Positions 1 to 64,000 of a stretch of DNA of 64,000 nt are shown one piece after another. Both the position numbers and the translations under genes were made by a program. This stretch comes from Verrucomicrobiaceae bacterium (lineage in GTDB: Bacteria; Verrucomicrobiota; Verrucomicrobiia; Verrucomicrobiales; Verrucomicrobiaceae). The notes under the pieces are model-generated. The model ran no database searches. It was given only the letters and a program-made list of their open reading frames with translations, and was not told where the DNA came from. Positions within the stretch are counted from its first letter, which is position 1; every line of letters begins with the position of its first letter. Location of the stretch: positions 7,708-71,707 of the forward strand of contig JAIBCL010000031.1 in assembly GCA_019694165.1 (NCBI GenBank), given 5' to 3'.

Positions 1-3000
1 GACGGCATCCTGTCAGGGAACAACACCTGGGTCTTTAAGAATGCCGGCACAACCACGCTCACCGGTGTGAACACCTTCAACACCGGCAACACCTACATCG
101 ACAAGGGCATCGTGGTGATGAACAACGCCTCCGGCACCGCCATGCAGGATGACAATGACATCCATGTCCTCCAGGGCGCCACCCTGCGCGCGGCCAATAC
201 CGAGACCATCGGCCAGCTCTACATGCAGCGCGGAGCCACGATGAACATCCTGGCGGGCGCGAATCTTACGGTGGACGACGGCAGCGCGCAGTTGATTGCG
301 GGGGCGATTACGGGGGCTGGGAATCTCACGCTATCTGGTACGCTCACCACGACGGGGCTGTTGGGCAATTATATGGCGATGTACGGCACCAACACACTTA
401 CCGGTGATGTTACCATTTTCAACAATGCCGGTATTCAGAGTCCTAATCTGACGAACGCGCTGGGATCCGCCGCATCCATCTTGCTCGGCAACGGAGGCAA
501 CATCGAGTACGTGGGTGCCGGTGAGACTTTCAACAAGGACATCTCACTGGTGTTCAGTGGAAATCGCATCACTGCCAACGGGACAGGAGCTCTCACGCTT
601 GCTGGCAAGATCACCGCTGCCAGCAGCGGCACCCTCCAGCTAACCGGTCAGACAGGAGGCTACTACAACCCGATCACCAACAAGATCACCGGCACCATCG
701 ACGAGGGGCCGTATTTCTTGGGGCTTGCGATGCCGGCAGTCAACAACGATGACCGATTTGGCGTTACCGGGCGCTGGGCTCTTACGAACAAGAACAACTA
801 CTTTTCAGGAGACATTACGGTCAATGTGGGCATCCTTGAGTTTGGCGGTGTGCTGAACGACGGTGGCCCGGGCCTGGGAGGTTTGGGAAATGGAAGTGGT
901 ACCACAAGTTCAATGGGCGACCTTGTCACGTTTACGCGTTTCATTGATCTCGGTACCGCGAGTTTCGATGGCCGCCGCTACGACGCCTTTGGCGGTGGCG
1001 ACCAGATCGGCGCCGTGGCAGTGGGCACGCCGACCAATGCGCTCACGCCAACGGGCTCGGTAGGCACCATTCTTTTCAATGATCCAAACTCCGGCGCCGC
1101 CACGCTCGGCTCGAACATCCGCTTCACCCAATCCTGGAGCAGCACCACGAATCCGGGCGCGGGCCAGATCATCAACGACGGCGCGAAGGTCATCGTCATC
1201 AACGGTGCCCTGACCTCCGGTGCCAGTGGTGACCGCAACTGGATACTCGACGGCTCCAACACGGGTGCCAACACCATCAACGGCGTCATTTCCAACGGCT
1301 CGGGCAACGTCGTGGGCATTCTCAAGGAAGGTGCCGGCACCTGGCGGTTGAATCAGGCGGCCAACACCTTCACGGGCACCGTGACCGTCGCGAACGGCAC
1401 GCTCCAGGTGGCCGGCGGCGGCGCGATCGGCGACTCCGCGCTCGTCGCCATCAGCGGCGCGGGTGCCGACGGCGTCTTCTCCGGCACGGCCATGTTCCAG
1501 GTGACGGCCAGCGAGACCATCGGCACGCTGACCGGCAACATCAACACATTCGCCTTCATCGAGAACGGCGTGACGCTGACCATCGCCGGCGGCAGCAGCA
1601 CCATGAACGGCAGCATCATCGGCCTCGGCGGCCTGACGCGCACCGTGTCCGGAAGCGCGGCGGGCACCCTGACCGCCACGGCCAGGAACTCATACAGCGG
1701 CCCCACCACCATCGGGGCCGTGGGTACTGCCACTGCCAGTGCCGGCATGACCGTTTACCACCTTGCCGACGGCGGCCTTCTGAGCGGCATTGGCTCATCA
1801 CCCAGTGCGGCATCGAATCTAGTGTTCGTCAGCAATACTGCGGCCAACCAAGGCGGCACCCTCACCTGGCAGGGCTTCAGCAGCCAGAGCACGGACCGTC
1901 TTTTCACCATGGGCCTCGGCACTCTCGCCGCCCGCATTGATGCCTCTGGCACCGTCATCGGGACGACAGCGCCGACGGTTGCCTTCAGCAACACCGGTGC
2001 CATCGCCATGGCGGGTTCCGGCACGCGCACGCTCACGCTTGGCGGCACCGCGATCAGCAACAACACCTTCCGTCCGCAGATCACCGACGGCGGCGGTGCC
2101 ACGACTCTGATCAAGACCGCTGCCGGCCTCTGGCTGCTCAATCCAGGCGCGGCCGGCAATACCTACACCGGTGGTACCACGATTTCCGGCGGCACACTGG
2201 CCATCCAGGCCGGCAATGCGCTCGGGACGAATACCGTCACGATCAATGGCGGCGCGGGTGTCGGCCTTGAGCTTCGCAATGGCATCACGCTGGGCAATGC
2301 CATCACCAACGTCACCGCCGACGGAGGAATCCGGGCGAGCAGCGGCACCAATGTCTTGAGCGGTACCGTCACGGCCACCAATCAGATTCGTCTGGTGGTG
2401 GATGCCGGTGCGTCCATCGAACTGAACAATGGCACCACCTCCCTCACGGGCGCCGGTCCGCTGCTGAAGTTTGGCGAGGGCAACCTGATCCTCTCCGGCG
2501 TCAACAACGCCACCGGTGCCACGACGGTGCGCGGCGGCGTGCTGGTGCTCGACTACCTCACAAACAACACCACCAAACTCGCCGACGGGGCCGCCCTCAC
2601 GCTTGGCGGTTCAGGCGGTCTTACCACGGTCGGCGTGGACGACAACGTCGCCGGTCAGACCTATGTCCTGGGCACCACGGGCGGCACCGTTCGGCTCAAG
2701 GACGGCAGCCACACCGAAGTGGTCTCCGCCACCACTCTTTCGCAGGGGGCCAATGCCGTCACACGCGTGAGCGGCACCTCGGTGCTGCGCATGAACACCG
2801 TCACCCGCAATGCCGGGGCCACCATCGACTTCGGTGCCGCCAGCATCGCTCAGACGGACAACAACAACACCAACGGCATCCTCGGCATCGGCTATGCCAC
2901 GGTCGCCAAGACCGACTGGGCCACCAGCGTGACGTCCGGTGCTGCGGACACGCCGGTCACCGCCTTCAGCGCGTACAGCACCGACAGCTACGGCGCCACG

Positions 3001-6000
3001 AACAATGTGAACGTCACCACCTTCGCCGGCGTCGGCACCGCCGCGAACACCCTGCGCTTCAACACCGCGGCCGGCGGCACGCTGAATCTCGGCGCGGCCA
3101 CCTTCGCCATGACCGGCGGCGGCCTGCTTGTGACGCCCAACGTGACCACAGGCCCGGTCATCATCACGAACGGCACCATCCGCAACGCGGCCACCACCGC
3201 CGGCCTCGAGGCGCTGATCATCCAGCAGCACAGCACCGCGCAGGCGTTGCAGATCGACGCCATCATTGCCAACAACACCAACGCACAGGCGCTGACCAAG
3301 TCCGGCGCGGGTTTGGTGATTTTGAATGCCCAGAACACGCAGACCGGCAGCTTGAATCTCAACGAAGGCGAGCTGCAGGTCGGCGGCACGGCGGCGGCAC
3401 CGACCACAGCCACTTCCGCCCGTCTTGGCGGTGCCAACGTGGCCGTCAACATGAGCGGCAAGACCACGCTGCGCTTCCTCTCGTCGGATTCCGCGGTGCA
3501 GGATCTTTCCACCGTGCAGGGCGGCGGCACCTTCGTCCTGGCTGCGGGCAATGCGATGCCGGTACTGCTGGACACGGACAACAGCAACTACTTCGGGGAG
3601 ATCGAGGTGCGCGGCGGCGTGCTGCAGGTGGGTGCCAATGACAACGCGCTCGGATCGACGCGTGGCATCACGACGATCTTCAATGGCGGCACGGTGCAGA
3701 TCAACGACAACCGGAACATCGGCGAATTCATGTACCTGACCGAGGGAGCGGCGTTGACCACGCTGCCAGCAGCTGCCGCCACCTTGAGCGGACCGCAGTT
3801 CCTCCAGAACACGACGGCAGCCGGCGCCACCTTCAACATTCCGGCTCCCACCACGGCGGGCACGGTCGGCTTGAACATCTCGGGCATCGTCAACGGCGCC
3901 AACGGTTTCACCAAGACTGGCGACGGCATCCTGCAGATCAGCGCGAACAATTTCACTGACGTGATCGACGGCTTCACGAGCGCGAACAAATCACCGTCCC
4001 TCGCCGGTCAGATCAAGGTGAACCAAGGAGTCCTGTATGTGGGCAATGCCCGGGCGCTCAGCGCCACCGGTGCCGGCAATGAAACCGTGGTGGCCGCCGG
4101 CGCCACGCTCGATCTGCGCGGCCAGTCGCTCAACTATGGCGACGACAGCGATCCTGCCCGCGAGATCATCAAGATTACCGGCACCGGCGTGAACGGCACG
4201 GGCGCGCTGCGGAACACGACGGGCACCGGCCAGCTCTCCGGCCTGGTGCTCGATGCCAATGCGACAGTGAGCGGAGGCGGTTTCGTCAATGGCTCCCGCC
4301 TCGACCTCTCTACCTACGACACCAACATCAACAACGCCTCCACGGTGCCGGGAAACTTCACGCGCAACCAGCCGACGCTGGCCGGCAATGGGCGGAATCT
4401 CGTCGTGCTCGGCAGCACCACGAATGCAAACTTTGTGATGCATGAGACCAGCATCACCAGCCCCCTGAGTTCCATCACGGTGAAGGAAGGCGTGATGCGC
4501 ATCGAACAGGATGTGGGGCCGAACACCACATGGTCCGGCATGACGGCGGCGAACGTGACCAACGGCATCACCATCGCCTATGGCGGCCAGAGCCTCGCCG
4601 ACCAGACGAATGCCGCCCTCGGTAACGGCCCGAACGTCGGCGCGAGGTTGAATCTGTTCCGCAACTCCGACATCCATCACACGGTGAACATCGCGATGGA
4701 CGGTGTGACGGCGGCGGCCAACGGCGGCTACAACTACATCGACATTGGCACCGACACGATTGTCGCGCCGCGCACCTATCTTGACGGTACCATCACGCTC
4801 TCGGGCACGGCTGACCGGAACTTCTTCCAGACCGAGGCAGGCGGAAATTTCAGCGTGGTCGAACAGGGTAATCTCACCGTGGGCTTGCGCAGCAAGCTAA
4901 TCGTCGGCGGCCAGATCACCGGTGCCGGCGGGTTCACCAAGACGGGCTTCAGCGAACTGCGCCTGACGAACAACAACGACTTCACCGGTGGTCTCAACGT
5001 GCTGCGCTTCGGCACCAGTTCCTCGCCATGGCAGAGCAACACGGTGCAGATCAATGGCAAGGACTACCAGACCTTCGGCGATGGAGAAGGCTGGGCCGAG
5101 TGGGGGCTCACGCTGAGCGGCACGAACGGAAAAGTCTCGGGCACCTCCGCCATCACGCTCCAGCGCCGCGGCATGATCACGCTCGACAACACCTCGCGCC
5201 TGAATCTGAGCTCCGGCGGCGCAGTCGGCGGCAACAACAACGATCGCATCAACAACGCCGCGAGTCTGAACCTGAGCGACGGCTGGCTGCGAATCAATGG
5301 CGGCACGGACGACAATACCGAAGCTCTCGCCACCGCTGGTGGCGCGAAGATGAACGTGCAGTCCGGCACCACGATTCTCGATCTCTACCCGACCGACGGC
5401 CAGAACAAGAACATGACGCTGACCGTGGGTGAGATCACCCGCGCCCAGGGCGGTGTGCTTCGCATCCAGGATCTCGACGCCACTTCCACTTTCAGCACGA
5501 GTGCGGCGCCGACCACGGACAGCGTGCGTGTGGCGCTCACCAGCATCGGCACACTTTCGCAGGTCGGTGGCGGCGGTGCGTCTGGCAGCACGAACCGGAA
5601 CCTCGTCGTCGGCGTTCTGGGAGGCGTGATCCCGCTCGGTCTCGACACGGACTTCCGCATCCTAGGCTTCAATAATTCGGCTTCCAACGCCGCCTCGGTG
5701 CCCACCACGAACCTCACCGACCTCTACAATCAGCAGCGGAATCTCCAGTTCCTCGCCGGCAGTCACTTCATGACCTACGACGGCGGCTACCTCCGTCCAC
5801 TTGATGACTCGGAGTATTTTACGCCAGCCAACGGCGTGCTCTCGACCGCGAACGGCGGCGGCCAGAATGTGAATCTGAATGATGCCGCCACCATCATGTA
5901 CGGCGACACCACGATCAACGCCCTGCGGTTTGGCGCTTTGGCGGACAACAATGGCTCGGGCGGCACGGTGCAGGCCGGCACCACGCTGACCAGTTTGATC

Positions 6001-9000
6001 GACCATCATGGCGTCAATCTCTACGTTGATGGCACGCTCTCGATCACCTCCGGCATGATCAGCAGCGCCTATTTCACCATCGGCAACAGCTCAAGCCTCT
6101 CCACCATCATTCTCGGCGGCAATCTCGACTTCGGCGCCCGCGAGGCCATCATCAACAATCAGAACGGCATGTACCGCCTCACGGACGGCCTCATCGCCAC
6201 AGGCAATCTCGAAGTCCGCTCGAACATCCTCGGCAGCGGCGGCCTCACCAAGACCGGCCTCGCCCAGGTCGTGCTCGACGGCCAGAACGCCTACAGCGGC
6301 CTCACCACCATCAATGACGGCACGCTCTTCCTGCGCAACGGCCGCACGGCCCTCGGCGTGGGTGGTGCGGGCAACGGCGTGTACATCAGCGGCAACGGCA
6401 ACCTGAACTCCGGCAATGGCATCCAGGTCGGTACCGCCGCCGCACATGAGGACATTCTCGTCGGTCCGCTCGCCGGTGATCAGCAGGTCATGCGGGTGGA
6501 CAACGACCTGACCAACTGGTTCTCGAACCTCACCATCGACAACATCGACGTGGCCGGCCTGCCGCTGGGCACGCCGCGCATCCGCACGGACAATCAGGCC
6601 ACCAGCCTGATCAACGGCAACATTGGCGGCGGTTTGACGCCGATCTCGGGCGACGTGCTCGCCGTGGATTCCCGAGTGGTGCAGTTCGAGAGCGCGGGCA
6701 ACAACACTTTCATCATTCGCGGCCAGATCGGCGACAAGATCGACGGCAGCGGCAACGCCGTGCCGATCTCATTCCCGATCTCCACGCTGCCCACGCTCGC
6801 TGGCATCCGCACCAACGAGAACGAGGTGCTGCGCGTAACCTTCGCCGGCGGCACCGACGAGACGAACTTCATCCTCGACCGTCAGTACAACGCGGCGGGC
6901 CGCCTGACGCTGGCCCGCGGCACGACCACGATCAATTACGACCCCGCCGGTGGAGGTCTCGACGGTACCGGCTTCTGGACGACGGCGGCGCTGAGCAAGA
7001 TTCCGAACGCGGACTCGACCACCGTTAGCTTCGCCGTCAACGGGGGCACCACGCAGGAAGGATTTGTGATGGGCACGACGGGCAACACCTACAACGGCCT
7101 CTTCCTCGGCCGGGCGGGGCAGAACTTCAACATGGCATCGTGGTCCACGGTGGGCACGGGCACGAAGGTGATCGGCGGCCTGAACACATCGGGTGTCTCG
7201 ACGTTCGGCGATGGCACCGGCAGCCTCACCATTGCCGGCACGGCTGTGAACCTGTATGCGCCGGGCGGCGGCACGGTCGTTTTCAATCAGCGCATGACCG
7301 GCAGCCCGGGCACCACTCCAAACAACATCGGCATCGTCAAGATCGGCCGCGGTACGGTCGAGTTGCAAAACACGGGGCTGAACTCCGCCGGCGACTCGAA
7401 CTTTGAGATCGCGGGCGGCACGCTCGTGCTGAATCACAACGGCCAGAATGTGGCGCGTGTCGGCGCGGGCAATTCCGCATTCTCCGGCGGCGTCCTCGAC
7501 GTGCAGGCAAACACCACGGGGGCCACGGTGGCAAACTTCTCGACGACGAACGCGGCGAACGTGCTCACCCAGTTCCGCGCGGGCGCGAACGAGATAATCG
7601 CCGAGGCGCGCAGCGGCCAGTCGATGACCGTGAACATCGGCAACGCGAACGCGAACAGCAGCGTGGCCAATCTCACCCGCGCCGCAGGGGCGACGGCAAA
7701 CTTTGTGGAATGGTCCAACACCACCGGGACGCCGGTCATCACCATGGATTACAACGCCACGACTGCCGCCACGATGGCGAAGAACTCACTGATCTCGTGG
7801 GCCACCTACGGCACGGCTCCGCGGACGGCGATTGACTTTGCGATGGTGGACGGCGCCGCGTCGAACCGCGTCAAGGTTTTCGCACGGCAGGTGGTGGAGG
7901 AGCAGAATGACGTAACTCTCTGGAGCACCATCGCCGGGGCCACCGGCGGTCCGGCCAACGTGAGTGAGAGCGGCAGCAGCGGATTCCGCGGCACGTTGGT
8001 GACCGAGACGGTGAACTCCGTGCACTTCGACGCGCCGGCCGACAGCCGCATCGACATCTCGGGCACGCTCAACGTGGTGAGCGGCGGCATCATGGTGGCC
8101 TCCGGCACCGGCTACGCGAACAAGACGATCAGCGGCGGCAACATTACCGCCGGCGCAGGGTCGAACGGCGAGATCATCATCCACCACTACGGCCTGGGGA
8201 ATCTCGCCATCGACTCCGACATCAGCGGCCCGAGCTCGCTGACGATCACCGGGCCGAGCACGGTCGATCCGGTCAACTTCAACTCCACCGGCGTCGTGAC
8301 GCTCGTGGGCACGAATGTTTACACCGGCAAGACCACCATCAACGGCGGCGTGCTCAGCATCGCCACGGAGGCCAGCATCGGCGCTGTGCCCACGACCGCC
8401 GTGGCGGACCAGCTCACCATCAACGGCGGCACGCTGCGCTTTACCGGCAACAATGAGAGCATGACGCAGAACCGCGGCGTCACCATCGGCGGCTCCGGTG
8501 CGGTCTTCGAGATCACCAAGCCGGACGCGAATCTTTTCCTGGAGAATTCCATCTCATCGACCGGTGCCTTCCGCGGCGACCTGATCAAGGCCGGTCCCGG
8601 TACGCTCACGATCGAAGGTGACTCGGGGAATAATCCGAACTTCCAGGGCCTCATCGACGTGCGCGAGGGCACGCTGCGCATCGCCGGCGAGGACAGCACG
8701 CTCACCAATGCCACCACCACAAAGACGATTCTCGGCACCAGTCTCTCCGCCGCGGACGGCACCATCTTCCGCAACGGCACGAACTTCGTCATCCAGATGG
8801 GCCACGGCTCGGAGAATACCATCAACACGGTGGAGTGGCTCGTGGACGAGTTCTTCACCTTCGAGGGGAACAACCGCGTGACCTCCGGCCTCGTCGGTTT
8901 GCAGTACCTGCGGCTCACCGACCTCACCCTTCAGACGGACAACAAGACTGTGAACCTCAACGGGCCGATCGCCGTGAATGGCACGGTGACCTTCGATACT

Positions 9001-10785
9001 CTGGGCAATCAGATTATGCGCCTGAACAACGGCAGCGGCTACCTCACTGGATCAGGCGACATCGTCAAGGAAGGCACCGGTCGCCTCGAGTTCCGCGCCA
9101 ACATCCCGGACTGGAAGGGCGCCCTCGTCATCAATCAGGGTGATGTCTATGCGCTGAATCAGGCCGACGTGCTCGGTACGGGGAACCTCACCGGCAAGAC
9201 CATCACCATCGGCTCCACCGAGGAGGCCGGTACGGCGCGCCTGCTCCTTCAGAATCCTGACACTGTGCAAAACTGGGCCGTGGAGATCAATCACGACATC
9301 AGTGTCACCTACAATCCCGCGCAGACGAAGACCCTCGGCATGGAGACTGTGGGCAACGGCAACAAGATCAGCTACAACGGTTCCATCACGCTTAACGACA
9401 ATCTCAACATCTACATGAACGATGCCGCCGAGGTCGGCGGCAGCCAGAACTACGTGAACTTCAACGGTCAGTTCAAAGACGGCGCCCTGACCAGCGGGAA
9501 CATCACGTTCTTCGGCGATGACGGCAGCGGCGGCGCGAATGACAATACGAGCGGGCGCACCGTGAACTACGCCGTGCTCAACGCCAACAACAGCCTGTGG
9601 ACCGGTGACGTCCATATCAGCGCCAACACCACCTACGACCAGGACCAGACCACCGTGGTCCGCCTCGGCCACATGCAGGCACTGAACCCGGTCAATGACG
9701 TGACGATGAACTTCAACTCCATGCTTCAGGTGGCGGGCCAGGATGCATCCATCGGCGGCCTCATCACCAACGGCGGCAACGGGCCGTTCTACGGCCAGAC
9801 GAACACCATGTACGCCAGCACCAATGGCAGCACCGAGATCATCGAGAACGCGGCGCTCACGCCCGGTACGCTCACGATCAACCAGACCACCCCGGTGTCC
9901 GCGGAAGTGGCTTGGGATGCCAAGTTCCGCGACGGCACGCTCAACAGCGTCTTCTTCGCTCCCGGGACCAACACGAACCAGCCAAGCGCCGCCTTGAATC
10001 TGGTGAAGGCAGGCAATGGCTGGGCGGTCCTGACCCTTGACAATGACTATACCGGCACGACGACCGTCACCGCCGGCGTGCTCCAGGTGGGCCGCAATGG
10101 GGTGGGCGACACCGGTGCCATCAACGCCGCCGGACTCACGGTGAACAGCGGCGCCACCCTGGCCGGCACCGGCATCGTGCAAGGCAATGCGGTCCTGAAT
10201 GCCGGAGCGTTCTTGAAGCCGGGTGACGCGGCAGGCGGCGCCATCGGCACGCTGACCTTTGCAGGCAATGCCACCATCACCGGCACCACCACCACGCTCC
10301 AGGCCGCGCGCGCGAGCTACAACAACACCGGCTGGGTGGGCTACACGGCCGGCGCCCCGTATGCTTCGTGGATATCGAACATCCCCTCCGACCTCTACTC
10401 GTCCACCTTGAGCGATCCCGTGCTGAGCGATCAGCACGACGTCGTCAGCGTCCTTGGCACGCTCAGTTGGGCATCAGGGACCACCAAACTGGTGGTGACG
10501 AACAGCGGCTACAATCCCGTCGTGGGTGACATCTTCGACTTCTTTGACTGGTTCGCGGTCAGCGGTGCCATCAATGTGGGAGCTGCCTTGCGCACCGGAG
10601 CGGAGACGGGGACGGATCTGGACCTGTTTGAGCTGGGTGGTGACTACCGCTGGGATACCAGCTTGTTCAATTCACAGGGCATCCTCGTCGTCGTCTTGCC
10701 GGGCATCGTGCCGGAGCCGGGTCGCATGATGCTGCTCGTCCTCGGTGCATCCGCGCTGTTGTTCCGTCGTCGTCGCACCAGTTGA
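1..10785 (+). CDS. Giant PEP-CTERM surface protein, paralog A (5'-truncated by window edge; >3594 aa visible). Built from autotransporter-associated beta-strand repeats and ends in a PEP-CTERM sorting signal.
   Basis: The frame is open from nt 1, so the true start lies upstream; nt 1-90 translate to DGILSGNNTWVFKNAGTTTLTGVNTFNTGNTY, which aligns to the interior of gene B at about nt 17761. Hundreds of degenerate G-x-G-x-L-x-K-x-G-x-GTLTLSG-x-NTYTGGTTI type units. C-terminus is VPEPGRMMLLVLGASALLFRRRRTS, i.e. VPEP + hydrophobic helix + Arg cluster = PEP-CTERM. Stop TGA at 10783-10785. Confidence 0.85.
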   Translation, partial: DGILSGNNTWVFKNAGTTTLTGVNTFNTGNTYIDKGIVVMNNASGTAMQDDNDIHVLQGATLRAANTETIGQLYMQRGATMNILAGANLTVDDGSAQLIAGAITGAGNLTLSGTLTTTGLLGNYMAMYGTNTLTGDVTIFNNAGIQSPNLTNALGSAASILLGNGGNIEYVGAGETFNKDISLVFSGNRITANGTGALTLAGKITAASSGTLQLTGQTGGYYNPITNKITGTIDEGPYFLGLAMPAVNNDDRFGVTGRWALTNKNNYFSGDITVNVGILEFGGVLNDGGPGLGGLGNGSGTTSSMGDLVTFTRFIDLGTASFDGRRYDAFGGGDQIGAVAVGTPTNALTPTGSVGTILFNDPNSGAATLGSNIRFTQSWSSTTNPGAGQIINDGAKVIVINGALTSGASGDRNWILDGSNTGANTINGVISNGSGNVVGILKEGAGTWRLNQAANTFTGTVTVANGTLQVAGGGAIGDSALVAISGAGADGVFSGTAMFQVTASETIGTLTGNINTFAFIENGVTLTIAGGSSTMNGSIIGLGGLTRTVSGSAAGTLTATARNSYSGPTTIGAVGTATASAGMTVYHLADGGLLSGIGSSPSAASNLVFVSNTAANQGGTLTWQGFSSQSTDRLFTMGLGTLAARIDASGTVIGTTAPTVAFSNTGAIAMAGSGTRTLTLGGTAISNNTFRPQITDGGGATTLIKTAAGLWLLNPGAAGNTYTGGTTISGGTLAIQAGNALGTNTVTINGGAGVGLELRNGITLGNAITNVTADGGIRASSGTNVLSGTVTATNQIRLVVDAGASIELNNGTTSLTGAGPLLKFGEGNLILSGVNNATGATTVRGGVLVLDYLTNNTTKLADGAALTLGGSGGLTTVGVDDNVAGQTYVLGTTGGTVRLKDGSHTEVVSATTLSQGANAVTRVSGTSVLRMNTVTRNAGATIDFGAASIAQTDNNNTNGILGIGYATVAKTDWATSVTSGAADTPVTAFSAYSTDSYGATNNVNVTTFAGVGTAANTLRFNTAAGGTLNLGAATFAMTGGGLLVTPNVTTGPVIITNGTIRNAATTAGLEALIIQQHSTAQALQIDAIIANNTNAQALTKSGAGLVILNAQNTQTGSLNLNEGELQVGGTAAAPTTATSARLGGANVAVNMSGKTTLRFLSSDSAVQDLSTVQGGGTFVLAAGNAMPVLLDTDNSNYFGEIEVRGGVLQVGANDNALGSTRGITTIFNGGTVQINDNRNIGEFMYLTEGAALTTLPAAAATLSGPQFLQNTTAAGATFNIPAPTTAGTVGLNISGIVNGANGFTKTGDGILQISANNFTDVIDGFTSANKSPSLAGQIKVNQGVLYVGNARALSATGAGNETVVAAGATLDLRGQSLNYGDDSDPAREIIKITGTGVNGTGALRNTTGTGQLSGLVLDANATVSGGGFVNGSRLDLSTYDTNINNASTVPGNFTRNQPTLAGNGRNLVVLGSTTNANFVMHETSITSPLSSITVKEGVMRIEQDVGPNTTWSGMTAANVTNGITIAYGGQSLADQTNAALGNGPNVGARLNLFRNSDIHHTVNIAMDGVTAAANGGYNYIDIGTDTIVAPRTYLDGTITLSGTADRNFFQTEAGGNFSVVEQGNLTVGLRSKLIVGGQITGAGGFTKTGFSELRLTNNNDFTGGLNVLRFGTSSSPWQSNTVQINGKDYQTFGDGEGWAEWGLTLSGTNGKVSGTSAITLQRRGMITLDNTSRLNLSSGGAVGGNNNDRINNAASLNLSDGWLRINGGTDDNTEALATAGGAKMNVQSGTTILDLYPTDGQNKNMTLTVGEITRAQGGVLRIQDLDATSTFSTSAAPTTDSVRVALTSIGTLSQVGGGGASGSTNRNLVVGVLGGVIPLGLDTDFRILGFNNSASNAASVPTTNLTDLYNQQRNLQFLAGSHFMTYDGGYLRPLDDSEYFTPANGVLSTANGGGQNVNLNDAATIMYGDTTINALRFGALADNNGSGGTVQAGTTLTSLIDHHGVNLYVDGTLSITSGMISSAYFTIGNSSSLSTIILGGNLDFGAREAIINNQNGMYRLTDGLIATGNLEVRSNILGSGGLTKTGLAQVVLDGQNAYSGLTTINDGTLFLRNGRTALGVGGAGNGVYISGNGNLNSGNGIQVGTAAAHEDILVGPLAGDQQVMRVDNDLTNWFSNLTIDNIDVAGLPLGTPRIRTDNQATSLINGNIGGGLTPISGDVLAVDSRVVQFESAGNNTFIIRGQIGDKIDGSGNAVPISFPISTLPTLAGIRTNENEVLRVTFAGGTDETNFILDRQYNAAGRLTLARGTTTINYDPAGGGLDGTGFWTTAALSKIPNADSTTVSFAVNGGTTQEGFVMGTTGNTYNGLFLGRAGQNFNMASWSTVGTGTKVIGGLNTSGVSTFGDGTGSLTIAGTAVNLYAPGGGTVVFNQRMTGSPGTTPNNIGIVKIGRGTVELQNTGLNSAGDSNFEIAGGTLVLNHNGQNVARVGAGNSAFSGGVLDVQANTTGATVANFSTTNAANVLTQFRAGANEIIAEARSGQSMTVNIGNANANSSVANLTRAAGATANFVEWSNTTGTPVITMDYNATTAATMAKNSLISWATYGTAPRTAIDFAMVDGAASNRVKVFARQVVEEQNDVTLWSTIAGATGGPANVSESGSSGFRGTLVTETVNSVHFDAPADSRIDISGTLNVVSGGIMVASGTGYANKTISGGNITAGAGSNGEIIIHHYGLGNLAIDSDISGPSSLTITGPSTVDPVNFNSTGVVTLVGTNVYTGKTTINGGVLSIATEASIGAVPTTAVADQLTINGGTLRFTGNNESMTQNRGVTIGGSGAVFEITKPDANLFLENSISSTGAFRGDLIKAGPGTLTIEGDSGNNPNFQGLIDVREGTLRIAGEDSTLTNATTTKTILGTSLSAADGTIFRNGTNFVIQMGHGSENTINTVEWLVDEFFTFEGNNRVTSGLVGLQYLRLTDLTLQTDNKTVNLNGPIAVNGTVTFDTLGNQIMRLNNGSGYLTGSGDIVKEGTGRLEFRANIPDWKGALVINQGDVYALNQADVLGTGNLTGKTITIGSTEEAGTARLLLQNPDTVQNWAVEINHDISVTYNPAQTKTLGMETVGNGNKISYNGSITLNDNLNIYMNDAAEVGGSQNYVNFNGQFKDGALTSGNITFFGDDGSGGANDNTSGRTVNYAVLNANNSLWTGDVHISANTTYDQDQTTVVRLGHMQALNPVNDVTMNFNSMLQVAGQDASIGGLITNGGNGPFYGQTNTMYASTNGSTEIIENAALTPGTLTINQTTPVSAEVAWDAKFRDGTLNSVFFAPGTNTNQPSAALNLVKAGNGWAVLTLDNDYTGTTTVTAGVLQVGRNGVGDTGAINAAGLTVNSGATLAGTGIVQGNAVLNAGAFLKPGDAAGGAIGTLTFAGNATITGTTTTLQAARASYNNTGWVGYTAGAPYASWISNIPSDLYSSTLSDPVLSDQHDVVSVLGTLSWASGTTKLVVTNSGYNPVVGDIFDFFDWFAVSGAINVGAALRTGAETGTDLDLFELGGDYRWDTSLFNSQGILVVVLPGIVPEPGRMMLLVLGASALLFRRRRTS

Positions 10786-10796
10786 AAGCGTTTGCC

Positions 10797-10833
10797 GGCC
10801 GGGTCGGAACGCGCGCCCGGCCCGGTTTGTCTG
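10797..10833 (+). terminator. Putative intrinsic terminator after giant gene A
   Basis: GC stem GGCCGGG (10797-10803) pairs with CCCGGCC (10816-10822), 12-nt loop, followed by CCGGTTTGTCTG with a modest T-run. It starts 12 nt after the stop codon. The T-tract is weak. Confidence 0.3.
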
Positions 10834-10891
10834 ACACCTATTCCATCGAGTCAAGCGTCCGCCTTACCGTCTCCATCCTGCCACAGCCTGT

Positions 10892-13800
10892 ATGAACATC
10901 CTTCGCAAACACCGCGCGGCCCTGGCTTCGCTGATGCTCCTCGCCACACTCTTCTGGAGCACGTTTGGCTACGCCGACACGCTCTACAAGACCAACTCGG
11001 GATCGAACACCTATCTCAACGTCCCGTACTCCACGCTTGGGTCGCCGTTGCCCTTCAACCTCACGTATGGCGAGGGCGTGGCCATTTCCGCGGCGGACAT
11101 CCTCGCTTTCAACAACATCGTCAATGTGGCCAGCACCTTCCGTGTCGGTGCCGCGGCCAATGACTCGATCAGCCTCAACGGTATCTCGATGGGCGATGCC
11201 GACGGTGCGGTGACGATTTCCAACGGCTTTGTGACCAGCGGCTCCGACATCTTGGGCCTGACACAGACGATCAAGATCGGCAGCGGTGGCATCGACCTGT
11301 CAAAGGCCGTCAACAATCTGACCATTGGTACGGAGGGAACCACGGCTCAGGGGGGCGTGCTGACGGCTGCCTCCGGCTCGCTTGGCTTTTCCACCCTCGC
11401 CGACCAGACCTGGACCATCCGGAACAACCGCACGTTGACGTTCACCAACACGCCGATAGCTCTCGCCAACAACGTCACCGTGTCCTTCGTCGGCGGCAAC
11501 ACGGGCGGCACCGTGGGCAACGTGGCAGTCAATGGCAACATCAGTGGATCGGGCAATCTGACTCTCACCGGACAGAACGGCGGATCGGGCGGTGTGGTGA
11601 CCCTGTATGGGGACAATTCGAGCTGGACCGGTGGCGCGTCGATCTCGGGCGGCTCGCGCCTGAACCTTGAGTACACCGGTACGCAGAACAAGCTGAACAA
11701 CAGTGGGACGGTGGCCATCAACCGTGGCACGCTGAATCTGCAGGGCACAGGGAGCGGGACGGAAATCGTTGGCGGCCTCACGCTCGGGCAGGGACTGAAC
11801 CAGATGTCTCGGTCCAGTGGTTCCGTGGTTCTGCAAGTCGGTCCGATTACAAGCACCGCAGCGGGGGCAGGACTCAATCTGGGGAACATCGGAACGACCG
11901 CTTCGAACAGTTTCCTCATTACGAGCAATCCGGTCACCAAGGGAACGCTCGGTTCCAATCTGGTGGCCATCAACGCTCTCTCCGGAATCGACTGGGTGAA
12001 GACCGTCGTTTACACGCCGCCCACGGGTCCCAATGAAAGCCGGGTGGTGGCCCTCAGCAGTGGCGACTACACCACGCAGAATAACTTGAACAACTGGACC
12101 AATCCGAATCAGAACATCTTGATCAACGGAGCCACGACCGCCGGTGCGGCGGCACCGCCGACGACCACGACCATCGCCAATCTGAAAGTGGCCCACGCAA
12201 CCCTTCCCGGCACTCAGATCACGGCGAACATCGGAACCGGCAACACGCTCATGCTCAACGACGGCAACAACGGCGGCGGCATCATCCGCAACCAAAACGG
12301 TGCGACGGTCATCGGCAACTTGGCCGGCATCGGTGACAGCAACCTCACCGCCGGCGGCGCCGACGACAACACGAATGACACGCTCAATCTCTGGAATGTG
12401 CAGAACACGATGACGATCCACAGCCTCATCGTGGACAACAACCTGGGCGGCGGTACCGGCGCGCTCCATCTCTTCACCGGCGGCGCGGGCAATGTGCGCC
12501 TGACCGCCGACAACACCTACTCCGGCGGTACCACCATCGCCGCAGGCACGTTGACTCTGGGGGCGAACACTCTTGAATCCGATGCCGCCAACGCCGGCAC
12601 CGGACCGATCACGAACTTCGGCACCTTGTTGATCGACAAGACGAGCACCAGTGTGACGGCCCTGCTCAACAACATTTCGGGCACCGGGTCGCTCACCGTC
12701 AGTCGTGGTTCCGTTGAACTCGACGGCACCAACACCTTCACCGGCGACCTCAACATCGGGGCCGGTGCCACCGTGGTGGCAGGCACCGCCACCGCTTTGT
12801 CCTCCGACAGCCGCGTCGTGATGAACGCCGCGTCCGGCATCCTCGACCTCGCCGCTATGACCGTGAGCCCGACCATCGCGGCGCTCAGCGGCACCCAGGG
12901 CACTGCATCGGTGTCCATCGCAGCCGCGCAGACGCTCACGCTATCCGGTTCTGACAAGGCGCGGCCAGGCGTCAATGACAGCGTTCTCTCCGCCACACCC
13001 CAGGCGTATCAGGGCGGCATCACGGGCGCGGGCGGGCTGGTGAAGAACGGCGTGTTCAATCAGCAGTTCAGCGGCGCCGGCGTGCTGTCCTACACGGGTG
13101 CCACCATCATCAATGCCGGCACCATCGAAACCACGAAGGCCTTCGCCACCAGCGGCATCACGGTCAATGGCAGCGGCGCGTTGATTTCGAATGTGACCAA
13201 TGTCGTTGGCGGCAGCGTGCCGGTCAACCTCGCCGGCTCGGCGTCGAGCTGGACGATCGGCGCCGGATTCAATCAGACAGTCGGCTCGCTGGTCGGCGTG
13301 GCCGGCAGCCGGGTGATCACCGGCGCGGGTGCGAATCTCACCATCGGGAACAACACCGGCAGCGCAAAGACGTTCAGCGGTGTCATTTCCGGTGCGGGCA
13401 ATGTGGTCATCAGCGCGGCCAGTCCCGTTGAATTCACCGGTGGCAACAATTACTCCGGCACCACCACGGTGAACCAGGGCATCCTGCGCGTTGGGGCCAC
13501 CAGCCAGCAGGAAGTGCTGCCGGATGCCACGGCGGTGACGTTGGCGAACACCGCCGGCGTGGCGCTCGATCTCAACGGCAGGCCCGAGACCATCGGCTCC
13601 CTCGCGGGCGGCGGTGCCAGCGGCGGCAATGTGACGCTGGGCGCCACCGGCACGCTGACCATGGGAGGCAACAACGGCACCACCACCTATGGCGGCGTGA
13701 TCAGCGGCGGCACCGCGGGCACCACGGTGATAACGAAGACCGGCAATGGCACGCTCACGCTGTCCGGCACAAACACCTTCGCCGGCAACGTCATCATCCG

Positions 13801-16800
13801 CGGCACGGGAGGCGGCCTCACCCTCTCCGGCGGCACGGCATTGGCTGACACCGTGGGCGTGCACAACACCGGCACGGGCACCACGCTGACCATCATCGGC
13901 AATGAATCGCTCGGCCCGGTCACCGGTGGCGCGGGGACGACGCTTGCGCTCGGCGCCAGCACGCTGACCTCGAGCTATACGAACTCAGCGCCCGCCAACG
14001 TCGCCGTGAGCACCGCCGACACCGATGCCACCGTCCGTGTGGTGAAAAACATCAACACGGCGGGACTCGCGCCCGGGCAGTTGATCACCGCCGCCTCCGG
14101 CATCACCAATGCAGGATCCTACATCGTGCAGATATTGAACGGTGACAGCATCCTCATCAATCAGCTTCCCGGTGCCGCGGCCACGGACATAGCCACAGTG
14201 GCGGTCACCACCGCCGGCGTGTTGGGAAGCCAGGTCACCGGCACCACGGGCGGGTTTGTGAAGACCGGCCCCGGCTTGATGATCTTGTCCGGCAGCAACA
14301 CGTTCAACGGCTCGATCACCATCAACGACGGCACTCTGCGCGCAGGCGGCGGCATCTGGACCGGGTCGAAGTATGCGATCCAGGATACTCTGGGCGACGG
14401 TTCGCCGGTGATCTTCCCGGCCACGGGACTTCAAGTGCTCGAGTTCGCCGTCAATGCGACGAACTTGGCACCCTACGAGCGAGTGCCGTCCATATCTGGC
14501 GGCAGCACGGGTGGCGGCACCTTGGCAGGTACCGGTCCGTTCACGGGATCATACATCAATCTCAGCCCCACGGCCGGATCCACAGCCACTGCCGTGGCTT
14601 TGGCAGTCGGCAACGGAAACACCGACTTCACTTACAACGGCAACATCGGGGGCCTCGTCGGCACGCTGCTGGTCAAAGAGGGAAGCGGTCTGTTTACATG
14701 GAACAACGGGGCAGGCGACTCAAGCATCAGCAATTTTGCGGGAACTTTGCTCATTGATGCCGGCAAAGTGACGGTTGGTGGAGCGACGGGGATGCAATCG
14801 ACCAGCACGCTGCAGATGCAGAACAACAGCACGATTTTCACAAGTACGGTCACGGATGGGATCGGCATTCTGAGCGGTGGTGCCGGCGTCACGCGCCCGT
14901 TCGCCAACGGGCAGGTGGGGGCACTTGCGGGCAATTACATCTCGGGAGTCGCGCCGAGCCTCGTCATCAACACAGGCACGACCTTTACGACCAATTCGAC
15001 GACGAACTCGGCTTTCAACGGCGTCATCTCCGGTGCAGGTGGCTTCACGAAAGCCGGCACCTCGGTATTCGAATTGCGCGGCGCGGCTTCTTACACCGGA
15101 GCGACGACCGTGAGCGCCGGCACGCTGCGCCTCGGCTCGTTTGGCGCGGCCACGGGCCTGGGCGCTCCAGGGAGCGGCGGCTTCGGCAGTCTCGCCACGG
15201 GAACCAGTCTCACGCTTACGGCCTCGGGTGCCACCTTCGACTTGAACAACGCCACGCAGTCGGTCACGCAGATCATTGGCGGCACCTCGGGCAGCACGGT
15301 CGCCGTCGGCAGCGGTTCGCTGACGTTCTCGGCGCAGACCACGCAGTCCAGTTCGACCGCCTTCACCTCGAATGCCAACGGCGTGCTCAACATCAATGGC
15401 AGCGGCAATCTCACGCTGGCTGTGGCGCAGCCTGGCTATTCCGGTCGGATCAACATCGGCACGGGGCAGACGCTTACCCTCGGCGCCGGCGGCACCAATG
15501 CGGCGCGCGTCAATCTGGCGACCGGGGCCACCTTTGCCCTGGGTGCCAGCCAGTCGGGAACCATCGGCTCGCTCTCTGGCTCGGGTACGCTCAGCGTGCC
15601 TACGGCCACCTTCGGCCTGACTGTCAATCAAGGAGGCGGCCTCGGCAGCGGTGCGTTTTCCGGCGCGATTACGGGCGCCGGCTTTCTGACGGTGCAGGAC
15701 GGCAGTCTGAAGCTCGCCGGCAACAACACGAGCACCGGCGGCCTGAACCTCACGCGCGGCACGCTGTTCCTCGATTATTCGACCGGAGCCACGAACATCG
15801 TGCCGAACACCGGGGCCTTGACGCTGAGTGGTGGGATGCTCTTGCTCAAGGGCAACAACACAGGTGATTCCGCCGCCAGCACCACGCTGAATGCCGGAGC
15901 GTCGTTCATCGGCGCGCCTGCCGGCGACGGCTCGCGGCTCAATCTTGGTGCCATCACCCGCACGGTGGCGGGTGGCACGCTCCAAGTGATGGGTAATGGA
16001 ACCGGCAGCGGTGCCGCCACCAGCAACGCGGCTGGATTCATCGGCGGTTACGCGACTTTTGGTTCAAGCTATCTGGCCGAAAGCTGGGCCGTGTCCAACG
16101 GCGCGGCTGCCGCGATCACTGCCTTGCCTCTGGGTTCCTACGTCGGGACGTGGTCGGGCACGAACCACACGGACGTGAACTCGAGCATCTCCGCCACGGG
16201 CACTACACAGACGGTGCGGTTCAATGCCAACGCTGCCAACACGATCACCCTGACCGGTAATGCCACGGTGAGCTCCGGCGGCATCCTTTTGACCGAGAAT
16301 GTGGGCAACAACCCTTCGACGATCACGACCGGCGGTGCCTTCACGCTGGCTGGTAACGGCACCGATCTGATCGTGCATCAATACAATGCATATAACAGCT
16401 TGCTGCTCGACGTGGTCCTCGCCTCCGGCGGCCTCACCACCGCCGGGCCTGGCACGGTGATCCTGCCGCGCGATCAGACCGCCACAGGTGCCGTGGCCAT
16501 TGGCGCGGGCGGGAAGCTGCAGGTGGGCAGTGGCGGCACCACCGGTACGCTGCCCACCGGAGCTGTCACCCTGCTTGGCGTGCTGGACTTCAATCGATCC
16601 AATGCGGCCACGGTGGCCAACTCACTCACGGGCGGCGGATGGCTCATCCAGGAAGGCGCAGGGGCGCTCACCTTGAGCGGAGCCAGCGCCTCTTTCTCCG
16701 GCCGCATCTCGGTGAAGAACGGCTCGATCATCATCACGCGCAACACCTCGGTGGGGTCCACCCTCTCGGGTGTGGCCGGCATTTCGTCGGTCGAGAGCGG

Positions 16801-19800
16801 GGCCACTTATGATCTTGGCAACGGCACCGACATCAGCGGCAGCGCCACCATCGCCGAGGGCATCTTCTTGAAGGGCGGCACGCTGCGGGACAACACCACC
16901 ACCGCCGCCCAGACGGCGCACACGGGAGTGCTCGGGCTGCTCGGGGCGACGAATACGCTCGCATCCGTGACCGCCACGGACCGCTTCCGCATCCAGTCTC
17001 AGATTCTAGGCATGCCCGACACTTCGGCCTCCGCCGGCGCGCAACCGGCAGGTCTGGTGGTCGGCGGTGCCGGCATCACGAGCATCGAAAACGTGGCCAA
17101 CCAGGTTTTCGGCACCGTGACGATCAACAATGGCGCGACGCTGAGCGTGGGTGATGCGGTGGCCGGCTCCGCTGGCACGCTCGGCGGGCGGATGGACATC
17201 ATCGACAACGGCACGTTGAGCTACAGCAGCAACGACGCGCACCTCGTGGTGGGAAATGCAATCTCTGGCAGCGGCGTGCTCCGCGTTCTGCGCAACAACG
17301 TTTATCTCACCGCAAACAACACCGTTTCCGGCGGCACCACGGTCGGTAGTCTCACCACCGGCACCGTCACCGATGGCGTGGTCCTGAACATCGGCAATGA
17401 TACTTACACAGGAAGCGCGGGCACGGGAACGCTCACGCTCCAGGCACCCACGGATGCGAGCGTGAACGTGCGTACCCACCGCAACGACGACATCACGATC
17501 AGCAGTCTGGTGCTCAATCCCAACAATCCGTCCGGCACGGCGCGCAACGCGACTTTCTTCCGCGCGGGACTCGGTTCGGTCACTCTCGGGAACATCACGG
17601 TAGGGCAAACCGCCACGCCTGGCGGCACACAGCGTGCCATCGTCCAGACCGACGCAGGCGGGAAGCTGAACTTCAGCGGTACGCTGACCGCCGGTGCGAA
17701 CAACCTGATGAACATCGTGAACAACAATGCCGTGGCCTTCACCGGCAGCGCCAGCAACACCTACGACGGCGTTCTATCGGGCAACAACGTCTGGGCCTTT
17801 GGCAACACTGGCACCACCACGCTCACCGGAGTGAACACGTTCAACACCACGGCCTACCTCCAGCGCGGCACCCTGGTGATGAACAACAGCCTCGGCACCG
17901 CCATGAACGATGACGTGGACGTCCAGGTGCTGCGCGGCACCACGCTGCAGGCAAACACGTTCGAAACCATCGGCGCGCTCTACACTCAGAAAGGCGGCAC
18001 CGTCAGTGTTGCCGCCGGCCAGCGGCTGACGATGGATGACAACACAAACCAGGCGAACTGGGGAACGTTGACCGGCGCGGGCGACATCAAGTTCGATGCC
18101 ACGGGCGGTGCCGCATGGTACACCCTGCTGCAGAACAACAACACCTTCAGCGGCAAGCCCGTCATCGGCAGCAGTTCACAGATCAGCTCGGTACAGGTGA
18201 CCAGCCTGACCAATGCCGGCCTGCCCAGTTCGCTGGGCACCGGGTCGGTGATCGCGCTGGGCCAGCCCTACAGTGCGCAGGAAGCCCGCCTGGAGTACAT
18301 CGGCGCCGGCAGCACCACCAACCGCACCATCGAACTCGGCGGCGGCCTCGTGACCTCGCTCGCGAAGACGACCGGCGGCGCCACCACGAGCAGCACCACG
18401 TTGACCTTGACCGATGTGACCAATGTGGCTGTCGGCATGATCATCTCGGGCACGGGCATCACGGCGGGCACCAAGATCACGGCCATCGACGTGCCCAGCA
18501 AGACGCTGACCCTCGACACTGCGGCCACGGTTGCCGCCGCTGCCGCGGTGAATTTCTTTGCGGCCACCAAGACCTCGGGCACCGCCATCACGAACTCGAC
18601 CACCATCCCGATTGCCGATACGTCGGGCCTCGCCACCGGCATGTTCGTTCAAGGTACCGGGATTCAGGTTGGGTCGAAGATCACCTCGGTGGGCGCCAGT
18701 TCCATCACCATCGACAATCCGGCCACCGTAGCCGCCGCTGCCGCCTTGAGCTTTTACTCGGTCTTCACCCCGAGTGCCACGGCCACCACGCTGCGCATCG
18801 AGGCCGGCGGCACCGGGCCGCTGGTGCTCAATGGCCCGATCAATGCCGTGAGCGAGGGCCCCAAGATTCTCGTCCTCCACGGCCAGAACGCCGACGCCAA
18901 CACGATCAATGGTGTCATCAATCAGACTTACCTCGGCTCCGGCTCGCTGTCGATCAACGTCAATCCCAACGTCGCTGACGATGACCGCTACGGTTTTGGC
19001 CGCTGGGTCCTGACCAACGGCGGCAACAATTTCAGTGGCAACACGACCCTGACCACCGGCACGCTCGAATTGAAGGGTGACCTCAAGACCGGCGTGGAAA
19101 CCACCAGCGTGTTTGGCGACCTCAGCGCCACGCGGCAGATTTCGATGGGCATCGCCGGCTTCAACGGCCGGCGCTATGACAATCAGGGCGGCGGTGACAA
19201 CCTCGGCGCGGCAGCGAACGTCGGCTCCATGGGCACGTTGGTCTTCAACGATCCCAATCCCGGGACGGCCACTCTCGGGCCGAACATCACCTTCTTCTCC
19301 GCCTCCAACAGCACCACCAATCCCGGCCGCGCGCAGATCGTCAACGACGGCACGAAGGTGATCGTGCTGCAGGGGAACTTCACCGCCGCCAACGCCGGCG
19401 CGCGCGCATGGACCCTCGACGGCACCAATACCGGCATCAACACCATCAGCGGCATCATCTCGGATACGGCCAATGACGGTGAGTCCGTGTCCATCATCAA
19501 GGAAGGCATCGGCACTTGGCGGCTGAGCGGTGCGAACACCTTCGAGGGTGGCGTCACCATCACACGCGGTGTTTTGCAGGTTGCCGGCGGTACCGCGCTT
19601 AACGACGCTGCGACCGTTACGGTCAGCGATGCGGGTGCGGACGGCCTTGCGACGATCAATCACGGCACTTTCCAGGTAGTCACCTCGGAGACGATCGGCG
19701 AGCTCGCCGGCAACATCGGGGCCACCACGATCATTGATGCGGGGCAGACGCTCACCTTGGCTGGTACCAGCGGCACGTTCAGCGGCGTCATCACCGGTGG

Positions 19801-22800
19801 CGGTGGCATCACCAAGACGGTGACGACCATCAACGGTGCCACCTCGGCCGGGACGCTCACGGTTCCGAACCTGAACACCTACACAGGTCCCACCCAGATC
19901 GGTACGCATGTCGTGTCCGCCATTCCAGGGGCCTCGTTTACGGCGGGGGCAGCATCAACGGTGTCTGTGGTCTATCTGGCCAATGGCGGCCAGCCCAGCG
20001 GCATCGGTGCGTCGAGCAATGCGGCGGCGAATCTCATCTTGAGCAATGGCGCAAATACCAGCGGCGGCCTGAATTGGACCGGCTTCACCAACCAGTCCAC
20101 CGACCGCCTCTTCACGATGGGCACGGGTGTCGGTGCGGCGACGATTACGGCGAACGGCACTGTCGTGGGAACCAATGCACCGGCGCTGACCTTCAGCAAC
20201 ACAGGGGCCATCGCCTTCCTGGCGACGAACCAAACCGGCACGCTCCAACTCGGCGGCGGCACGATCAGCGACAACACGTTCAGCCCACAGATCACCAACA
20301 ACGGCAGCAGCGCCATTTCCGTGTCGAAGATCGACGCCGGCATGTGGTTGATGACAAATTCCACCAGCTCGTACACCGGTGGCACAATCATCAATGCCGG
20401 CACGCTCGCCGTGACCGCCGGTGGTGCCCTCGGCACGGGCAACGTGGCCATCCGCGGCGGCGCGGGCAACGGCCTCCAGCTTCGCGGCGGTGTGACTTTG
20501 GCCAACAACATCGACTATTCACCTTTCTCCACTTCAACCTCCGACGGCGGGATCGGTGCCACGGGCGGCGGCGTGAACACGATCAGCGGCACACTCGCGT
20601 TCAACCAGACCAACGGCGGCACGCCAGGTGCGGCGGCCAGCGCCGTGCTGAGCAACTTCCGCATCGGCGTGGATGCGGGCACCACGCTGGACTTCACCGG
20701 CAAATGGACCGGCGCGGGCATCTCGGGCACCAATGGGACGGGCACCATCACGAAGTTCGGCCCCGGCACGCTCACGCTCTCTGGCGCGAACGACTACATC
20801 GCCGGCAACATCACCGTGGCCGGCGGCACTTTGAAGCTGAACTACGCAGCGCAGAACAACAGCAAGTTGGTGGACAGCGGCACCCTCACCCTCGGCGGAG
20901 CGGGTGCGTTCACCGGCCTCGGGGTGGACGACAACGTGGCGGGTCAGTCGAACGTCACCGGACTTTCCGGAGGTCGGGTGACTCTGAGCGGAGCAGCCAA
21001 TCACGCCGAGATCGTCGGCGCGACCACCGTCGGCATCGGCTCGAACTCGGTGACGCGGGACGCCGGCAGCAGCGCGTTGCTGCACCTCAACGCCATCAGC
21101 CGCAGTGTCGGCGGCACGCTGGATGTCGGTGCGGCCGGCTTTGGCATCACGGACACGACGAACAGCACCGCCGGCATTCTCGGCGGCTGGGCCACGGTCG
21201 GCAAGACGGACTGGGCCGTGACCGCAGGTGCCTTGAGCATCGGTTCGGTCGCGTGGACGACGGGGACGAACACCATCAGCACCGGAGCGCTCCCGAACGG
21301 GACACCCATTGAGTTTTCCGGCAACATCCCCAACGGCCTTGTGGGCGGGAAGCTCTACTTCATCGTGAACAACACCGGGGCCACCAGCCAGGTTTCGCTC
21401 ACGGTCGGCGGTACGCCGGAAACCATCACCGCGAGCGGATCGAACGGGACCATCGACCGCCGCGCATTCATCACCGCGTTGCCCGCAGCCGGTTACAACA
21501 ACGGCCTGGCCACGGACACCTACGGGCTGAACTTCAACACCGACGTCATCAACTTCACCACGCCCACGGACGTGGACGTGACTCCAGGGGTGATCACGAA
21601 CACCATGCGCTTCAATCAGGCCGGCACCCACACGCTGACGCTGACGGATGATCTCTTCCTGCAAACAGGCGGCATCCTCGTCACGCCGAATTCCGGCAAT
21701 GTGACCATTGCGGGCGCCACCCTTCAAAACAATGCCACCGGCGGCGGCCTGGAGGCGGTGGTCATCCAGCAGCACAGCGCCAACGGGCTGCAGATCGACT
21801 CCGTGATCCAGAACAACCAGACTTCCTTCCCCCTCGTGAATGCCCAGGGCATCACCAAGTCCGGCACGGGCAAGGTGATTCTCAACGCCATCAACACCTA
21901 CACCGGCACCATCAACCTGAACGAAGGCGAGCTTCAGGTCGGCGGCACCCTCGCCGCGCCGGGCACTCCCACCAATGCCATGCTCGGCGGCGGCAACAAC
22001 GCGCTGAACATTGCACAGGGCGCGCAGCTCACCGTCAACTCATCGAACCCGTCCGCCCTCGACCTCGGCACCATCCAGGGCGGCGGCAATATCGTGACCA
22101 CGGCGGCGAACACGCAGCCGCTGCTTCTCGACGGCGCGAATGGCAACTGGACCGGTGAACTGACGGTGGGAGCCAATACGTTGCTGCGCGTGGCCACTGA
22201 CAACAACGCCCTCGGCAGCAACCGCGGGCGCACCACTCTGGCCAGCGGCGTGGTGATGCAGATCGAGGACGCACGCTCGCTCAATGAACTCATCACCTTC
22301 GGCACCACGAACACCGTGCGTATCCTCGCCGCCCTTGCGCAGGACACCACGAACGCCGTCACGCTCAGCGGCGTGCTCACCTTCAACAACACCTCGGCAG
22401 CCGGCCTCGTCTTCGATACGCAGATCGGGGCGCTGAACACCAGCTCATCCCTCACGCTGTCCGGATTGCTCCAGGGATCCAACGGCTTTACCAAGACCGG
22501 TGCAGGGCTGCTTACCATCAGCGGGAACAATTTCACCGACGCCATCGCCGGCACCACGGCCATTAACAAGACGCCTTCGCTCTTCGGCCAGATCCGCATC
22601 AATGAGGGCGAGCTGCGCATCGGCAATGCACGGGCCTTGGGCGCCACGGGCGTGGGCAACGAGACCGTCATCGCCAGCGGCGCATCCTTCGACCTCCGCG
22701 GCAATTCCCTGAACTTCGGTGACGACGACAACCCGACGCGCGAGATCATCAGCATCGCCGGCACCGGCCTCAACGGCCAGGGTGCGCTGCGCAACTCCAC

Positions 22801-25800
22801 GGGCACGGCGAACTTCTCGAATCTCCAGCTCACTGGCAACGCCACCATCAGCGGCGGCGGCTTCGCCAACGGCTCCATCCTCAGCCTGACCACCTACGAC
22901 ACGAACACCAACAATGGCTCCACGCTCGATGGCAACTTCACCCGCGTGCGTCCCACCATCAACGGCGGTGGATTTGATCTCACGATCTTCGGCGGCCGCA
23001 TGCAGGACAGCGTGATCCTCCAGGATCCGTCCTTCACATCCGCGCTGAACAAGATCGTCATCCGCGAGGGTGGCCTGCGCATCGACAAGGCGGTCGGGCC
23101 GGTGTCCACCTTCTCCGGCATCACGGCGGCCAATGTGACCAACGGCATCGAGATCGGCTACGGTGGCGCGGGCCTTGCCGACCTGCTCACGCCGGCGGCG
23201 GGCGTCGGCCCCAACGTCGGTGCGCGTCTGAATCTGCTCAACAACTGGGACGTCCATCACACCGTCGCGATCACAATGAACGGCGTGCTCGCCGCCGCGA
23301 ACAACGGCGTGAACTACATCGACACATCGGCGGCCACCATCCCGAGTTCGCGCACCTATCTGGATGGTGCCATCACGCTTAGCGGCGCCGCCATGCGGAA
23401 CGTCTTCAACATCGACTCCGCCACCTCGAACAACACGGTGACCGAGCAGGGGAACCTCACCGCCTCGCTCCAGAGCAAGCTCATCGTCGGCGGTGCCATC
23501 GGCGGCTCCGGCGGCTTCACGAAGACCGGCTTCCGCGAGCTGCGCCTCACGAACAACAACACCTTCTCGGGCGACCTCAACGTTCTCCGCTTCGGCTTCA
23601 CCTCCGTGCCCTGGCAGACGAACACGGTCAACGTCAATGGCGTGGACTACCTCACCTTGGGTGATGCCGAGGGCTGGTCCGAGTACGGCCTCACGCTCAG
23701 CGGCCAAAACGGCGCGGTGTCCGGCACCGGAAATATCAACCTCGAGCGCCGCGGCATGATCACTCTGGACAACACCACGCGCCTCGACCTCACCTCACTG
23801 GTGACGGGCGGCAACAACAACGACCGCATCAACGACGCCGCGAACATCCTGCTCAATCACGGCTGGCTGCGCATCATCGGCGGCACGGTGGACAACACCG
23901 AGTCCCTGGCCACCGCTTTCGGCGCGAAGGTGCAGGTGCAGTCCGGCACGAACATCCTCGACCTGCTGCCCACCGAGGGCGCGGGCGCGAGCATGACGCT
24001 CACCATCGGCGAGATCAGCCGTTCGGCGGGTGGTGTGCTGCGCCTCGTGGATCTGGATTCCACCTCCACTTTCAGCACCGCCGGCGGCGCGGACAGCGTG
24101 CGCGTGGCGCTCGGGTCCATCGGCACGCTCGCACAAACTGGCGCGGGCACGGGCGCGACGGACAAGAACGTGGTCATCGGTCTCTTCGGCGGCATCATCC
24201 CGCATACGATGGGTGATGACACCCGCCTGCTGGCCTTCAACAACGGCAATGCCGCCGATCCGCTCAATCAGCAGCGCAATCTCCAGTTCATCTCCGGCTC
24301 GCACTTCATGACCTATGACGGCGGCTTCCTCCGGCCGCTGGACGACTCGGAGTACTTCACTCCTTCCGACGGCCTCATCTCCACCGCGAACGGTGCGGCA
24401 GGCCAGAACGTGAACCTCACGGACATCCTCAGCCTTGAGAACGGGAGCACCTTGATCAATGCGCTGCGCTTCGGTCCGGCGGCCGACAACAACGGATCCG
24501 GTGGCGCGATCAACTCCGGCACGAAACTCACCGACTACACGCAGGGGCACGTCGTGCAGCTTGGCATCGACGGCACGCTCTCCATTGCCTCCGGCATGAT
24601 CAGCAGCGCCTACTTCACGGTGGGGAACTCCGCCGACCTGCGCACCATCACCTTCGGCGGCAGCATCGATTTCGGCAGCAGCGAGGCCATCATAAACAAC
24701 CAGAACGGCATGGTGAACCTGACCAACGGTGCCATCACCAACGGCAACTTCGAAATCCGCTCGAACATCCTCGGCACCGGCGGACTCACCAAGACCGGCC
24801 CGAGCCAGGTCGTGCTCGACGGCGCGAACACCTACACCGGAGTGACGACCATCAGCGACGGTGCGATCTTCGGACGCAATGGCAAGAGCAGCTTCGGCGC
24901 GAGCGGCGCGGGCAACGGCATCGTCGTCACCGGCAACGGTTCCTTGAACACCGGCAGCGGCATGAGAGTCGGCTCCGTCGCGCAGCCAGAGGACATCCTT
25001 GTGAAGGCCCTCCAGGGCAGCCAGGCTGTGATGGGGGTAAATGACGACCTCACGAATTGGTACGGCGACCTGATCATCGACAACGTGGACGCCGCCCGAC
25101 AGGTGCTCTTCACGCCGGTCGTCAGCTTCGGTACCGGCGCCACCTACCTCATGAACGGTGACATCTACGGCGGCACCAGCCCCGTGGTCAGCGACATCAA
25201 CGCCATCGACTCCCGCCTCGTGCAGTTTAACGGCGGCACCAACAGCACCTTCATCATGCGCGGCCAGATTGGCGACCGCGGCGTGGCCGGCGCTCCCGTG
25301 CCCATTGCCGATCCCATCTCCACGCTCCCTACGCTGGCCGGCACCCGCACCAACGAGAACGAAGTCCTCCGCGTGAACCTGACCGGAAATGGCGAGACAA
25401 ACTTCATCCTCGACCGTCAGTACAATGCCGCGGGCCGCCTGACGACCATCGCCGGCTTCATGCTCGTGAACTACGATCCCGCCGCCGCCGGCAATGACGG
25501 CACTGGTTTCTGGACAAACACGGCCATCAGCAAGATTCCGAATGCCGACTCGAACAACACGACCTTTGCGCTCAATGGCAGCACTTCGCAGCAGGGCTTC
25601 GCGCTCAGTGGCGACGTGAATTCGGGCGTGTTCCTGATGCGTGCGGGCCAGTCCTTCAACATGTCGAACTGGATATCCGCCTCGGGCGGAAACGGCACCA
25701 AATACATCGGCGGCCTGAACGAGTCCGGCACCGTGACCTATGGCAATGGATTCGGCAGCCTGGCCATCAGCGGTCTCGCCGCCCAGCTCTACGCGGCGGC

Positions 25801-28800
25801 CGGCGGCACGGTGGTCTTTGACCAGCGCATGACCGGCTCCCCCGGCACCGCACCGAACAACGTGGGCATCATCAAGATTGGCCGCGGCACCGTCACGCTC
25901 ATGAACGACGGTCTGGCCGCCGCCTCGGACGCGAATTTCTTCCTCGCTGGCGGCACGTTGCTTCTTGACCACACCACCGTCAACCTCGCCCGCGTGGGCA
26001 GCCAGACCACCACCTTCGCCGGCGGCACGCTCTACTCACTGCCGCACGAGAGCTTCCCTTCCACGGCAAATCTGGCGACGAACAATGCATCGAGCGTCAT
26101 CGCCCGCTTCAACACCGGCGGCTCCGAGATCGTGGCGGAAGCGGCCAACGGGCGGAACATGCTCATCAGCATAGGCAACAACAATGCCAACAACAACGGG
26201 GCCAACCTCACGCGTCAGCAGGGCGCGACGGTGAACTTTGTCGAATACCAGAGCGGTCCGAGCGGTGTGCCGCAGATCACGCTTGAATTCAATGCCTTCA
26301 CCACGGCCGCGATGAAGAATCGTGTGATCTCCTGGGCCACCTACGGCACCGCGCCGCGCACGGCCGTTGACTTCGCCATGTCTGATGCTGCCGCCATCGT
26401 CGGCAGCGTCACGGCCAATGACGTGCGTGCTTTCGGCCGCCCGGCGGATGAGTATGTGAATGACGTGTCCCAGTGGACCACGGGCATCGATGTCTCCGAG
26501 TTCGGCCCCGGCTACTTCGGCACCATCGGCACGTCCGTGGCCGTGAACACCCTGCGATTTGACACGCCCGGAGACGGTGCGGTGACCATTGCCGCCGGCC
26601 AGAAGCTCTCCTTGATCGGGGACCAGGTGACCGGCGGCGTGCTCGTGGACTCGAATGTCGGAAGCTCCAACAAGAGCATCACCGGCGGAGCCATCGACGC
26701 CGCAGTGGTGCAGTTCACCGGTGATATCAAGTTCCTCAAGAACTACACCGGTACGCTGGCCAGCGGCAGCAACACCATCACTGCCGTCTCCGCTACTGAC
26801 GGATTGGTCGTGGGCATGCCGATTACGGGCACGGGCATTCCTGCCAACGCCACCATCACCGCCATCAATTCGGGTGCAGGGACCATCACGATGTCTGCCA
26901 ACGCTACTGCGGGCGGCAGTTCTGTGGCGCTGACTACTGATCCGGCTGACAATCTCATTTACAATGTCTCGTCCACGGCCAACCTCACTGTGGGTGCTCC
27001 CATCACCGGTGTGGGCTTGGCCGCGAACACGACGATCACCGCCATCAATGGCAGCACGCTCACGATTTCCGCTGATGCGACTTCCACCGTAGCGGCCGGT
27101 GGCATCGCGGCGGTCACGCCCGAAATCGTGTTTCACCAGTATGGGACCGGCAAGCTGATCGTGAACTCGAATGTGGGAATGGCACCGCTCGCACTCACGA
27201 GCGGAGCCACCACGAGCGGCTCTGCGAACGTGTCTGTCGCCTCCACCGCGGGTCTCGTCCCGGGTCTGGCGGTCACTGGAACGGGCATTCCCGCCAATAC
27301 GACGATCATCAAGGTCGTGGATGCCACCAACCTGGTCCTCAGTGCCAATGCCACGGCCACCGGCACGGGCCTTACGTTGACCGGCTACTCCGCCTCCGAC
27401 GTTGCCATCACCGGTCCGTCCACCACGACTCCATCTACCATCGGCACGTCGGGTGCCGTCGTGCTGGCGAATCCGCAGAACGGCTTTACCGGCAGACTCA
27501 TGATCGGCGGCGCGGCGGTCGAGTTTTCCGATGTCGGAGCGCTCGGCGTGAATCCCGCCTCCAGCGTCACCAATCAGATCACCATCAATGGCGGCACGCT
27601 CCGCTACACCGGCACGGGCTACGCAGACCTGCTCAACCGCGGCGTTCGCGTCGAGGGCAACGGCGCCGTCATCGACGTCATCGACTCCAACGGCGAACTG
27701 CGCATCTCCGGTGACCTGAATTCCGCCGGTACTTTCCGCGGCGATCTCGTCAAGGTAGGCACCGGCACCCTCACCCTCGGGGCCACGAACAACGCCAACT
27801 TCGGCGGCCTTCTCGACATCCGGCAAGGCACGCTCCGCCTCGCTGAAGTGGGCACCGCCGCGCCCGGCACGACGACGATCATGGGCAGCAATATCAGTTA
27901 CGCCGACGGCACCATCTTCCGCACCGGCGCTGACTTCGCCATCCAGATGGGCAATGGCAACAACGCCGGCGACTTTACGATGGAAGAGTGGATCACGTTT
28001 GAGGGCACGAACTACGTGACCGTGGGCACCATCAGCGCCAACGCAAACAACGTCACCAATTTCGCGAATCCCGGCAGCGCCCGCGGCATCAACCTCCAGG
28101 GCGTGCTGAGCGTCAACGGGCCGATCACCATCGACACGGTGAACACCCAGATCCTCCGCCTGAACAACGCCGCCGGCTACATGACCGGCAGCGGCGACAT
28201 CACCAAGGACGGGCAGGGGACGCTCGAATTCCGCGGCAATACGCCCGACTGGACCGGCTCGCTGAACATCAAGCAGGGCACGGTGCTCGTGGCGAACCAG
28301 GCCGATGCGCTCGGCACCGGCTATCTGACGAACAAGACCATCACGCTGGGCAGCAACGAGCGTCAGGGTGTGGCCTCCCTGCTCATCTCAAATCCGGACA
28401 ACATCCAGAACCACGTCTTCGAGGTGAACAACCCCATCAACGTCGTGTACAGCCGCGCGCAGACCAAGCGCATCGGCATCGACAACATCTCCAACGGCGA
28501 CACCGTGAACTTCAACGGCGACATCACGGTGAATGACAACCTCATCCTGCTTATGCGCGACACCACCATCAGCGCCGGCGGCGAGCAGGCATACGTGAAC
28601 TTCAACGGCAAGTTCAAGGACGGTGCCGTTACCGGCGGCAACATCGTCGTGCAGACCGATGACTCCGACACCACCGCGAACAACCTCACCAACGGACGCA
28701 CCTACGGCTACGCCCTGCTCAACGCCGACAACAGCGCATGGACTGGCGACCTCACCATCAGCACCAACCTCACCTACAACCAGGACAACACCGCCATCGT

Positions 28801-29914
28801 CCGCCTCAACCACGCCACCGCGCTCACCGCGGCCAACGACGTGACGATGAACTTCAATTCCATCCTCCAGGTCGGCGGCGGCGCGCGCGCCATCGGCTCG
28901 CTCACCACGCAGGGCGGCACAGGTCCATTCTTCGGCGATGCAGGCACCATGTCCGCCAGCACGAATGGCAGCAGCGAGATCATCGAAAATGCGGCCTCCG
29001 CCATCGGCACGCTCACGATAAACCAGACCACGCCTGCCGCCGTGGAGAACGTGTGGGACGCCAAGTTCCGCGACGGCACGCTCAACAGCGCCTTCCTCGC
29101 GCCCGGTGCCAACACAAGCCAGCCTTCCGCCGCGCTGAACCTCGTGAAGGCCGGCGGCGGCTGGGCCACCCTCACGCTCGACAACGACTACACCGGCACG
29201 ACCACTGTGGCGGCTGGCATTTTGCAAGTGGGCAAAAACAACGTGGGTGACACCGGGGCGCCCAATGCCGCCGGCCTCACCGTGAACGCCGCCGCCACGC
29301 TCGCCGGTACGGGCATCGTGAACGGCAATGCCGTCGTGCAGACCGGCGCAAATCTCCAGCCAGGCGACTTGGCCGGTGCGCTCATGGGCACGCTCACGTT
29401 TAATGGCAATGCTACCCTGCAGACCGGCTCGATCACCACCCTTCAAGCCCAGCGTGCCACCTACAACCATCCGGGCTTCACCAGCGGCACCGGTTACATG
29501 GGCTGGCTGGGCGCCATCCCGGGCGACTCCTACTCGAATGTCCTGAGTGATCCCGTGCTCACCACCCAGCATGACATGATCAATGTCCTCGGCGCACTCA
29601 CCTGGAGCACAGGCGCCAAGATTGTGGTCACCAACAACGGCTATACGCCCAGCGTCGGTGACGTTTTCGACCTCTTGGACTGGTTCAGCGTCGTCGGTTC
29701 GATCAACGTGGGATCACAGTTCCGCACCGGTACGGAAACCGGCACCGACCTTGATCTGTTCGAGCTTGGCGGTGACTACCGCTGGGACACCACCCTGTTC
29801 AATTCCAACGGCATCCTTGTCGTCACCATTCCGGGCGTCATTCCCGAGCCTGGCCGTGCGATGCTGGTCTTCGGCGGCCTGCTCGGACTCTTCTTCCGAC
29901 GCCGTCGTCGTTAA
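10892..29914 (+). CDS. Giant PEP-CTERM surface protein, paralog B (6340 aa). N-terminal signal peptide, autotransporter-associated beta-strand repeat arrays, C-terminal PEP-CTERM anchor.
   Basis: N-terminus MNILRKHRAALASLMLLATLFWSTFGYA is a typical Sec signal peptide. C-terminus is IPEPGRAMLVFGGLLGLFFRRRRR (PEP-CTERM). Residues from about 2290 to the end are colinear with gene A and roughly half identical by eye. Single uninterrupted ORF of 19 kb. Confidence 0.88.
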   Translation: MNILRKHRAALASLMLLATLFWSTFGYADTLYKTNSGSNTYLNVPYSTLGSPLPFNLTYGEGVAISAADILAFNNIVNVASTFRVGAAANDSISLNGISMGDADGAVTISNGFVTSGSDILGLTQTIKIGSGGIDLSKAVNNLTIGTEGTTAQGGVLTAASGSLGFSTLADQTWTIRNNRTLTFTNTPIALANNVTVSFVGGNTGGTVGNVAVNGNISGSGNLTLTGQNGGSGGVVTLYGDNSSWTGGASISGGSRLNLEYTGTQNKLNNSGTVAINRGTLNLQGTGSGTEIVGGLTLGQGLNQMSRSSGSVVLQVGPITSTAAGAGLNLGNIGTTASNSFLITSNPVTKGTLGSNLVAINALSGIDWVKTVVYTPPTGPNESRVVALSSGDYTTQNNLNNWTNPNQNILINGATTAGAAAPPTTTTIANLKVAHATLPGTQITANIGTGNTLMLNDGNNGGGIIRNQNGATVIGNLAGIGDSNLTAGGADDNTNDTLNLWNVQNTMTIHSLIVDNNLGGGTGALHLFTGGAGNVRLTADNTYSGGTTIAAGTLTLGANTLESDAANAGTGPITNFGTLLIDKTSTSVTALLNNISGTGSLTVSRGSVELDGTNTFTGDLNIGAGATVVAGTATALSSDSRVVMNAASGILDLAAMTVSPTIAALSGTQGTASVSIAAAQTLTLSGSDKARPGVNDSVLSATPQAYQGGITGAGGLVKNGVFNQQFSGAGVLSYTGATIINAGTIETTKAFATSGITVNGSGALISNVTNVVGGSVPVNLAGSASSWTIGAGFNQTVGSLVGVAGSRVITGAGANLTIGNNTGSAKTFSGVISGAGNVVISAASPVEFTGGNNYSGTTTVNQGILRVGATSQQEVLPDATAVTLANTAGVALDLNGRPETIGSLAGGGASGGNVTLGATGTLTMGGNNGTTTYGGVISGGTAGTTVITKTGNGTLTLSGTNTFAGNVIIRGTGGGLTLSGGTALADTVGVHNTGTGTTLTIIGNESLGPVTGGAGTTLALGASTLTSSYTNSAPANVAVSTADTDATVRVVKNINTAGLAPGQLITAASGITNAGSYIVQILNGDSILINQLPGAAATDIATVAVTTAGVLGSQVTGTTGGFVKTGPGLMILSGSNTFNGSITINDGTLRAGGGIWTGSKYAIQDTLGDGSPVIFPATGLQVLEFAVNATNLAPYERVPSISGGSTGGGTLAGTGPFTGSYINLSPTAGSTATAVALAVGNGNTDFTYNGNIGGLVGTLLVKEGSGLFTWNNGAGDSSISNFAGTLLIDAGKVTVGGATGMQSTSTLQMQNNSTIFTSTVTDGIGILSGGAGVTRPFANGQVGALAGNYISGVAPSLVINTGTTFTTNSTTNSAFNGVISGAGGFTKAGTSVFELRGAASYTGATTVSAGTLRLGSFGAATGLGAPGSGGFGSLATGTSLTLTASGATFDLNNATQSVTQIIGGTSGSTVAVGSGSLTFSAQTTQSSSTAFTSNANGVLNINGSGNLTLAVAQPGYSGRINIGTGQTLTLGAGGTNAARVNLATGATFALGASQSGTIGSLSGSGTLSVPTATFGLTVNQGGGLGSGAFSGAITGAGFLTVQDGSLKLAGNNTSTGGLNLTRGTLFLDYSTGATNIVPNTGALTLSGGMLLLKGNNTGDSAASTTLNAGASFIGAPAGDGSRLNLGAITRTVAGGTLQVMGNGTGSGAATSNAAGFIGGYATFGSSYLAESWAVSNGAAAAITALPLGSYVGTWSGTNHTDVNSSISATGTTQTVRFNANAANTITLTGNATVSSGGILLTENVGNNPSTITTGGAFTLAGNGTDLIVHQYNAYNSLLLDVVLASGGLTTAGPGTVILPRDQTATGAVAIGAGGKLQVGSGGTTGTLPTGAVTLLGVLDFNRSNAATVANSLTGGGWLIQEGAGALTLSGASASFSGRISVKNGSIIITRNTSVGSTLSGVAGISSVESGATYDLGNGTDISGSATIAEGIFLKGGTLRDNTTTAAQTAHTGVLGLLGATNTLASVTATDRFRIQSQILGMPDTSASAGAQPAGLVVGGAGITSIENVANQVFGTVTINNGATLSVGDAVAGSAGTLGGRMDIIDNGTLSYSSNDAHLVVGNAISGSGVLRVLRNNVYLTANNTVSGGTTVGSLTTGTVTDGVVLNIGNDTYTGSAGTGTLTLQAPTDASVNVRTHRNDDITISSLVLNPNNPSGTARNATFFRAGLGSVTLGNITVGQTATPGGTQRAIVQTDAGGKLNFSGTLTAGANNLMNIVNNNAVAFTGSASNTYDGVLSGNNVWAFGNTGTTTLTGVNTFNTTAYLQRGTLVMNNSLGTAMNDDVDVQVLRGTTLQANTFETIGALYTQKGGTVSVAAGQRLTMDDNTNQANWGTLTGAGDIKFDATGGAAWYTLLQNNNTFSGKPVIGSSSQISSVQVTSLTNAGLPSSLGTGSVIALGQPYSAQEARLEYIGAGSTTNRTIELGGGLVTSLAKTTGGATTSSTTLTLTDVTNVAVGMIISGTGITAGTKITAIDVPSKTLTLDTAATVAAAAAVNFFAATKTSGTAITNSTTIPIADTSGLATGMFVQGTGIQVGSKITSVGASSITIDNPATVAAAAALSFYSVFTPSATATTLRIEAGGTGPLVLNGPINAVSEGPKILVLHGQNADANTINGVINQTYLGSGSLSINVNPNVADDDRYGFGRWVLTNGGNNFSGNTTLTTGTLELKGDLKTGVETTSVFGDLSATRQISMGIAGFNGRRYDNQGGGDNLGAAANVGSMGTLVFNDPNPGTATLGPNITFFSASNSTTNPGRAQIVNDGTKVIVLQGNFTAANAGARAWTLDGTNTGINTISGIISDTANDGESVSIIKEGIGTWRLSGANTFEGGVTITRGVLQVAGGTALNDAATVTVSDAGADGLATINHGTFQVVTSETIGELAGNIGATTIIDAGQTLTLAGTSGTFSGVITGGGGITKTVTTINGATSAGTLTVPNLNTYTGPTQIGTHVVSAIPGASFTAGAASTVSVVYLANGGQPSGIGASSNAAANLILSNGANTSGGLNWTGFTNQSTDRLFTMGTGVGAATITANGTVVGTNAPALTFSNTGAIAFLATNQTGTLQLGGGTISDNTFSPQITNNGSSAISVSKIDAGMWLMTNSTSSYTGGTIINAGTLAVTAGGALGTGNVAIRGGAGNGLQLRGGVTLANNIDYSPFSTSTSDGGIGATGGGVNTISGTLAFNQTNGGTPGAAASAVLSNFRIGVDAGTTLDFTGKWTGAGISGTNGTGTITKFGPGTLTLSGANDYIAGNITVAGGTLKLNYAAQNNSKLVDSGTLTLGGAGAFTGLGVDDNVAGQSNVTGLSGGRVTLSGAANHAEIVGATTVGIGSNSVTRDAGSSALLHLNAISRSVGGTLDVGAAGFGITDTTNSTAGILGGWATVGKTDWAVTAGALSIGSVAWTTGTNTISTGALPNGTPIEFSGNIPNGLVGGKLYFIVNNTGATSQVSLTVGGTPETITASGSNGTIDRRAFITALPAAGYNNGLATDTYGLNFNTDVINFTTPTDVDVTPGVITNTMRFNQAGTHTLTLTDDLFLQTGGILVTPNSGNVTIAGATLQNNATGGGLEAVVIQQHSANGLQIDSVIQNNQTSFPLVNAQGITKSGTGKVILNAINTYTGTINLNEGELQVGGTLAAPGTPTNAMLGGGNNALNIAQGAQLTVNSSNPSALDLGTIQGGGNIVTTAANTQPLLLDGANGNWTGELTVGANTLLRVATDNNALGSNRGRTTLASGVVMQIEDARSLNELITFGTTNTVRILAALAQDTTNAVTLSGVLTFNNTSAAGLVFDTQIGALNTSSSLTLSGLLQGSNGFTKTGAGLLTISGNNFTDAIAGTTAINKTPSLFGQIRINEGELRIGNARALGATGVGNETVIASGASFDLRGNSLNFGDDDNPTREIISIAGTGLNGQGALRNSTGTANFSNLQLTGNATISGGGFANGSILSLTTYDTNTNNGSTLDGNFTRVRPTINGGGFDLTIFGGRMQDSVILQDPSFTSALNKIVIREGGLRIDKAVGPVSTFSGITAANVTNGIEIGYGGAGLADLLTPAAGVGPNVGARLNLLNNWDVHHTVAITMNGVLAAANNGVNYIDTSAATIPSSRTYLDGAITLSGAAMRNVFNIDSATSNNTVTEQGNLTASLQSKLIVGGAIGGSGGFTKTGFRELRLTNNNTFSGDLNVLRFGFTSVPWQTNTVNVNGVDYLTLGDAEGWSEYGLTLSGQNGAVSGTGNINLERRGMITLDNTTRLDLTSLVTGGNNNDRINDAANILLNHGWLRIIGGTVDNTESLATAFGAKVQVQSGTNILDLLPTEGAGASMTLTIGEISRSAGGVLRLVDLDSTSTFSTAGGADSVRVALGSIGTLAQTGAGTGATDKNVVIGLFGGIIPHTMGDDTRLLAFNNGNAADPLNQQRNLQFISGSHFMTYDGGFLRPLDDSEYFTPSDGLISTANGAAGQNVNLTDILSLENGSTLINALRFGPAADNNGSGGAINSGTKLTDYTQGHVVQLGIDGTLSIASGMISSAYFTVGNSADLRTITFGGSIDFGSSEAIINNQNGMVNLTNGAITNGNFEIRSNILGTGGLTKTGPSQVVLDGANTYTGVTTISDGAIFGRNGKSSFGASGAGNGIVVTGNGSLNTGSGMRVGSVAQPEDILVKALQGSQAVMGVNDDLTNWYGDLIIDNVDAARQVLFTPVVSFGTGATYLMNGDIYGGTSPVVSDINAIDSRLVQFNGGTNSTFIMRGQIGDRGVAGAPVPIADPISTLPTLAGTRTNENEVLRVNLTGNGETNFILDRQYNAAGRLTTIAGFMLVNYDPAAAGNDGTGFWTNTAISKIPNADSNNTTFALNGSTSQQGFALSGDVNSGVFLMRAGQSFNMSNWISASGGNGTKYIGGLNESGTVTYGNGFGSLAISGLAAQLYAAAGGTVVFDQRMTGSPGTAPNNVGIIKIGRGTVTLMNDGLAAASDANFFLAGGTLLLDHTTVNLARVGSQTTTFAGGTLYSLPHESFPSTANLATNNASSVIARFNTGGSEIVAEAANGRNMLISIGNNNANNNGANLTRQQGATVNFVEYQSGPSGVPQITLEFNAFTTAAMKNRVISWATYGTAPRTAVDFAMSDAAAIVGSVTANDVRAFGRPADEYVNDVSQWTTGIDVSEFGPGYFGTIGTSVAVNTLRFDTPGDGAVTIAAGQKLSLIGDQVTGGVLVDSNVGSSNKSITGGAIDAAVVQFTGDIKFLKNYTGTLASGSNTITAVSATDGLVVGMPITGTGIPANATITAINSGAGTITMSANATAGGSSVALTTDPADNLIYNVSSTANLTVGAPITGVGLAANTTITAINGSTLTISADATSTVAAGGIAAVTPEIVFHQYGTGKLIVNSNVGMAPLALTSGATTSGSANVSVASTAGLVPGLAVTGTGIPANTTIIKVVDATNLVLSANATATGTGLTLTGYSASDVAITGPSTTTPSTIGTSGAVVLANPQNGFTGRLMIGGAAVEFSDVGALGVNPASSVTNQITINGGTLRYTGTGYADLLNRGVRVEGNGAVIDVIDSNGELRISGDLNSAGTFRGDLVKVGTGTLTLGATNNANFGGLLDIRQGTLRLAEVGTAAPGTTTIMGSNISYADGTIFRTGADFAIQMGNGNNAGDFTMEEWITFEGTNYVTVGTISANANNVTNFANPGSARGINLQGVLSVNGPITIDTVNTQILRLNNAAGYMTGSGDITKDGQGTLEFRGNTPDWTGSLNIKQGTVLVANQADALGTGYLTNKTITLGSNERQGVASLLISNPDNIQNHVFEVNNPINVVYSRAQTKRIGIDNISNGDTVNFNGDITVNDNLILLMRDTTISAGGEQAYVNFNGKFKDGAVTGGNIVVQTDDSDTTANNLTNGRTYGYALLNADNSAWTGDLTISTNLTYNQDNTAIVRLNHATALTAANDVTMNFNSILQVGGGARAIGSLTTQGGTGPFFGDAGTMSASTNGSSEIIENAASAIGTLTINQTTPAAVENVWDAKFRDGTLNSAFLAPGANTSQPSAALNLVKAGGGWATLTLDNDYTGTTTVAAGILQVGKNNVGDTGAPNAAGLTVNAAATLAGTGIVNGNAVVQTGANLQPGDLAGALMGTLTFNGNATLQTGSITTLQAQRATYNHPGFTSGTGYMGWLGAIPGDSYSNVLSDPVLTTQHDMINVLGALTWSTGAKIVVTNNGYTPSVGDVFDLLDWFSVVGSINVGSQFRTGTETGTDLDLFELGGDYRWDTTLFNSNGILVVTIPGVIPEPGRAMLVFGGLLGLFFRRRRR
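18400..18760 (+). repeat. Two copies of a ~50-aa G-TGI-x-TKIT-x-I ... TL-x-D-x-AATVAAAAA repeat, present only in paralog B
   Basis: VTNVAVGMIISGTGITAGTKITAIDVPSKTLTLDTAATVAAAAAVNFF and TTIPIADTSGLATGMFVQGTGIQVGSKITSVGASSITIDNPATVAAAAALSF. There is no counterpart in the aligned part of gene A. Confidence 0.6.
26750..27400 (+). repeat. Three further copies of the same ~50-aa G-TGIPANTTITAIN ... TL-x-SANAT repeat, inserted in B relative to A
   Basis: VVGMPITGTGIPANATITAINSGAGTITMSANATAGG; TVGAPITGVGLAANTTITAINGSTLTISADATSTVAAGG; VPGLAVTGTGIPANTTIIKVVDATNLVLSANATATGTG. Gene A goes directly from ...FRGTLVTETVNSVHFD... to the downstream beta-strand repeats without this block. Confidence 0.6.
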
Positions 29915-30096
29915 CTCAGAACGGGACAGGCAGGCTGCGGAGCGGACGGGAGCTGCGGACGGCGGTCCGTTTGACGGACTCGCTGAAAAGCAGAAGTCGC
30001 AATTGAGTGGCCGGCCCGATACTTCCATGTATCCGGTGTCGTTCGTGGTTCCTCATGCCTGGATTTGGGCTGAGTTCGGCCGCCGCCCCTCGTCCT

Positions 30097-31932
30097 ATGT
30101 CCGAAGACGCCATCGCATCTCCGCTGCCGCGCCTGCTGCACTTTGCACGGCGGCACTGGCGCATGGCGTTGGCACAGCTCGCTCTCGCGGTGGCCGGCAC
30201 ATGCCTGATCCTCGTGTTTCCCGCCGTGGTGCAATGGTTCATCGACGACATCATACCGAACAAGAAGACCGATGAGCTGTACCGTGCCGCGGGACTTGCC
30301 GCCGCGGCTTTTGCCGTGCGTGAGTTGCTCTTCGCGTTCCGGACGCGGCTGAACACGGTCTTCGAGCAGCGCATGATCTTCGACCTGCGCGGCCAGCTTC
30401 ATCGGAAGGTGGCGCATCTGCCAGTCGCCTGGTTCGACAAGCAGAGCACGGGCGACATCATGACGCGCATGGCCGACGACGTGCCGGCGACGCAGCGCGT
30501 CATCCTCGAAGGCATCGAGCAGGGCGTGACGTCGATCCTGCAAATCATCATCAGCGCCGTGATGATGCTCGTCACCAACTGGCAGCTTGCGCTCTTTGTC
30601 ATGATTCCCACCCCATGGATCGCCGCAGGCGGATTCATCTTCTCCCGCTGGGTGCAGCCGAGAGCGAAGCTGGCCCGCGAAGCCTCCAGCCGGATGAACG
30701 CCCTGCTGCACGACACCGTCACCGGCATCCGCCAGATCAAGAGCTACACGGCGGAGGACGGCAAGCAGCGCGAGTTCAATGTGGCGAGCGATCACCTGCG
30801 TCGCGCGCAGACGCGGCTCATGACGGCGTGGGCTGTTTACAGCCCGCTCATGACCTTCTTCGGCAGCATGGGACTCGTGCTCTTGCTCGGCGTCGGCGCG
30901 TGGGGCTGCATCCACGGCAAGTGGTCGCTCGGCGAGCTGCTGAAGTTCATCTTCCTCATCGGCTTCTTCTTCGAGCCGATCTCGCGTCTGCACGGCGTGA
31001 ACCAGACGCTCTCCAGCGGACTCGCGAGCGCGCGGCGAGTCTTTGAAGTGCTCGATGCAGGCGGCGAGGAAGATCTGGTGAACGGTTGTGCGCTCGAGCG
31101 CGCTGAAGGTGCCATCGTCTTCAAGAACGTCACGTTTGGCTACGCGGACCGGCCTGTGATCCACGACGTGAACTTGCGCGTCGAGCCGCGCCAGACCGTG
31201 GCAATCGTCGGGGCCACCGGCTCCGGCAAATCGACTCTCTTTCAGCTCCTCGCCCGCTTCTACGACCCGCAGCGGGGCGAGATCGACATCGACGACGTGC
31301 CGATCACCGAATACAGCCGTGCTTCGCTGCGTGATGCCATCGGCTACGTGACGCAGGACGCCTTTCTCTTCGCCGGCACGATCCGCGACAATCTGAGCAT
31401 CGGCAAAGCTGACGCTGCCGAAGATGAAATGTGGAGCGCGCTGCGGCTCGCGTGCGCGGAGGAGTTCGTGCGCGCACTCGGTGCAGGAGCATCCGCCAAG
31501 GATTCGAGGCCGGACGCCGCGATGTCATCGAACAACGCGAGCGATACGCCGGAACTCTTGCGAGCTCCCCTTCAGTCCGGACTCGATTCCGAAGTCGGCG
31601 AGCGCGGCATCCGCCTCAGCGGCGGCGAGCGTCAGCGCATCGCCATCGCACGAGCCTTTTTGAAAAACGCGCCGATTCTCCTGCTCGACGAAGCAACCTC
31701 CGCCGTGGACACCAAGTCCGAGCATCTCATCCAGCAGGCGATCAATCAGCTCCGCCAAAACCGAACCTGTCTCGTTATCGCACATCGCCTTTCCACCGTG
31801 GTTGCTGCCGATCAGATCTACGTCATGCGTCTCGGACGCGTGCTCGCGCATGGAAAGCACCACGAACTCGTGAAGACCTGTCCCTACTACGCCGAGCTGG
31901 CAGCGCTGGCGTTTGACCAGCCGGAGGCTTGA
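30097..31932 (+). CDS. ABC transporter, fused permease + ATPase half-transporter of the exporter type (MsbA/ABCB-like)
   Basis: N-terminal 6-TM exporter domain (MSEDAIASPLPRLLHFARRHWRMALAQLALAVAGT...). Walker A GATGSGKST (31211-31237), signature LSGGERQRIAIARAFL (31615-31650), Walker B/D-loop ILLLDEATSAVD, H-loop AHRLSTV. The start is placed at the ATG at 30097; the track ORF begins at 30007, but the first 30 codons look non-native. Confidence 0.9.
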   Translation: MSEDAIASPLPRLLHFARRHWRMALAQLALAVAGTCLILVFPAVVQWFIDDIIPNKKTDELYRAAGLAAAAFAVRELLFAFRTRLNTVFEQRMIFDLRGQLHRKVAHLPVAWFDKQSTGDIMTRMADDVPATQRVILEGIEQGVTSILQIIISAVMMLVTNWQLALFVMIPTPWIAAGGFIFSRWVQPRAKLAREASSRMNALLHDTVTGIRQIKSYTAEDGKQREFNVASDHLRRAQTRLMTAWAVYSPLMTFFGSMGLVLLLGVGAWGCIHGKWSLGELLKFIFLIGFFFEPISRLHGVNQTLSSGLASARRVFEVLDAGGEEDLVNGCALERAEGAIVFKNVTFGYADRPVIHDVNLRVEPRQTVAIVGATGSGKSTLFQLLARFYDPQRGEIDIDDVPITEYSRASLRDAIGYVTQDAFLFAGTIRDNLSIGKADAAEDEMWSALRLACAEEFVRALGAGASAKDSRPDAAMSSNNASDTPELLRAPLQSGLDSEVGERGIRLSGGERQRIAIARAFLKNAPILLLDEATSAVDTKSEHLIQQAINQLRQNRTCLVIAHRLSTVVAADQIYVMRLGRVLAHGKHHELVKTCPYYAELAALAFDQPEA

Positions 31933-31946
31933 TCAGGGCGGCGGTT

Positions 31947-32741
31947 TCACGCTCCGCAGCCGATCTCCAGCACGCGCTTCAGGCCTCTCTTGCCGAGCTG
32001 CCAGACGGAAGTGGCGGCACCTTCGTAGTATTTGGAGTGGACGATGATCTCCAGCTTGCCATCACCGTCGAGATCGAGGAGGCCGGTGACTTCGTAGCGG
32101 TTCGGCGCATTGAACTCCTTCGGGGTCGGATAGAATTCGCCTTCGACAAGGCTGGTATGCAGCTTGCCGCCGACGACGCGACGCAGGAGGACGAAAGAGT
32201 AGTTGCCCGCCGAGGCACTGGTCACCATGCCGCCTTGCTTGTCCGGGTAGTGCGTGGCGCTGAGCAGCACTTCGTCTTCGCCATCGCCTTCGAGATCGAC
32301 GCGGAGAATCTGGGTGATCTTCACGACGGGTCTTGCAATGCCCTGCGCGGCGAGGAAATCGGCGGCGGCTTTGATGTAAACGGGCTGCGAGGTATCCGTC
32401 TGCTTCGCCTTCCGCGGCGCGGGCTCCCATGGGGCTGACACGCCGATGAGCGGCTTGTCCGTTTCGGGTGTGATTTCGTGCATCCACACATCGGGGCAGA
32501 CATCAGGATCGGGCATCGCTTTGTCGGCCGTGATCGTACCCGCCTCGCCGCTGAGGCCGAAGAGTCGATACCGCACGCCGGTCTTCAGAGATTTGCCTGC
32601 CGCCTCGCTGTTCAGCCAGCCCGTCTTCGAATGTCCGCCGATGATGAAGCCTTCGGGCAGTTCGACGAACGATGCGAGATCGGCAGTGCGAGCTGTGGCC
32701 GTCGCGAGGCAGAGAAGGCAGATGAGCGGGAGCAGTTTCAT
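31947..32741 (-). CDS. Secreted hypothetical protein with FG-GAP/VCBS-like DxDGDG motifs
   Basis: Signal peptide MKLLPLICLLCLATATA. Two copies of a motif like DLEGDGEDEVLL and LDLDGDGKLEIIV, typical of FG-GAP Ca-binding beta-propeller blades. It converges on the ABC gene with a 14-nt gap. Confidence 0.6.
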   Translation of the reverse strand: MKLLPLICLLCLATATARTADLASFVELPEGFIIGGHSKTGWLNSEAAGKSLKTGVRYRLFGLSGEAGTITADKAMPDPDVCPDVWMHEITPETDKPLIGVSAPWEPAPRKAKQTDTSQPVYIKAAADFLAAQGIARPVVKITQILRVDLEGDGEDEVLLSATHYPDKQGGMVTSASAGNYSFVLLRRVVGGKLHTSLVEGEFYPTPKEFNAPNRYEVTGLLDLDGDGKLEIIVHSKYYEGAATSVWQLGKRGLKRVLEIGCGA

Positions 32742-32777
32742 GGCGGCCGCGAGAGGCGATTCTCTCTTTTGTCGCTT

Positions 32778-33341
32778 CTACCTTCCGTCCTCCGCCCACT
32801 CTTCCTGAAGGCGCGCGAGCTTGCGCTTCAGGCCGACTTTGGCGGCGGCGGACATGCGGTCGATGAACAGGATGCCGTTGAGGTGATCGATCTCGTGCTG
32901 GAGCGCGCGGGCCAGCAGGCCGTCGGTCTCGATGGTCTTGGTCTCGCCATCGAGCGTCTGATACGTGACCTTCACCTCCGTGGAGCGGCGGATTTGCGAG
33001 CGCAAGTCCGGGAAACTGAGGCAGCCTTCCTCGCCGTTTTCCTTCGCCTTGCCGAGTTCGATCTTCGGATTGAGGAAGACGAGCGGCATGGACTTGAGCA
33101 GGTCGGCGTCCTGCCCGTCGATGCGGAGGTAGGAGACACACTGCGGATTGTGCGACACGTCGATCACGGCGAGCTGCTGGTCCACGGCCACCTGTGGAGC
33201 GGCGAGACCCACGCCATTGGCGGCGCGCATGGTTTCGAGCATGTCCTCGGCGAGCTGGCGATGCTCGGCGGTGACGGTGGTGATGGGACGGCACTTCGCG
33301 CGCAGGACGGGTTCTGGATAGAGGACGATTTTGCGGACCAT
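32778..33341 (-). CDS. def: Peptide deformylase
   Basis: All three PDF motifs are present: GVGLAAPQV (motif 1), EGCLSFP (motif 2), QHEIDHLNG (motif 3). 187 aa. Confidence 0.93.
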   Translation of the reverse strand: MVRKIVLYPEPVLRAKCRPITTVTAEHRQLAEDMLETMRAANGVGLAAPQVAVDQQLAVIDVSHNPQCVSYLRIDGQDADLLKSMPLVFLNPKIELGKAKENGEEGCLSFPDLRSQIRRSTEVKVTYQTLDGETKTIETDGLLARALQHEIDHLNGILFIDRMSAAAKVGLKRKLARLQEEWAEDGR

Positions 33342-33663
33342 GGAATCGGCGGCGGCTCATGGGCCGCGTGCGCATTGATACCCGGGGATCAAGCGTCGGC
33401 CAAGGGAAGAATGGCATGTTGCGTTGCCCGGGGGCGGACCGTGCGCCGGACGGGATCCGTGATGCCGGTGCCGGCGCAGGAATCGGGGCAGCAGGGCCGC
33501 CAAGTTCGCTCGGCCATGCCCGGCATCGCAGCGGTCCGGGAGGCCATCCGTCAGTCTTCGTGCTTCGCTTTCATCCACTCTGGCAAATGGCGTTCAATTT
33601 CCCGCCGGCCTCGCCCCTTGCACTTGGCGGAGATGATGCCAAGAATGGCGCTCCCCCCAAGAA

Positions 33664-35598
33664 ATGAGCGACCCCATCAAACACGAGTGCGGCATTGCGG
33701 TGGTGCGCTTGCGGAAGCCGCTGGCCTACTACCATGACAAGTACGGCTCCGCGCTCTGGGGTTACCAAAAGCTCTACATGCTCATGATGAAGGAGCGGAA
33801 CCGCGGCCAGGACGGAGAGGGCATCGGCTGCTGCAAGCTGCACATGCCGCTGGGCACGCCTTACCTCTTCCGTGAGCGCTCGGTGAAGCGCGAGTCGCTG
33901 GAGGAGATTTTCCTCGACACAAAGAAGGACTTCGACCGCCTCTGCAAGAAGCACGACCTCGATGCGGACGATCCCGAGGTCATCAAACAGCACTTCGATT
34001 TTGGCGGCGAGGTGCTTGTGGGGCATCTGCGCTACGGCACCTCGGGATCCTTCGGCAAGGCTTCCTGCCATCCCTATGTCCGCAGGAGCAACTGGCCGAC
34101 GAAGAGCCTCATGGTCATGGGCAATTTCAACATGACCAACACCAACGAACTGCACCGCCACATGATCGAGCGCGGCCAGCATCCGGTGTACGACACGGAC
34201 ACCCAGACCGTGCTGGAGGAGATCGGCTTCCATCTCGATGAAATGCACGACGAGCTTTTCCACGAGCTGCGCGACGAGGAGGTGCCCGGCCCTGAGATTC
34301 CCAAGCACATCAGCAGGCGCCTCGATGTGACGGAACTGATCAAGCGCTCCTCCACGATCTGGGACGGCGGTTACGCCATCGTCGGCGTGATCGGCAATGG
34401 CGATCTCTTCGTGATGCGCGATCCGAACGGCATCCGCCCTTGCTTCTACTATGCCGATGACGAGGTCATCGTCTTCGCCTCCGAGAAGCCGGCCATCCGC
34501 ACTGTCTTCGACGCCGGCGAGGACGATGTGAAGGAACTCCCGCGCGCCAGCGTGGCCAGCATCAAGGCGGACGACGGAGGCCGCTTCATCGTGAAGCCCT
34601 TCACCGGAAAGAGGGAGTACCATCCCTGCTCCTTCGAGCGCATTTATTTCTCCCGCGGCAATGACGCCACGATCTACGGTCAGCGGAAGCAGCTCGGCGA
34701 AGTGCTGGTCCCGCATGTGATCGATGCCATTGAAAACGATCTCGAGCACACTGTCGTCAGCTTCATCCCGAACACCGCGGAGACCGCCTACCACGGCTTC
34801 ATGGACGGTCTGCGCAAGCGCCGCCGCACCGAGGTGCGCCGCGCCCTCAAGGAGATGTGGGAGAGCGGACGCCTCGACGAGGGGCAGCTCGACGGCCTCA
34901 TCATGCGGAACTGGCCGCGCGCCGAGAAGATCGCGCACAAGGACATCAAGATGCGCACCTTCATCTCTCAGGAGACCAGCCGCGACTCGATGGCGGCGAT
35001 GGTGTACGACATCACCTACGGCGTCGTCACGCCCGAGGACAATCTCGTCGTCATCGACGACTCCATCGTCCGCGGAACCACGCTGCGCACCTCGTTGCTC
35101 CGCATCCTCGCGCGCACGAATCCGAAGCGCATCATCATCGTGTCCACGGCGCCGCAGATCCGTTACCCGGACTGCTACGGCATCGACATGGCGGAGATCG
35201 GCAAGTTCATCGCCTTCGATGCCGCCGTGAAGCTCTTGAAGGAGCGCGGGCTGTCCTCCGTGATGGATGCCACCTACAGGGCGGCGCTCGCCGAACTGAG
35301 GAAGAATCCCAAGGACATGCGCAATGCGGTGAAGGACATTTACGCGCCTTTCACCGACGCCGACATCTCGGACAAGATCGTCGAAATCGTCAATCCCAAG
35401 TCGCTGAGTTGGAGCGGGGAAGTGAAGATCATCTTCCAAACCATCGGTGGCCTCCACGAGGCCATCGGCTCCGAGTGCGGGGACTGGTATTTCAGCGGCG
35501 ACTACCCGACTCCCGGCGGCTACGAGATGGTGAACCGCGCCTTTGTGCAGTTCTACGAAGGCAAGGGTGGCCGTGCGTATGGGGAGACGTTGTTCTGA
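33664..35598 (+). CDS. purF: Amidophosphoribosyltransferase, long form (class-II glutamine amidotransferase + PRTase)
   Basis: N-terminal nucleophile Cys in MSDPIKHECGIAVV after a short propeptide, giving an Ntn class-II GATase. The type-I PRTase PRPP-binding motif VVIDDSIVRGTTL (35049-35082) rules out glmS or asnB. 644 aa, matching the long purF forms seen in Bacteroidota/PVC lineages. Confidence 0.8.
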   Translation: MSDPIKHECGIAVVRLRKPLAYYHDKYGSALWGYQKLYMLMMKERNRGQDGEGIGCCKLHMPLGTPYLFRERSVKRESLEEIFLDTKKDFDRLCKKHDLDADDPEVIKQHFDFGGEVLVGHLRYGTSGSFGKASCHPYVRRSNWPTKSLMVMGNFNMTNTNELHRHMIERGQHPVYDTDTQTVLEEIGFHLDEMHDELFHELRDEEVPGPEIPKHISRRLDVTELIKRSSTIWDGGYAIVGVIGNGDLFVMRDPNGIRPCFYYADDEVIVFASEKPAIRTVFDAGEDDVKELPRASVASIKADDGGRFIVKPFTGKREYHPCSFERIYFSRGNDATIYGQRKQLGEVLVPHVIDAIENDLEHTVVSFIPNTAETAYHGFMDGLRKRRRTEVRRALKEMWESGRLDEGQLDGLIMRNWPRAEKIAHKDIKMRTFISQETSRDSMAAMVYDITYGVVTPEDNLVVIDDSIVRGTTLRTSLLRILARTNPKRIIIVSTAPQIRYPDCYGIDMAEIGKFIAFDAAVKLLKERGLSSVMDATYRAALAELRKNPKDMRNAVKDIYAPFTDADISDKIVEIVNPKSLSWSGEVKIIFQTIGGLHEAIGSECGDWYFSGDYPTPGGYEMVNRAFVQFYEGKGGRAYGETLF

Positions 35599-35775
35599 TC
35601 CGCCGCAGTTTGCCGGGTGTCGATGGCCGGCGGCAATTGCTTTTCCGTGGAGACATCCCGCAGACGTTCGCTCTGGCAGATGTGCAGACCGGGATTCGGT
35701 GGATCAAACGATGCAACTTGCCGGGAAGTGGTGTGCCACGAAGCGATGTGGCCTGACCGGCCTGGTCGGCAAGTT

Positions 35776-35797
35776 CAGCGAGCGGCCCCGCTCGCTG
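35776..35797. terminator. Perfect 8-bp hairpin between the convergent purF and gyrA 3' ends. Possible bidirectional terminator element; no U-tract.
   Basis: CAGCGAGC-GGCCCC-GCTCGCTG (35776-35797). Confidence 0.2.
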
Positions 35798-35854
35798 AAG
35801 GGAACTCCGCCGGGCGAGGCCGCCCGTCGAACGGTCACGACCCGGCGGATCGGA

Positions 35855-38449
35855 CTACTCAGCTTCGCCGCCCTCGGCTGCTTTCTCCTCCTCATCCGCT
35901 ATCACGGTGGCGACGTCCTGGATGATCTCGCCTTCCTTGAGGTTCATCAGGCGCACGCCTTGGGCGTTGCGGCCGGTTTCGCGGATGCCTTTCTCGCCAC
36001 CGACTCGAATGCGCACGCTCTGGCCCTTGTTCGTCATGAGCATGAGCTCGTCTTCGTCATGCGCCGCCAGCGCGGCGACGACCTTGCCGGTCTTTTCGGT
36101 GACGTTCATCGTGGTCACGCCTTTGCCGCCGCGGTTGATGAGGCGGTATTCGTCGAAGGGGGTGCGTTTGCCGAGGCCGTTCTCGGAGACGACGAGCAGC
36201 ATGGTGCCGGGCTCGTTGGTGACGCAGCTCACAAGGAAGTCGCCCGCCTCCAGCGACACGCCGCGCACGCCGGCCGTGTTGCGGCCGATGGGGCGGAGGT
36301 TCGGCGAGGCGGGATCGTCGCCGGTCTCGTGGAAGCGCACGCACATGCCTTCGTGCGTGACGAGGCATACCTCCTTGTTGCCGTCGGTGAGCACGACATC
36401 GACGAGGTCGTTGCCCGCGTCGATCTTGATCGCGATGATGCCGCCCTTGCGGTAGTTCTTGAACTCCTCGAGAGCGGTCTTCTTGATCGTGCCGTCCTTG
36501 GTGGCGAACAGCACGAACTTGTCCGGCGCCCACATGGCCTCGTCCTCGGCACCGAGCGCCTCGAGGCGGAGCACGGCGGCGATTTTCTCCTCGGGGCGCA
36601 GGTCGAGCAGGTTCTTGATGCTGCGGCCCTTGCCGGTGCGCGGCGCTTCGGGGAAGGCGTGGACGCGCTCGACGAACATGCGGCCGGTGTTCGTGAAGAA
36701 GAGCAGGAAGTCGTGCAGATGCGCGCTGAAGAGATGCTCGACAAAATCGGCCTTCTCGTCCTCGGTCATCGCCTCGCGCGTTTCCATGCCTTTCAATCCT
36801 TTGCCGCCGCGTCCCTGGAGCTTGAACTCGGCGGTGGGCGTGCGCTTGATGCTGCCGAGGTGTGTCATCGTGACGATGGCAGGATCGTTTGGAATGAGGT
36901 CGATGTTTTCGATCTCGCCCTCGACCGTCTCGATGCGCGTGAGGCGCTCCGTGGCGTGCTTCGCTTTGATGGCTTGCAGCTCGTCCTTGATGATGCCGAG
37001 CACGCGTACCTCTCGCGCGAGGATGTCGAGCAGGTCTTTGATGGTATCGAGAACCTCGTCGTAGTCGGCCTTCACCTTGTCGCGCTCCATGCCGGTGAGC
37101 TGGTAGAGGCGCAGTTCGAGGATGTCATCGACCTGTTTGTCAGTGAAGACGTAGCGGTCGCCCTGCACGCTGGGCTGGCTGCGAATGAGAATGCCGAGCT
37201 GCTCCGCCGTTGCGGTCGAAAACTGGTAAGCCTTCAATCCCGCGCGTGCTTCCTCGCGGTTGCGGCTGTCGCGAATGATCTTGATGAAGTCGTCGAGGCG
37301 GCCGAGTGCGAGCAGGTAGGCTTCGAGTTTCTCCGCCCGCTCCTCGGCCTTGCCGAGCAGGAATTTCGTGCGGCGCACGATGACCTCGCGGCGGTGCTCG
37401 ATGTAGCAGGCGATCGCGTCCTTCATGCTGAACACACGAGGCCTTGCGCCGTCGATGGCGAGCATGTGCACGCTGAAGCTCGTCTCCAGCTCGGTGTGCT
37501 TGTAGAGATTGTTCAGCACCACCTGTGAGCGCGCGTCTTTTTTCAGATCGACCACGAGGCGTGAGTTCTCGTCTGATTCATTGCGCACGCCACTGATCTC
37601 GGGGATCACCTTTTCCGTCGCGAGCGCCGCGATGCGCTTTTCCAGCTCGGCGCGGTTCACATTGAAGGGAATCTCCGTGATCACGATCTGCTCGCGACTG
37701 CCGTTCTCGACGATCTCCGCGTGTCCGCGGATGCGGATGCTGCCGTGGCCCGTCTCCATGTATTCGCGGATGCCCGCGGTGCCCATGATGGTGCAGCCCG
37801 TCGGAAAATCCGGACCTTTGATGTGGCCCATCAACTCGCCAGTGGTGATGGCCGGATTGTCGATCTGCGCGCACACGCCGTCGATCACCTCGCCGAGATT
37901 GTGCGGCGGCATGTTTGTGGCCATGCCAACGGCGATGCCTGTGCCGCCATTGACGATCAGGTTCGGAAACGCTGCCGGAAACACCGTCGGCTCCGTGAGT
38001 CGCTCGTCGTAGTTCGGGACGAAATCGACCGTGTCCTTGTCCATGTCCTGCATCAGCGCGCCGCCGAGATGCGTCATGCGTGCTTCGGTGTAGCGCATGG
38101 CCGCCGGAGGATCGCCTTCCACGCTGCCGAAGTTCCCCTGCGGATCGATCAAGGTCTCCCGCATCGCCCACTCCTGCCCCATGTGAACGAGCGTCGGATA
38201 AATGACCGCTTCGCCATGCGGGTGATAGTTACCCGACGTGTCGCCTGCGATCTTCGCGCACTTCACGTGCTTCTTTGGCGGATACAGCGACAGCTCGTGC
38301 ATCGCATAAAGAATGCGGCGCTGACTCGGCTTCAGTCCGTCCCGCACATCCGGCAGCGCGCGCGAGATGATGACAGACATCGAGTAGTCGAGGAATGAAT
38401 TCTTAACCTCGTCAGCGACAGAGATGGGCTTGGTGTTGGGGTCTTGCAT
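35855..38449 (-). CDS. gyrA: DNA gyrase subunit A
   Basis: N-terminus ...SVIISRALPDVRDGLKPSQRRILYAMHEL... matches the GyrA N-terminal/QRDR region. Acidic C-terminal tail ADEEEKAAEGGEAE. 864 aa. Sits immediately downstream of gyrB. Confidence 0.97.
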   Translation of the reverse strand: MQDPNTKPISVADEVKNSFLDYSMSVIISRALPDVRDGLKPSQRRILYAMHELSLYPPKKHVKCAKIAGDTSGNYHPHGEAVIYPTLVHMGQEWAMRETLIDPQGNFGSVEGDPPAAMRYTEARMTHLGGALMQDMDKDTVDFVPNYDERLTEPTVFPAAFPNLIVNGGTGIAVGMATNMPPHNLGEVIDGVCAQIDNPAITTGELMGHIKGPDFPTGCTIMGTAGIREYMETGHGSIRIRGHAEIVENGSREQIVITEIPFNVNRAELEKRIAALATEKVIPEISGVRNESDENSRLVVDLKKDARSQVVLNNLYKHTELETSFSVHMLAIDGARPRVFSMKDAIACYIEHRREVIVRRTKFLLGKAEERAEKLEAYLLALGRLDDFIKIIRDSRNREEARAGLKAYQFSTATAEQLGILIRSQPSVQGDRYVFTDKQVDDILELRLYQLTGMERDKVKADYDEVLDTIKDLLDILAREVRVLGIIKDELQAIKAKHATERLTRIETVEGEIENIDLIPNDPAIVTMTHLGSIKRTPTAEFKLQGRGGKGLKGMETREAMTEDEKADFVEHLFSAHLHDFLLFFTNTGRMFVERVHAFPEAPRTGKGRSIKNLLDLRPEEKIAAVLRLEALGAEDEAMWAPDKFVLFATKDGTIKKTALEEFKNYRKGGIIAIKIDAGNDLVDVVLTDGNKEVCLVTHEGMCVRFHETGDDPASPNLRPIGRNTAGVRGVSLEAGDFLVSCVTNEPGTMLLVVSENGLGKRTPFDEYRLINRGGKGVTTMNVTEKTGKVVAALAAHDEDELMLMTNKGQSVRIRVGGEKGIRETGRNAQGVRLMNLKEGEIIQDVATVIADEEEKAAEGGEAE

Positions 38450-38498
38450 CAGCTGGGACAGAAAGTGATTGGACTGGTTTGCTCAGATGATGGGAAGA

Positions 38499-41225
<2,727 letters not shown>

Positions 41226-41321
41226 TCATGAGATTGTGTGGTCTGGAGTTTTCGCCTTCACTTGTTGAAGGTCTGGATTTGTCGTTGCCTTGATGATGTG
41301 CCTTCGGGTAAAAGGGAAGGC

Positions 41322-43217
41322 ATGAACTCAATGCTCCCGATATTGGCCGTTGACCCGGATGTGGTGAAGCTGCTGGGCCCTTACTCGACGTGGATCGTCA
41401 TGCTCGTGTGCATCGGACTGGCACTGGTGTTTTTCCGGCCGCTGTTTCAACTCCTGGGCATCGTCATCGTGCCCGAGGACCGGATTGGGATGGTGACCAA
41501 GAAGTTCGTGCTCTTTGGTGCGAACAAGCAGATACCGGCGGGCCGCATCATTGCCACCAACGGTGAGGCGGGTTTTCAGGCGCAAACACTGGCACCTGGC
41601 ATCTATTTCTGGAAATGGATCTGGCAGTTCGAGATCCGGCTGCAGCCGTTCGTGGTCGTGCCTGACGGTGCGATCGGACTGGTGATGGCGAAGGATGGCT
41701 GCGAACTGCCGCCGGGGGCAGTGCTCGCCCGGCGCGTGGAGAGCGACATGTTTCAAAACGCCGAGGCTTTCCTGCGCAACGGCGGGCAAAAGGGGCGGCA
41801 GGCGGCTTATCTGACGCCGGGCACATATCGTGTGAACGCCTTTATCTTCGAGGTGACGCTGGCGAAAGTAACGCAAATCAAGGAGAACATGGTGGGCATC
41901 GTCACCACGCTGGACGGCGCGCCGCTGCCGGAGGGGCAGATTGCGGGCCGGATGATCGAGGGGCACAACAACTTTCAGGATGCCGATGCTTTCCTGGCCA
42001 AGGGCGGCAGCCGCGGCTTGCAGCCGCATGTCATCCTGGCCGGCTCGTACTTCCTGAACACATGGTTTGTACATGTGGAGGAAATTCCCATGACGGACGT
42101 GCCCATCGGCTACGTCGGCGTGGTGGTGAGCTACTACGGCGAGGAGGGAGAGGATGTGAGCGGCGTCGAGTTCAAGCACGGCAACATCGTGCGCAAGGGC
42201 TGCAAAGGCGTATGGGCGGAGCCGCTCGGGCCGGGCAAGTATCCGCTGAACACGTACATCCTGAACGTCGAATTCGTGCCGACTACAAATCTCGTGCTGA
42301 ACTGGGCGAACGCGCGCAGCGAGGCGCACCAGCTCGACAAGCATCTCTCCACCATCACCGTGCGCTCGAAGGACGGCTTCCCGTTCAATCTCGATGTCTC
42401 GCAGATCATCCACATCCCGATGACGGAGGCCAGCAAGGTCATCGCCCGCTTCGGCAACATGAACAACCTCGTCTCGCAGGTGCTCGAGCCGACGATCGGG
42501 AATTACTTCCGCAACAGCGCGCAGGACAGCGACGTGATCGCTTTCCTGAGCACGCGCAAGGAGCGGCAGGTCAGCGCACGCGACCACATCAACAGGGTGC
42601 TCGACCAGTACAACGTCAACGGTGTGGACACGCTTATCGGGGACATCTCGCCGCCCGAGTCGTTGATGAAGACGCTCACGGACCGCAAGCTGGCGGAGGA
42701 GCAGAAGGTGACCTATGACACCCAGCGCATGGCGCAGGAAACGCGGCAGGCGCTCGAAAAGCAAACCGCCATCGCCGACATGCAGAAGCAGATCGTCGAG
42801 GCGGACCAAGGCGTGGGCATCGCCGAGCGTATCGCCAACGCCGCAGTGAAGAAGGCCGAGGGCGATGCCGCAAGCGTGAAGCTCAACGCCGGCGCGGAAG
42901 CCGAGCGCACGAAGCTCGTCGCTGCGGCCGAGGCTCAACGCATCACAATGACCGGCAATGCCGAGGCGGAGAAGATTCTCGCCGTCGGCAAGGCGAATGC
43001 TGAAGCCTATGAATTGCAGGTCCGGGCCATGGGAGGGGACAATTTCACGCGCACCAAAATCGCGGAAACCATCGGGCGGGACAAGGTGAAGGTCATTCCC
43101 GACATCCTCATCACCGGCGCGAGCGGCGATGCCAGCAGCGGGCCGATCGCCAGCCTGCTTGGCTTGAAGCTGATGGAGGAGCTGGGTTCGCGGAAGCCTC
43201 CCCCCGAAGGCAAGTAG
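41322..43217 (+). CDS. SPFH/band-7 flotillin-like membrane protein (YqiK/FloT family)
   Basis: N-terminal TM helix (LGPYSTWIVMLVCIGLALVFF), SPFH-like core, then an Ala/Glu-rich coiled-coil flotillin tail (AEAERTKLVAAAEAQRITMTGNAEAEKILAVGKANAEAYELQVRAMGG). GGGAAGG lies 6-12 nt upstream of the ATG at 41322; the track ORF starts at 41238. Confidence 0.8.
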   Translation: MNSMLPILAVDPDVVKLLGPYSTWIVMLVCIGLALVFFRPLFQLLGIVIVPEDRIGMVTKKFVLFGANKQIPAGRIIATNGEAGFQAQTLAPGIYFWKWIWQFEIRLQPFVVVPDGAIGLVMAKDGCELPPGAVLARRVESDMFQNAEAFLRNGGQKGRQAAYLTPGTYRVNAFIFEVTLAKVTQIKENMVGIVTTLDGAPLPEGQIAGRMIEGHNNFQDADAFLAKGGSRGLQPHVILAGSYFLNTWFVHVEEIPMTDVPIGYVGVVVSYYGEEGEDVSGVEFKHGNIVRKGCKGVWAEPLGPGKYPLNTYILNVEFVPTTNLVLNWANARSEAHQLDKHLSTITVRSKDGFPFNLDVSQIIHIPMTEASKVIARFGNMNNLVSQVLEPTIGNYFRNSAQDSDVIAFLSTRKERQVSARDHINRVLDQYNVNGVDTLIGDISPPESLMKTLTDRKLAEEQKVTYDTQRMAQETRQALEKQTAIADMQKQIVEADQGVGIAERIANAAVKKAEGDAASVKLNAGAEAERTKLVAAAEAQRITMTGNAEAEKILAVGKANAEAYELQVRAMGGDNFTRTKIAETIGRDKVKVIPDILITGASGDASSGPIASLLGLKLMEELGSRKPPPEGK

Positions 43218-43236
43218 CTGGAGATGCCCGGGAGCT

Positions 43237-43647
43237 TCACGAACTGCGGTTTCTCATCGCTTCGGCGACCTGGGCGAAGAACGAGTTAACGACCGGTGAG
43301 GTGTCGGCGGGGATTTCGACCTCGTCCATTGCCTGCATCATCAGAGCCATCCACCGGTCCCGCTCAGCCCCGCCGATCGGGAACGGCATGTGCCGCGCTC
43401 TCAGCATCGGATGGCCCCGCTCCTGGAGGTAAACTGGCGGACCACCAAAACGGTACACGATGAAGTCCGCCAGCCGCTTCTCTGCTCCCTCCCAGTCTTC
43501 CGGTGGATAGAGCCTGCCAATGAGGTCGTCCTCGCGCACGCGGCGATAAAAGGCGGCGACCATCGAACGAAGCTTCGCCTCCCCGATGGTTTCACAAAGC
43601 TGGCCGATGGGGTCCATGGCGGTAGAAAGAGAGGCGGACTCAAGCAC
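43237..43647 (-). CDS. glbO: Group-II truncated hemoglobin (2/2 Hb, HbO type)
   Basis: Colinear with M. tuberculosis HbO: ...FYRRVREDDLIGRLYPPEDWEGAEKRLADFIVYRFGGPPVYLQERGHPMLRARHMPFPIGGAERDRWMALMMQAM... aligns with ...[59 protein letters not shown].... Likely true start is the second Met, MDPIG, at 43617. Confidence 0.85.
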   Translation of the reverse strand: MLESASLSTAMDPIGQLCETIGEAKLRSMVAAFYRRVREDDLIGRLYPPEDWEGAEKRLADFIVYRFGGPPVYLQERGHPMLRARHMPFPIGGAERDRWMALMMQAMDEVEIPADTSPVVNSFFAQVAEAMRNRSS

Positions 43648-43710
43648 TGGAACGCCGGATGATCCACATCTGTGGCCAAAGAAGATGAGTGCGGCTGGGT
43701 GGTAAGTTGT

Positions 43711-43760
43711 TAATTGCCATAAATAATATTTGCTATCATATTATCAATAGATTAAACTGC
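43711..43760. promoter_or_regulatory. AT-rich (~25% GC) island with a perfect inverted repeat ATAATAT-N8-ATATTAT (43723..43744) in the glbO / coiled-coil-gene divergent promoter region
   Basis: TAATTGCCATAAATAATATTTGCTATCATATTATCAATAGATTAAACTGC stands out against the ~63% GC surroundings. Dyad symmetry is typical of a dimeric transcription-factor operator, and -10-like TATCAT / TATTAT hexamers are embedded. Confidence 0.4.
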
Positions 43761-43788
43761 TTGAAATCCCCATCAACCACCCCGTGCC

Positions 43789-44283
43789 ATGAAGTCCATA
43801 TTTCGCGACATCGCCATTGCCGAACCCGATACCGACGCCAGCGCCCCTGCCGTCTTGATGTCGGACGACTATTCCGCCCCAGGCATCCTCGACCCGGTGC
43901 CCGCTTCGAAGCCACCGAAGACCGAGGAAGACCCGATTAACGTCATGCGGAAGATTTTCATGGGCAACCAGGTCGATGAGATCAGAACCCAACTGACGGC
44001 CTGCGAAAAGCAGATCGGCCAGCTTCGAGAAACGATGACCTCCAGGCTGCAGGAGATCGAGCGCACCTTGCGCGAGGACATCGCGCGGGTGTCCAAGGCC
44101 GCCGCCGACGCCCTGCAGGCGCAGAACGACACGCTCTCCCACGACATCGAACAGACCCGCACGAGCCTGACAGGCAGCATGGACGAGCGTTGCAGGAAGC
44201 TCTCCGCCTCCGCCGTTCCGCGCACGCATCTCGCGGAGATACTGCGAGACCTGAGCTCGCGGCTGCAGCCTGGTGCGAGTTGA
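43789..44283 (+). CDS. Hypothetical coiled-coil protein (164 aa)
   Basis: No recognisable catalytic motifs. The central region is heptad-like (EIRTQLTACEKQIGQLRETMTSRLQEIERTLREDIARVSKAAADALQAQN). The N-terminal 50 aa are Pro/Asp-rich. Confidence 0.5.
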   Translation: MKSIFRDIAIAEPDTDASAPAVLMSDDYSAPGILDPVPASKPPKTEEDPINVMRKIFMGNQVDEIRTQLTACEKQIGQLRETMTSRLQEIERTLREDIARVSKAAADALQAQNDTLSHDIEQTRTSLTGSMDERCRKLSASAVPRTHLAEILRDLSSRLQPGAS

Positions 44284-44336
44284 ATCCAACGCCCGCTTTG
44301 CCGGTCTCCTATTGATCCCGAAACCAGGAGCACGCC

Positions 44337-46013
44337 ATGAACAATCTCGCCGGACCACCAAGCACTCAGACATCGGAGGAATCGCGGCATCCACCAGCCG
44401 GAGATGGACACCGGTCAAATGCCGAAATGGAGCGGCTGAGGCACATCATCCTCGGCGAGACCACGGAGCAGATGCAGGAGATCACCCGGCAGGTCACCAA
44501 CCGCGATGCCCGCGTGCGGCGCCTGATGGAAGACATGCCCGATGCCATCAGCAAAAACGCCACCGAGCACGGCTCGCTGACCAGGCTGGCAAACGCATTG
44601 CGCGCGCCCATCGAGGAGGCGCTGACCCAGAGCGTGCAGGGTGACCAGCACAAGCTCGCCGAAATCCTCGCACCTGCCCTGGCGCGTGCCCTGCCGCGCA
44701 CGCTTGCCGAGTTTCTTCTGGGCCTGCCGTCAGCGCTTGCCAGACGCGCATGGCATGTGGTGTGCCCGTGGGCACGGCCTTCCGGCAAGAAGGGCGCGCC
44801 CCCCCTTTCCGCCCTCGCCCGGCGTGCCGTGGCCGAGCACGCCTTTCAAGTGGACCGCATCTGTCTTTTCCAGAAGGAAACCTTCGAAGTCCTGCGCACC
44901 AGCGACGCAGGTTTTGACGACGAGATGGTCGCGCTGGAAGTGGACCAGCTCTTCGTGCAGTTGACGGAGGCGCTCCGAAGCGGCTCACCGAATCCGACGG
45001 CGATGCTGCGCTACCCGCGGCCGAGAAAAAAGGACGACTTTCAGGGCATCATCCTCCTTGAGGGCGCTCACACCACCCTCGCCGCATACTGCACCGGGCG
45101 GCCGGCACCCTGGCTTCATGACCGGCTCCAGGATCTGGCCGATGAAGCCGACGGTCTGGCCTCCGCGATCAACGAGGAGTCGGCCGCCGGGCAAGGCGTC
45201 GAGCTTCGGTTGCAGGCTCTTGACGGCCTGCTGAAGAAAGGCCTCGTCTGCTATGTGCCCGCACCACAACCCGCCGCGGAGGAAGCTGGCGTGCGGACCA
45301 GTCCGTGGTGGGAAGATGCCTTCGTTGTCGCATGCGTGATCGCGATTGTCTGGCTCGTCGCGTCTGTCTCGCGCGCAAGCTCGTCATGGAACAAGACAGT
45401 GGCCGAACTCGACCGGGAACCAGGTATCGTTGTCACCGACCGCAGTTGGGTGCCAGGACGCTCCATCACCGGCCTGCGTGACCCTCTGGCACCTGATCCG
45501 GCCGAGCTGCTCAAATCACACGGCTACCAACCCGGAAGCATCAACCTGCACTTCACTTCCTTCCTCTCCGACGATGCGCCCTTCCGCGAACAGCGCGAGT
45601 CTCTCAAGCACGCCGAGCGCGATTCCGTCCGGCGCGAGATCGCCAGCTCCTACGCCCGTGCCCTGGCCCTCATGGAGGCGAGCCTCGAGATGCACCAAAA
45701 TCCAGTGCCTGCGCAAGATACGGGAACACCGCCCGGCTCGGAAACGCGCGAGACGATACGCAAGGAACTCCTTCGCACGCTGCTGGAACTCCCGTCCGAT
45801 GCGAACTTCGATTTCAAGGACGGCGTCGTCACCATCCCTTCCTCCCTTCCGAAGGCCGTTCGCACCCGCATCCGCGAGGTGGTCAAGGCCATCCCATGGG
45901 TGAAGACAGTGAACGAAGGCACCCTGCCAGGCCGCACCACGTCCATGCTCCCCGTGGGTGGCGTGCCCGCCCCCGGCCCGGTGCCAGCGGGTCAGGGGAT
46001 CGATGCGCGCTGA
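44337..46013 (+). CDS. Hypothetical membrane protein with a cytoplasmic coiled-coil region, one TM helix and a C-terminal BON-like domain (a weaker second BON-like region is marginal)
   Basis: AGGAG lies 8 nt upstream of the ATG. TM helix WWEDAFVVACVIAIVWLVASVS. The C-terminal segment FDFKDGVVTIPSSLPKAVRTRIREVVKAIPWVKTVNEG fits the BON pattern (GxVxLxG ... A ... G V xxV xN). The earlier ELDREPGIVVTDRSW is a weaker BON-like match. The N-terminal region weakly resembles the preceding 164-aa ORF (I-x-x-G-x-x-x-x-E-I/M-x-x-Q). Confidence 0.55.
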   Translation: MNNLAGPPSTQTSEESRHPPAGDGHRSNAEMERLRHIILGETTEQMQEITRQVTNRDARVRRLMEDMPDAISKNATEHGSLTRLANALRAPIEEALTQSVQGDQHKLAEILAPALARALPRTLAEFLLGLPSALARRAWHVVCPWARPSGKKGAPPLSALARRAVAEHAFQVDRICLFQKETFEVLRTSDAGFDDEMVALEVDQLFVQLTEALRSGSPNPTAMLRYPRPRKKDDFQGIILLEGAHTTLAAYCTGRPAPWLHDRLQDLADEADGLASAINEESAAGQGVELRLQALDGLLKKGLVCYVPAPQPAAEEAGVRTSPWWEDAFVVACVIAIVWLVASVSRASSSWNKTVAELDREPGIVVTDRSWVPGRSITGLRDPLAPDPAELLKSHGYQPGSINLHFTSFLSDDAPFREQRESLKHAERDSVRREIASSYARALALMEASLEMHQNPVPAQDTGTPPGSETRETIRKELLRTLLELPSDANFDFKDGVVTIPSSLPKAVRTRIREVVKAIPWVKTVNEGTLPGRTTSMLPVGGVPAPGPVPAGQGIDAR

Positions 46014-46092
46014 CGGGCCGTCCTGCGTGAAAGTTCGGTCGTATTCGTTACGGATGGAAGAAATCCCTCACACCACGTCTCTCATCCCCCCA

Positions 46093-46704
46093 ATGAAACA
46101 CCTGCTTTCCCTGTTCATCATGTCAGCCACAGCGCTTTCCTCGGCCGAATCCACCAGCCCGAAGACCGAACTCGCCACCATCGGAGGCGGATGCTTCTGG
46201 TGCGTGGAAGCCCAGTACAAATTCCTGCCCGGCGTGCTCAAGTGCACCAGCGGTTACTCCGGCGGCACCAAGGAAAACCCCACCTATGAGGAAGTATGCA
46301 GCAAGACCACCGGCCACGCCGAGGTGGTGCAGATCGAATTCGATCCCGCCAAAGTCAGCTACAAGGAGATCATCGATCTTTTCTGGGATGCGCACGATCC
46401 CACCACCCTGAATCGCCAGGGGCATGACGTGGGCACCCAGTACCGCTCCATCATCCTCTGCCACAACGAGGAGCAGAAAAAAATTGCCGAAGCCTCGAAG
46501 ACCGCCGCGCAAAAAAACTTCAAGGATCCCATTGTCACCGAAATCGTGCCATTGAAGAAATTCTATCCGGCCGAAGCCTACCATCAGAACTTCGCCGCCG
46601 AGAATCCCTACCAGGGCTACGTCCGCGCCGTCGTCACTCCGAAAGTCGAGAAGTTCAAACACAAGCTCGAGGAAAAAGGCCGGACGCCCTCGCCGCAAAA
46701 ATGA
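46093..46704 (+). CDS. msrA: Peptide methionine-S-sulfoxide reductase MsrA, secreted/periplasmic form
   Basis: Signal peptide MKHLLSLFIMSATALSSA. Active site GCFWC (46189-46203). Conserved ...GHAEVVQIEFDP...YHQNF. Start chosen at the ATG at 46093; the track ORF begins at 45958. Confidence 0.92.
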   Translation: MKHLLSLFIMSATALSSAESTSPKTELATIGGGCFWCVEAQYKFLPGVLKCTSGYSGGTKENPTYEEVCSKTTGHAEVVQIEFDPAKVSYKEIIDLFWDAHDPTTLNRQGHDVGTQYRSIILCHNEEQKKIAEASKTAAQKNFKDPIVTEIVPLKKFYPAEAYHQNFAAENPYQGYVRAVVTPKVEKFKHKLEEKGRTPSPQK

Positions 46705-46711
46705 ACCTTCC

Positions 46712-47167
46712 GTGGCCGCCGCCTTTCTCATGAGCACCGCCGAAACCATCACCGTTTTGCAGCCAAAGACGAACAGCCCGCCTCGAGTCAGGCGCTCGCA
46801 CAGCTTTCACCGCCCGTGGCATCTGTGGTGCGTGTGCATGCTGCTGGCGCTGTCGTTCATCGCGTTTTGTGCCTTCGTCGCCCTCGCCGTCGCCTTGCCG
46901 CTCACGGGCAGCCGGACAGTCGGCATTGCCAGCCTAGCCAGCCTCGCGCTTTTTGTCGGGATGCGCCTTGGCGCCTTCGTGCTCGCCGGCCGCCTTCATT
47001 GCGGCCTGTGCCACGGCACCATCATGTCCGAGAAAGCATGCCGGAAGCACGTTGAAGCCGTGCGCATCAAGCCCCTCTCCTACCTCGCCACCACCGTCCT
47101 GAGCGTGCTCTTCACATTCTCCTTCCGCTGCATGTACTGCGGCACGCGGTTCCGCTTGTGGAAATAG
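46712..47167 (+). CDS. Small 3-4-TM membrane protein with two Cys pairs (HCGLCH ... CMYCGT); hypothetical
   Basis: Starts 7 nt after the msrA stop. Hydrophobic segments LWCVCMLLALSFIAFCAFVALAVALPL and IASLASLALFVGMRLGAFVLA, then CxxC ... CxxC at the C-terminus. Confidence 0.45.
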   Translation: MAAAFLMSTAETITVLQPKTNSPPRVRRSHSFHRPWHLWCVCMLLALSFIAFCAFVALAVALPLTGSRTVGIASLASLALFVGMRLGAFVLAGRLHCGLCHGTIMSEKACRKHVEAVRIKPLSYLATTVLSVLFTFSFRCMYCGTRFRLWK

Positions 47168-47448
47168 GCAAATCCGCTGGGACGAACTGACCCGGAATCC
47201 GTGAAGCAGGTGCCACGCTCGCGGCCGGGACCGGCCAAGGGGTAAGGGGTTGCCGTCCGGGTGATGTCTTCGATGGCATGTGTGCGGCCGAGCAACGATG
47301 TGGCCACTTCGTTGCGCCAGCCCTGGCTCATCAATCCCGCGTGCGATCTCCATGGAGCATGACGATTGCCCTGTGGCGGGTTTTCTGATAGGCTCGGCAG
47401 AAATTCTTGCCGAAAAAGACAGGGCCAACTCCTCCGCCAGCACTCGTG

Positions 47449-50400
47449 ATGAAAACCCGTCCGTCTCCCTGCTTTTCCGTCTGGATGCCGTTGATGATGG
47501 CCCTGGCGGTGTTGCTTCTGGTCATTTGGTCCATGCGGCCATCGGACGAAACCAGACCGACGGCAGCGGAAACCGGTGCCCCGCCGGTGGCTCAAGCTGG
47601 CACCGGCGGAGGCAGGACGATCATCCAGCGCGCCAGAAAACGCATGGCTGCCGTGGATCTCCGTGAAGCTGGTGATGGAGGACAGTCGGGCGCGAGGCGC
47701 GAGCAGGCATTGGAGGCGTTGCGACGTGAGATTCCTGGCGTGCAGGTGGAGTTTGACGCGATCACCGGCGCGCCAAAGCACATCATGGCGGCGGGCAGAT
47801 TTCTCGCGGCAGCGGGGACGGGGGCCGCTGATCCGCACGCGCCGGTGCGCGCGTTCGTGGAGCGGCACGCGGCGCTCTTCGGCCACGACGCGGCGGAGCT
47901 GGCGCGGGGCCGCGCGCGGGTGACGCGCGAGGATGTGGCGGCGCACAACGGGATGCGCACGGTGGTGTGGCAGCAGGAGGTGGCGGGGCTGCCGGTGTTT
48001 GAGACGATCTTGAAGGCGAACGTGACGAAGGACGGTGATCTCATCACGCTCGGCAGCCACTTCATGGCGGATGCGCCGAAGGCTGCTGAAAAACAGGCAC
48101 GGCTCGTGTCGAGTCCGCCGCTGAATGCACCACACGCGCTGGCGGCTGCGGCGGCGAGCCTCGGAGGTGCGCTCGACTTGGCGCAGGTGACCTCACGGTC
48201 CGCGCAGCAGGGCGCGGAGCAGGCGCAGAAGCTGGAAGCACCCGGATTCACCGACACGACCGCGCACCTCGCCTGGGTGCCGATGGATGAGAGCACGCTG
48301 AGGCTGGCCTGGCAGATCGAGACATTCAGCCTCCAGCAGAATGAGATGTTTCGCCTGCTGGTGGACGCGGAGGACGGGAGGATTCTCGTGCGCCAGAGCC
48401 TCACCACGGACATCAGCAACGCGACGTACCGCGTGTATGCGAAGCCCGCCTTCCAGCCGTATGACAGCCCCACGCCCTTTTCTCCAGGCCATCTCACGCC
48501 ATCAAGCGCACAGCCCGCAGAGGTGAGCCGCAATGCGGTCACGCTCGATGCGGTGAATACGACCGCGTCTCCGAACGGCTGGATCGACGATGGCGGCACG
48601 CAGACGCTGGGCAACAACGTCGATGCGCACACGGACACAAACGCGGACAATGTCGCCGACCTGCCACGCCCGACCTCGGCCACGCGGAACTTTGACTTCG
48701 CTCTGGATCTCACGCAGGCGCCCTCGACCTACCGGGACGCGGCGGTGACGAACCTCTTCTACCTCTGCAATTTCATCCACGACCAGTACTACTCGCTCGG
48801 CTTCACTGAGAGCGCGGGCAATTTCCAGACGAACAACTTCGGCCGCGGCGGCAACGGCAACGATGCGGTGCAGGCAGATGCGCAGGACGGCAGCGGCACG
48901 AACAACGCCAATTTCTCCACGCCGTCTGATGGCTCGCCCGGACGCATGCAGATGTACGTGTTCACCGGCCCGACGCCGGACCGCGATGGCGACCTCGATC
49001 ACGAGATCGTGATCCACGAGTACACGCACGGCCTGAGCAACCGCCTTGTCGGCGGCGGCGTGGGCATGAGCCAGAATCAATCACAGGGCATGGGCGAGGG
49101 CTGGTCGGATTTCTACGGGCTGTGCCTGTTGAGCGAGGCTGGCGACGATCCGAACGGCAACTATGCGGCGGGCGGCTACGCGACGAAGGACTTCTCCGGC
49201 CTGACGCAGAACTATTATTTCGGCATCCGGCGCTATCCGTATTCGACGGACCTGCTGAAAAATCCGCTGACCTTCAAGGACATCGATCCGGCGCAGGCCA
49301 GCACTCACGCAGGCATCGCGCGCAGCACGATCATCGGCAGCACGGCCAACGAAGTCCACAACGAAGGCGAGGTGTGGTGCGTGACGCTGTGGGACATGCG
49401 CGCGAACTTGGTCGCGAAGCACGGCTGGGCCGCAGGGAACCAGCTCGCGCTCCAGATCACGACTGACGCGATGAAGCTCTGCCCGGCGAATCCGAACATG
49501 CTGCAATCCCGCGATGCCATCGTGCAGGCCGATCTTGTGAGCAACGCGGGTGCGAACCGCAATGAAATCTGGGCCGCCTTTGCCAAGCGCGGCATGGGCG
49601 CGAGCGCCACCTCACCCGCAAGCAGCACGACCTCGGGGCTGGTGGAGGCGTTCGATGTTCCGGACAATCTCGGCGTGTCGCCGGCCGGCGCACTCGCGGC
49701 CACGGGTCTGATCGGCGGCCCGTTCACGCCCGCGAGCCGGGTCTTCACGCTGCAAAACTCGGGCGCGGCCTCGGTGAACTGGACGGCCTCGGTGAATCAG
49801 CCGTGGCTCTCGCTCACGGGCGCGGCGGGCGCGCTGGCGGCGGGCGCGAGCACGACCGTGACGGCCTCCTTCAACGCGGCGGCCAACGCCCTGGTGGCCG
49901 GCTCCTACGCCGCCACGGTCACCTTCACAAACACGACGAGCGGCGCGGTGATCACGCGCGGCGTGTCGCTGACGGTCGAGCCGCAGCGCATCACGATTTT
50001 CTCGGAGCCGTTCGACGCGGCCACGCTCGGCGCGGCGTGGACGGTGACGGGCACCAGCACCTACCGCACGCAGGTGACGGCGCTCAACGGACCGCGCGCG
50101 TCGAATCACCTGACGATGGACTCGTCGGTGGACGCCAGCTACGCGCGCAACGAGGCCACGCTCACCGTGAACCTGGCGGGCCGGAGCGATGTGGTGCTGA
50201 GCTTCTGGGCCAAGAGCTTCAATGACGAGGCGAACGGGCCGCCCTCCAGCCCGTTCACCAACGGCGCCGACTTCGACGGCGTGGCGGTGAGCGCGGACGG
50301 CGGCACGACATGGTGGGAGGTGCAGCCGCTGCGCAGCCTCACCTCGACGTGGACGAAGTACACCGTCGATCTCGACGCGGCCATCGCGGCGCGCGGCCTC

Positions 50401-53400
50401 AGCTACGGCGCGAATTTCAAGATCCGCTTCAATCAGTACGACAATTACACCATCTCCACCGACGGCATCGCCATCGACGACATCCTGGTGGCGCAGACGC
50501 TGAACAACAACCTGGCGCTGGCATTGCCCGCAAGCGTGGTGACGGAGGGCGCGTCCGACATGACCGCCACGCTCACCGTTTCTCCAGCGCAGGCCGCCGC
50601 GCTCACGGTGAATCTGGCGGCGAGCCGCGCGGACGTGATGGTGCCGGCCTCGGTGGTGGTCCCCGCGGGCGCGACGCAGGCGACCTTTCCCGTGACCATC
50701 GTGGATGATGCGCTGCTGGACGGCTCGCAGGCGGTGACGATCACGGCGACGGCGCCGACCTTCAGCAATGGCAGCGCGACGTTGACGGTGGACGACAATG
50801 AGACGGCCGTGCTGGCGCTCGATGCGCCTCTCAATGGCAACGAGGGCAGCTCTCCCATCGCCGCCACCGTGAGCGTCGGCGCGGCGGTGGATGTGGACGT
50901 GGTGGTGCGGCTGGACACTTCCAATCCGCAGGCCAGCATCCCGCCGTCCGTGACGATTCCCGCCGGACAAAGCAGCGCGGAGTTTTACATCACGCTGGTG
51001 AATGACGGCCTCATCAATGGCACGCGCTCCGCCACCATCACTGCCAGCGTGACAGGCTGGACGGCGGGCACGGACACCATCAGCATCCTCGATGACGAGA
51101 CGGCCACCGTCGCGCTCGTGCTCAATGACACGACCAGTGAAGGATTGACCGGCACGCCGCAGATCGGCACGCTCACGCTCGGCGGCACGGCCGTCACGCC
51201 GGTGGAGGTGACGCTAATCTCCAGCGACACCAGCGAGCTGACCGTGCCCGCGACGATCACCATCGCCGCCGGGCAGAGCAGCGCCGCGCTGCTCGCGACG
51301 GTGATAGACGACGCGGACCTCGACGGCTCGCAGACGGTGACGGTGAGCGCGGCAGCCTTTGGCAATGCGGCGGTGACGGACACCATCGACGTGCGTGACA
51401 ACGACGCGGCCAGCTTTGTCATCGGCGCGGTGGCCAGCCCGCAGCGCGAGATGCAGGCATTCCCGCTCACGATCACCGCGCGCGATGTGAACGGCGCGCT
51501 GGTGCCGTCGGTGGCAGGGCCGTGGACTCTCAGCGCGGCGGGCGATGGCGGCGCGGCGGTGCTCAACGCGCCGACGGCCGCCTTCGTGAACGGCGTATGG
51601 CAGCAGAACGTGAGCATCGCCGCGCCGGATACGAACGTGCGCATCACCGTCACCGGCCCGAACGCGACGGCGCAGAGCAACGCCTTCGACGTGACCATCG
51701 GCCCGCGCATCGGAGTGGCACCGGCTGCCTTCACGCTGGACATTCCGCGTCAATCCAGCAAAACGCGCGCGCTGACGATCACCAACAACGGCCTGGGCGC
51801 GATGATCTGGAGCGCGGCGGGATCGCAGAGCTGGCTGACCTGCACGCCTGCATCCGGCAGCGTGGCGCAGGGCCAGTCCGCCACGGTGACGGTGAGCTTC
51901 AATGCCGCGACACTCGCGGAAGGCACCGCGGCGGCGCAACTCAACGTGACCTCAAACGACCCGATCACGCCCGCCGTGGCCGTGCCCGTGACGCTGAACG
52001 TGACTGCGCCCGTAGCCAGCTTCGTGTGGGACACGGTGCCTTCGCCCCAGCGCGTGAACGCGCCCTTTCCTGTGACGGTGACGGCGAAGGACGCGAGCGG
52101 GGCGACGGTGACGAACTTCGAAGGAACGGCGTCGCTTTCTGTGCTGGACGTAAATGGAGGCACCGAGGTGGTCACCACCACGGGGACTGGGTCAAACCAA
52201 GGTGGTGGTCCCGTGACAGCAGGCTTCAATGTTCTGCGGCAGCAGTTCATCTTCACGCCAGCAGAAGCCGGGCCGGCTGGCTTGATTCAGAGAATCCGCT
52301 TTCATGTGTTAACTGCATTTTCGTCGGGGCTTGCCAACTACACCATCCGCCTCAAGCACACCAATTTGACCACCAACTCGACGTGGCAGCCGTCCGGCTG
52401 GACCGTCTGCTACGCCCAATCCACCGGCCCGGTTTCCTCGCCCTGGCATGAGTTTGTCCTCACAACACCCTTCGCATATGATGGTACGAGCAATCTGATG
52501 GTGGATGTCAGCTATGCGACTGCGATAATGCCCGTCACAGGTTCCTATAGCAATGGGACCTATGCGAGCACCAATCGGGCTCTGTATTCAATGATCAATA
52601 TGCCTGGTTCTGACCCGCTCACTTGGAGTGGCACGGAGGGCAATGCCTCATCCCAGACCTGGCTGCCCAATTTTCAATTTGTCACCCTGGTGGGTGGATC
52701 GAATGCAGCCGCTGTGCTGCCAACGCTGACAGGCGCGTTTAGCTTGGGAGTGTGGAGCGGCCAAGTGCGACTCGATCGCGCCACGCCTGACGTGAAGCTC
52801 ATCGCCTTGATGTCGGCGCCATCGACGGGGTCGGGACTGACGAATTCCTTCGCGGTGACCGCCGACGGCACGCTCGGCATCACGCTTGCCTCCCAAGTGA
52901 GCGAGGGAGCGGGAACGCTCGGCGGCACGGTGACGATCACACCCGCGCCGTCGGCGGACGTGGAGGTGACACTCAGCTCCAGCGTCGCGAGTGCGGCGGT
53001 TCCGGCGGCGACGACGGTGACGGTGCCTGCCGGCAGCACCAGCGCGCCTTTTACTCTCAACATCATCGACGACACCGCGCTCGACGGCCCGCAGACGACG
53101 CAGATCGGCGCGGTGGGCGCCGGCTATGTGGCGGTGAGCACGCCGCTCGTGGTGGCGGATGACGAGGGCGCGGTGCTCGCGATCAACCTCGCGCAAAGCA
53201 GCTACGCCGAGGGCGCGGGCGTGATCTCCGGCACCATCACCAGCGACACCGCGCCGACAGTGCCCGTGACCATCGCGCTGACTTCCAGCGACACGACGGA
53301 GGCCACGGTGCCCGTATCCGTGACCCTGGCGGCGGGCGCCACCAGCGCGGCGTTCAGCGTGACCATCGTCGATGACACGCTGGTGGACGGTGATCAAAAC

Positions 53401-56400
53401 CTCGTGCTCACCGCCGCCGTCGCCGGCTGGGCCAGCGGCACGAAAAACCTCACTGTCACCGACAACGAGGCGCGCACGCTCACCTTCACCGGCGTGCCCG
53501 CGAGCATCAGCGAGGGCGCGGCCACGCTGGCCACACCAGCCGTCGCGCTTACGGGCCAGGCGGTGGCGCCGGTCGTCGTCACGCTCACTTCCAGCGATGT
53601 GACCGCGCTGCCGAGCATCAGCGTCACCATTCCCGCCGGCGCATCGTCCGCCGTGTTTGATCTCGATCCGGTGGATGACACGCTCTTCGACGGCACGCAA
53701 AACGTCACGCTCACCGCCTCCGCCGCAACGTTCAGTGACGCGACGGCAAACGTGGCCGTGCTCGATGATGACGTGCATCACTTCGCGCTCTCCGCCGTGC
53801 CCAGCCCGCAGAAAGAAGGCGCGGGCTTTGCATTCACCGCGACGGCGAAGGACATCAACGATGCGACGATCACCGCGCCCGTCGGCGGACCGGTGAACCT
53901 GAGCGCGGCGGGCGATGGCGGCGCAGCAAGCGTGCTGCCCGCGGTGCTCGCGCCGTTCACGGCCGGCGTGTGGACGGGCCAGGTGCGCGTGATGGCGCCG
54001 GACACGAACGTGCGACTCACCGTGACCTCGCCGACGGCCTCCAATCAATCCAACGCCTTCGATGTCGGCATCGGGCCGCGGCTTGGCGTGAATCCCACGA
54101 GCTACGCCGTGAGCGTGGCGCAAAACACCACAAAGACGCGTTCGCTGACGCTGAACAACACGGGTGCCGAGCCGCTGAACTGGAGCGCCACCACCACGGG
54201 CGACATCGACCCCCCGCTGGCGACGGCGCTGGCCGGGTTGAACGCGCGCCACGCTGAGATCACCGCGCTGATTCCGAACCGCTTTGATTTCACCGAAGGC
54301 GTGACCGGCACCTACATCAGCAGCGGCGGCGGCACGCACATGTATCACAGCGGGAACTACCTCAGCACCTCCCTCGCGCCATCGACGTTCATCAATTACA
54401 GCGACAACACGATCGCGGCGGCGGCGGCCACGTTCGGAGCAGGCGGGCAGTACTTCACGCGCAAGGTGCCGGGCCTTTTTGTGCTCGCGGCGGACATGAG
54501 CGGCGTGAGCAGCTTCACCATCAGCGGCAACACGGGGAACCACACCGGCCTCGTCGAAGGCTCCGTGCTGACGGCGACGCGCGGCGCGAAGACTTACAAG
54601 GGCTTCGTCAAACGCGCGCGCGGCGACGTCTCCTATGGCGCGGAGTCCATAAATCATCTCATCATCATCGAGAGCGACGCGGCGGCCTCGCACTCGTGGT
54701 CCGCTACGGTAGATTCAGACAACCATGTGCTCACGGGCATCGGCGCGCGCACGCGGCTCTATTACCTGCTGTATTCATCGGTGAGCGGCGGCAACATCAA
54801 TGACACGATCACGCAGACGATCTTCGACAAGTTCCTTGATGTAATCGGCGCCGGGAGCTGGATGACGGTCACACCCTCGTCCGGCACGGTGGCGGCGGGT
54901 GGCAGCCAGAATGTGAGCGTGGCTTTCAACGCCGGCAGTTTGAACACAGGCGTGTACAACGGCGGCATCTCGATCACCAGCAATGACGCTCTCACCTCGC
55001 CGCTGACGATCCCCGCCACGATGACGGTGACGCCCGGCATCCATCATTTTGAATGGGACACGATTCCTTCGCCGCAGGTGGTGAACGCTCCGGTCGCCGC
55101 AACGGTCCGAGCCCGGGATGCGGTGAACGCGCTGGTGACCGACTTCGATGGCATGGCAGCGCTCACGGCACTGAACACAGGTGCGGCGGGAGAGGCTACG
55201 ACGGGAGCGGGCACGTCCTCCACTTATCTGATACATGACACGAGCTACCAGGTGCATCGCACTCAGTGCATCTACACTCCGGCGGAGGCCGGTCCGGCGG
55301 CGCGGCTCAGCGGCCTGGCCTTTGACGTGGCCACTCTCGGCTCGCCGGCCGCCAGCAATTTCACCATACGCCTCAAGCATACGGTGCGCGCCAACTACAG
55401 CACGGACGCCTCATGGGAGGCTTCCGGGTGGACGACGGTCTTCACCGGCAGCAAGACGCTGGCCGCCGGCCTGAACTATTTCACCTTCTCCACTCCGTTC
55501 GATTACAACGGCACGAGCAATTTGATGGTGGACATCAGCTTTGTGAACACCACCTACAGCGGCTCTTCCTACGTCCGTTACACCACGGCAACATCCTCGC
55601 GCACGATTTACGGTGGAGCCTATTCGGGTGATCCACTCGCCTGGAGCGGCGCTGGTTCCTCCAGCACCGCGCTGCCGAACCTGCGGCTGGTGCGCTCAGG
55701 CGTTCCAGCCTCAGTTTCGCCTGTCGCCACCGGCGCGTTTGTAAATGGTGCGTGGACGGGCGACATCCGCCTTGGCACTGCCGGCGCTGTCGTCGTGACG
55801 GCCAGCGCGGGCGCCGCCACGGGTGCGAGCAATGTCCTGACCACCACCTCGTCCAGCACGCTGTCGCTTTCGATTCCCGCGAACGTGACGGAGGGACAGG
55901 GCACGCTGCTCAATGCGGGCACGGTCACGGCGGCCAGCGCGCCCGCCTCGCCGCTGACCATTTCTTTGGAGAGCCTCGACACCTCGGAGATCACGCTGCC
56001 GGCCACCGTCACTCTGCCAGCCGGCCAGGCCAGCGTGGCGTTTGATGTCACCGTGGTGGACGACCCGCTGCTGGATGGCCCGATCACCGTGCAGATGCGC
56101 GCGTTGGCGGTCGGCTATCCGACCGTGACCGCTACGACCACTGTGGCCGACAATGACACCACGACGGTGACGCTGACGCTGCCCGCGAGCATGACCGAAG
56201 GCACGACCAGCACGGCGGGCCAGGCGAGCGTGCAACTCGGGGCCCCGGCGGCCGAACCCCTCACCGTGGCCTTGGCCTCCTCACTCACCAGCCGGCTGAC
56301 GGTCCCGGCGTCGGTGACGATTCCAGCCGGGCAAAGCTCCGCCGCCTTCACCCTCACCGCCCCGAACAACACCATCATCGACGGCACCCAGACCGCCACG

Positions 56401-59400
56401 ATCACCGCCACGCTGGCGGGATCGGTGCCTGGAACCGGAACCGTGCAGGTGATCGACAATGAGAACACGAACCTCACGTTTTCCTCCGGCTACAGCAGCG
56501 TGAGCGAGGGCGCCGCGCCGCTGACGAGCGGCGGCTATGTGTACCTTTCTGGCACCGTAACCAGCGCGCTGACCATCAGCCTGGCCTCCAGCGACACGAC
56601 GGAGCTGACCTTGCCCGCCACGATCACCATTCCCGCCGGCAGTTCGCAGAGCAGCTACTTCGCGTTTACGCCGGTCAATGACACGCTGCAGGACGGCTCG
56701 CAGACCGTCACGCTGACGGCGTCCGCGTCTGGATTCACCAGTTCGAGCAGAACGATCACGGTGCTCGATGATGACGTGCATCATTTCACCGTCTCCACGG
56801 TGGCCAGCCCGCAGGTGAAGAACGGGCCGTTCAACGTCACCTTCACGGCGAAGGACATCAACAATGTCACCATCTCCGCCTATGCCGGCACGCCGACGCT
56901 CACCGCCGCCGATGGCGTGACGCCGCTGACCGTCACGCCCGCGAGCCTCACGGGGTTCAGCAGCGGTGCAAAGACCCAGAGCGTCATGGTCGGCGCGTTC
57001 GCCACCAGCGCGGTCTTGACGCTGACCGATGCCGTCACCGGCGGCAGCGGCAGCAGTACTGCCTTCGCCGTCGGCGCGGGCAGCTTGCATCATTTCGCCT
57101 GGGACACGGTCGCGTCGCCGCAGATGCTGAACGCCGCCTTCGGAGCCACCCTGTTTGCCAGGGATGTTTATGAAAACACCATCTCGAATTTCAGCGGCAC
57201 CGCTGGCCTGAGTGCTGCCAGCGCTTACTCCCTGACGACGGCGGGCACCGGCACCTTCACGGACTGGTATCCCTTTGGCGGTTACTACCCGCAAAACCGC
57301 TGCCAGATGATCTACACGCCTGCGGAAGTGGGCGGCACGGCGCGGAAACTGCAGGCGCTGGCCTTCGACATGACGACGCCAAACACCTCGTATCCCGCCG
57401 TGACGCTGTCCAACTTCACCATCCGCCTGAAGCACACCACCAAGACCGATTACAGCACCTCCGCCGTGTGGGAGACCGCCGACTGGACGACGGTGTATCA
57501 AGGCACGGTGAACATGAACCAGACCGGCTGGCGGCAGATCAATTTCACCACGCCCTTCGACTACAATGGCGCGGACCGCCTGATGGTGGACATCAGCAGC
57601 AGCAACTCGGGCTTCATGAACCGCATCGAAGCGCGGTCCGCCAATGTTTCTCCTTACCGGGTTCTTTACAGCTTCACCAGCAGCGCGACGCCGCCGACGC
57701 AGTGGACGGGAACCGCGAACGCTTATGCCTATCTGCCAAACCTTCGGCTCGTCTCGTTTCAAAACGTGCCGATGATTCCGGCGCAGGCCACGGTGTTTTC
57801 TGCGGGGGCTTGGAACGGGCAGGTCACGCTTCAGGCTGCGGCCAGCGGCGTGAGGCTGCTGGCTTCCAATGCGGCCAATGGTGTCGTGACCAATTCGAAT
57901 CCTTTTGATGTCAGCTACTTCGGCGACCTGAGCGTCACGCTGCCGGCCACGGTGGTGGAAACCGCAGGCAGCATCAGCGGCACGGTCAGCGTCTCCGTCG
58001 CTCCTTCGTCCGATCTGACCGTGAGCCTCGCGTCGAGCGATGCCACCGAACTGCTGCCCGCCGCGGCATCGGTCGTCATTCCGGCGGGCCAAACGTCGGC
58101 GCCCTTCACGGTCACGGTGCTCGATGATGCGGATCTTGATGGCGACCAGTCCGTGCAGATCACGGCGGCGGCGGCCGGTTATCAGACCGGATCGGCATCC
58201 GTCGCCGTCAAGGATGATGAAACCACGGTGATCACGCTCGCCGCGCCGGCAGCGATCAATGAAAACCAGGGCACGCTGGCAAACGCCGGGACCATCACGC
58301 TGGGCACCGTGGTCACTGCGCCGGTGACCGTCCTGCTTGCATCGTCGGACACAACGGAACTGACGGTGCCGGCCTCGGTGGTGATTCCGGCGGGAGCGTC
58401 GGCCGTCTCCTTCAGCATCACGGCCGTGAACGACACGATCATCGATCTCGACCAAGCCGTCACTCTGACCGCCAGCGTGGCCGGGTGGACGGCTGGCGCG
58501 GCCCTGGTCACAGTGACGGATGATGAACCGAGGAATTTGTCATTCGCCTTCACGCAGAGCGCCACCGAGGGCGATGCGGTGCTGGCCGCCACCGTCTCGG
58601 CTGGCAAGGTGATGGGCTATGATCTGACGGTGAGCCTTGCCTCCAGCAAGACTGGCGAGGCGACGGTGCCCGCCACCGTCGTCATCCCCGCCGGCCAGCA
58701 AACTGCTTCATTCTACATCGCGATCGTGGATGACGCGCTGGCTGACGGCGCGCAGACCACGTCGATCACAGCCACGGCACCGGCCTTCTCTGCCGGCTCC
58801 CGCAGTCTGACGGTGCGGGACAACGAGCCGCATCATCTGGACATCAGCGCCATTTCCGGCCCGCGGACGAGAAACGCGGCTATTCCGGTGACCATCAGCC
58901 TGATGACGATTGATGGCACACTCGTCGCGAACTTTGCCGGCACCGCCGCTCTCGTCATCAACAGCACCGGCGGCCCGCTGGGAATGTCGCCCGCCATCAC
59001 GGGCGCTTTCGTGGGAGGAGTGTGGTCGGGTGATGTCACCGCCACGGACGCGGGCACGGGCGCGGTGCTCACCGCCGCCATCGCGGGCGGCGTCGCCGGG
59101 AGCAGCAACAGCTTCGACGTTCTCGCCCACGGCGCGCTCGCCGGACTAGAGTGGTCGCCGATCTCGCCTACGCAATACCCGAACGTGCCGGTGCCCGTGA
59201 CGATCACCGCCAGGGATGCCGCGGGCAATGTCGTGACGGATTTCGACCAGACGGTGACTCTCACGGCGCCCCTCGGCGCTTCAGGCACTCGAAACGTCGG
59301 CTCGGGCACGACAACCGACGCAGCCCCCATCCACACAGGTTTCCATGATTGCCGCGCTCAGGAAATCTATCTGCCCGGCGAAGTCGGTGGCGCCGGGCGC

Positions 59401-62400
59401 TTCACGTCGCTGGCATTGAACATGACCACTGCCCCGCCGCCGGTGAACCTGACCAACTGGACCATCCGCATGAAGCACACGAGCCGCACGCAGTTCGGTC
59501 CGGCGGCGTCGGACTACATCTGGGAGACGGACGGCTGGACCACGGTCTATTCCAACAGCGTGGCGCTCAGCGGCTTCGCGGGCTGGATCAAGTTCGATTT
59601 CTCCACGCCGTTTGACTACAACGGCACTGACAACCTCCTGATCGATTTCAGTTTCGACAACTCGAGCAAATTCTCGCCCACGACATTCACCTACGTCGCC
59701 GCGACGACGAGAACCGCGGGCCGGCGGATCAGCTACTATTCCGACAGCGGTCACGGTGCGCCGCTCAGTTGGTCGGGTGCCAGTCCCGTCGCGTTCGCCG
59801 ACAGCCGCGTGGCCGATCTGCGGCTCGAGAGCAGCCTCGTGGTGTCCATGACGCCGGCCGTGTCGGGCCAGTTCGTGAACGGCGTCTGGAGTGGCTCACT
59901 CACATTTCCGAGCACGGCCGCCGCCGTGACAGTGATCGCCGCGCACCAGGCTTCGGGTCTGACCGGCGCGTCCAGCACGTTCGATGTCATCGCGCCTCCG
60001 CCCGCGCGGCTGGCCTTCACCGCGCTGCCCGCGCGCGCCGCGGCTGGCGAGCCTTTCGCCGTCACCATCACGGCGCTTGATGCGGCGGGAAATGTCACGC
60101 CCGGTCACACGGCCGCGGCCGCACTCAGCCTGGTGAATCCCGAGAACGTCACGACGACGATCGGCGCGGGACTCTATCCGGGAACCGTGCCGCTCTATGC
60201 GGCGCAGACGGACTGCCGGTCGCAGATCGTTTACAAGCAGCAGGAGCTCGGCGCGGCGCGCCGTCTCACGGGGCTGGCGCTGAACATCGCCACTACGTCC
60301 GCCTTTGTTTACAACAACTTCACTCTCCGGTTGAAGCACACCGGCCGCGCGCACTTCAACACCGCGCCGAGCTGGGAAGGCGCGGGCTGGACCGTCGTCT
60401 GGCAGGGCGCGAAGACCTTTGACACGGCGGGCTGGATCCCCTTCACCTTCTCCACGCCGTTCGATTACAACGGCACGGACAACCTGATGCTCGACGTGAG
60501 CTTCGACAACACGAGCAGCGGCACGAGCGCCTGGCTGCGCAAAGATCCCACCGGCTACGATGTCGGCATGATCTATTACTACTCGCCGTCCGCGGGCGAT
60601 CCGCTGTCGTGGAGCGGCAATTCGGTTTCCACCTTCGGCGCGGTCGAGCGGCCGCAGCTCCGCTTGTTCAGCGATCCGGGCATCACGGTCTCGCCGGCCT
60701 CGACGGGCGCTTTTGTGAATGGCGTGTGGTCGGGCAATCTCACGGTGGTCGGCATGCATCCGGCCGTGGTGCTCAAAGCCGTGGCCGCCGGAGTTTCCGG
60801 CTTGTCCGATCCCATCATGGTCGGATACCCGGCGCCGTCGATGCTGGCGGAGCCAGCCTTCACCGGCGGCGTGACCAATCAGCTCGCCTGGAACCTGCTG
60901 GCCGGTCCGGCGGCGTACACGCTCCAGCGCGACACGGTGCCGTCGTTCACCAATCCCGCGAGCATGACAGGAGTCACCATCGGGTCGGCCACCTTCAGCG
61001 CGTTGCAGGACACGGTGCGTTACTACTACCGCGTGTGTGGTGACTCCGCCTCGCCGCAGCCCGCCGGCTTGAACCAATGGAGCCAGACTTCTTATGCCGA
61101 TTTCGTCGCCTGCACGCACTCGGGCACTTCGGCGGCAGTCTCGCTGCACGACGTAGCCCTCGCCGCCGCATCAACCAGCACCGCCACCTCGACGGAGAAT
61201 TTCGACGGCGGCGGAACGGCCTGGGCCGGAACGATCTTCTCGCAGGCGGGCGGCACGGCGACGATGGATCTTCAGGACATGACCACCGGCCCCGCCGCGA
61301 CGCCGTCGCTGCCGGTGAATACCGGTGGCGACTTCGAAGGCAGGATCGGCAATGCATCGGGCTTCGGCTCCGGCTATGCCCTCCTGCCATCCAGCAACTT
61401 CGCCGACGGCTCCATCGAAGGCTATCTCGCGCCCGAAAACGCGGCTGCCGGGGCTGGCGGGATGGGAGCCTTCATGCTCAGGGCGAGTCCCTCCGCAACC
61501 GGCGGTCTGCAAGGCTACGCTGGCTACGCATCCTTTGGCACCTCGACGGCCTACTTTGGCATCTACGTCGTGGTCAATGGCACAACCAGCACCCTGGGCG
61601 CCGCCGGTTTCTCCACCGCGCTGACGACCGCCGACAATCTCAAGCTCCGCCTGTCTGCGCAAGGCAGCACGCTGACCCTCCAGGCATGGAAGGTGGCCGT
61701 ATCCGGCGGCGTGGTCACGGAAACGCCGCTCGTGCTCGAATCGGGTTCCACCTCGCTCGTGCGGACCGACACGACCTTCGCCTCCGGCAGCGCCGGCGTG
61801 TTCGCCAATGGCACGGCCGTCCGCTGCTATTTCGATGACATCACCGTCACGAGAAATGCGCCAGTGTTCGTGACGTCCGGCGCAGCGAACTCGCCGCTAA
61901 TTGCCCCGCCCTATTTCAAGACCTGGGGCGCCCTCAATTTCACCGGTGACACGAGCGGGTCGGGCACCACGCTCTCGATCGACGTGCTCAATGCGGCGGG
62001 CGGCCTGCTCGCCGCCAACGTCGCCACGGGCACGGATTTGAATGCGCTCCCCGCTGTGGCGCCGCAGCCGGCCATCAAGCTCCGGGCCAATCTGGCCACC
62101 TCCAACAGCGCGAACTCGCCCCGCCTCCGTGACTGGAGCGTGGGCTACGTTCTGAATCCGCCGGCCACGATCTCCAGCGTGTGGTCGAATGTCGTCTCAT
62201 CCACCCAGGACGCCACGCCGCCCGTCATCTCTGCTCCCGATTTGCACACCTCCGCGGGCACCGCCAGCCTCGGTGGCACCGCGCTCGATGCCGTGAGCGG
62301 CGTCGCCGGCGTCACCGTCGCGGGCAATGCTGCCGCCACATCCGACAGCTTCGCAAATTGGAACTCTCCCGTCACCGGCCTCGTCAATGGCGCAAACTCC

Positions 62401-62838
62401 ATCACCGTCACCGCCGCCGACAATGCCGTGCCGCCCAACACCGCCACCGTGACGGCGCTCGTCTTCCGCATCAGCGCGCCATCCGCCGACGCCGATGGCA
62501 ATGGCATCTCCGATCTGCTGCAGCACGCGCTGGCCATTCCGGCGGCCGACCCCGACCCGCTCTCCATGCTGCCGGCCGTCGGCGTGCAGACCGACGGCGG
62601 CACCGGCAAGAAATTCCTCACGCTCGACTATCGCCGTCGCATCCAGCGCGGCGGGCTGACCTACACCGTCGAAACGAGCGGCGATCTGAAGACCTGGACA
62701 GCCGCAGGCGGCGATGCCGTCGAGCAATCCGTCACGCCAGCCGGTGATGGCGTCACGGAAAACGTCCGCGTCCGCATCACGCCCGCGCTCGACCTCGCCA
62801 GTGCGAAGTTCGTTCGCCTCAGCGTGACGGTGCAGTGA
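47449..62838 (+). CDS. Giant (~5130 aa) secreted/surface protein. Signal peptide, FTP/PepSY-like propeptide, M36 fungalysin-type zinc metallopeptidase, then arrays of Calx-beta-like domains, Ig-like and ASH/choice-of-anchor-D-like domains, and five copies of an uncharacterised ~280-aa module.
   Basis: HEYTHG (HExxH, 49015-49029) followed by EGWSDFY (49096) and GEVWC, the diagnostic fungalysin M36 pattern. Calx-beta-like repeats such as LTVSPAQAAALTVNLAASRADVMVPASVVVPAGATQATFPVTIVDDALLDGSQAVTITA...TLTVDDNE. ASH-like domain LTITNNGLGAMIWSAAGSQSWLTCTPASGSVAQGQSATVTVSF. Start placed at MKTRPSPCFSVWMPLMMALAVLLLVIWS (ATG at 47449; the track ORF begins at 47407). Confidence 0.85.
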   Translation: MKTRPSPCFSVWMPLMMALAVLLLVIWSMRPSDETRPTAAETGAPPVAQAGTGGGRTIIQRARKRMAAVDLREAGDGGQSGARREQALEALRREIPGVQVEFDAITGAPKHIMAAGRFLAAAGTGAADPHAPVRAFVERHAALFGHDAAELARGRARVTREDVAAHNGMRTVVWQQEVAGLPVFETILKANVTKDGDLITLGSHFMADAPKAAEKQARLVSSPPLNAPHALAAAAASLGGALDLAQVTSRSAQQGAEQAQKLEAPGFTDTTAHLAWVPMDESTLRLAWQIETFSLQQNEMFRLLVDAEDGRILVRQSLTTDISNATYRVYAKPAFQPYDSPTPFSPGHLTPSSAQPAEVSRNAVTLDAVNTTASPNGWIDDGGTQTLGNNVDAHTDTNADNVADLPRPTSATRNFDFALDLTQAPSTYRDAAVTNLFYLCNFIHDQYYSLGFTESAGNFQTNNFGRGGNGNDAVQADAQDGSGTNNANFSTPSDGSPGRMQMYVFTGPTPDRDGDLDHEIVIHEYTHGLSNRLVGGGVGMSQNQSQGMGEGWSDFYGLCLLSEAGDDPNGNYAAGGYATKDFSGLTQNYYFGIRRYPYSTDLLKNPLTFKDIDPAQASTHAGIARSTIIGSTANEVHNEGEVWCVTLWDMRANLVAKHGWAAGNQLALQITTDAMKLCPANPNMLQSRDAIVQADLVSNAGANRNEIWAAFAKRGMGASATSPASSTTSGLVEAFDVPDNLGVSPAGALAATGLIGGPFTPASRVFTLQNSGAASVNWTASVNQPWLSLTGAAGALAAGASTTVTASFNAAANALVAGSYAATVTFTNTTSGAVITRGVSLTVEPQRITIFSEPFDAATLGAAWTVTGTSTYRTQVTALNGPRASNHLTMDSSVDASYARNEATLTVNLAGRSDVVLSFWAKSFNDEANGPPSSPFTNGADFDGVAVSADGGTTWWEVQPLRSLTSTWTKYTVDLDAAIAARGLSYGANFKIRFNQYDNYTISTDGIAIDDILVAQTLNNNLALALPASVVTEGASDMTATLTVSPAQAAALTVNLAASRADVMVPASVVVPAGATQATFPVTIVDDALLDGSQAVTITATAPTFSNGSATLTVDDNETAVLALDAPLNGNEGSSPIAATVSVGAAVDVDVVVRLDTSNPQASIPPSVTIPAGQSSAEFYITLVNDGLINGTRSATITASVTGWTAGTDTISILDDETATVALVLNDTTSEGLTGTPQIGTLTLGGTAVTPVEVTLISSDTSELTVPATITIAAGQSSAALLATVIDDADLDGSQTVTVSAAAFGNAAVTDTIDVRDNDAASFVIGAVASPQREMQAFPLTITARDVNGALVPSVAGPWTLSAAGDGGAAVLNAPTAAFVNGVWQQNVSIAAPDTNVRITVTGPNATAQSNAFDVTIGPRIGVAPAAFTLDIPRQSSKTRALTITNNGLGAMIWSAAGSQSWLTCTPASGSVAQGQSATVTVSFNAATLAEGTAAAQLNVTSNDPITPAVAVPVTLNVTAPVASFVWDTVPSPQRVNAPFPVTVTAKDASGATVTNFEGTASLSVLDVNGGTEVVTTTGTGSNQGGGPVTAGFNVLRQQFIFTPAEAGPAGLIQRIRFHVLTAFSSGLANYTIRLKHTNLTTNSTWQPSGWTVCYAQSTGPVSSPWHEFVLTTPFAYDGTSNLMVDVSYATAIMPVTGSYSNGTYASTNRALYSMINMPGSDPLTWSGTEGNASSQTWLPNFQFVTLVGGSNAAAVLPTLTGAFSLGVWSGQVRLDRATPDVKLIALMSAPSTGSGLTNSFAVTADGTLGITLASQVSEGAGTLGGTVTITPAPSADVEVTLSSSVASAAVPAATTVTVPAGSTSAPFTLNIIDDTALDGPQTTQIGAVGAGYVAVSTPLVVADDEGAVLAINLAQSSYAEGAGVISGTITSDTAPTVPVTIALTSSDTTEATVPVSVTLAAGATSAAFSVTIVDDTLVDGDQNLVLTAAVAGWASGTKNLTVTDNEARTLTFTGVPASISEGAATLATPAVALTGQAVAPVVVTLTSSDVTALPSISVTIPAGASSAVFDLDPVDDTLFDGTQNVTLTASAATFSDATANVAVLDDDVHHFALSAVPSPQKEGAGFAFTATAKDINDATITAPVGGPVNLSAAGDGGAASVLPAVLAPFTAGVWTGQVRVMAPDTNVRLTVTSPTASNQSNAFDVGIGPRLGVNPTSYAVSVAQNTTKTRSLTLNNTGAEPLNWSATTTGDIDPPLATALAGLNARHAEITALIPNRFDFTEGVTGTYISSGGGTHMYHSGNYLSTSLAPSTFINYSDNTIAAAAATFGAGGQYFTRKVPGLFVLAADMSGVSSFTISGNTGNHTGLVEGSVLTATRGAKTYKGFVKRARGDVSYGAESINHLIIIESDAAASHSWSATVDSDNHVLTGIGARTRLYYLLYSSVSGGNINDTITQTIFDKFLDVIGAGSWMTVTPSSGTVAAGGSQNVSVAFNAGSLNTGVYNGGISITSNDALTSPLTIPATMTVTPGIHHFEWDTIPSPQVVNAPVAATVRARDAVNALVTDFDGMAALTALNTGAAGEATTGAGTSSTYLIHDTSYQVHRTQCIYTPAEAGPAARLSGLAFDVATLGSPAASNFTIRLKHTVRANYSTDASWEASGWTTVFTGSKTLAAGLNYFTFSTPFDYNGTSNLMVDISFVNTTYSGSSYVRYTTATSSRTIYGGAYSGDPLAWSGAGSSSTALPNLRLVRSGVPASVSPVATGAFVNGAWTGDIRLGTAGAVVVTASAGAATGASNVLTTTSSSTLSLSIPANVTEGQGTLLNAGTVTAASAPASPLTISLESLDTSEITLPATVTLPAGQASVAFDVTVVDDPLLDGPITVQMRALAVGYPTVTATTTVADNDTTTVTLTLPASMTEGTTSTAGQASVQLGAPAAEPLTVALASSLTSRLTVPASVTIPAGQSSAAFTLTAPNNTIIDGTQTATITATLAGSVPGTGTVQVIDNENTNLTFSSGYSSVSEGAAPLTSGGYVYLSGTVTSALTISLASSDTTELTLPATITIPAGSSQSSYFAFTPVNDTLQDGSQTVTLTASASGFTSSSRTITVLDDDVHHFTVSTVASPQVKNGPFNVTFTAKDINNVTISAYAGTPTLTAADGVTPLTVTPASLTGFSSGAKTQSVMVGAFATSAVLTLTDAVTGGSGSSTAFAVGAGSLHHFAWDTVASPQMLNAAFGATLFARDVYENTISNFSGTAGLSAASAYSLTTAGTGTFTDWYPFGGYYPQNRCQMIYTPAEVGGTARKLQALAFDMTTPNTSYPAVTLSNFTIRLKHTTKTDYSTSAVWETADWTTVYQGTVNMNQTGWRQINFTTPFDYNGADRLMVDISSSNSGFMNRIEARSANVSPYRVLYSFTSSATPPTQWTGTANAYAYLPNLRLVSFQNVPMIPAQATVFSAGAWNGQVTLQAAASGVRLLASNAANGVVTNSNPFDVSYFGDLSVTLPATVVETAGSISGTVSVSVAPSSDLTVSLASSDATELLPAAASVVIPAGQTSAPFTVTVLDDADLDGDQSVQITAAAAGYQTGSASVAVKDDETTVITLAAPAAINENQGTLANAGTITLGTVVTAPVTVLLASSDTTELTVPASVVIPAGASAVSFSITAVNDTIIDLDQAVTLTASVAGWTAGAALVTVTDDEPRNLSFAFTQSATEGDAVLAATVSAGKVMGYDLTVSLASSKTGEATVPATVVIPAGQQTASFYIAIVDDALADGAQTTSITATAPAFSAGSRSLTVRDNEPHHLDISAISGPRTRNAAIPVTISLMTIDGTLVANFAGTAALVINSTGGPLGMSPAITGAFVGGVWSGDVTATDAGTGAVLTAAIAGGVAGSSNSFDVLAHGALAGLEWSPISPTQYPNVPVPVTITARDAAGNVVTDFDQTVTLTAPLGASGTRNVGSGTTTDAAPIHTGFHDCRAQEIYLPGEVGGAGRFTSLALNMTTAPPPVNLTNWTIRMKHTSRTQFGPAASDYIWETDGWTTVYSNSVALSGFAGWIKFDFSTPFDYNGTDNLLIDFSFDNSSKFSPTTFTYVAATTRTAGRRISYYSDSGHGAPLSWSGASPVAFADSRVADLRLESSLVVSMTPAVSGQFVNGVWSGSLTFPSTAAAVTVIAAHQASGLTGASSTFDVIAPPPARLAFTALPARAAAGEPFAVTITALDAAGNVTPGHTAAAALSLVNPENVTTTIGAGLYPGTVPLYAAQTDCRSQIVYKQQELGAARRLTGLALNIATTSAFVYNNFTLRLKHTGRAHFNTAPSWEGAGWTVVWQGAKTFDTAGWIPFTFSTPFDYNGTDNLMLDVSFDNTSSGTSAWLRKDPTGYDVGMIYYYSPSAGDPLSWSGNSVSTFGAVERPQLRLFSDPGITVSPASTGAFVNGVWSGNLTVVGMHPAVVLKAVAAGVSGLSDPIMVGYPAPSMLAEPAFTGGVTNQLAWNLLAGPAAYTLQRDTVPSFTNPASMTGVTIGSATFSALQDTVRYYYRVCGDSASPQPAGLNQWSQTSYADFVACTHSGTSAAVSLHDVALAAASTSTATSTENFDGGGTAWAGTIFSQAGGTATMDLQDMTTGPAATPSLPVNTGGDFEGRIGNASGFGSGYALLPSSNFADGSIEGYLAPENAAAGAGGMGAFMLRASPSATGGLQGYAGYASFGTSTAYFGIYVVVNGTTSTLGAAGFSTALTTADNLKLRLSAQGSTLTLQAWKVAVSGGVVTETPLVLESGSTSLVRTDTTFASGSAGVFANGTAVRCYFDDITVTRNAPVFVTSGAANSPLIAPPYFKTWGALNFTGDTSGSGTTLSIDVLNAAGGLLAANVATGTDLNALPAVAPQPAIKLRANLATSNSANSPRLRDWSVGYVLNPPATISSVWSNVVSSTQDATPPVISAPDLHTSAGTASLGGTALDAVSGVAGVTVAGNAAATSDSFANWNSPVTGLVNGANSITVTAADNAVPPNTATVTALVFRISAPSADADGNGISDLLQHALAIPAADPDPLSMLPAVGVQTDGGTGKKFLTLDYRRRIQRGGLTYTVETSGDLKTWTAAGGDAVEQSVTPAGDGVTENVRVRITPALDLASAKFVRLSVTVQ
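52015..52860 (+). repeat. Copy 1 of the uncharacterised ~280-aa module (WDT-x-x-SPQ ... C-x-x-I/F-x-TPAEAG ... IRLKHT ... GWT-x-x ... F-x-TPF-x-YDGTSNLMVDVS)
   Basis: FVWDTVPSPQRVNAPFPVTVTAKDASGATV ... QQFIFTPAEAGPAGLIQRIRFHVLTAFSSGLANYTIRLKHTNLTTNSTWQPSGWTVCYAQ ... FAYDGTSNLMVDVSYA. Confidence 0.6.
55040..55860 (+). repeat. Copy 2 of the ~280-aa module
   Basis: HHFEWDTIPSPQVVNAPVAATVRARDAVNALV ... TQCIYTPAEAGPAARLSGLAFDVATLGSPAASNFTIRLKHTVRANYSTDASWEASGWTTVFTG ... FDYNGTSNLMVDISFVN. Confidence 0.6.
57090..57900 (+). repeat. Copy 3 of the ~280-aa module
   Basis: HHFAWDTVASPQMLNAAFGATLFARDVYENTI ... NRCQMIYTPAEVGGTARKLQALAFDMTTPNTSYPAVTLSNFTIRLKHTTKTDYSTSAVWETADWTTVYQG ... FDYNGADRLMVDISSSN. 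Confidence 0.6.
59150..59990 (+). repeat. Copy 4 of the ~280-aa module
   Basis: LEWSPISPTQYPNVPVPVTITARDAAGNVV ... HDCRAQEIYLPGEVGGAGRFTSLALNMTTAPPPVNLTNWTIRMKHTSRTQFGPAASDYIWETDGWTTVYSN ... FDYNGTDNLLIDFSFDN. Confidence 0.6.
60010..60830 (+). repeat. Copy 5 of the ~280-aa module, directly abutting copy 4
   Basis: LAFTALPARAAAGEPFAVTITALDAAGNV ... TDCRSQIVYKQQELGAARRLTGLALNIATTSAFVYNNFTLRLKHTGRAHFNTAPSWEGAGWTVVWQG ... FDYNGTDNLMLDVSFDN. Confidence 0.6.
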
Positions 62839-62982
62839 CAGGAGCAGCCAGCTTGTTTCTTGGGCGGACGCACGCGGTATGATCTTCGAGACCGATGCCA
62901 TCCTCTGGCCGCTCTTATCCGATGGATGCGCCGTGCCTACGCCGTCATTTGAGTGCTTCAGGCACAAAGAAGCTGCGGGCGT

Positions 62983-63315
62983 TCAAGGCATTCCTTTTTG
63001 AAGCCATCTATCATACTGAATCAACCGATTGCTAGATTCGAGATAGCACAACAAACCAATGCCTCCGAACCCGGTGATACACGCAAATATCGCAGCCGCA
63101 CGGCATCCCGGCACCAGTAGGAGCGTTCCTCCAACAAAGGCTGCGGGAATAAAGGCAGCGAGGAGCAGCCAAGGCTCGAATCCCGTGTGATGTGAGTCGT
63201 TTTGGAAGGTGTAAACAGCCAACCCGACCAAAACTGTTCCCGCACCGAGCGCGACGATCCATCCGACGTCACGACATGCAGTTTTCCAGAAGCTCAATGG
63301 CTGGTTGCGGTCCAT
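62983..63315 (-). CDS. Small 3-TM membrane protein (110 aa); its start codon lies 4 nt after the stop of the upstream PIG-L gene
   Basis: Hydrophobic helices WIVALGAGTVLVGLAVYTF, WLLLAAFIPAAFVGGTLLLV and AAAIFACITGFGGIGLLCYL. The tight spacing suggests translational coupling. Confidence 0.45.
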   Translation of the reverse strand: MDRNQPLSFWKTACRDVGWIVALGAGTVLVGLAVYTFQNDSHHTGFEPWLLLAAFIPAAFVGGTLLLVPGCRAAAIFACITGFGGIGLLCYLESSNRLIQYDRWLQKGMP

Positions 63316-63319
63316 CGCT

Positions 63320-64000
63320 TCAAATCTCCCGCGGATACGCCTTCATCGCGCGCACCGCTTCTGCATACTTCGCACCGCAGGTGAGGCCACGATACCTCGC
63401 GAGGACGGTCTTCGTCTCGATCGCAGAGTCGATCTTGGCTTGATCGTAGGGCTCGTTCTTTACGAAGGCCATCAGGCGGCCGAGCCACTCCATCGCGGCG
63501 GGCCATTCGGCCGTGACATCGACGAAGGTGTCGGGCTCGAAGCCGATGGTGTGACCGGGGCCGTTGTCATACCAATAGACGCGGCTCGGCGTCTTGATGT
63601 CGGGTCCGCCGATGAGTCGCGCGGGTTGGTGCAGCGCGGCGTGGCAAATGGCGCTGGCGGCTTCGTGATCGGGATGGCGGTCGCGATTCCAGAGCATGAA
63701 AGCGGTGTCCGGCTGCACATCGGCCACGACTTCGGCGACGGCGCGCTTTGTCTCCCGCGATGGCTCGTACCCCATGCTGGCGTATTTGAGGAAGCGCATC
63801 TCGATGCCGCGCTCCTTGGCGAGTTCCTTGGTGAAATCGAGAAGCTGTTGCGCGCGGCCTTTGACCGGCGGCCAGTTCGTGTAATCGCCGATGAGCGCGA
63901 GGATGACGACGCGCTGGTGCTTCTTGATCGCCTGCAAAAGAATGCCGGGAATGCCGAAAGGGCAGTCGTCGTAATGGGCGCCGATGGCGAGGATGGTGCG
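63320..64000 (-). CDS. PIG-L/LmbE-family N-acetylglucosaminyl deacetylase (5' end beyond window)
   Basis: The reading frame continues to the window edge; the last visible codons encode RTILAIGAHYDDCPFG, a variant of the family AHPDDE motif. HPDHE (the zinc-binding HxDH motif) lies further downstream. The track ORF, which starts at Met 63937, is therefore an internal start. Confidence 0.7.
   Translation of the reverse strand, partial: RTILAIGAHYDDCPFGIPGILLQAIKKHQRVVILALIGDYTNWPPVKGRAQQLLDFTKELAKERGIEMRFLKYASMGYEPSRETKRAVAEVVADVQPDTAFMLWNRDRHPDHEAASAICHAALHQPARLIGGPDIKTPSRVYWYDNGPGHTIGFEPDTFVDVTAEWPAAMEWLGRLMAFVKNEPYDQAKIDSAIETKTVLARYRGLTCGAKYAEAVRAMKAYPREI

Follow-up and report, generated by a model that had tools for sequence, protein, structure and literature searches.

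Two Giant Genes at the Locus

Two giant genes lie head to tail on the plus strand at the start of the analyzed window, a 64,000-nucleotide (nt) stretch of DNA from a member of the Verrucomicrobiaceae. The upstream gene, A, is represented by its 3′ part (1..10785, plus strand), in which frame 1 is open from base 1 for 3,594 codons and a stop, with the 5′ part situated beyond the window. Its product is a giant PATR-repeat/PEP-CTERM protein, matched by the PATR profile PF12951 with 75 bits over eight stretches and by TIGR02601 with 118 bits over nine. The chain terminates in GIVPEPGRMMLLVLGASALLFRRRRTS, where the profile TIGR02595 detects a PEP-CTERM sorting signal (10708..10776, plus strand) at residues 3570–3592 of 3594, with a score of 18.4 bits (cut-off 16). 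This signal is tripartite, composed of a VPEP motif, a hydrophobic transmembrane (TM) helix and an RRRR basic cluster (VPEPGRMMLLVLGASALLFRRRR). As the preliminary description of this DNA had anticipated, A in all likelihood reaches further upstream: The equivalent of its first visible residue sits 2,290–3,334 residues into every homolog, and at residue 2,348 of its ortholog P0027, the N-terminus of which bears a hydrophobic stretch. Judged by these alignments, gene A almost certainly continues upstream of the window, probably by about 2,350 codons if P0027 is taken as a proxy.

The downstream gene, B (10892..29914, plus strand), is complete and encodes a 6,340-residue PATR-repeat/PEP-CTERM protein, the same length as the gene predicted by JGI on a contig of identical sequence. 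By sequence inspection, it opens with a putative Sec signal peptide, MNILRKHRAALASLMLLATLFWSTFGYA (10892..10975, plus strand); the resulting signal-peptide-like N-terminus, MNILRKHRAALASLMLLATLFWSTFGYA/DT, resembles that of the Prosthecobacter homolog L003 (...AQAYADTLYK). The head of B, residues 1–2291 (10892..17764, plus strand), has no A counterpart inside the window and is colinear with the head of L003 at 43.6% identity. The remainder, residues 2292–6340 (17765..29911, plus strand), is colinear with visible A by BLASTP, BLASTN, and MAFFT. Two B-specific insertions interrupt this correspondence, one at 18338..18793 and a second cluster at 26690..27388 (both plus strand); the former is a series of short “GTGI..nTtItaI” modules (family D9), and the latter is built from the same module. 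The repeat profiles score 70 (PF12951) and 80 bits (TIGR02601) in the head and 88 bits, over seven stretches, in the tail. B ends in GVIPEPGRAMLVFGGLLGLFFRRRRR, with a PEP-CTERM sorting signal (29840..29911, plus strand) that TIGR02595 scores at 19.4 bits over the last 24 residues (cut-off 16), and whose PEP motif, TM helix, and basic cluster read IPEPGRAMLVFGGLLGLFFRRRRR. The VPEP or IPEP motif followed by a TM helix and RRRR, originally noted at the ends of both genes, is thus borne out by the profile in each.

The genes are separated by 106 nt (10786..10891, plus strand), featuring a G+C-rich hairpin (10797–10822) followed by GGTTTG. The possibility that this spacer houses a promoter or terminator was considered and rejected, since it contains no consensus match to either and the hairpin fold is not stabler than shuffled sequence (z = +1.2). 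Two neighbors were likewise set aside. Gene C (47407–62838), a candidate relative of A and B, differs from them in domain content (M36 peptidase, BACON) and has no PEP-CTERM. An ABC exporter gene (30097–31932), a candidate dedicated exporter of B, is MsbA-like, is situated among the housekeeping genes gyrA, gyrB, msrA, and def, and has no evidence supporting such a dedication.

A Colinear, Diverged Duplication

A and B really are duplicates of one another. BLASTP connects A 89–3534 with B 2539–6153 along a single dominant diagonal of 2,494 bits; the strongest repeat match off this diagonal has 360 bits. When A and B residues 2292–6340 are aligned globally with MAFFT, 56.9% of the 3,510 aligned columns are identical (42–72% in blocks of 150 columns), while an out-of-register control pairing the B head with A reaches 28%. 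This continuous diagonal upholds the preliminary proposal of a diverged, head-to-tail duplication of giant PEP-CTERM genes spanning ~12 kb, and the onset of homology, originally placed at 17760, falls at nt 17765 of B in our analysis. At the DNA level, BLASTN returns five colinear segments of 63–74% identity (offsets 17764, 18169, 18544, 18580, and 19165) and only one off-diagonal match, of 57 nt.

The codon-aligned DNA identity of A and B averages 64%. Local stretches of 80% or more, as previously noted, do exist at a small scale, in 2.5% of 100-nt windows, with maxima of 85% over 100 nt and 80% over 200 nt; at 300 nt, however, no window attains 80%. The longest exact matches are 31, 26, and 25 bp, and no tandem or near-identical repeats were found in positions 1–30000. 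Synonymous divergence (dS) is ~0.9 and stays between 0.5 and 1.3 in every 100-codon window, with none below 0.5; because it approaches saturation at a GC3 of ~85%, the ages derived from it are relative only. The dN/dS ratio is ~0.43. The suggestion that B may duplicate all of A can be upheld in part. With P0027 standing in for the missing portion of A, homology of ~50% extends upstream, but the first ~700 residues remain at a background level of 25–33%, the two N-termini differ, and the B and P0027 heads are 39.6% identical overall.

Relatives Within the Verrucomicrobiaceae

A and B are members of a family of giant (~5,900 to >7,200 residues), G/T/N-rich, cysteine-free proteins of the Verrucomicrobiaceae, built from PATR β-strand repeats; their composition is 15% G, 13% T, 10% A, and 9% N, with no cysteine. 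Prosthecobacter, Brevifollis, and other metagenome-assembled genomes (MAGs) contain full-length homologs, measuring 5,901, at least 6,928, and >7,208 residues and carrying the same C-terminal module; additional giant homologs exist beside these. A genome-contig search recovered three relatives at 56–57% identity, and a metagenome scan recovered neither A nor B themselves. The PATR proteins from Prosthecobacter, Brevifollis, and Roseimicrobium MAGs are 52–76% identical and colinear over thousands of residues, and share with A and B the C-terminal module ...RTGAETGTDLDLFELGG.YRWD.SLFN.QGI..V. Some family members instead end in a different C-terminus in place of PEP-CTERM. What distinguishes the present genome is the head-to-tail double copy, as a second giant gene is found downstream in none of the 11 relatives whose downstream flank is visible. 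Word-indexed searches (with A residues 1–500 and B residues 2292–2891) returned few fragments and missed the 76%-identical P0027, so that absence from their results does not imply absence of a homolog.

Independent Divergence of A and B

The most informative comparison is provided by P0027 (5,931 residues), whose residues 2348–5931 are 75.8% identical to all of visible A, versus 57% between A and B. Trees group A with P0027 at 100% bootstrap and A with B at 0–7%. The A/B duplication is older than the split from the organism carrying P0027, and the two genes have diverged independently since that split, under purifying selection with a dN/dS of about 0.4. In each of 15 windows, the A–B identity equals the P0027–B identity to within 0.03. 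Sites at which A and B agree against P0027 number 237, and those at which P0027 and B agree against A number 222 (binomial p = 0.51); the former show no clustering (permutation p = 0.64–0.79). Since B is equidistant from A and P0027, and the sites shared by A and B are neither in excess nor clustered, there has been no detectable exchange between A and B after A and P0027 parted. The ongoing exchange envisaged for the pair finds no support in these window-by-window distances. Long near-identical DNA tracts, as in variable surface loci, do not occur between A and B, nor does a signature of concerted evolution or exchange. The retrievable contigs of this locus represent one population and are identical.

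A Regional Mosaic in the Phylogenetic Position of B

The phylogenetic placement of B varies along its length. These are neighbor-joining trees computed from a MAFFT alignment of repetitive protein, with L008 as the sole outgroup. In the proximal region (A residues 1–970; 1..2910, corresponding to B ~17765–21130, plus strand), B branches outside A and all A orthologs with bootstrap values of 81–100%, backed by 158 versus 78 quartet-informative sites. In the distal region (A residues 3145–3571; 9433..10713, corresponding to B ~28570–29850, plus strand), B is nested with A, P0027, and the homolog L004 in a clade of 100% bootstrap, with quartet sites of 100 versus 31. Over the whole gene, the outside position receives 76% and a position as sister of A plus P0027 17%. 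For the proximal region, where A and B are equidistant from L008, the idea that B is nothing more than a rapidly evolving sister of A was rejected. A protein from a Prosthecobacter MAG, P0026, matches B with 789 bits and A with ~550 bits; being more B-like than A-like, it indicates that the B lineage exists elsewhere. The regional mosaic may point to a single exchange in the distant past or to a chimeric origin of B.

Alternative Readings of the Tandem Pair

In all probability, A and B constitute a stable, ordinary pair of anciently diverged paralogs rather than a recombination-based variation device. The preliminary description had proposed the latter, namely, that the pair still serves today as a substrate on which homologous recombination can act, so that gene conversion, unequal crossover, or deletion would vary the surface structure within populations. 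The exact matches of 31, 26, and 25 bp and the few short patches at 80–85% identity could be cited in favor of such a substrate, as could the in-register colinearity over ~12 kb and the regional mosaic, which suggests that the A and B lineages may have exchanged sequence in the past. These are outweighed by a mean DNA identity of 64%, 300-nt windows that never reach 80%, a dS of at least 0.5 throughout, a longest exact match of 31 bp, the lack of any excess or clustering among the sites shared by A and B, and the equal identities of A and P0027 to B. In addition, RecA-dependent recombination needs ~20–30 bp or more of identity and declines steeply with divergence. Known surface proteins of variable length depend on repeats of high identity (PMC9704523). 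The variation device is consequently very improbable, although rare deletions or chimeras between A and B may still occur in the population. Less probable still, to the point of being negligible, is that the tandem arrangement arose as an artefact of metagenome assembly, for instance when contigs were wrongly joined or the end of a scaffold was duplicated. The window does cover two JGI contigs overlapping by only 51 nt (34087–34137), indicative of a scaffolded or re-assembled source, but that join is located 4 kb downstream of B and not at the A–B junction. Furthermore, window positions 20097–34137 are matched at 100% identity by the 41.8-kb JGI contig Ga0082021_1106426, which contains the complete 6,340-residue B and by its coordinates must extend through the A–B junction to ~7.6 kb upstream of base 1. 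An assembler can neither create nor collapse copies that are 64% identical.

Selection may conceivably retain both genes in tandem as subfunctionalised partners, for instance as one operon encoding a heteromeric or two-specificity fiber. We regard this as unlikely, because a single gene suffices at the locus in 11 relatives and a G+C-rich hairpin follows the A stop codon, even though the shared strand, the 106-nt spacer devoid of consensus promoter or terminator, the two intact open reading frames (ORFs) evolving at a dN/dS of ~0.43, and the lineage-specific module insertions in B would all suit a partnership. A different kind of proposal concerns the makeup of B, and supplements the ancient paralog pair rather than replacing it: B could be a chimera, or anciently converted, such that its proximal portion (residues ~2292–3400) represents an older paralog and its distal portion derives from the A/P0027/L004 lineage. 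The donated part would comprise especially the last ~430 residues with the PEP-CTERM signal, and would have arrived by ancient gene conversion or fusion. Congruent with a chimera, B lies outside the A-type orthologs proximally (81–100%), whereas its last 430 residues fall inside the clade with A, P0027, and L004 (100%), the quartet-informative sites switch from 158:78 to 31:100, P0026 resembles B proximally, and the equal distances of A and B to L008 there argue against a simple acceleration of B. Conversely, the middle regions give no clear placement of B, the signal comes from neighbor joining and parsimony applied to an alignment rich in repeats, with one outgroup and with P0027 compared as protein, and such a pattern could also arise from misalignment or from evolutionary rates that shift between regions. 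The chimera is thus a tentative reading, to which we give somewhat less than even weight. We are a little more doubtful, and think it rather unlikely, that the regional flip records a real ancient recombination between giant β-solenoid paralogs in which B received its distal part and PEP-CTERM signal from the A lineage. If it did, then together with the swappable C-terminal ends it would mean that 6,000-residue genes swap multi-kilobase modules over evolutionary, not population, time.

Predicted Fold and Proposed Function

The AlphaFold2 models are regular and all-β (pLDDT 72 and 66; pTM 0.77 and 0.61). The top Foldseek matches are all right-handed β-helix proteins, including Ag43, the IcsA autochaperone, PL6 lyases, and tailspikes, with E-values of at least 0.003, short of significance (E > 0.001), and low TM-scores; a sequence search of the Protein Data Bank (PDB) yielded no match. 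From family membership and these weak structural matches, we infer a β-solenoid fold, a surface location, and an adhesive role. In the mechanism we propose, A and B would be exported by Sec via an N-terminal signal peptide and would fold extracytoplasmically into a very long β-solenoid fiber. The C-terminal PEP-CTERM signal would then be processed by an exosortase, presumably encoded elsewhere in the genome (none was matched among the window ORFs scanned), producing a surface- or matrix-associated fiber or adhesin.

The lesson of the locus is chiefly a negative one, in that paralogs do not become a variation device simply by being large and arranged in tandem; here, the divergence of the copies is too great, and no exchange between them is seen. 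The locus also documents the ~6,000–7,000-residue PATR/PEP-CTERM proteins of the Verrucomicrobiaceae, putative fibers equipped with interchangeable C-terminal anchoring modules. Finally, it illustrates that two very costly giant genes can stay intact as neighbors for a long time, which suggests that each therefore has a surface function of its own.

Comparison With Known Systems

In the PEP-CTERM/exosortase system of Haft et al., the sorting signal unites a Pro-Glu-Pro motif with a hydrophobic helix and a cluster of Arg residues (PMC3237569). A and B conform to PEP-CTERM substrates in carrying this tripartite C-terminal signal above the profile cut-off, and B may do so additionally in its putative signal peptide, but typical substrates are far smaller than these ~6,000-residue proteins. 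The signal acts as a swappable “suffix” among such substrates (PMC3237569), as it does in the present family. Type Va autotransporters (Ag43, IcsA, Hap, and IgA1 protease) share with A and B the PATR repeats and a predicted right-handed β-solenoid, and their passengers provide the best, though weak, structural matches. Unlike these autotransporters, which end in a C-terminal 12-stranded barrel, A and B end in PEP-CTERM and are 5–10 times longer; neither has a Pfam or NCBIfam match to the autotransporter β-barrel translocator domain.

Periscope proteins, which are long fibrillar surface proteins, are the class nearest to the variable surface structure originally envisaged for this locus (PMC9704523). 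Their length variation depends on highly identical tandem repeats (PMC9704523), whereas A and B are devoid of tandem repeats and their two copies are 64% identical. Another parallel is found in the giant genes of the PVC bacteria (bioRxiv 10.1101/2023.11.21.568195). Those exceed 30,000 residues, compared to 6,000 in A and B, and possess dockerin, SecA, and peptidoglycan-degrading modules that are absent from A and B. Like A and B, however, they are very long, contain long β-helix regions, and have been proposed to function in adhesion (bioRxiv 10.1101/2023.11.21.568195).

Organization of the region

The plus strand of the window carries three giant ORFs. A runs in frame 1 from base 1 to a stop at 10785 (3,594 codons, 5′ end open), followed by B at 10892..29914 (6,340 aa) and, well downstream, by C at 47407..62838 (~5,130 aa). 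C was considered as possible kin of A and B and set aside as unrelated: M36 fungalysin metallopeptidase and BACON/Ig-like domains occupy its first half together with an FTP propeptide motif, no Pfam or NCBIfam model hits the last ~2,600 aa, and PEP-CTERM is absent. Housekeeping genes fill the interval between B and C, including those for an MsbA-like ABC exporter, a PurF-like amidotransferase, gyrA, gyrB, an SPFH protein and msrA, and mark the region as chromosomal; its G+C content is 60–68%, and no tRNA genes were found in the window. Plus-strand ORFs at 31929–32438, 32478–33737 and 44337–46013 match no family. On the identical contig, JGI calls minus-strand genes at 31947–32741 (264 aa, no family) and 32778–33341 (peptide deformylase), and at 44337–46013 a 558-aa gene of no family.

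Window positions 20097–34137 and 34087–48449 are each 100% identical to one contig of JGI metagenome 3300006092, and 29061–34148 is identical to a Logan contig from SRR1025216. The coordinates of the first JGI contig imply that it would cover the A–B junction and begin ~7.6 kb before window base 1. Between the two JGI contigs the overlap is just 51 nt, so that the window sequence must have been joined or re-assembled. Their break, at 34087–34148 inside the PurF-like gene (33664–35598), is shared by three independently assembled contigs (two JGI, one Logan), which suggests a repeat or strain heterogeneity there. The Logan contig, SRR1025216_39215, begins at 29061, on a 31-bp exact match between A and B; an assembly built from short k-mers would be expected to break at such a repeat.

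Two colinear paralogs

The preliminary description of A and B as tandem, colinear PEP-CTERM paralogs holds. In BLASTP a single diagonal dominates (2,494 bits), off-register repeat matches reaching at most 360 bits, and global alignment of A to B residues 2292–6340 gives 56.9% amino acid identity over 3,510 columns, as against 28% in an out-of-register control. At the DNA level, most of A is spanned by five colinear BLASTN segments of 63–74% identity; the ~450 extra codons of B push the diagonal offset up in steps, from 17,764 to 19,165. Homology begins at B nucleotide 17765, essentially the 17760 first proposed. Both C-termini score as PEP-CTERM signals above the curated cut-off, and B opens, by inspection, with a signal-peptide-like sequence. 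The reported DNA stretches of 80% identity or more exist at the ~100-nt scale (2.5% of windows, maximum 85%), but not beyond it. The B-only codons, at 18338–18793, 21218–21505 and 26690–27388, mostly encode repeated copies of a ~35–50-aa module of consensus roughly vGm.ItGTGIpanTtItaI....LtlsanAT, one copy of which also occurs in the homolog at L003, a Prosthecobacter-labelled locus.

That A continues upstream of the window, as had been supposed, is borne out by the homologs, every one of which carries thousands of residues before the counterpart of its first visible residue; this counterpart lies at residue 2,290 in L003 and 3,334 in L001 and L002. Decisive is P0027, an ortholog of 5,931 aa from a Logan contig of 38.2 kb. 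Over the entire visible part of A (3,594 residues) the two share 75.8% identity, and residue 1 of A aligns to residue 2,348 of P0027. From this alignment, A is almost certainly a gene of ~5,900–6,000 aa starting ~7 kb upstream of the window. With the head of P0027 as a stand-in for that of A, the further proposal that B duplicates all of A stands in part: identity to B is ~50% at B aa 1625–2291, but falls to the repeat background of 25–33% across the first ~700 residues. P0027 and B are unlike at the very N-terminus, where B resembles L003 instead.

Relatives of the giant genes

Homologs at 52–76% identity occur in three MAGs (L001–L003, labelled Prosthecobacter, Brevifollis and “Planctomycetaceae”), in eight metagenome contigs (L004–L011), and as fragments labelled Prosthecobacter, Roseimicrobium or Verrucomicrobiales. 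Given these homologs, the source organism most probably belongs to the Verrucomicrobiaceae. L003 encodes a complete protein of 5,901 aa, L002 one of at least 6,928 aa and L001 one of more than 7,208 aa; an exhaustive representative search added further proteins of 5,900–7,400 aa. The 21.6-kb L001 locus (JAEUIN010000180.1) is a single ORF of >7,208 codons without a stop, continuing for >280 aa into more repeat sequence beyond the PEP-CTERM/stop position of its relatives; labelled Planctomycetaceae, it has its closest relatives here among Verrucomicrobiaceae-type sequences (73% identical to L009). L005, L007, L010, L011, P0028 and P0030–P0032 carry, after the module that stands before PEP-CTERM in A and B, an extension of ~1,000–1,200 aa, which ends in a conserved “GYGYFL..qlP...” tail matching no Pfam or NCBIfam entry. 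With this extension the family may have a second, so far undescribed means of C-terminal anchoring or sorting.

No second giant gene follows the homolog's stop in L002–L005 or L007–L013, where the downstream flank is visible in all, and none precedes the complete L003 gene; the tandem arrangement is thus uncommon in the family. Directly upstream of the L003 gene are a 387-aa ORF, integrase-like by sequence inspection (1449–2612, minus strand), and small phage-like ORFs, such that the giant gene may adjoin an integrated element. Among the relatives' loci compared, neither chimeras nor copy-number variants turned up.

Proposed recombination between A and B

The pair had been proposed as a substrate for recombination-driven surface variation. 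None of the tests run supports this proposal, and several contradict it. Homologous recombination requires tens of identical base pairs and declines steeply with divergence. Codon-aligned nucleotide identity between A and B is 64%, third-position identity is 52.5% (GC3 ~85%), and dS for the whole pair is ~0.9, no 100-codon window falling below 0.5. The longest stretches of exact identity between them measure 31, 26 and 25 bp (the 31-bp match at 29060–29090 and 9919–9949). No tandem or near-identical dispersed repeats exist anywhere in 1–30000; the length-variable surface proteins already known depend on highly identical repeats (PMC9704523). Both ORFs are intact, with dN/dS ~0.43.

The history of the pair points the same way. 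Bootstrapping of a nine-sequence alignment, with the distant homolog L008 as root, groups A with P0027 in 100% of replicates and A exclusively with B in 0–7%. Overall, B is equally far from the two (identity 0.571 with A vs. 0.565 with P0027), and none of 15 windows shows a difference above 0.03. Of 3,504 columns, 237 have A and B agreeing against P0027, and 222 have P0027 and B agreeing against A (p = 0.51); neither class clusters, by runs or sliding windows (permutation p = 0.64–0.79). Balanced, unclustered sites and equal distances thus leave no detectable A–B exchange since the organisms carrying A and P0027 split, a separation equal to 24% amino acid divergence in A. On these alignments, the A/B duplication is the older of the two events.

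An older, mosaic signal is present in B. Across A aa 1–970, B falls outside A and all A orthologs (bootstrap 81–100%; quartet-informative sites 158 vs. 78), while over the last ~430 residues it lies inside a clade with A, P0027 and the contig homolog L004 (bootstrap 100%; 100 vs. 31); its position in mid-gene lacks resolution. Simple acceleration of B across aa 1–970 is disfavoured, the outgroup being no further from B than from A. In the same region P0026, a Prosthecobacter fragment, is more B-like than A-like, so a separate B-type lineage exists. The pattern is compatible with gene conversion long ago or with B having arisen as a chimera, a tentative reading and less likely than not; regional rate shifts or alignment problems in so repetitive a protein could also produce it. 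Such an event, if true, would be old, since dS there is still 0.5–1.0.

Nature of the proteins

Both A and B are rich in PATR/TIGR02601 β-strand repeats, G/T/A/N-rich in composition and devoid of cysteine. Two segments modelled with AF2 come out regular and all-β (pTM 0.77 and 0.61). No PDB sequence matches; the best structural matches, none significant, are all right-handed β-helix proteins: Ag43, the IcsA autochaperone, IgA1 protease, PL6 lyases and tailspikes. The giant proteins would be exported by Sec, fold into a very long β-solenoid fibre and be processed C-terminally via an exosortase encoded elsewhere, along the lines of the known PEP-CTERM/exosortase pairing (PMC3237569). Their likely role, we infer, is adhesion or matrix interaction. 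Only two features are mildly unusual: a pair of ~6,000-aa paralogs has been kept next to each other over a long time, and B may be an ancient chimera. Classical autotransporters carry their own β-barrel translocator domain, whereas A and B have none and are for this reason not classical autotransporters.

Follow-up and report, generated by a model that had tools for sequence, protein, structure and literature searches.

A giant verrucomicrobial protein with an N-terminal pro-M36 metallopeptidase and a modular beta-sandwich stalk

The stretch of DNA analyzed here (64 kb, referred to as the window) has as its longest open reading frame a stop-free stretch at 47407..62838 on the + strand. A preliminary description had proposed that positions 47449-62838 encode one giant protein in which an M36 metallopeptidase is fused in frame to an adhesin-like array of about 4,400 amino acids (aa). 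The reading frame bears this out: it is single and uninterrupted, codes for 5,129 aa, and contains no stop, so the protease and the array are not separate genes divided by a frameshift. The features of the gene are as follows.

47449..62838, + strand: whole gene, starting with ATG at 47449; 5,129 aa plus the stop codon (5,130 codons); the product, a pre-pro M36 metallopeptidase with a giant modular stalk, is an exact match to GenBank MBX7211457.1
47464..47535, + strand: N-terminal hydrophobic segment, aa 6-29, from a hydropathy scan; putative Sec signal peptide or signal anchor
47758..48468, + strand: propeptide with FTP motif, aa ~104-340 (Pfam FTP at aa 157-204; 4k90_B alignment at aa 156-310)
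48514..49617, + strand: M36 (fungalysin) catalytic domain, aa 356-723 (Pfam Peptidase_M36; 4K90_A)
49015-49029, + strand: HEYTH zinc-binding/catalytic motif, aa 523-527 (same motif in 4K90)
49093-49110, + strand: GEGWSD, aa 549-554, with the downstream Glu ligand in E-G-W-S-D (same motif in 4K90)
49681..49983, + strand: BACON/ASH-like Ig domain 1, aa 745-845 (Pfam BACON_2; internal HMM)
49996..50553, + strand: lectin-like domain, aa 850-1035, with a weak resemblance to choice-of-anchor J; assumed to be a beta-sandwich
50569..51465, + strand: triplet 1 of ~100-aa Calx-beta-like repeats (internal HMM; alignment A4)
51403..51720, + strand: uninterrupted invasin-like Ig domain, copy 1, with '..F..xxVxSPQ' (alignment A1)
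51706..52008, + strand: BACON/ASH-like domain 2 (Pfam HYDIN_VesB_CFA65-like_Ig, E=5e-13, and BACON_2; internal HMM)
52009..52932, + strand: Ig domain with nested CBM-like jelly-roll, copy 1 (alignments A1/A2)
52927..53832, + strand: triplet 2 of Calx-beta-like repeats (internal HMM)
53770..54090, + strand: uninterrupted Ig domain, copy 2 (alignment A1)
54079..55035, + strand: BACON/ASH-like domain 3, interrupted by a nested domain of ~215 aa (split internal-HMM matches)
54202-54846, + strand: the nested ~215-aa domain, aa 2252-2466, inside BACON/ASH-like domain 3
55036..55920, + strand: Ig domain with nested CBM-like jelly-roll, copy 2 (the modeled copy)
55921..56835, + strand: triplet 3 of Calx-beta-like repeats (internal HMM)
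56773..57080, + strand: uninterrupted Ig domain, copy 3 (alignment A1)
57082..57960, + strand: Ig domain with nested jelly-roll, copy 3 (alignment A1)
57982..58887, + strand: triplet 4 of Calx-beta-like repeats (internal HMM)
58825..59130, + strand: uninterrupted Ig domain, copy 4 (alignment A1)
59131..59985, + strand: Ig domain with nested jelly-roll, copy 4 (alignment A1)
59983..60825, + strand: Ig domain with nested jelly-roll, copy 5 (alignment A1)
60826..62478, + strand: C-terminal region of four further modules, with no Pfam/NCBIfam matches other than weak ones; each recurs in relatives
62461..62835, + strand: conserved terminal domain, aa 5005-5129, a 'D.D.DGI..LL.HALG' helix region and a six-strand beta-sandwich ending in '..FVRL.V'

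The host is an uncultured Verrucomicrobiaceae bacterium, and the gene is genuine and intact. The window also encodes GyrA, whose identity of 86-88% to the GyrA proteins of metagenome-assembled genomes of Verrucomicrobiota/Verrucomicrobiaceae places the host in this group. Gene calling on a JGI metagenome contig gives an identical giant protein, and the base composition of the giant gene is like that of the remainder of the window. Repeats within the gene are at most 91 nt long and 60-87% identical at the DNA level. Because they are this short and diverged, collapse of repeats during assembly is unlikely, and the modules are old duplications. When the locus was compared with the three closest genomes (GyrA identity of 86-88%), conservation of gene order ended at gyrB, leaving the giant gene out of reach. 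Scans for promoters and terminators around the gene gave nothing informative, and no conserved partner genes were common to the three loci compared; the sole cross-matches among their neighbors were antisense shadows of the giants' own terminal domain.

The head of the protein had been described as a complete M36 zinc protease with a propeptide and the motifs HEYTHG, EGWSD, and GEVW, and all of these were located. Peptidase_M36 (PF02128) matches aa 356-720 with E=7.1e-119 and 397.7 bits (cut-off, 23.3), covering profile positions 12-368 of 368, and FTP (PF07504) matches aa 157-204 with 25.2 bits (cut-off, 21), as had been anticipated for this region. The structure of Aspergillus fumigatus Mep (PDB 4K90) aligns with both parts of the head, the catalytic chain 4K90_A with the catalytic domain (E=8.9e-77; HEYTHG and GEGWSDF conserved) and the pro-domain chain 4K90_B with aa 156-310 (E=2.6e-06). 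GEVW lies at aa 640-643. The Pfam score, HExxH with its Glu ligand, and the FTP propeptide all place the head, at the level of sequence, in peptidase family M36 of clan MA, and we take this assignment to be correct. Judged by its residues, the head carries every hallmark of an active fungalysin (FTP propeptide, HExxH, and E-G-W-S-D), and the predicted enzyme is very probably active. HExxH and E-G-W-x-D are also intact in all 35 of the giant M36 relatives described below.

The segment at aa 6-29 is the sole hydrophobic segment of the whole 5,129-aa protein in the hydropathy scan. It had been called a signal peptide; the hydrophobic segment itself is there, and it could be either a cleaved signal peptide or a signal anchor. 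A signal anchor may be the right reading, given the length of the segment and the Trp and charged residues behind it, which many close relatives show as well.

Downstream of the head, self-comparison, motif anchoring, alignments, and internal HMMs resolve a scaffold of about 4,400 aa of beta-sandwich modules, in which the ~100-aa repeats form four triplets, the Ig-like units number nine, and the BACON/ASH-like domains three. In order, a BACON/ASH-like domain and the lectin-like domain are followed by four super-repeats, a fifth insert-bearing Ig unit, and about 670 aa of further modules. Each super-repeat consists of three ~100-aa repeats (12 in all) and then Ig-like units. The array had been described as Calx-beta-, Ig-, and ASH-like. 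For the Ig-like and BACON/ASH-like domains this holds: BACON_2 (27.6 and 49.1 bits; cut-off, 25; one match at aa 763-837) and HYDIN_VesB_CFA65-like_Ig (49.5 bits; cut-off, 25.5) score above their gathering scores. The Calx-beta part stays below the Pfam cut-off. The 12 repeats are recognized by an internal HMM with iE values of 1e-32 to 1e-39, but Calx-beta (PF03160) matches them with 16-18.5 bits (E=0.002-0.011) against a gathering score of 27 bits, and the match of their profile to the NCX1 CBD is weak (E about 0.4). The lectin-like domain at aa 850-1035 has a weak match to NCBIfam choice_anch_J (E=0.012) that spans the whole profile, and the domain occurs in up to 3 copies in relatives. The domain nested at aa 2252-2466 has no Pfam or NCBIfam match at E<=1. 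It is found once, at full length, in 21 other giants, which rules out that this insert is unique to the window protein. The four modules of the C-terminal region are Fn3-like (aa 4460-4560), two intervals at aa 4575-4805 and aa 4805-4935, and Ig-like (aa 4940-5010).

The nine Ig-like units are copies of one domain with the signature "..HHF.xxxV.SPQ ... F.NGVW.G.V" (alignment A1). Four of the nine copies are uninterrupted, and five have an insertion of about 195 aa at one common loop, which identifies the recurring module as a nested domain. An AlphaFold2 model of one whole unit of Ig domain and insert (copy 2) is confident (mean pLDDT, 88.6). In this model the insert appears as a jelly-roll whose closest folds are carbohydrate-binding modules (CBMs). 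The host Ig domain is invasin-like, and the modules of the stalk are similar to the adhesin domains of invasin and intimin. The nested module has no Pfam or NCBIfam match even at E<=1, and a search of solved structures by sequence with the module profile gave no match at E<=1. That the nested jelly-roll is a diverged form of the lectin-like domain at aa 850-1035 was ruled out by hhalign (probability, 1.9%). Short secreted proteins contain the insert on its own, with no host Ig domain around it, either immediately behind a signal peptide or next to Peptidase_C10 or dockerin domains; it is therefore an autonomous extracellular domain. A word-index search with the module returned 18 short matches, a badly under-sampled view of the family. 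An exhaustive profile search gave 13,225 representatives at E<=1e-3 and 1,550 at E<=1e-30; its profile was the Ig unit with the nested jelly-roll, so the host Ig domain contributes to these counts. Each representative stands for one cluster at 50% identity. The recurring module that had been proposed as novel is thus real, present in five copies, and without a Pfam or NCBIfam model, but it is not exclusive to this protein.

The last ~120 aa form another conserved domain (alignment A5). Its pattern across the class is 'D.D.DG...LLEYALG', followed by a sandwich ending in '..F.RLRV'. Among the 148 best module-bearing representatives, 45 have this domain, under M36, S8, and unassigned heads, and in 44 of the 45 it lies within 5 residues of the protein end. 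With respect to endings, 44 of the 148 have this domain, 29 a different "..FYRxR.." sandwich, and 1 a PEP-CTERM; the 35 M36 giants divide into 16 with the window-type domain, 10 with the "..FYRxR.." sandwich, and 9 with other or truncated ends. A word-index search with the terminal domain found 12 fragments, again badly under-sampling the family. The domain is not a T9SS-like CTD, as it matches generic Ig/Fn3 only. The preliminary description had found no PEP-CTERM, LPXTG, or other recognizable anchor. A sequence scan of the C terminus agrees, finding no PEP-CTERM, LPXTG, or hydrophobic segment, and the P-E-P motif, hydrophobic helix, and basic tail of PEP-CTERM/exosortase cargo are absent. 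What this picture had left out is the domain itself, whose strict C-terminal placement across the class makes it a candidate sorting or anchoring element. The two PATR-repeat giants encoded next to this gene in the window, in contrast, do close with a textbook PEP-CTERM.

M36 had been regarded as a predominantly fungal family that stands alone. A word-index search with the head found at least 1,520 relatives at E<=1e-20. The best 120 of these are bacterial or metagenomic, the named ones being mostly Verrucomicrobiota; they are 489-1,330 aa long and 46-63% identical over the full query, commonly with BACON or Ig domains. Some short matches, on short contigs or with tails that look out of frame, are probably truncated by contig ends or frameshifted. 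Together with three multi-domain bacterial M36 families in NCBIfam, these relatives correct the view of M36 as an essentially fungal family. The impression from this listing, with its maximum of 1,330 aa, that giants are rare was overturned by the exhaustive profile search with the nested unit, whose top matches are giants of up to 6,732 aa. For this study, giant M36-headed stalk proteins were defined by an N-terminal pro-M36, the Ig/nested jelly-roll unit, and a length above 2,500 aa. The window protein (P0140 in the search) has all three features, as do 35 other representatives with a full N-terminal M36 (2,615-6,732 aa); 3 more are N-terminally truncated. By catalytic-domain identity, the nearest relative is P0233 (3,024 aa; 88%), followed by P0248, P0249, P0151, and P0208 (3,463-4,255 aa; 76-79%). 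Members include MBL9185109.1 (5,838 aa, Verrucomicrobiaceae) and MEA3208287.1 (4,320 aa, Chthoniobacter), the latter labeled only "large repetitive protein," and the giant family is thus seen to recur in Verrucomicrobiota, in Verrucomicrobiaceae and Chthoniobacter. The preliminary description knew of no characterized protein with this fusion, and none was found in the literature searched, which likewise describes neither the M36-headed giants of Verrucomicrobiota nor the nested module nor the terminal domain. The implied uniqueness of the fusion falls. Besides the 35 other representatives, the protein itself is already deposited as MBX7211457.1 and auto-annotated under the NCBI label "M36 family metallopeptidase," and an M36 domain in a giant of 36,805 aa is already in print.

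Compared with its closest relative, the window protein is 80-91% identical in the head and 38-50% identical in the stalk, where the modules are differently ordered; the terminal domain stays at the end. At the sequence level, the giant M36 family thus has conserved ends and a shuffled middle. The heads assigned among the 148 best module-bearing representatives are M36 (38), Peptidase_S8 (10), Peptidase_C25 (5), Peptidase_C1 (4), and GH141/beta-helix (1); the remaining 90 have no assigned head, and some of these appear to be N-terminally truncated. In the S8-headed giants the enzyme is likewise followed immediately by these BACON-like and lectin-like domains. The stalk toolkit is shared under several heads, and M36 is thus one cargo of a modular enzyme-on-stalk class.

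The display of the protease on a stalk, as first proposed, is plausible. The best overall explanation, and in our judgment the probable one, is that the protein is an exported pre-pro M36 zinc endopeptidase held distally on a stalk, tethered via its terminal domain, and equipped with glycan-binding modules. The identity of the enzyme is the secure part of this explanation; its topology and the binding roles are what we infer. The N-terminal hydrophobic segment would direct export by the Sec pathway. In fungalysin and thermolysin the propeptide is removed. By analogy, the propeptide here would fold and inhibit the enzyme and then be cleaved off autocatalytically, and its removal would free the mature protein from any N-terminal membrane anchor, whether the segment is a signal peptide or a signal anchor. 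At its C-terminal side the enzyme would stay permanently joined to some 30 beta-sandwich modules in line and to six nested lateral modules. The strictly terminal C-terminal domain may mediate export across, or retention at, the outer membrane, so placing the protease at the far end of a stalk that we estimate from the domain count to be about 100 nm long. The five CBM-like jelly-rolls, the lectin-like domain, and the Calx-like repeats could hold the protease to its substrate by binding glycans or other polymers of the matrix. The role of the protein is likely extracellular degradation of proteins and glycoproteins for nutrition, possibly acting on biofilm matrix or on other cells.

The main rival to this tethered, stalk-borne protease is a freely released, multivalently targeted one, in which the array binds insoluble polymers in the manner of the CBM arrays of secreted glycoside hydrolases and the terminal domain acts just as a signal for secretion or adds a further binding module. 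This fits the lack of a membrane, lipid, or cell wall anchor motif at either end once the propeptide is removed, the CBM-like character of the nested modules, and their presence in short secreted proteins. We nevertheless consider release somewhat unlikely, since strict terminal placement under different heads is more in keeping with a sorting or retention element, and the Calx-like repeats (twelve) and Ig-like repeats (nine) resemble spacers more than they do binding sites. It is improbable, and less likely than release, that the protein is primarily an adhesin whose M36 head mainly processes or matures the giant itself or neighboring surface proteins rather than external substrates. Self-processing roles have been proposed for N-terminal peptidase domains of giants, namely S8 and C39 in Omnitrophota (10.1101/2023.11.21.568195), and the resemblance of the stalk modules to invasin and intimin also points in this direction. 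However, no other part of the protein is as conserved as the head, and the heads of the class include a GH141 glycosidase, which is incapable of protein processing; it is these two points that rank this reading below release. Moreover, short M36 proteins that bear one to three accessory domains occur commonly in the same phylum.

An artifact, in the form of a chimeric assembly, frameshift-fused genes, or a decaying pseudogene, might be suspected for a metagenome-derived sequence encoding a highly repetitive protein. It is effectively excluded by the absence of stops over 15.4 kb, the short and diverged DNA repeats, the same product on the JGI contig and at NCBI, the 35 independent relatives with the same head-to-tail organization, and the intact catalytic motifs. 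A further idea goes beyond the preferred explanation of a tethered, stalk-borne protease: the terminal domain may be the tag of an undescribed verrucomicrobial pathway for sorting, secretion, or surface retention of giant stalk proteins with M36, S8, or other enzyme heads, and the nested jelly-roll may at the same time be a new family of carbohydrate-binding modules. We regard this combined proposal as speculative and, taken as a whole, unlikely.

Verrucomicrobiota are abundant degraders in soil, water, and guts, and how they deploy their extracellular enzymes is poorly understood. The window protein is a member of a widespread, uncharacterized variant of bacterial multi-domain M36 proteases, and its gene shows, cleanly and at full length, a design that recurs: a catalytic head, then spacer and binding modules in a chain that evolves fast, and at the end a terminal domain that is conserved. 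Pfam and NCBIfam have no model for at least three sizeable domain families of the class, among them the unit of Ig domain and nested jelly-roll with its thousands of representatives, and the class provides a candidate for a new C-terminal sorting element. The lasting value of the analysis lies in this class-level picture, in the domain families that are without models, and in the candidate terminal sorting domain.

Long chains of Ig-like spacers are familiar from the giant type I-secreted adhesins LapA and the ice-binding MpIBP, in which such chains hold ligand-binding modules off the cell. The window protein shares the long spacer chain (Pfam LapA matches it weakly, with E=0.0022). In adhesins of this type there is no enzyme head; a retention module lies at the N terminus and RTX/T1SS signals at the C terminus. 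The window protein showed no RTX repeats. The propeptide and catalytic domain are homologous to those of fungalysin (A. fumigatus Mep; MEROPS M36; PDB 4K90). However, the fungal enzymes stop after the catalytic domain (the mature 4K90 chain has 389 aa), whereas the window protein, from a diderm bacterium, continues for about 4,400 aa.

Closer in design are the three NCBIfam families, which are multi-domain M36 proteases with a C-terminal sorting element and whose heads match that of the window protein with E values of 1e-105 to 1e-124. These are NF038112 (myxosortase dependent; 416.3 bits against a cut-off of 1500, and no MYXO-CTERM tail or C-terminal hydrophobic segment in the window protein), NF038113 (T9SS dependent; 414 bits against 885, and no match to a T9SS CTD), and NF038111 (rhombosortase dependent; 352.8 bits against 1700, and no GlyGly-CTERM or C-terminal transmembrane segment). 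MYXO-CTERM and GlyGly-CTERM both require a C-terminal hydrophobic segment, which the window protein does not have. It is 3-6 times longer than the three profiles and ends instead in a beta-sandwich without a database model.

A bacterial homolog with functional data is MepA of Myxococcus xanthus (MXAN_3564), whose disruption lowers exoprotease activity, in line with an extracellular protease, and which is enriched in outer membrane vesicle fractions (PMC4158809). The comparison with the window protein is by description, and the MepA paper describes no giant repeat stalk. Among giants, those of Omnitrophota carry N-terminal S8 domains, and an M36 domain has been reported in the 36,805-aa protein of the Chlorochromatium aggregatum epibiont, which is thought to mediate cell contact (10.1101/2023.11.21.568195). 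By description, the epibiont giant belongs to a different phylum, is seven times larger than the window protein, and has a different repeat content.

Two nested domains in the stalk of the M36 giant (MBX7211457.1, the 5,129-aa protein encoded at 47449-62838 on the + strand) are without a database model:

54202-54846, + strand, ~215-aa domain (aa 2252-2466) inside the third BACON-like domain
55036-55920, + strand, Ig domain hosting a CBM-like jelly-roll as a nested insert; there are four paralogous units besides

The ~215-aa domain gave no match at E<=1 in Pfam or NCBIfam, and it is found as a full-length single copy in 21 other giants, whose heads are M36 or S8. Sequence matches to the Ig and jelly-roll unit were absent from Pfam, NCBIfam, and PDB, and a profile of the unit matched 13,225 cluster representatives, a count that takes in matches to the host Ig half alone. 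This unit may merit a new curated domain family of its own.

The M36 giant is preceded by the following genes:

35855-41207, - strand, gyrB-gyrA pair
44337-46013, + strand, 558-aa ORF between the Band-7 gene and the M36 giant
46712-47167, + strand, 151-aa ORF between the same two genes

A Pfam match was found for neither ORF, and their counterparts were not found adjoining two other family members. The 151-aa product looks like a small membrane protein. In the closest MAGs (83-88% identity), synteny stops immediately past gyrB, indicating that the neighborhood of the M36 giant is not conserved, even in close relatives.

Farther upstream, the window harbors two further giants and an exporter gene:

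67-10785, + strand, PATR-repeat giant 1, at least 3,572 aa, extending past the window start
10892-29914, + strand, PATR-repeat giant 2, 6,340 aa, in tandem with giant 1
30007-31932, + strand, fused ABC_membrane and ABC_tran exporter gene, directly 3' of the two

The PATR-repeat giants are highly similar in their C-terminal ~260 aa, and both terminate in classic PEP-CTERM signals (VPEPGR...RRRR). Exosortase sorting thus operates in this genome for some giants, not including the M36 giant. The ABC exporter is possibly linked to the export of these two proteins.

The top full-length match of the word-index search, P0001 (983 aa), has ~60 C-terminal residues that look like an out-of-frame translation. 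This raises the possibility that some "short" verrucomicrobial M36 entries are frameshifted or contig-truncated giants, and giants are probably understated in public length distributions.

Among the relatives, a third recurring C-terminal ending ("...GAVLQKQ..GAGAF...") was seen in P0177, P0185, and P0222, which are M36 giants without the window-type terminal domain, a conserved ~120-aa beta-sandwich. Other giants of 2,500-5,800 aa (P0148, P0238, P0214, and P0146) carry Peptidase_S8, Peptidase_C25, Peptidase_C1, or GH141 heads on the same stalk toolkit as the M36 giant.

Follow-up and report, generated by a model that had tools for sequence, protein, structure and literature searches.

Within the 64,000-nt stretch of Verrucomicrobiaceae DNA that we analyzed (the window), a single gene for a giant M36 metalloprotease contains five copies of a module of approximately 285 aa, each of which was shown to be an invasin/filamin-type immunoglobulin (Ig)-like domain (~100 aa) broken by an autonomous jelly-roll β-sandwich of approximately 180 aa. 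Taken whole, these observations are best explained if the inserts on the split Ig domains are candidate ligand-binding heads that would provide multivalent targeting of the M36 protease, a reading to which we assign a probability of about 0.6.

The gene lies on the plus strand. A mechanically called ORF with a TTG start (47407–62838, 5,143 codons) contains all five modules, and translation from the ATG at 47449 (47449–62838) gives a protein of 5,129 aa. Residues 15–5143 of the ORF are 100% identical to MBX7211457.1 (P0001), recorded as “M36 family metallopeptidase [Verrucomicrobiaceae bacterium]”; this reproduction of the whole protein in an independent database record rules out an assembly artefact as the source of the copies. 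The peptidase M36 (fungalysin) catalytic domain (Pfam PF02128, 395.5 bits) occupies aa 370–734 (48514–49608, plus strand) and includes the zinc-site motifs HEYTH at aa 537 and EGWSD at aa 564. With this domain, the HExxH motif, the downstream Glu (ExxxD) and an FTP propeptide motif (PF07504, 24.5 bits), the host protein has the defining features of peptidase family M36. Minus-strand ORFs across the region (e.g. 52648–54693 and 56281–58455) were taken as the shadow ORFs usual at approximately 65% G+C, because the plus-strand frame has all of the domain matches. The protein also contains a second, different nested insertion.

Module boundaries were set by hmmalign, with an HMM built from the five copies; the same HMM found no module in the window's other two giant ORFs. 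A sequence-only reading had placed the copies at approximately 52015, 55040, 57090, 59150 and 60010, and they were found within a few codons of these positions, starting at aa 1536, 2545, 3227, 3911 and 4199 of the protein, all on the plus strand. Module 1 (52012–52884; full-length HMM match, 404.9 bits) has its Ig-like N and C halves at 52012–52158 and 52717–52884, on either side of an insert at 52159–52716 (aa 1585–1770) that carries the family signature R-Q-E-R-K-H-T-N-D-R. Module 2 (55039–55872; 402.8 bits; halves at 55039–55179 and 55717–55872) holds the insert copy that was modelled and used for the fold search (55180–55716, aa 2592–2770). The insert of module 3 (57085–57939; 422.2 bits; halves at 57085–57219 and 57775–57939) lies at 57220–57774 (aa 3272–3456), and that of module 4 (59137–60015; 416.3 bits; halves at 59137–59274 and 59851–60015) at 59275–59850 (aa 3957–4148). 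Module 5 (60001–60849; 423.2 bits; halves at 60001–60138 and 60691–60849; insert at 60139–60690, aa 4245–4428) abuts module 4, consistent with the description of these two copies as back to back, and is the last of the series, ending at approximately nt 60849.

The five modules share 28–43% pairwise identity (BLASTP E 1e-25 to 1e-57, far beyond chance), close to the 30–45% estimated by eye. At the DNA level, only patches of 33–91 nt near the conserved motifs remain (60–89% identity), indicating that the duplications are old, as had been proposed, and recent slippage was rejected as their origin. The motifs quoted in the sequence-only reading are present in the copies (TPAEAG/VGG, [FYW]T[IL]R[LM]KHT, GWT[TV]V and TPF[DA]Y[ND]G..[NR]L[ML].D.S), but the “invariant Cys” reported with them does not exist: each copy has one Cys, at differing alignment columns (GWTVC in copy 1, RTQC in copy 2, RCQ in copy 3 and CR.Q in copies 4 and 5).

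The module had been described as an N-terminal Ig-like part followed by a second block. The Ig-like part stood, but the two-part order had to be revised, because the Ig-like domain is broken after its third strand and consists of the N-terminal 46 residues and the final ~55 aa of each copy, with the insert between them. The five-copy HMM matched four more sites in the M36 protein, running over positions 1–46 and then ~226–287 without an insert. The first of these uninterrupted Ig-like copies (51409–51726, plus strand, aa 1335–1440) follows HMM positions 2–46 and then directly 225–287, and matches the spliced modules at E 1.9e-13; the second (53773–54084, plus strand, aa 2123–2226) gives a split match at 1–44 and 227–282 and E 6e-15 to spliced module 3. 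The third, directly upstream of module 3 (56776–57078, plus strand, aa 3124–3224), matches positions 1–47 at 27.4 bits with a weak C half, and spliced module 3 at E 6.5e-15; the fourth, directly upstream of module 4 (58831–59139, plus strand, aa 3809–3911), gives a split match at 2–44 and 228–282 and E 5e-14 to spliced module 1. When the insert was removed in silico, the modules aligned end to end with the four intact Ig domains at 31–39% identity over ~100 aa (E down to 6e-15), and the splice junction corresponded to an 8–10-residue loop in the Ig domain alignment. The architecture is therefore that of a split domain, in which an Ig-like chain is broken by a complete second domain and then resumed. 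An AlphaFold2 model of the whole of module 2 (pLDDT 95.8, pTM 0.82) has a continuous strand at residues 215–224; the pTM and this strand suggest that the junction between the insert and the Ig domain is rigid. None of the Pfam Big_* models matched the host Ig domain or proteins built of 5–17 such repeats, and an intact copy had no Pfam match at E ≤ 0.5. The host-domain motif “vTvTA.Da.GN.v..f.G” resembles those of bacterial Ig-like repeats, and the likeness to the Ig-like domains of invasin/intimin, GH2-type proteins and filamin is one of fold only.

The insert and its host domain also occur separately. Among the 150 best relatives, full modules number 228 and lone inserts 68, alongside hundreds of Ig repeats that have no insert; some relatives carry inserts in direct tandem (P0078, aa 50–220, 239–415 and 417–623; also P0094), and in others, which are unrelated multidomain proteins, the insert stands by itself at the N-terminal end. 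The family comprises 1,183 clusters (50% identity) at E ≤ 1e-30, mainly from Verrucomicrobiota and other PVC phyla, and 10,391 cluster representatives at E ≤ 1e-3, so the module is by no means peculiar to this gene. The same N-terminal M36 domain is found in 38 of the 150 best relatives, making a protease the commonest partner among close relatives; the other partners are an S8 subtilase (P0072), β-helix, C-type and H-type lectin domains, Calx-beta, DUF11, BACON and a T9SS tail.

By sequence comparison, the insert is without a name in the curated libraries that we searched (Pfam, NCBIfam and PDB sequences), which agrees with the earlier failure to assign the larger part of the module to a family. 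No Pfam family matched the module, either in the window protein or in 22 of its relatives, and Pfam yielded no significant assignment of the insert in 70 family members. Among the CBM and F5_F8_type_C families (e.g. CBM32, CBM35 and F5-8C), no match was significant, the only one being Cbm74 in 1 of the 70 members (E 0.066). NCBIfam has no family for the module and returned only stray purE and AmcG matches, far below the cut-offs, in copies 1 and 4. Profile searches of PDB sequences, including one with a 70-sequence profile, yielded matches at chance level alone (E 0.12 to 2.7): those to an LRR protein (E 0.12; through a recurring “E.G....L..L.L” pattern), MTH1 (E 1) and the TRAF6 MATH domain (E 2.7) were each judged to be chance. 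Source records name the module-bearing proteins only as “hypothetical” or “uncharacterized”, or by other domains. It is thus highly improbable that the insert is nothing new, that is, a divergent member of a curated family such as Pfam DUF4082 (PF13313) or a CAZy CBM: the DUF4082 match that would favor this (E 0.0018) was obtained with 1 of the 70 members, while the other 69 and all five window copies had none, and approximately 0.13 matches as good are expected by chance over 70 queries.

The predicted structure of the insert (copy 2; pLDDT 95.5, pTM 0.91) has the jelly-roll β-sandwich fold of CAZy-type CBMs. The sequence-only reading had recommended a check for carbohydrate-binding or lectin-like folds, and the predicted structure and the fold search both upheld a lectin/CBM-like fold: CBM or lectin-like modules were the top and most numerous matches. 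Foldseek, as a second fold search, returned the same set, with TM scores of 0.47–0.57 for phage proteins, Cwp84 and an esterase and 0.39–0.45 for PHR domains. The matches are remote (8–12% identity, TM ≤ 0.57). Most of the matched domains are binding modules or have been described as lectin/CBM-like, and capsid and decoration proteins are also among them. The CBM-like N-terminal domain of FjoAcXE-type acetylxylan esterases (PDB 7tog, 7toh and 7tok; PMC9105624) is likewise a multi-sheet β-sandwich, and it “does not group with existing CBM families” (PMC9105624). It shares 8% identity with the insert (TM 0.47–0.48) without a sequence-profile match; the 70-sequence profile found no PDB chain, including 7tog and 7tok, and the M36 protein has no SGNH domain. 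Moreover, the FjoAcXE-type domain packs on an SGNH esterase and is part of the active site, whereas the insert sits inside an Ig domain, remote from the catalytic domain. The lectin-like domain of Cwp84, a surface cysteine protease of Clostridioides difficile (PDB 4ci7; PMC4089489; 8–10% identity), is present as a single copy after the catalytic domain and, unlike the insert, is neither nested nor repeated. The phage matches, the Bxb1 tail spike gp29 (9d93), the Douge central fibre gp20 (8zdp) and the phi812 baseplate DUF4815 protein (9euf), belong to the tail tip or baseplate; they are parts of oligomeric tail machines with 8–12% identity and no detected sequence relation to the insert. The PHR domains of MYCBP2 and BTBD2 (3gbw, 3hwj and 3no8; 7–10% identity) are eukaryotic and intracellular.

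Across 299 inserts (redundancy removed at 70% identity), many polar and aromatic residues are strongly conserved and the motif set persists. All five window copies keep R27, Q29, E36, R64, K66, H67, T68 and D118 (insert numbering), and copy 5 has Val at the position of R141. In a Prevotella-type subfamily, L, Y, V, I and Q jointly replace R27, R64, K66, D118 and R141, which therefore behave as one coupled cluster. Judged from sequence, this joint swap to hydrophobic residues would fit a buried structural network as well as a binding site. It is accordingly among the points in favor of inserts without an external ligand, whose role would be structural, as lateral knobs giving the stalk stiffness or spacing or as a means of self-association into a surface layer; the use of one domain five times, not varied, and the capsid and decoration proteins among the fold matches point the same way, since jelly-roll sandwiches also have structural roles, and this counts against ligand binding. 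We consider such a role quite unlikely in view of the strong conservation across the 299 sequences, the free-standing inserts on unrelated proteins and the observation that domains presented on split domains have until now been binding domains (PMC12077191). The insert probably binds some ligand.

This presentation is known from RTX adhesins, where Ig-like split domains hold out the ligand-binding domains (PMC12077191). In AhLap of Aeromonas hydrophila, FrhA of Vibrio cholerae and MpIBP (PMC12077191, PMC10865825), the stalk of the giant surface protein likewise includes an Ig-like domain that is interrupted: a β-sandwich (CBM-type) domain emerges from it, after which the chain goes back to complete the Ig fold. 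Extender repeats flank the unit in those adhesins, and candidate extender repeats flank it here. Modules 1–3 are separated by arrays of ~100-aa repeats, as had been noted, and the protein has four arrays of approximately three such repeats each; their assignment to Calx-beta was not sustained (15.8–17.8 bits against a Pfam cut-off of 27), and “Calx-beta-like” is at most the label that their sequences allow, while one array passes the Pfam LapA domain model (31.5 bits). RTX adhesins are known from Gammaproteobacteria and cluster heads of different kinds near the distal end, whereas the verrucomicrobial protein has an N-terminal M36 protease and heads of one kind repeated five times along the stalk, and neither its split Ig domain nor its head matches any Pfam model. 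A single GGxGxD was found in the 5,143 aa, in the protease domain, and no RTX- or T1SS-related Pfam family was among the matches to the C-terminal 650 aa or the whole protein. The M36 protein was rejected as an RTX adhesin for want of a C-terminal GGxGxD β-roll, and the likeness therefore extends to design only. Both the fold class and the principle of the architecture, a binding domain borne by a split Ig domain, are already known, and no new kind of biology is involved.

On this design, the giant protein would be fibrous and either cell-anchored or secreted, and the Ig domain would serve as a split domain of its stalk, projecting the jelly-roll sideways as a candidate ligand-binding head. 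Five such heads, spaced by the Calx-beta/LapA-like extender repeats, may jointly grip a repetitive target, for which a glycan or another polymer of a surface or particle is the likeliest candidate, and multivalent binding would keep the N-terminal M36 zinc protease on its substrate. Alternatively, the inserts may bind protein, either as exosites for insoluble substrates or prey-surface proteins or as peptide-binding heads like those of some RTX adhesins. The frequency of proteases among the partners (M36 in 38 of 150 relatives, S8 in P0072) is consistent with this, but we regard it as unlikely, considering that CBM or lectin-like modules lead the fold matches and that some relatives pair the insert with C-type or H-type lectin domains or β-helix; sequence does not discriminate a protein from a glycan ligand. 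For the FjoAcXE-type domains, a uronic acid is held by Arg and Asn side chains, and Arg25, Asn26 and Arg139 of the PbeAcXE domain contact methylglucuronic acid (PMC9105624). A more specific proposal, which we put forward tentatively and with some doubt, is that the insert founds a new carbohydrate-binding (lectin/CBM) family centered on the PVC superphylum, in which R-Q-E-R-K-H-T-N-D-R would form an anion-recognizing sugar site and the giant M36 “protease-adhesins” of Verrucomicrobiota would use the five heads on their split Ig domains for multivalent attachment to one specific polymer, for instance a glycan on the surface of algae, fungi or bacteria.

In soil, water and guts, Verrucomicrobiota and other PVC bacteria are abundant and degrade polymers, and to our knowledge almost none of their giant surface proteins is annotated. 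For a domain found in more than 1,000 diverged clusters, clean boundaries and a fold predicted with confidence are now defined, and the family merits curation. The criterion taken from RTX adhesins, that a split Ig domain marks a binding head, also flags candidate binding domains in a non-RTX protease, and the result predicts, as a testable hypothesis, which ~180-aa pieces would hold the targeting function of the protease. If the inserts do form a new glycan-binding family, split-domain presentation would extend beyond the RTX adhesins to another phylum and another class of protein.

The giant protein is encoded on the forward strand by an ORF at 47407..62838 (ORF list, translation), and its residues 15–5143 are 100% identical to its own database record, P0001 (MBX7211457.1, “M36 family metallopeptidase [Verrucomicrobiaceae bacterium]”), which comes from a metagenome-assembled genome. 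The mechanical ORF opens at TTG 47407, and the deposited identical protein begins 14 codons downstream. Because the identity covers residues 15–5143, the true start is probably the ATG at 47449 (MKTRPSPCF...), with a hydrophobic stretch after it, as is usual in a signal peptide or anchor. This N-terminal signal or anchor precedes an FTP propeptide motif, and next come the M36 fungalysin domain, which carries HEYTH and EGWSD and scores 395.5 bits in Pfam, and Ig domains of the BACON/HYDIN type. Further along are four arrays of ~100-aa repeats and the five modules. The repeats stay below the Pfam Calx-beta cut-off of 27 bits (15.8–17.8), one array passes the Pfam LapA-domain model (31.5 bits), and no RTX repeats are present in the protein. 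The ~150 aa that separate the first repeat array from the Ig domain next to the protease (49984–50436, aa 860–1010; “...FSEPFDAATLGAAWTV...DGIAIDDILV”) drew nothing significant in Pfam (Big_5 alone, at E 0.019) and look, by eye, like another small beta-sandwich domain. The C-terminal 650-aa region (60862–62835) matched no Pfam or NCBIfam family. In 14 relatives it is kept near full length (about 540–650 aa), likewise at the C terminus, and 4 others keep part of it; because of this conservation, it may serve all of them for anchoring or sorting.

Motif searches combined with MAFFT alignment located all five module copies described in the sequence-only reading, starting at aa 1536, 2545, 3227, 3911 and 4199 (nt 52012, 55039, 57085, 59137 and 60001, respectively), and the motifs quoted there are present in them. 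The supposedly invariant Cys did not hold up, as each copy has one Cys, yet at different alignment columns. The copies share 28–43% identity (BLASTP E values of 1e-25 to 1e-57), and DNA-level similarity is left solely as 33–91-nt patches over the conserved motifs, so that the duplications are old, as had been proposed.

With an HMM of the five copies, four more sites were found in the giant protein, at aa 1335–1440, 2123–2226, 3124–3224 and 3809–3911, and all four extra matches were split, covering profile positions 1–46 and then directly ~226–287. When the middle ~180 residues were removed in silico from each module, the spliced modules aligned end to end with these four uninterrupted Ig domains (31–39% identity over ~100 residues, E values down to 6e-15), and the splice point fell on an 8–10-residue loop (“AGDGGAA.VL”). 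Three states were observed among the 150 best relatives: the module is complete 228 times, the insert stands alone 68 times, and the Ig repeat is uninterrupted in several hundred cases (arrays reach about 20); in the homologs P0078 (Planctomycetota) and P0094, inserts occur in direct tandem, with Ig halves absent between them. The split matches, the splicing result and the three states together indicate that in the ~285-aa module an Ig-like domain of ~100 aa is broken after strand three by an autonomous domain of ~180 aa. The earlier description of an Ig-like part followed by a second block thus misread a nested domain pair.

Pfam searches with the giant protein and 70 family members returned, for the module, a single DUF4082 match (E 0.0018), which is unremarkable across 70 queries and was put down to chance. 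The module was likewise unmatched by Pfam in 22 relatives; in NCBIfam nothing beyond stray purE and AmcG matches below threshold turned up, and the matches from PDB sequence profiles were all at the level of chance (E 0.12 to 2.7). In databases, module-bearing proteins are named “hypothetical”, “uncharacterized” or after other domains. Considering that none of these sources yields an assignment, the insert falls outside all curated families and lacks a close relative of solved structure, in agreement with the earlier statement that the second part could not be assigned by sequence. A main rival is that the insert is a hidden member of a curated family.

An AlphaFold2 model of the copy 2 insert (alignment of 70 sequences; pLDDT 95.5, pTM 0.91) has about 13 strands. 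Its fold matches were the CBM-like domain of the acetylxylan esterase PbeAcXE (11.9), Mycobacteriophage Bxb1 tail spike gp29 (11.8), a phage phi812 baseplate protein (10.9), a polyvinyl-alcohol esterase (10.6), PHR domains (9.0) and the Cwp84 lectin-like domain (8.8), and most of the nearest folds are binding modules or have been described as lectin/CBM-like. The predicted fold belongs to a well-known class, the galactose-binding-like or lectin-like beta-sandwiches. The model of the whole of module 2 (alignment of 48 sequences; pLDDT 95.8, pTM 0.82) matches jelly-roll domains, as does the insert on its own, and one long strand (residues 215–224) carries the chain out of the insert and into the Ig domain again. 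This continuous strand and the high two-domain pTM suggest, on secondary structure, a rigid junction. We estimate the probability that the nested anatomy and the fold class are both correct at about 0.9.

In a set of 299 insert sequences made non-redundant at 70% identity, polar conservation (insert numbering) was strongest at R27, Q29, E36, T62, R64, K66, H67, T68, N114, D118, R141 and D151, and the aromatic positions Y32, W79, W84, W98, F107, Y109 and W155 were also kept. In Prevotella-type arrays, R27, R64, K66, D118 and R141 change jointly to L, Y, V, I and Q; because they switch together, these five residues behave as one coupled cluster, whose positions are probably adjacent. R27, R64, K66 and D118 are retained in all five window copies, and Val replaces R141 in copy 5. 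The Prevotella-type homologs P0048 and P0100, which show the L/Y/V/I/Q set, carry 9–14 inserts each, at a repeat spacing of 250–300 aa instead of ~185, and for this reason a different, undetected host domain may lie between their inserts. The conserved cluster may either be exposed, as a binding site, or form a buried network, and a purely structural role is a main rival to ligand binding by the inserts.

An exhaustive profile search of 1.84 billion cluster representatives matched 10,391 proteins at E≤1e-3, 5,402 at 1e-10 and 1,183 at 1e-30. A scan with one genome per species gave 330 loci, the best 80 of which were mostly from Verrucomicrobiota (Prosthecobacter, Chthoniobacter flavus Ellin428, Luteolibacter, Akkermansia, Opitutaceae and Rariglobus), the rest being from Planctomycetota, Kiritimatiellia, Victivallales, Hydrogenedentota, Sumerlaeota and Nitrospirales; a divergent array made of inserts alone occurs in Prevotella. 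Culturable carriers include Chthoniobacter flavus Ellin428 and Luteolibacter yonseiensis (WP_200348980.1). An N-terminal M36 domain, as in the giant protein, was found in 38 of the 150 best relatives, and the “M36 + modules” protein therefore appears to be a conserved family itself. Other partners in relatives are S8 subtilase, beta-helix, C-type and H-type lectins, Calx-beta, DUF11, BACON, PD40 and a T9SS tail.

The giant protein contains a second, different nested domain at 54100–55041 (aa ~2232–2545). Here the host is a BACON/HYDIN-type Ig domain (“GIGPRLGVNP...LNWSATTTG” ... “SWMTVTPSSG...TMTVTP”), of which an uninterrupted copy lies at aa 1436–1520. The ~215-aa insert that breaks it (about 54214–54876) has no Pfam match at E≤0.5, and is full length in 24 of 150 module-bearing relatives (25 counting a truncated one). 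The module is absent from two other giant ORFs on the forward strand, 67–10785 (3,572 aa) and 10892–29914 (6,340 aa), whose Pfam matches are PATR (passenger-associated transport) repeats only; next after them comes an ABC transporter whose membrane and ATPase domains are fused (30007–31932, forward strand).

In RTX adhesins, the stalk contains Ig-like “split domains” from which ligand-binding domains stand out, off the fibre axis (PMC12077191; PMC10865825), an arrangement now used as a criterion for finding such domains (PMC12077191). The module shows this arrangement, with a second domain set into a split Ig-like domain, although the giant protein lacks RTX repeats. By this analogy, and because the nearest folds are mostly binding modules or described as lectin/CBM-like, we propose, at roughly even odds, that the five inserts act as ligand-binding heads on a rod of extender repeats, which would provide multivalent attachment keeping the M36 protease on its target. 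One near fold holds a uronic acid via Arg and Asn side chains (PMC9105624). As the ligand, a glycan is given only a slight edge over a protein, and a protein-binding exosite is a main rival to the proposed heads. The architectural principle and fold class of the nested pair are already known; the insert represents a widespread, uncurated family, found in a phylum and protein type for which no such design had been described, and it merits a domain-family entry and a binding screen.
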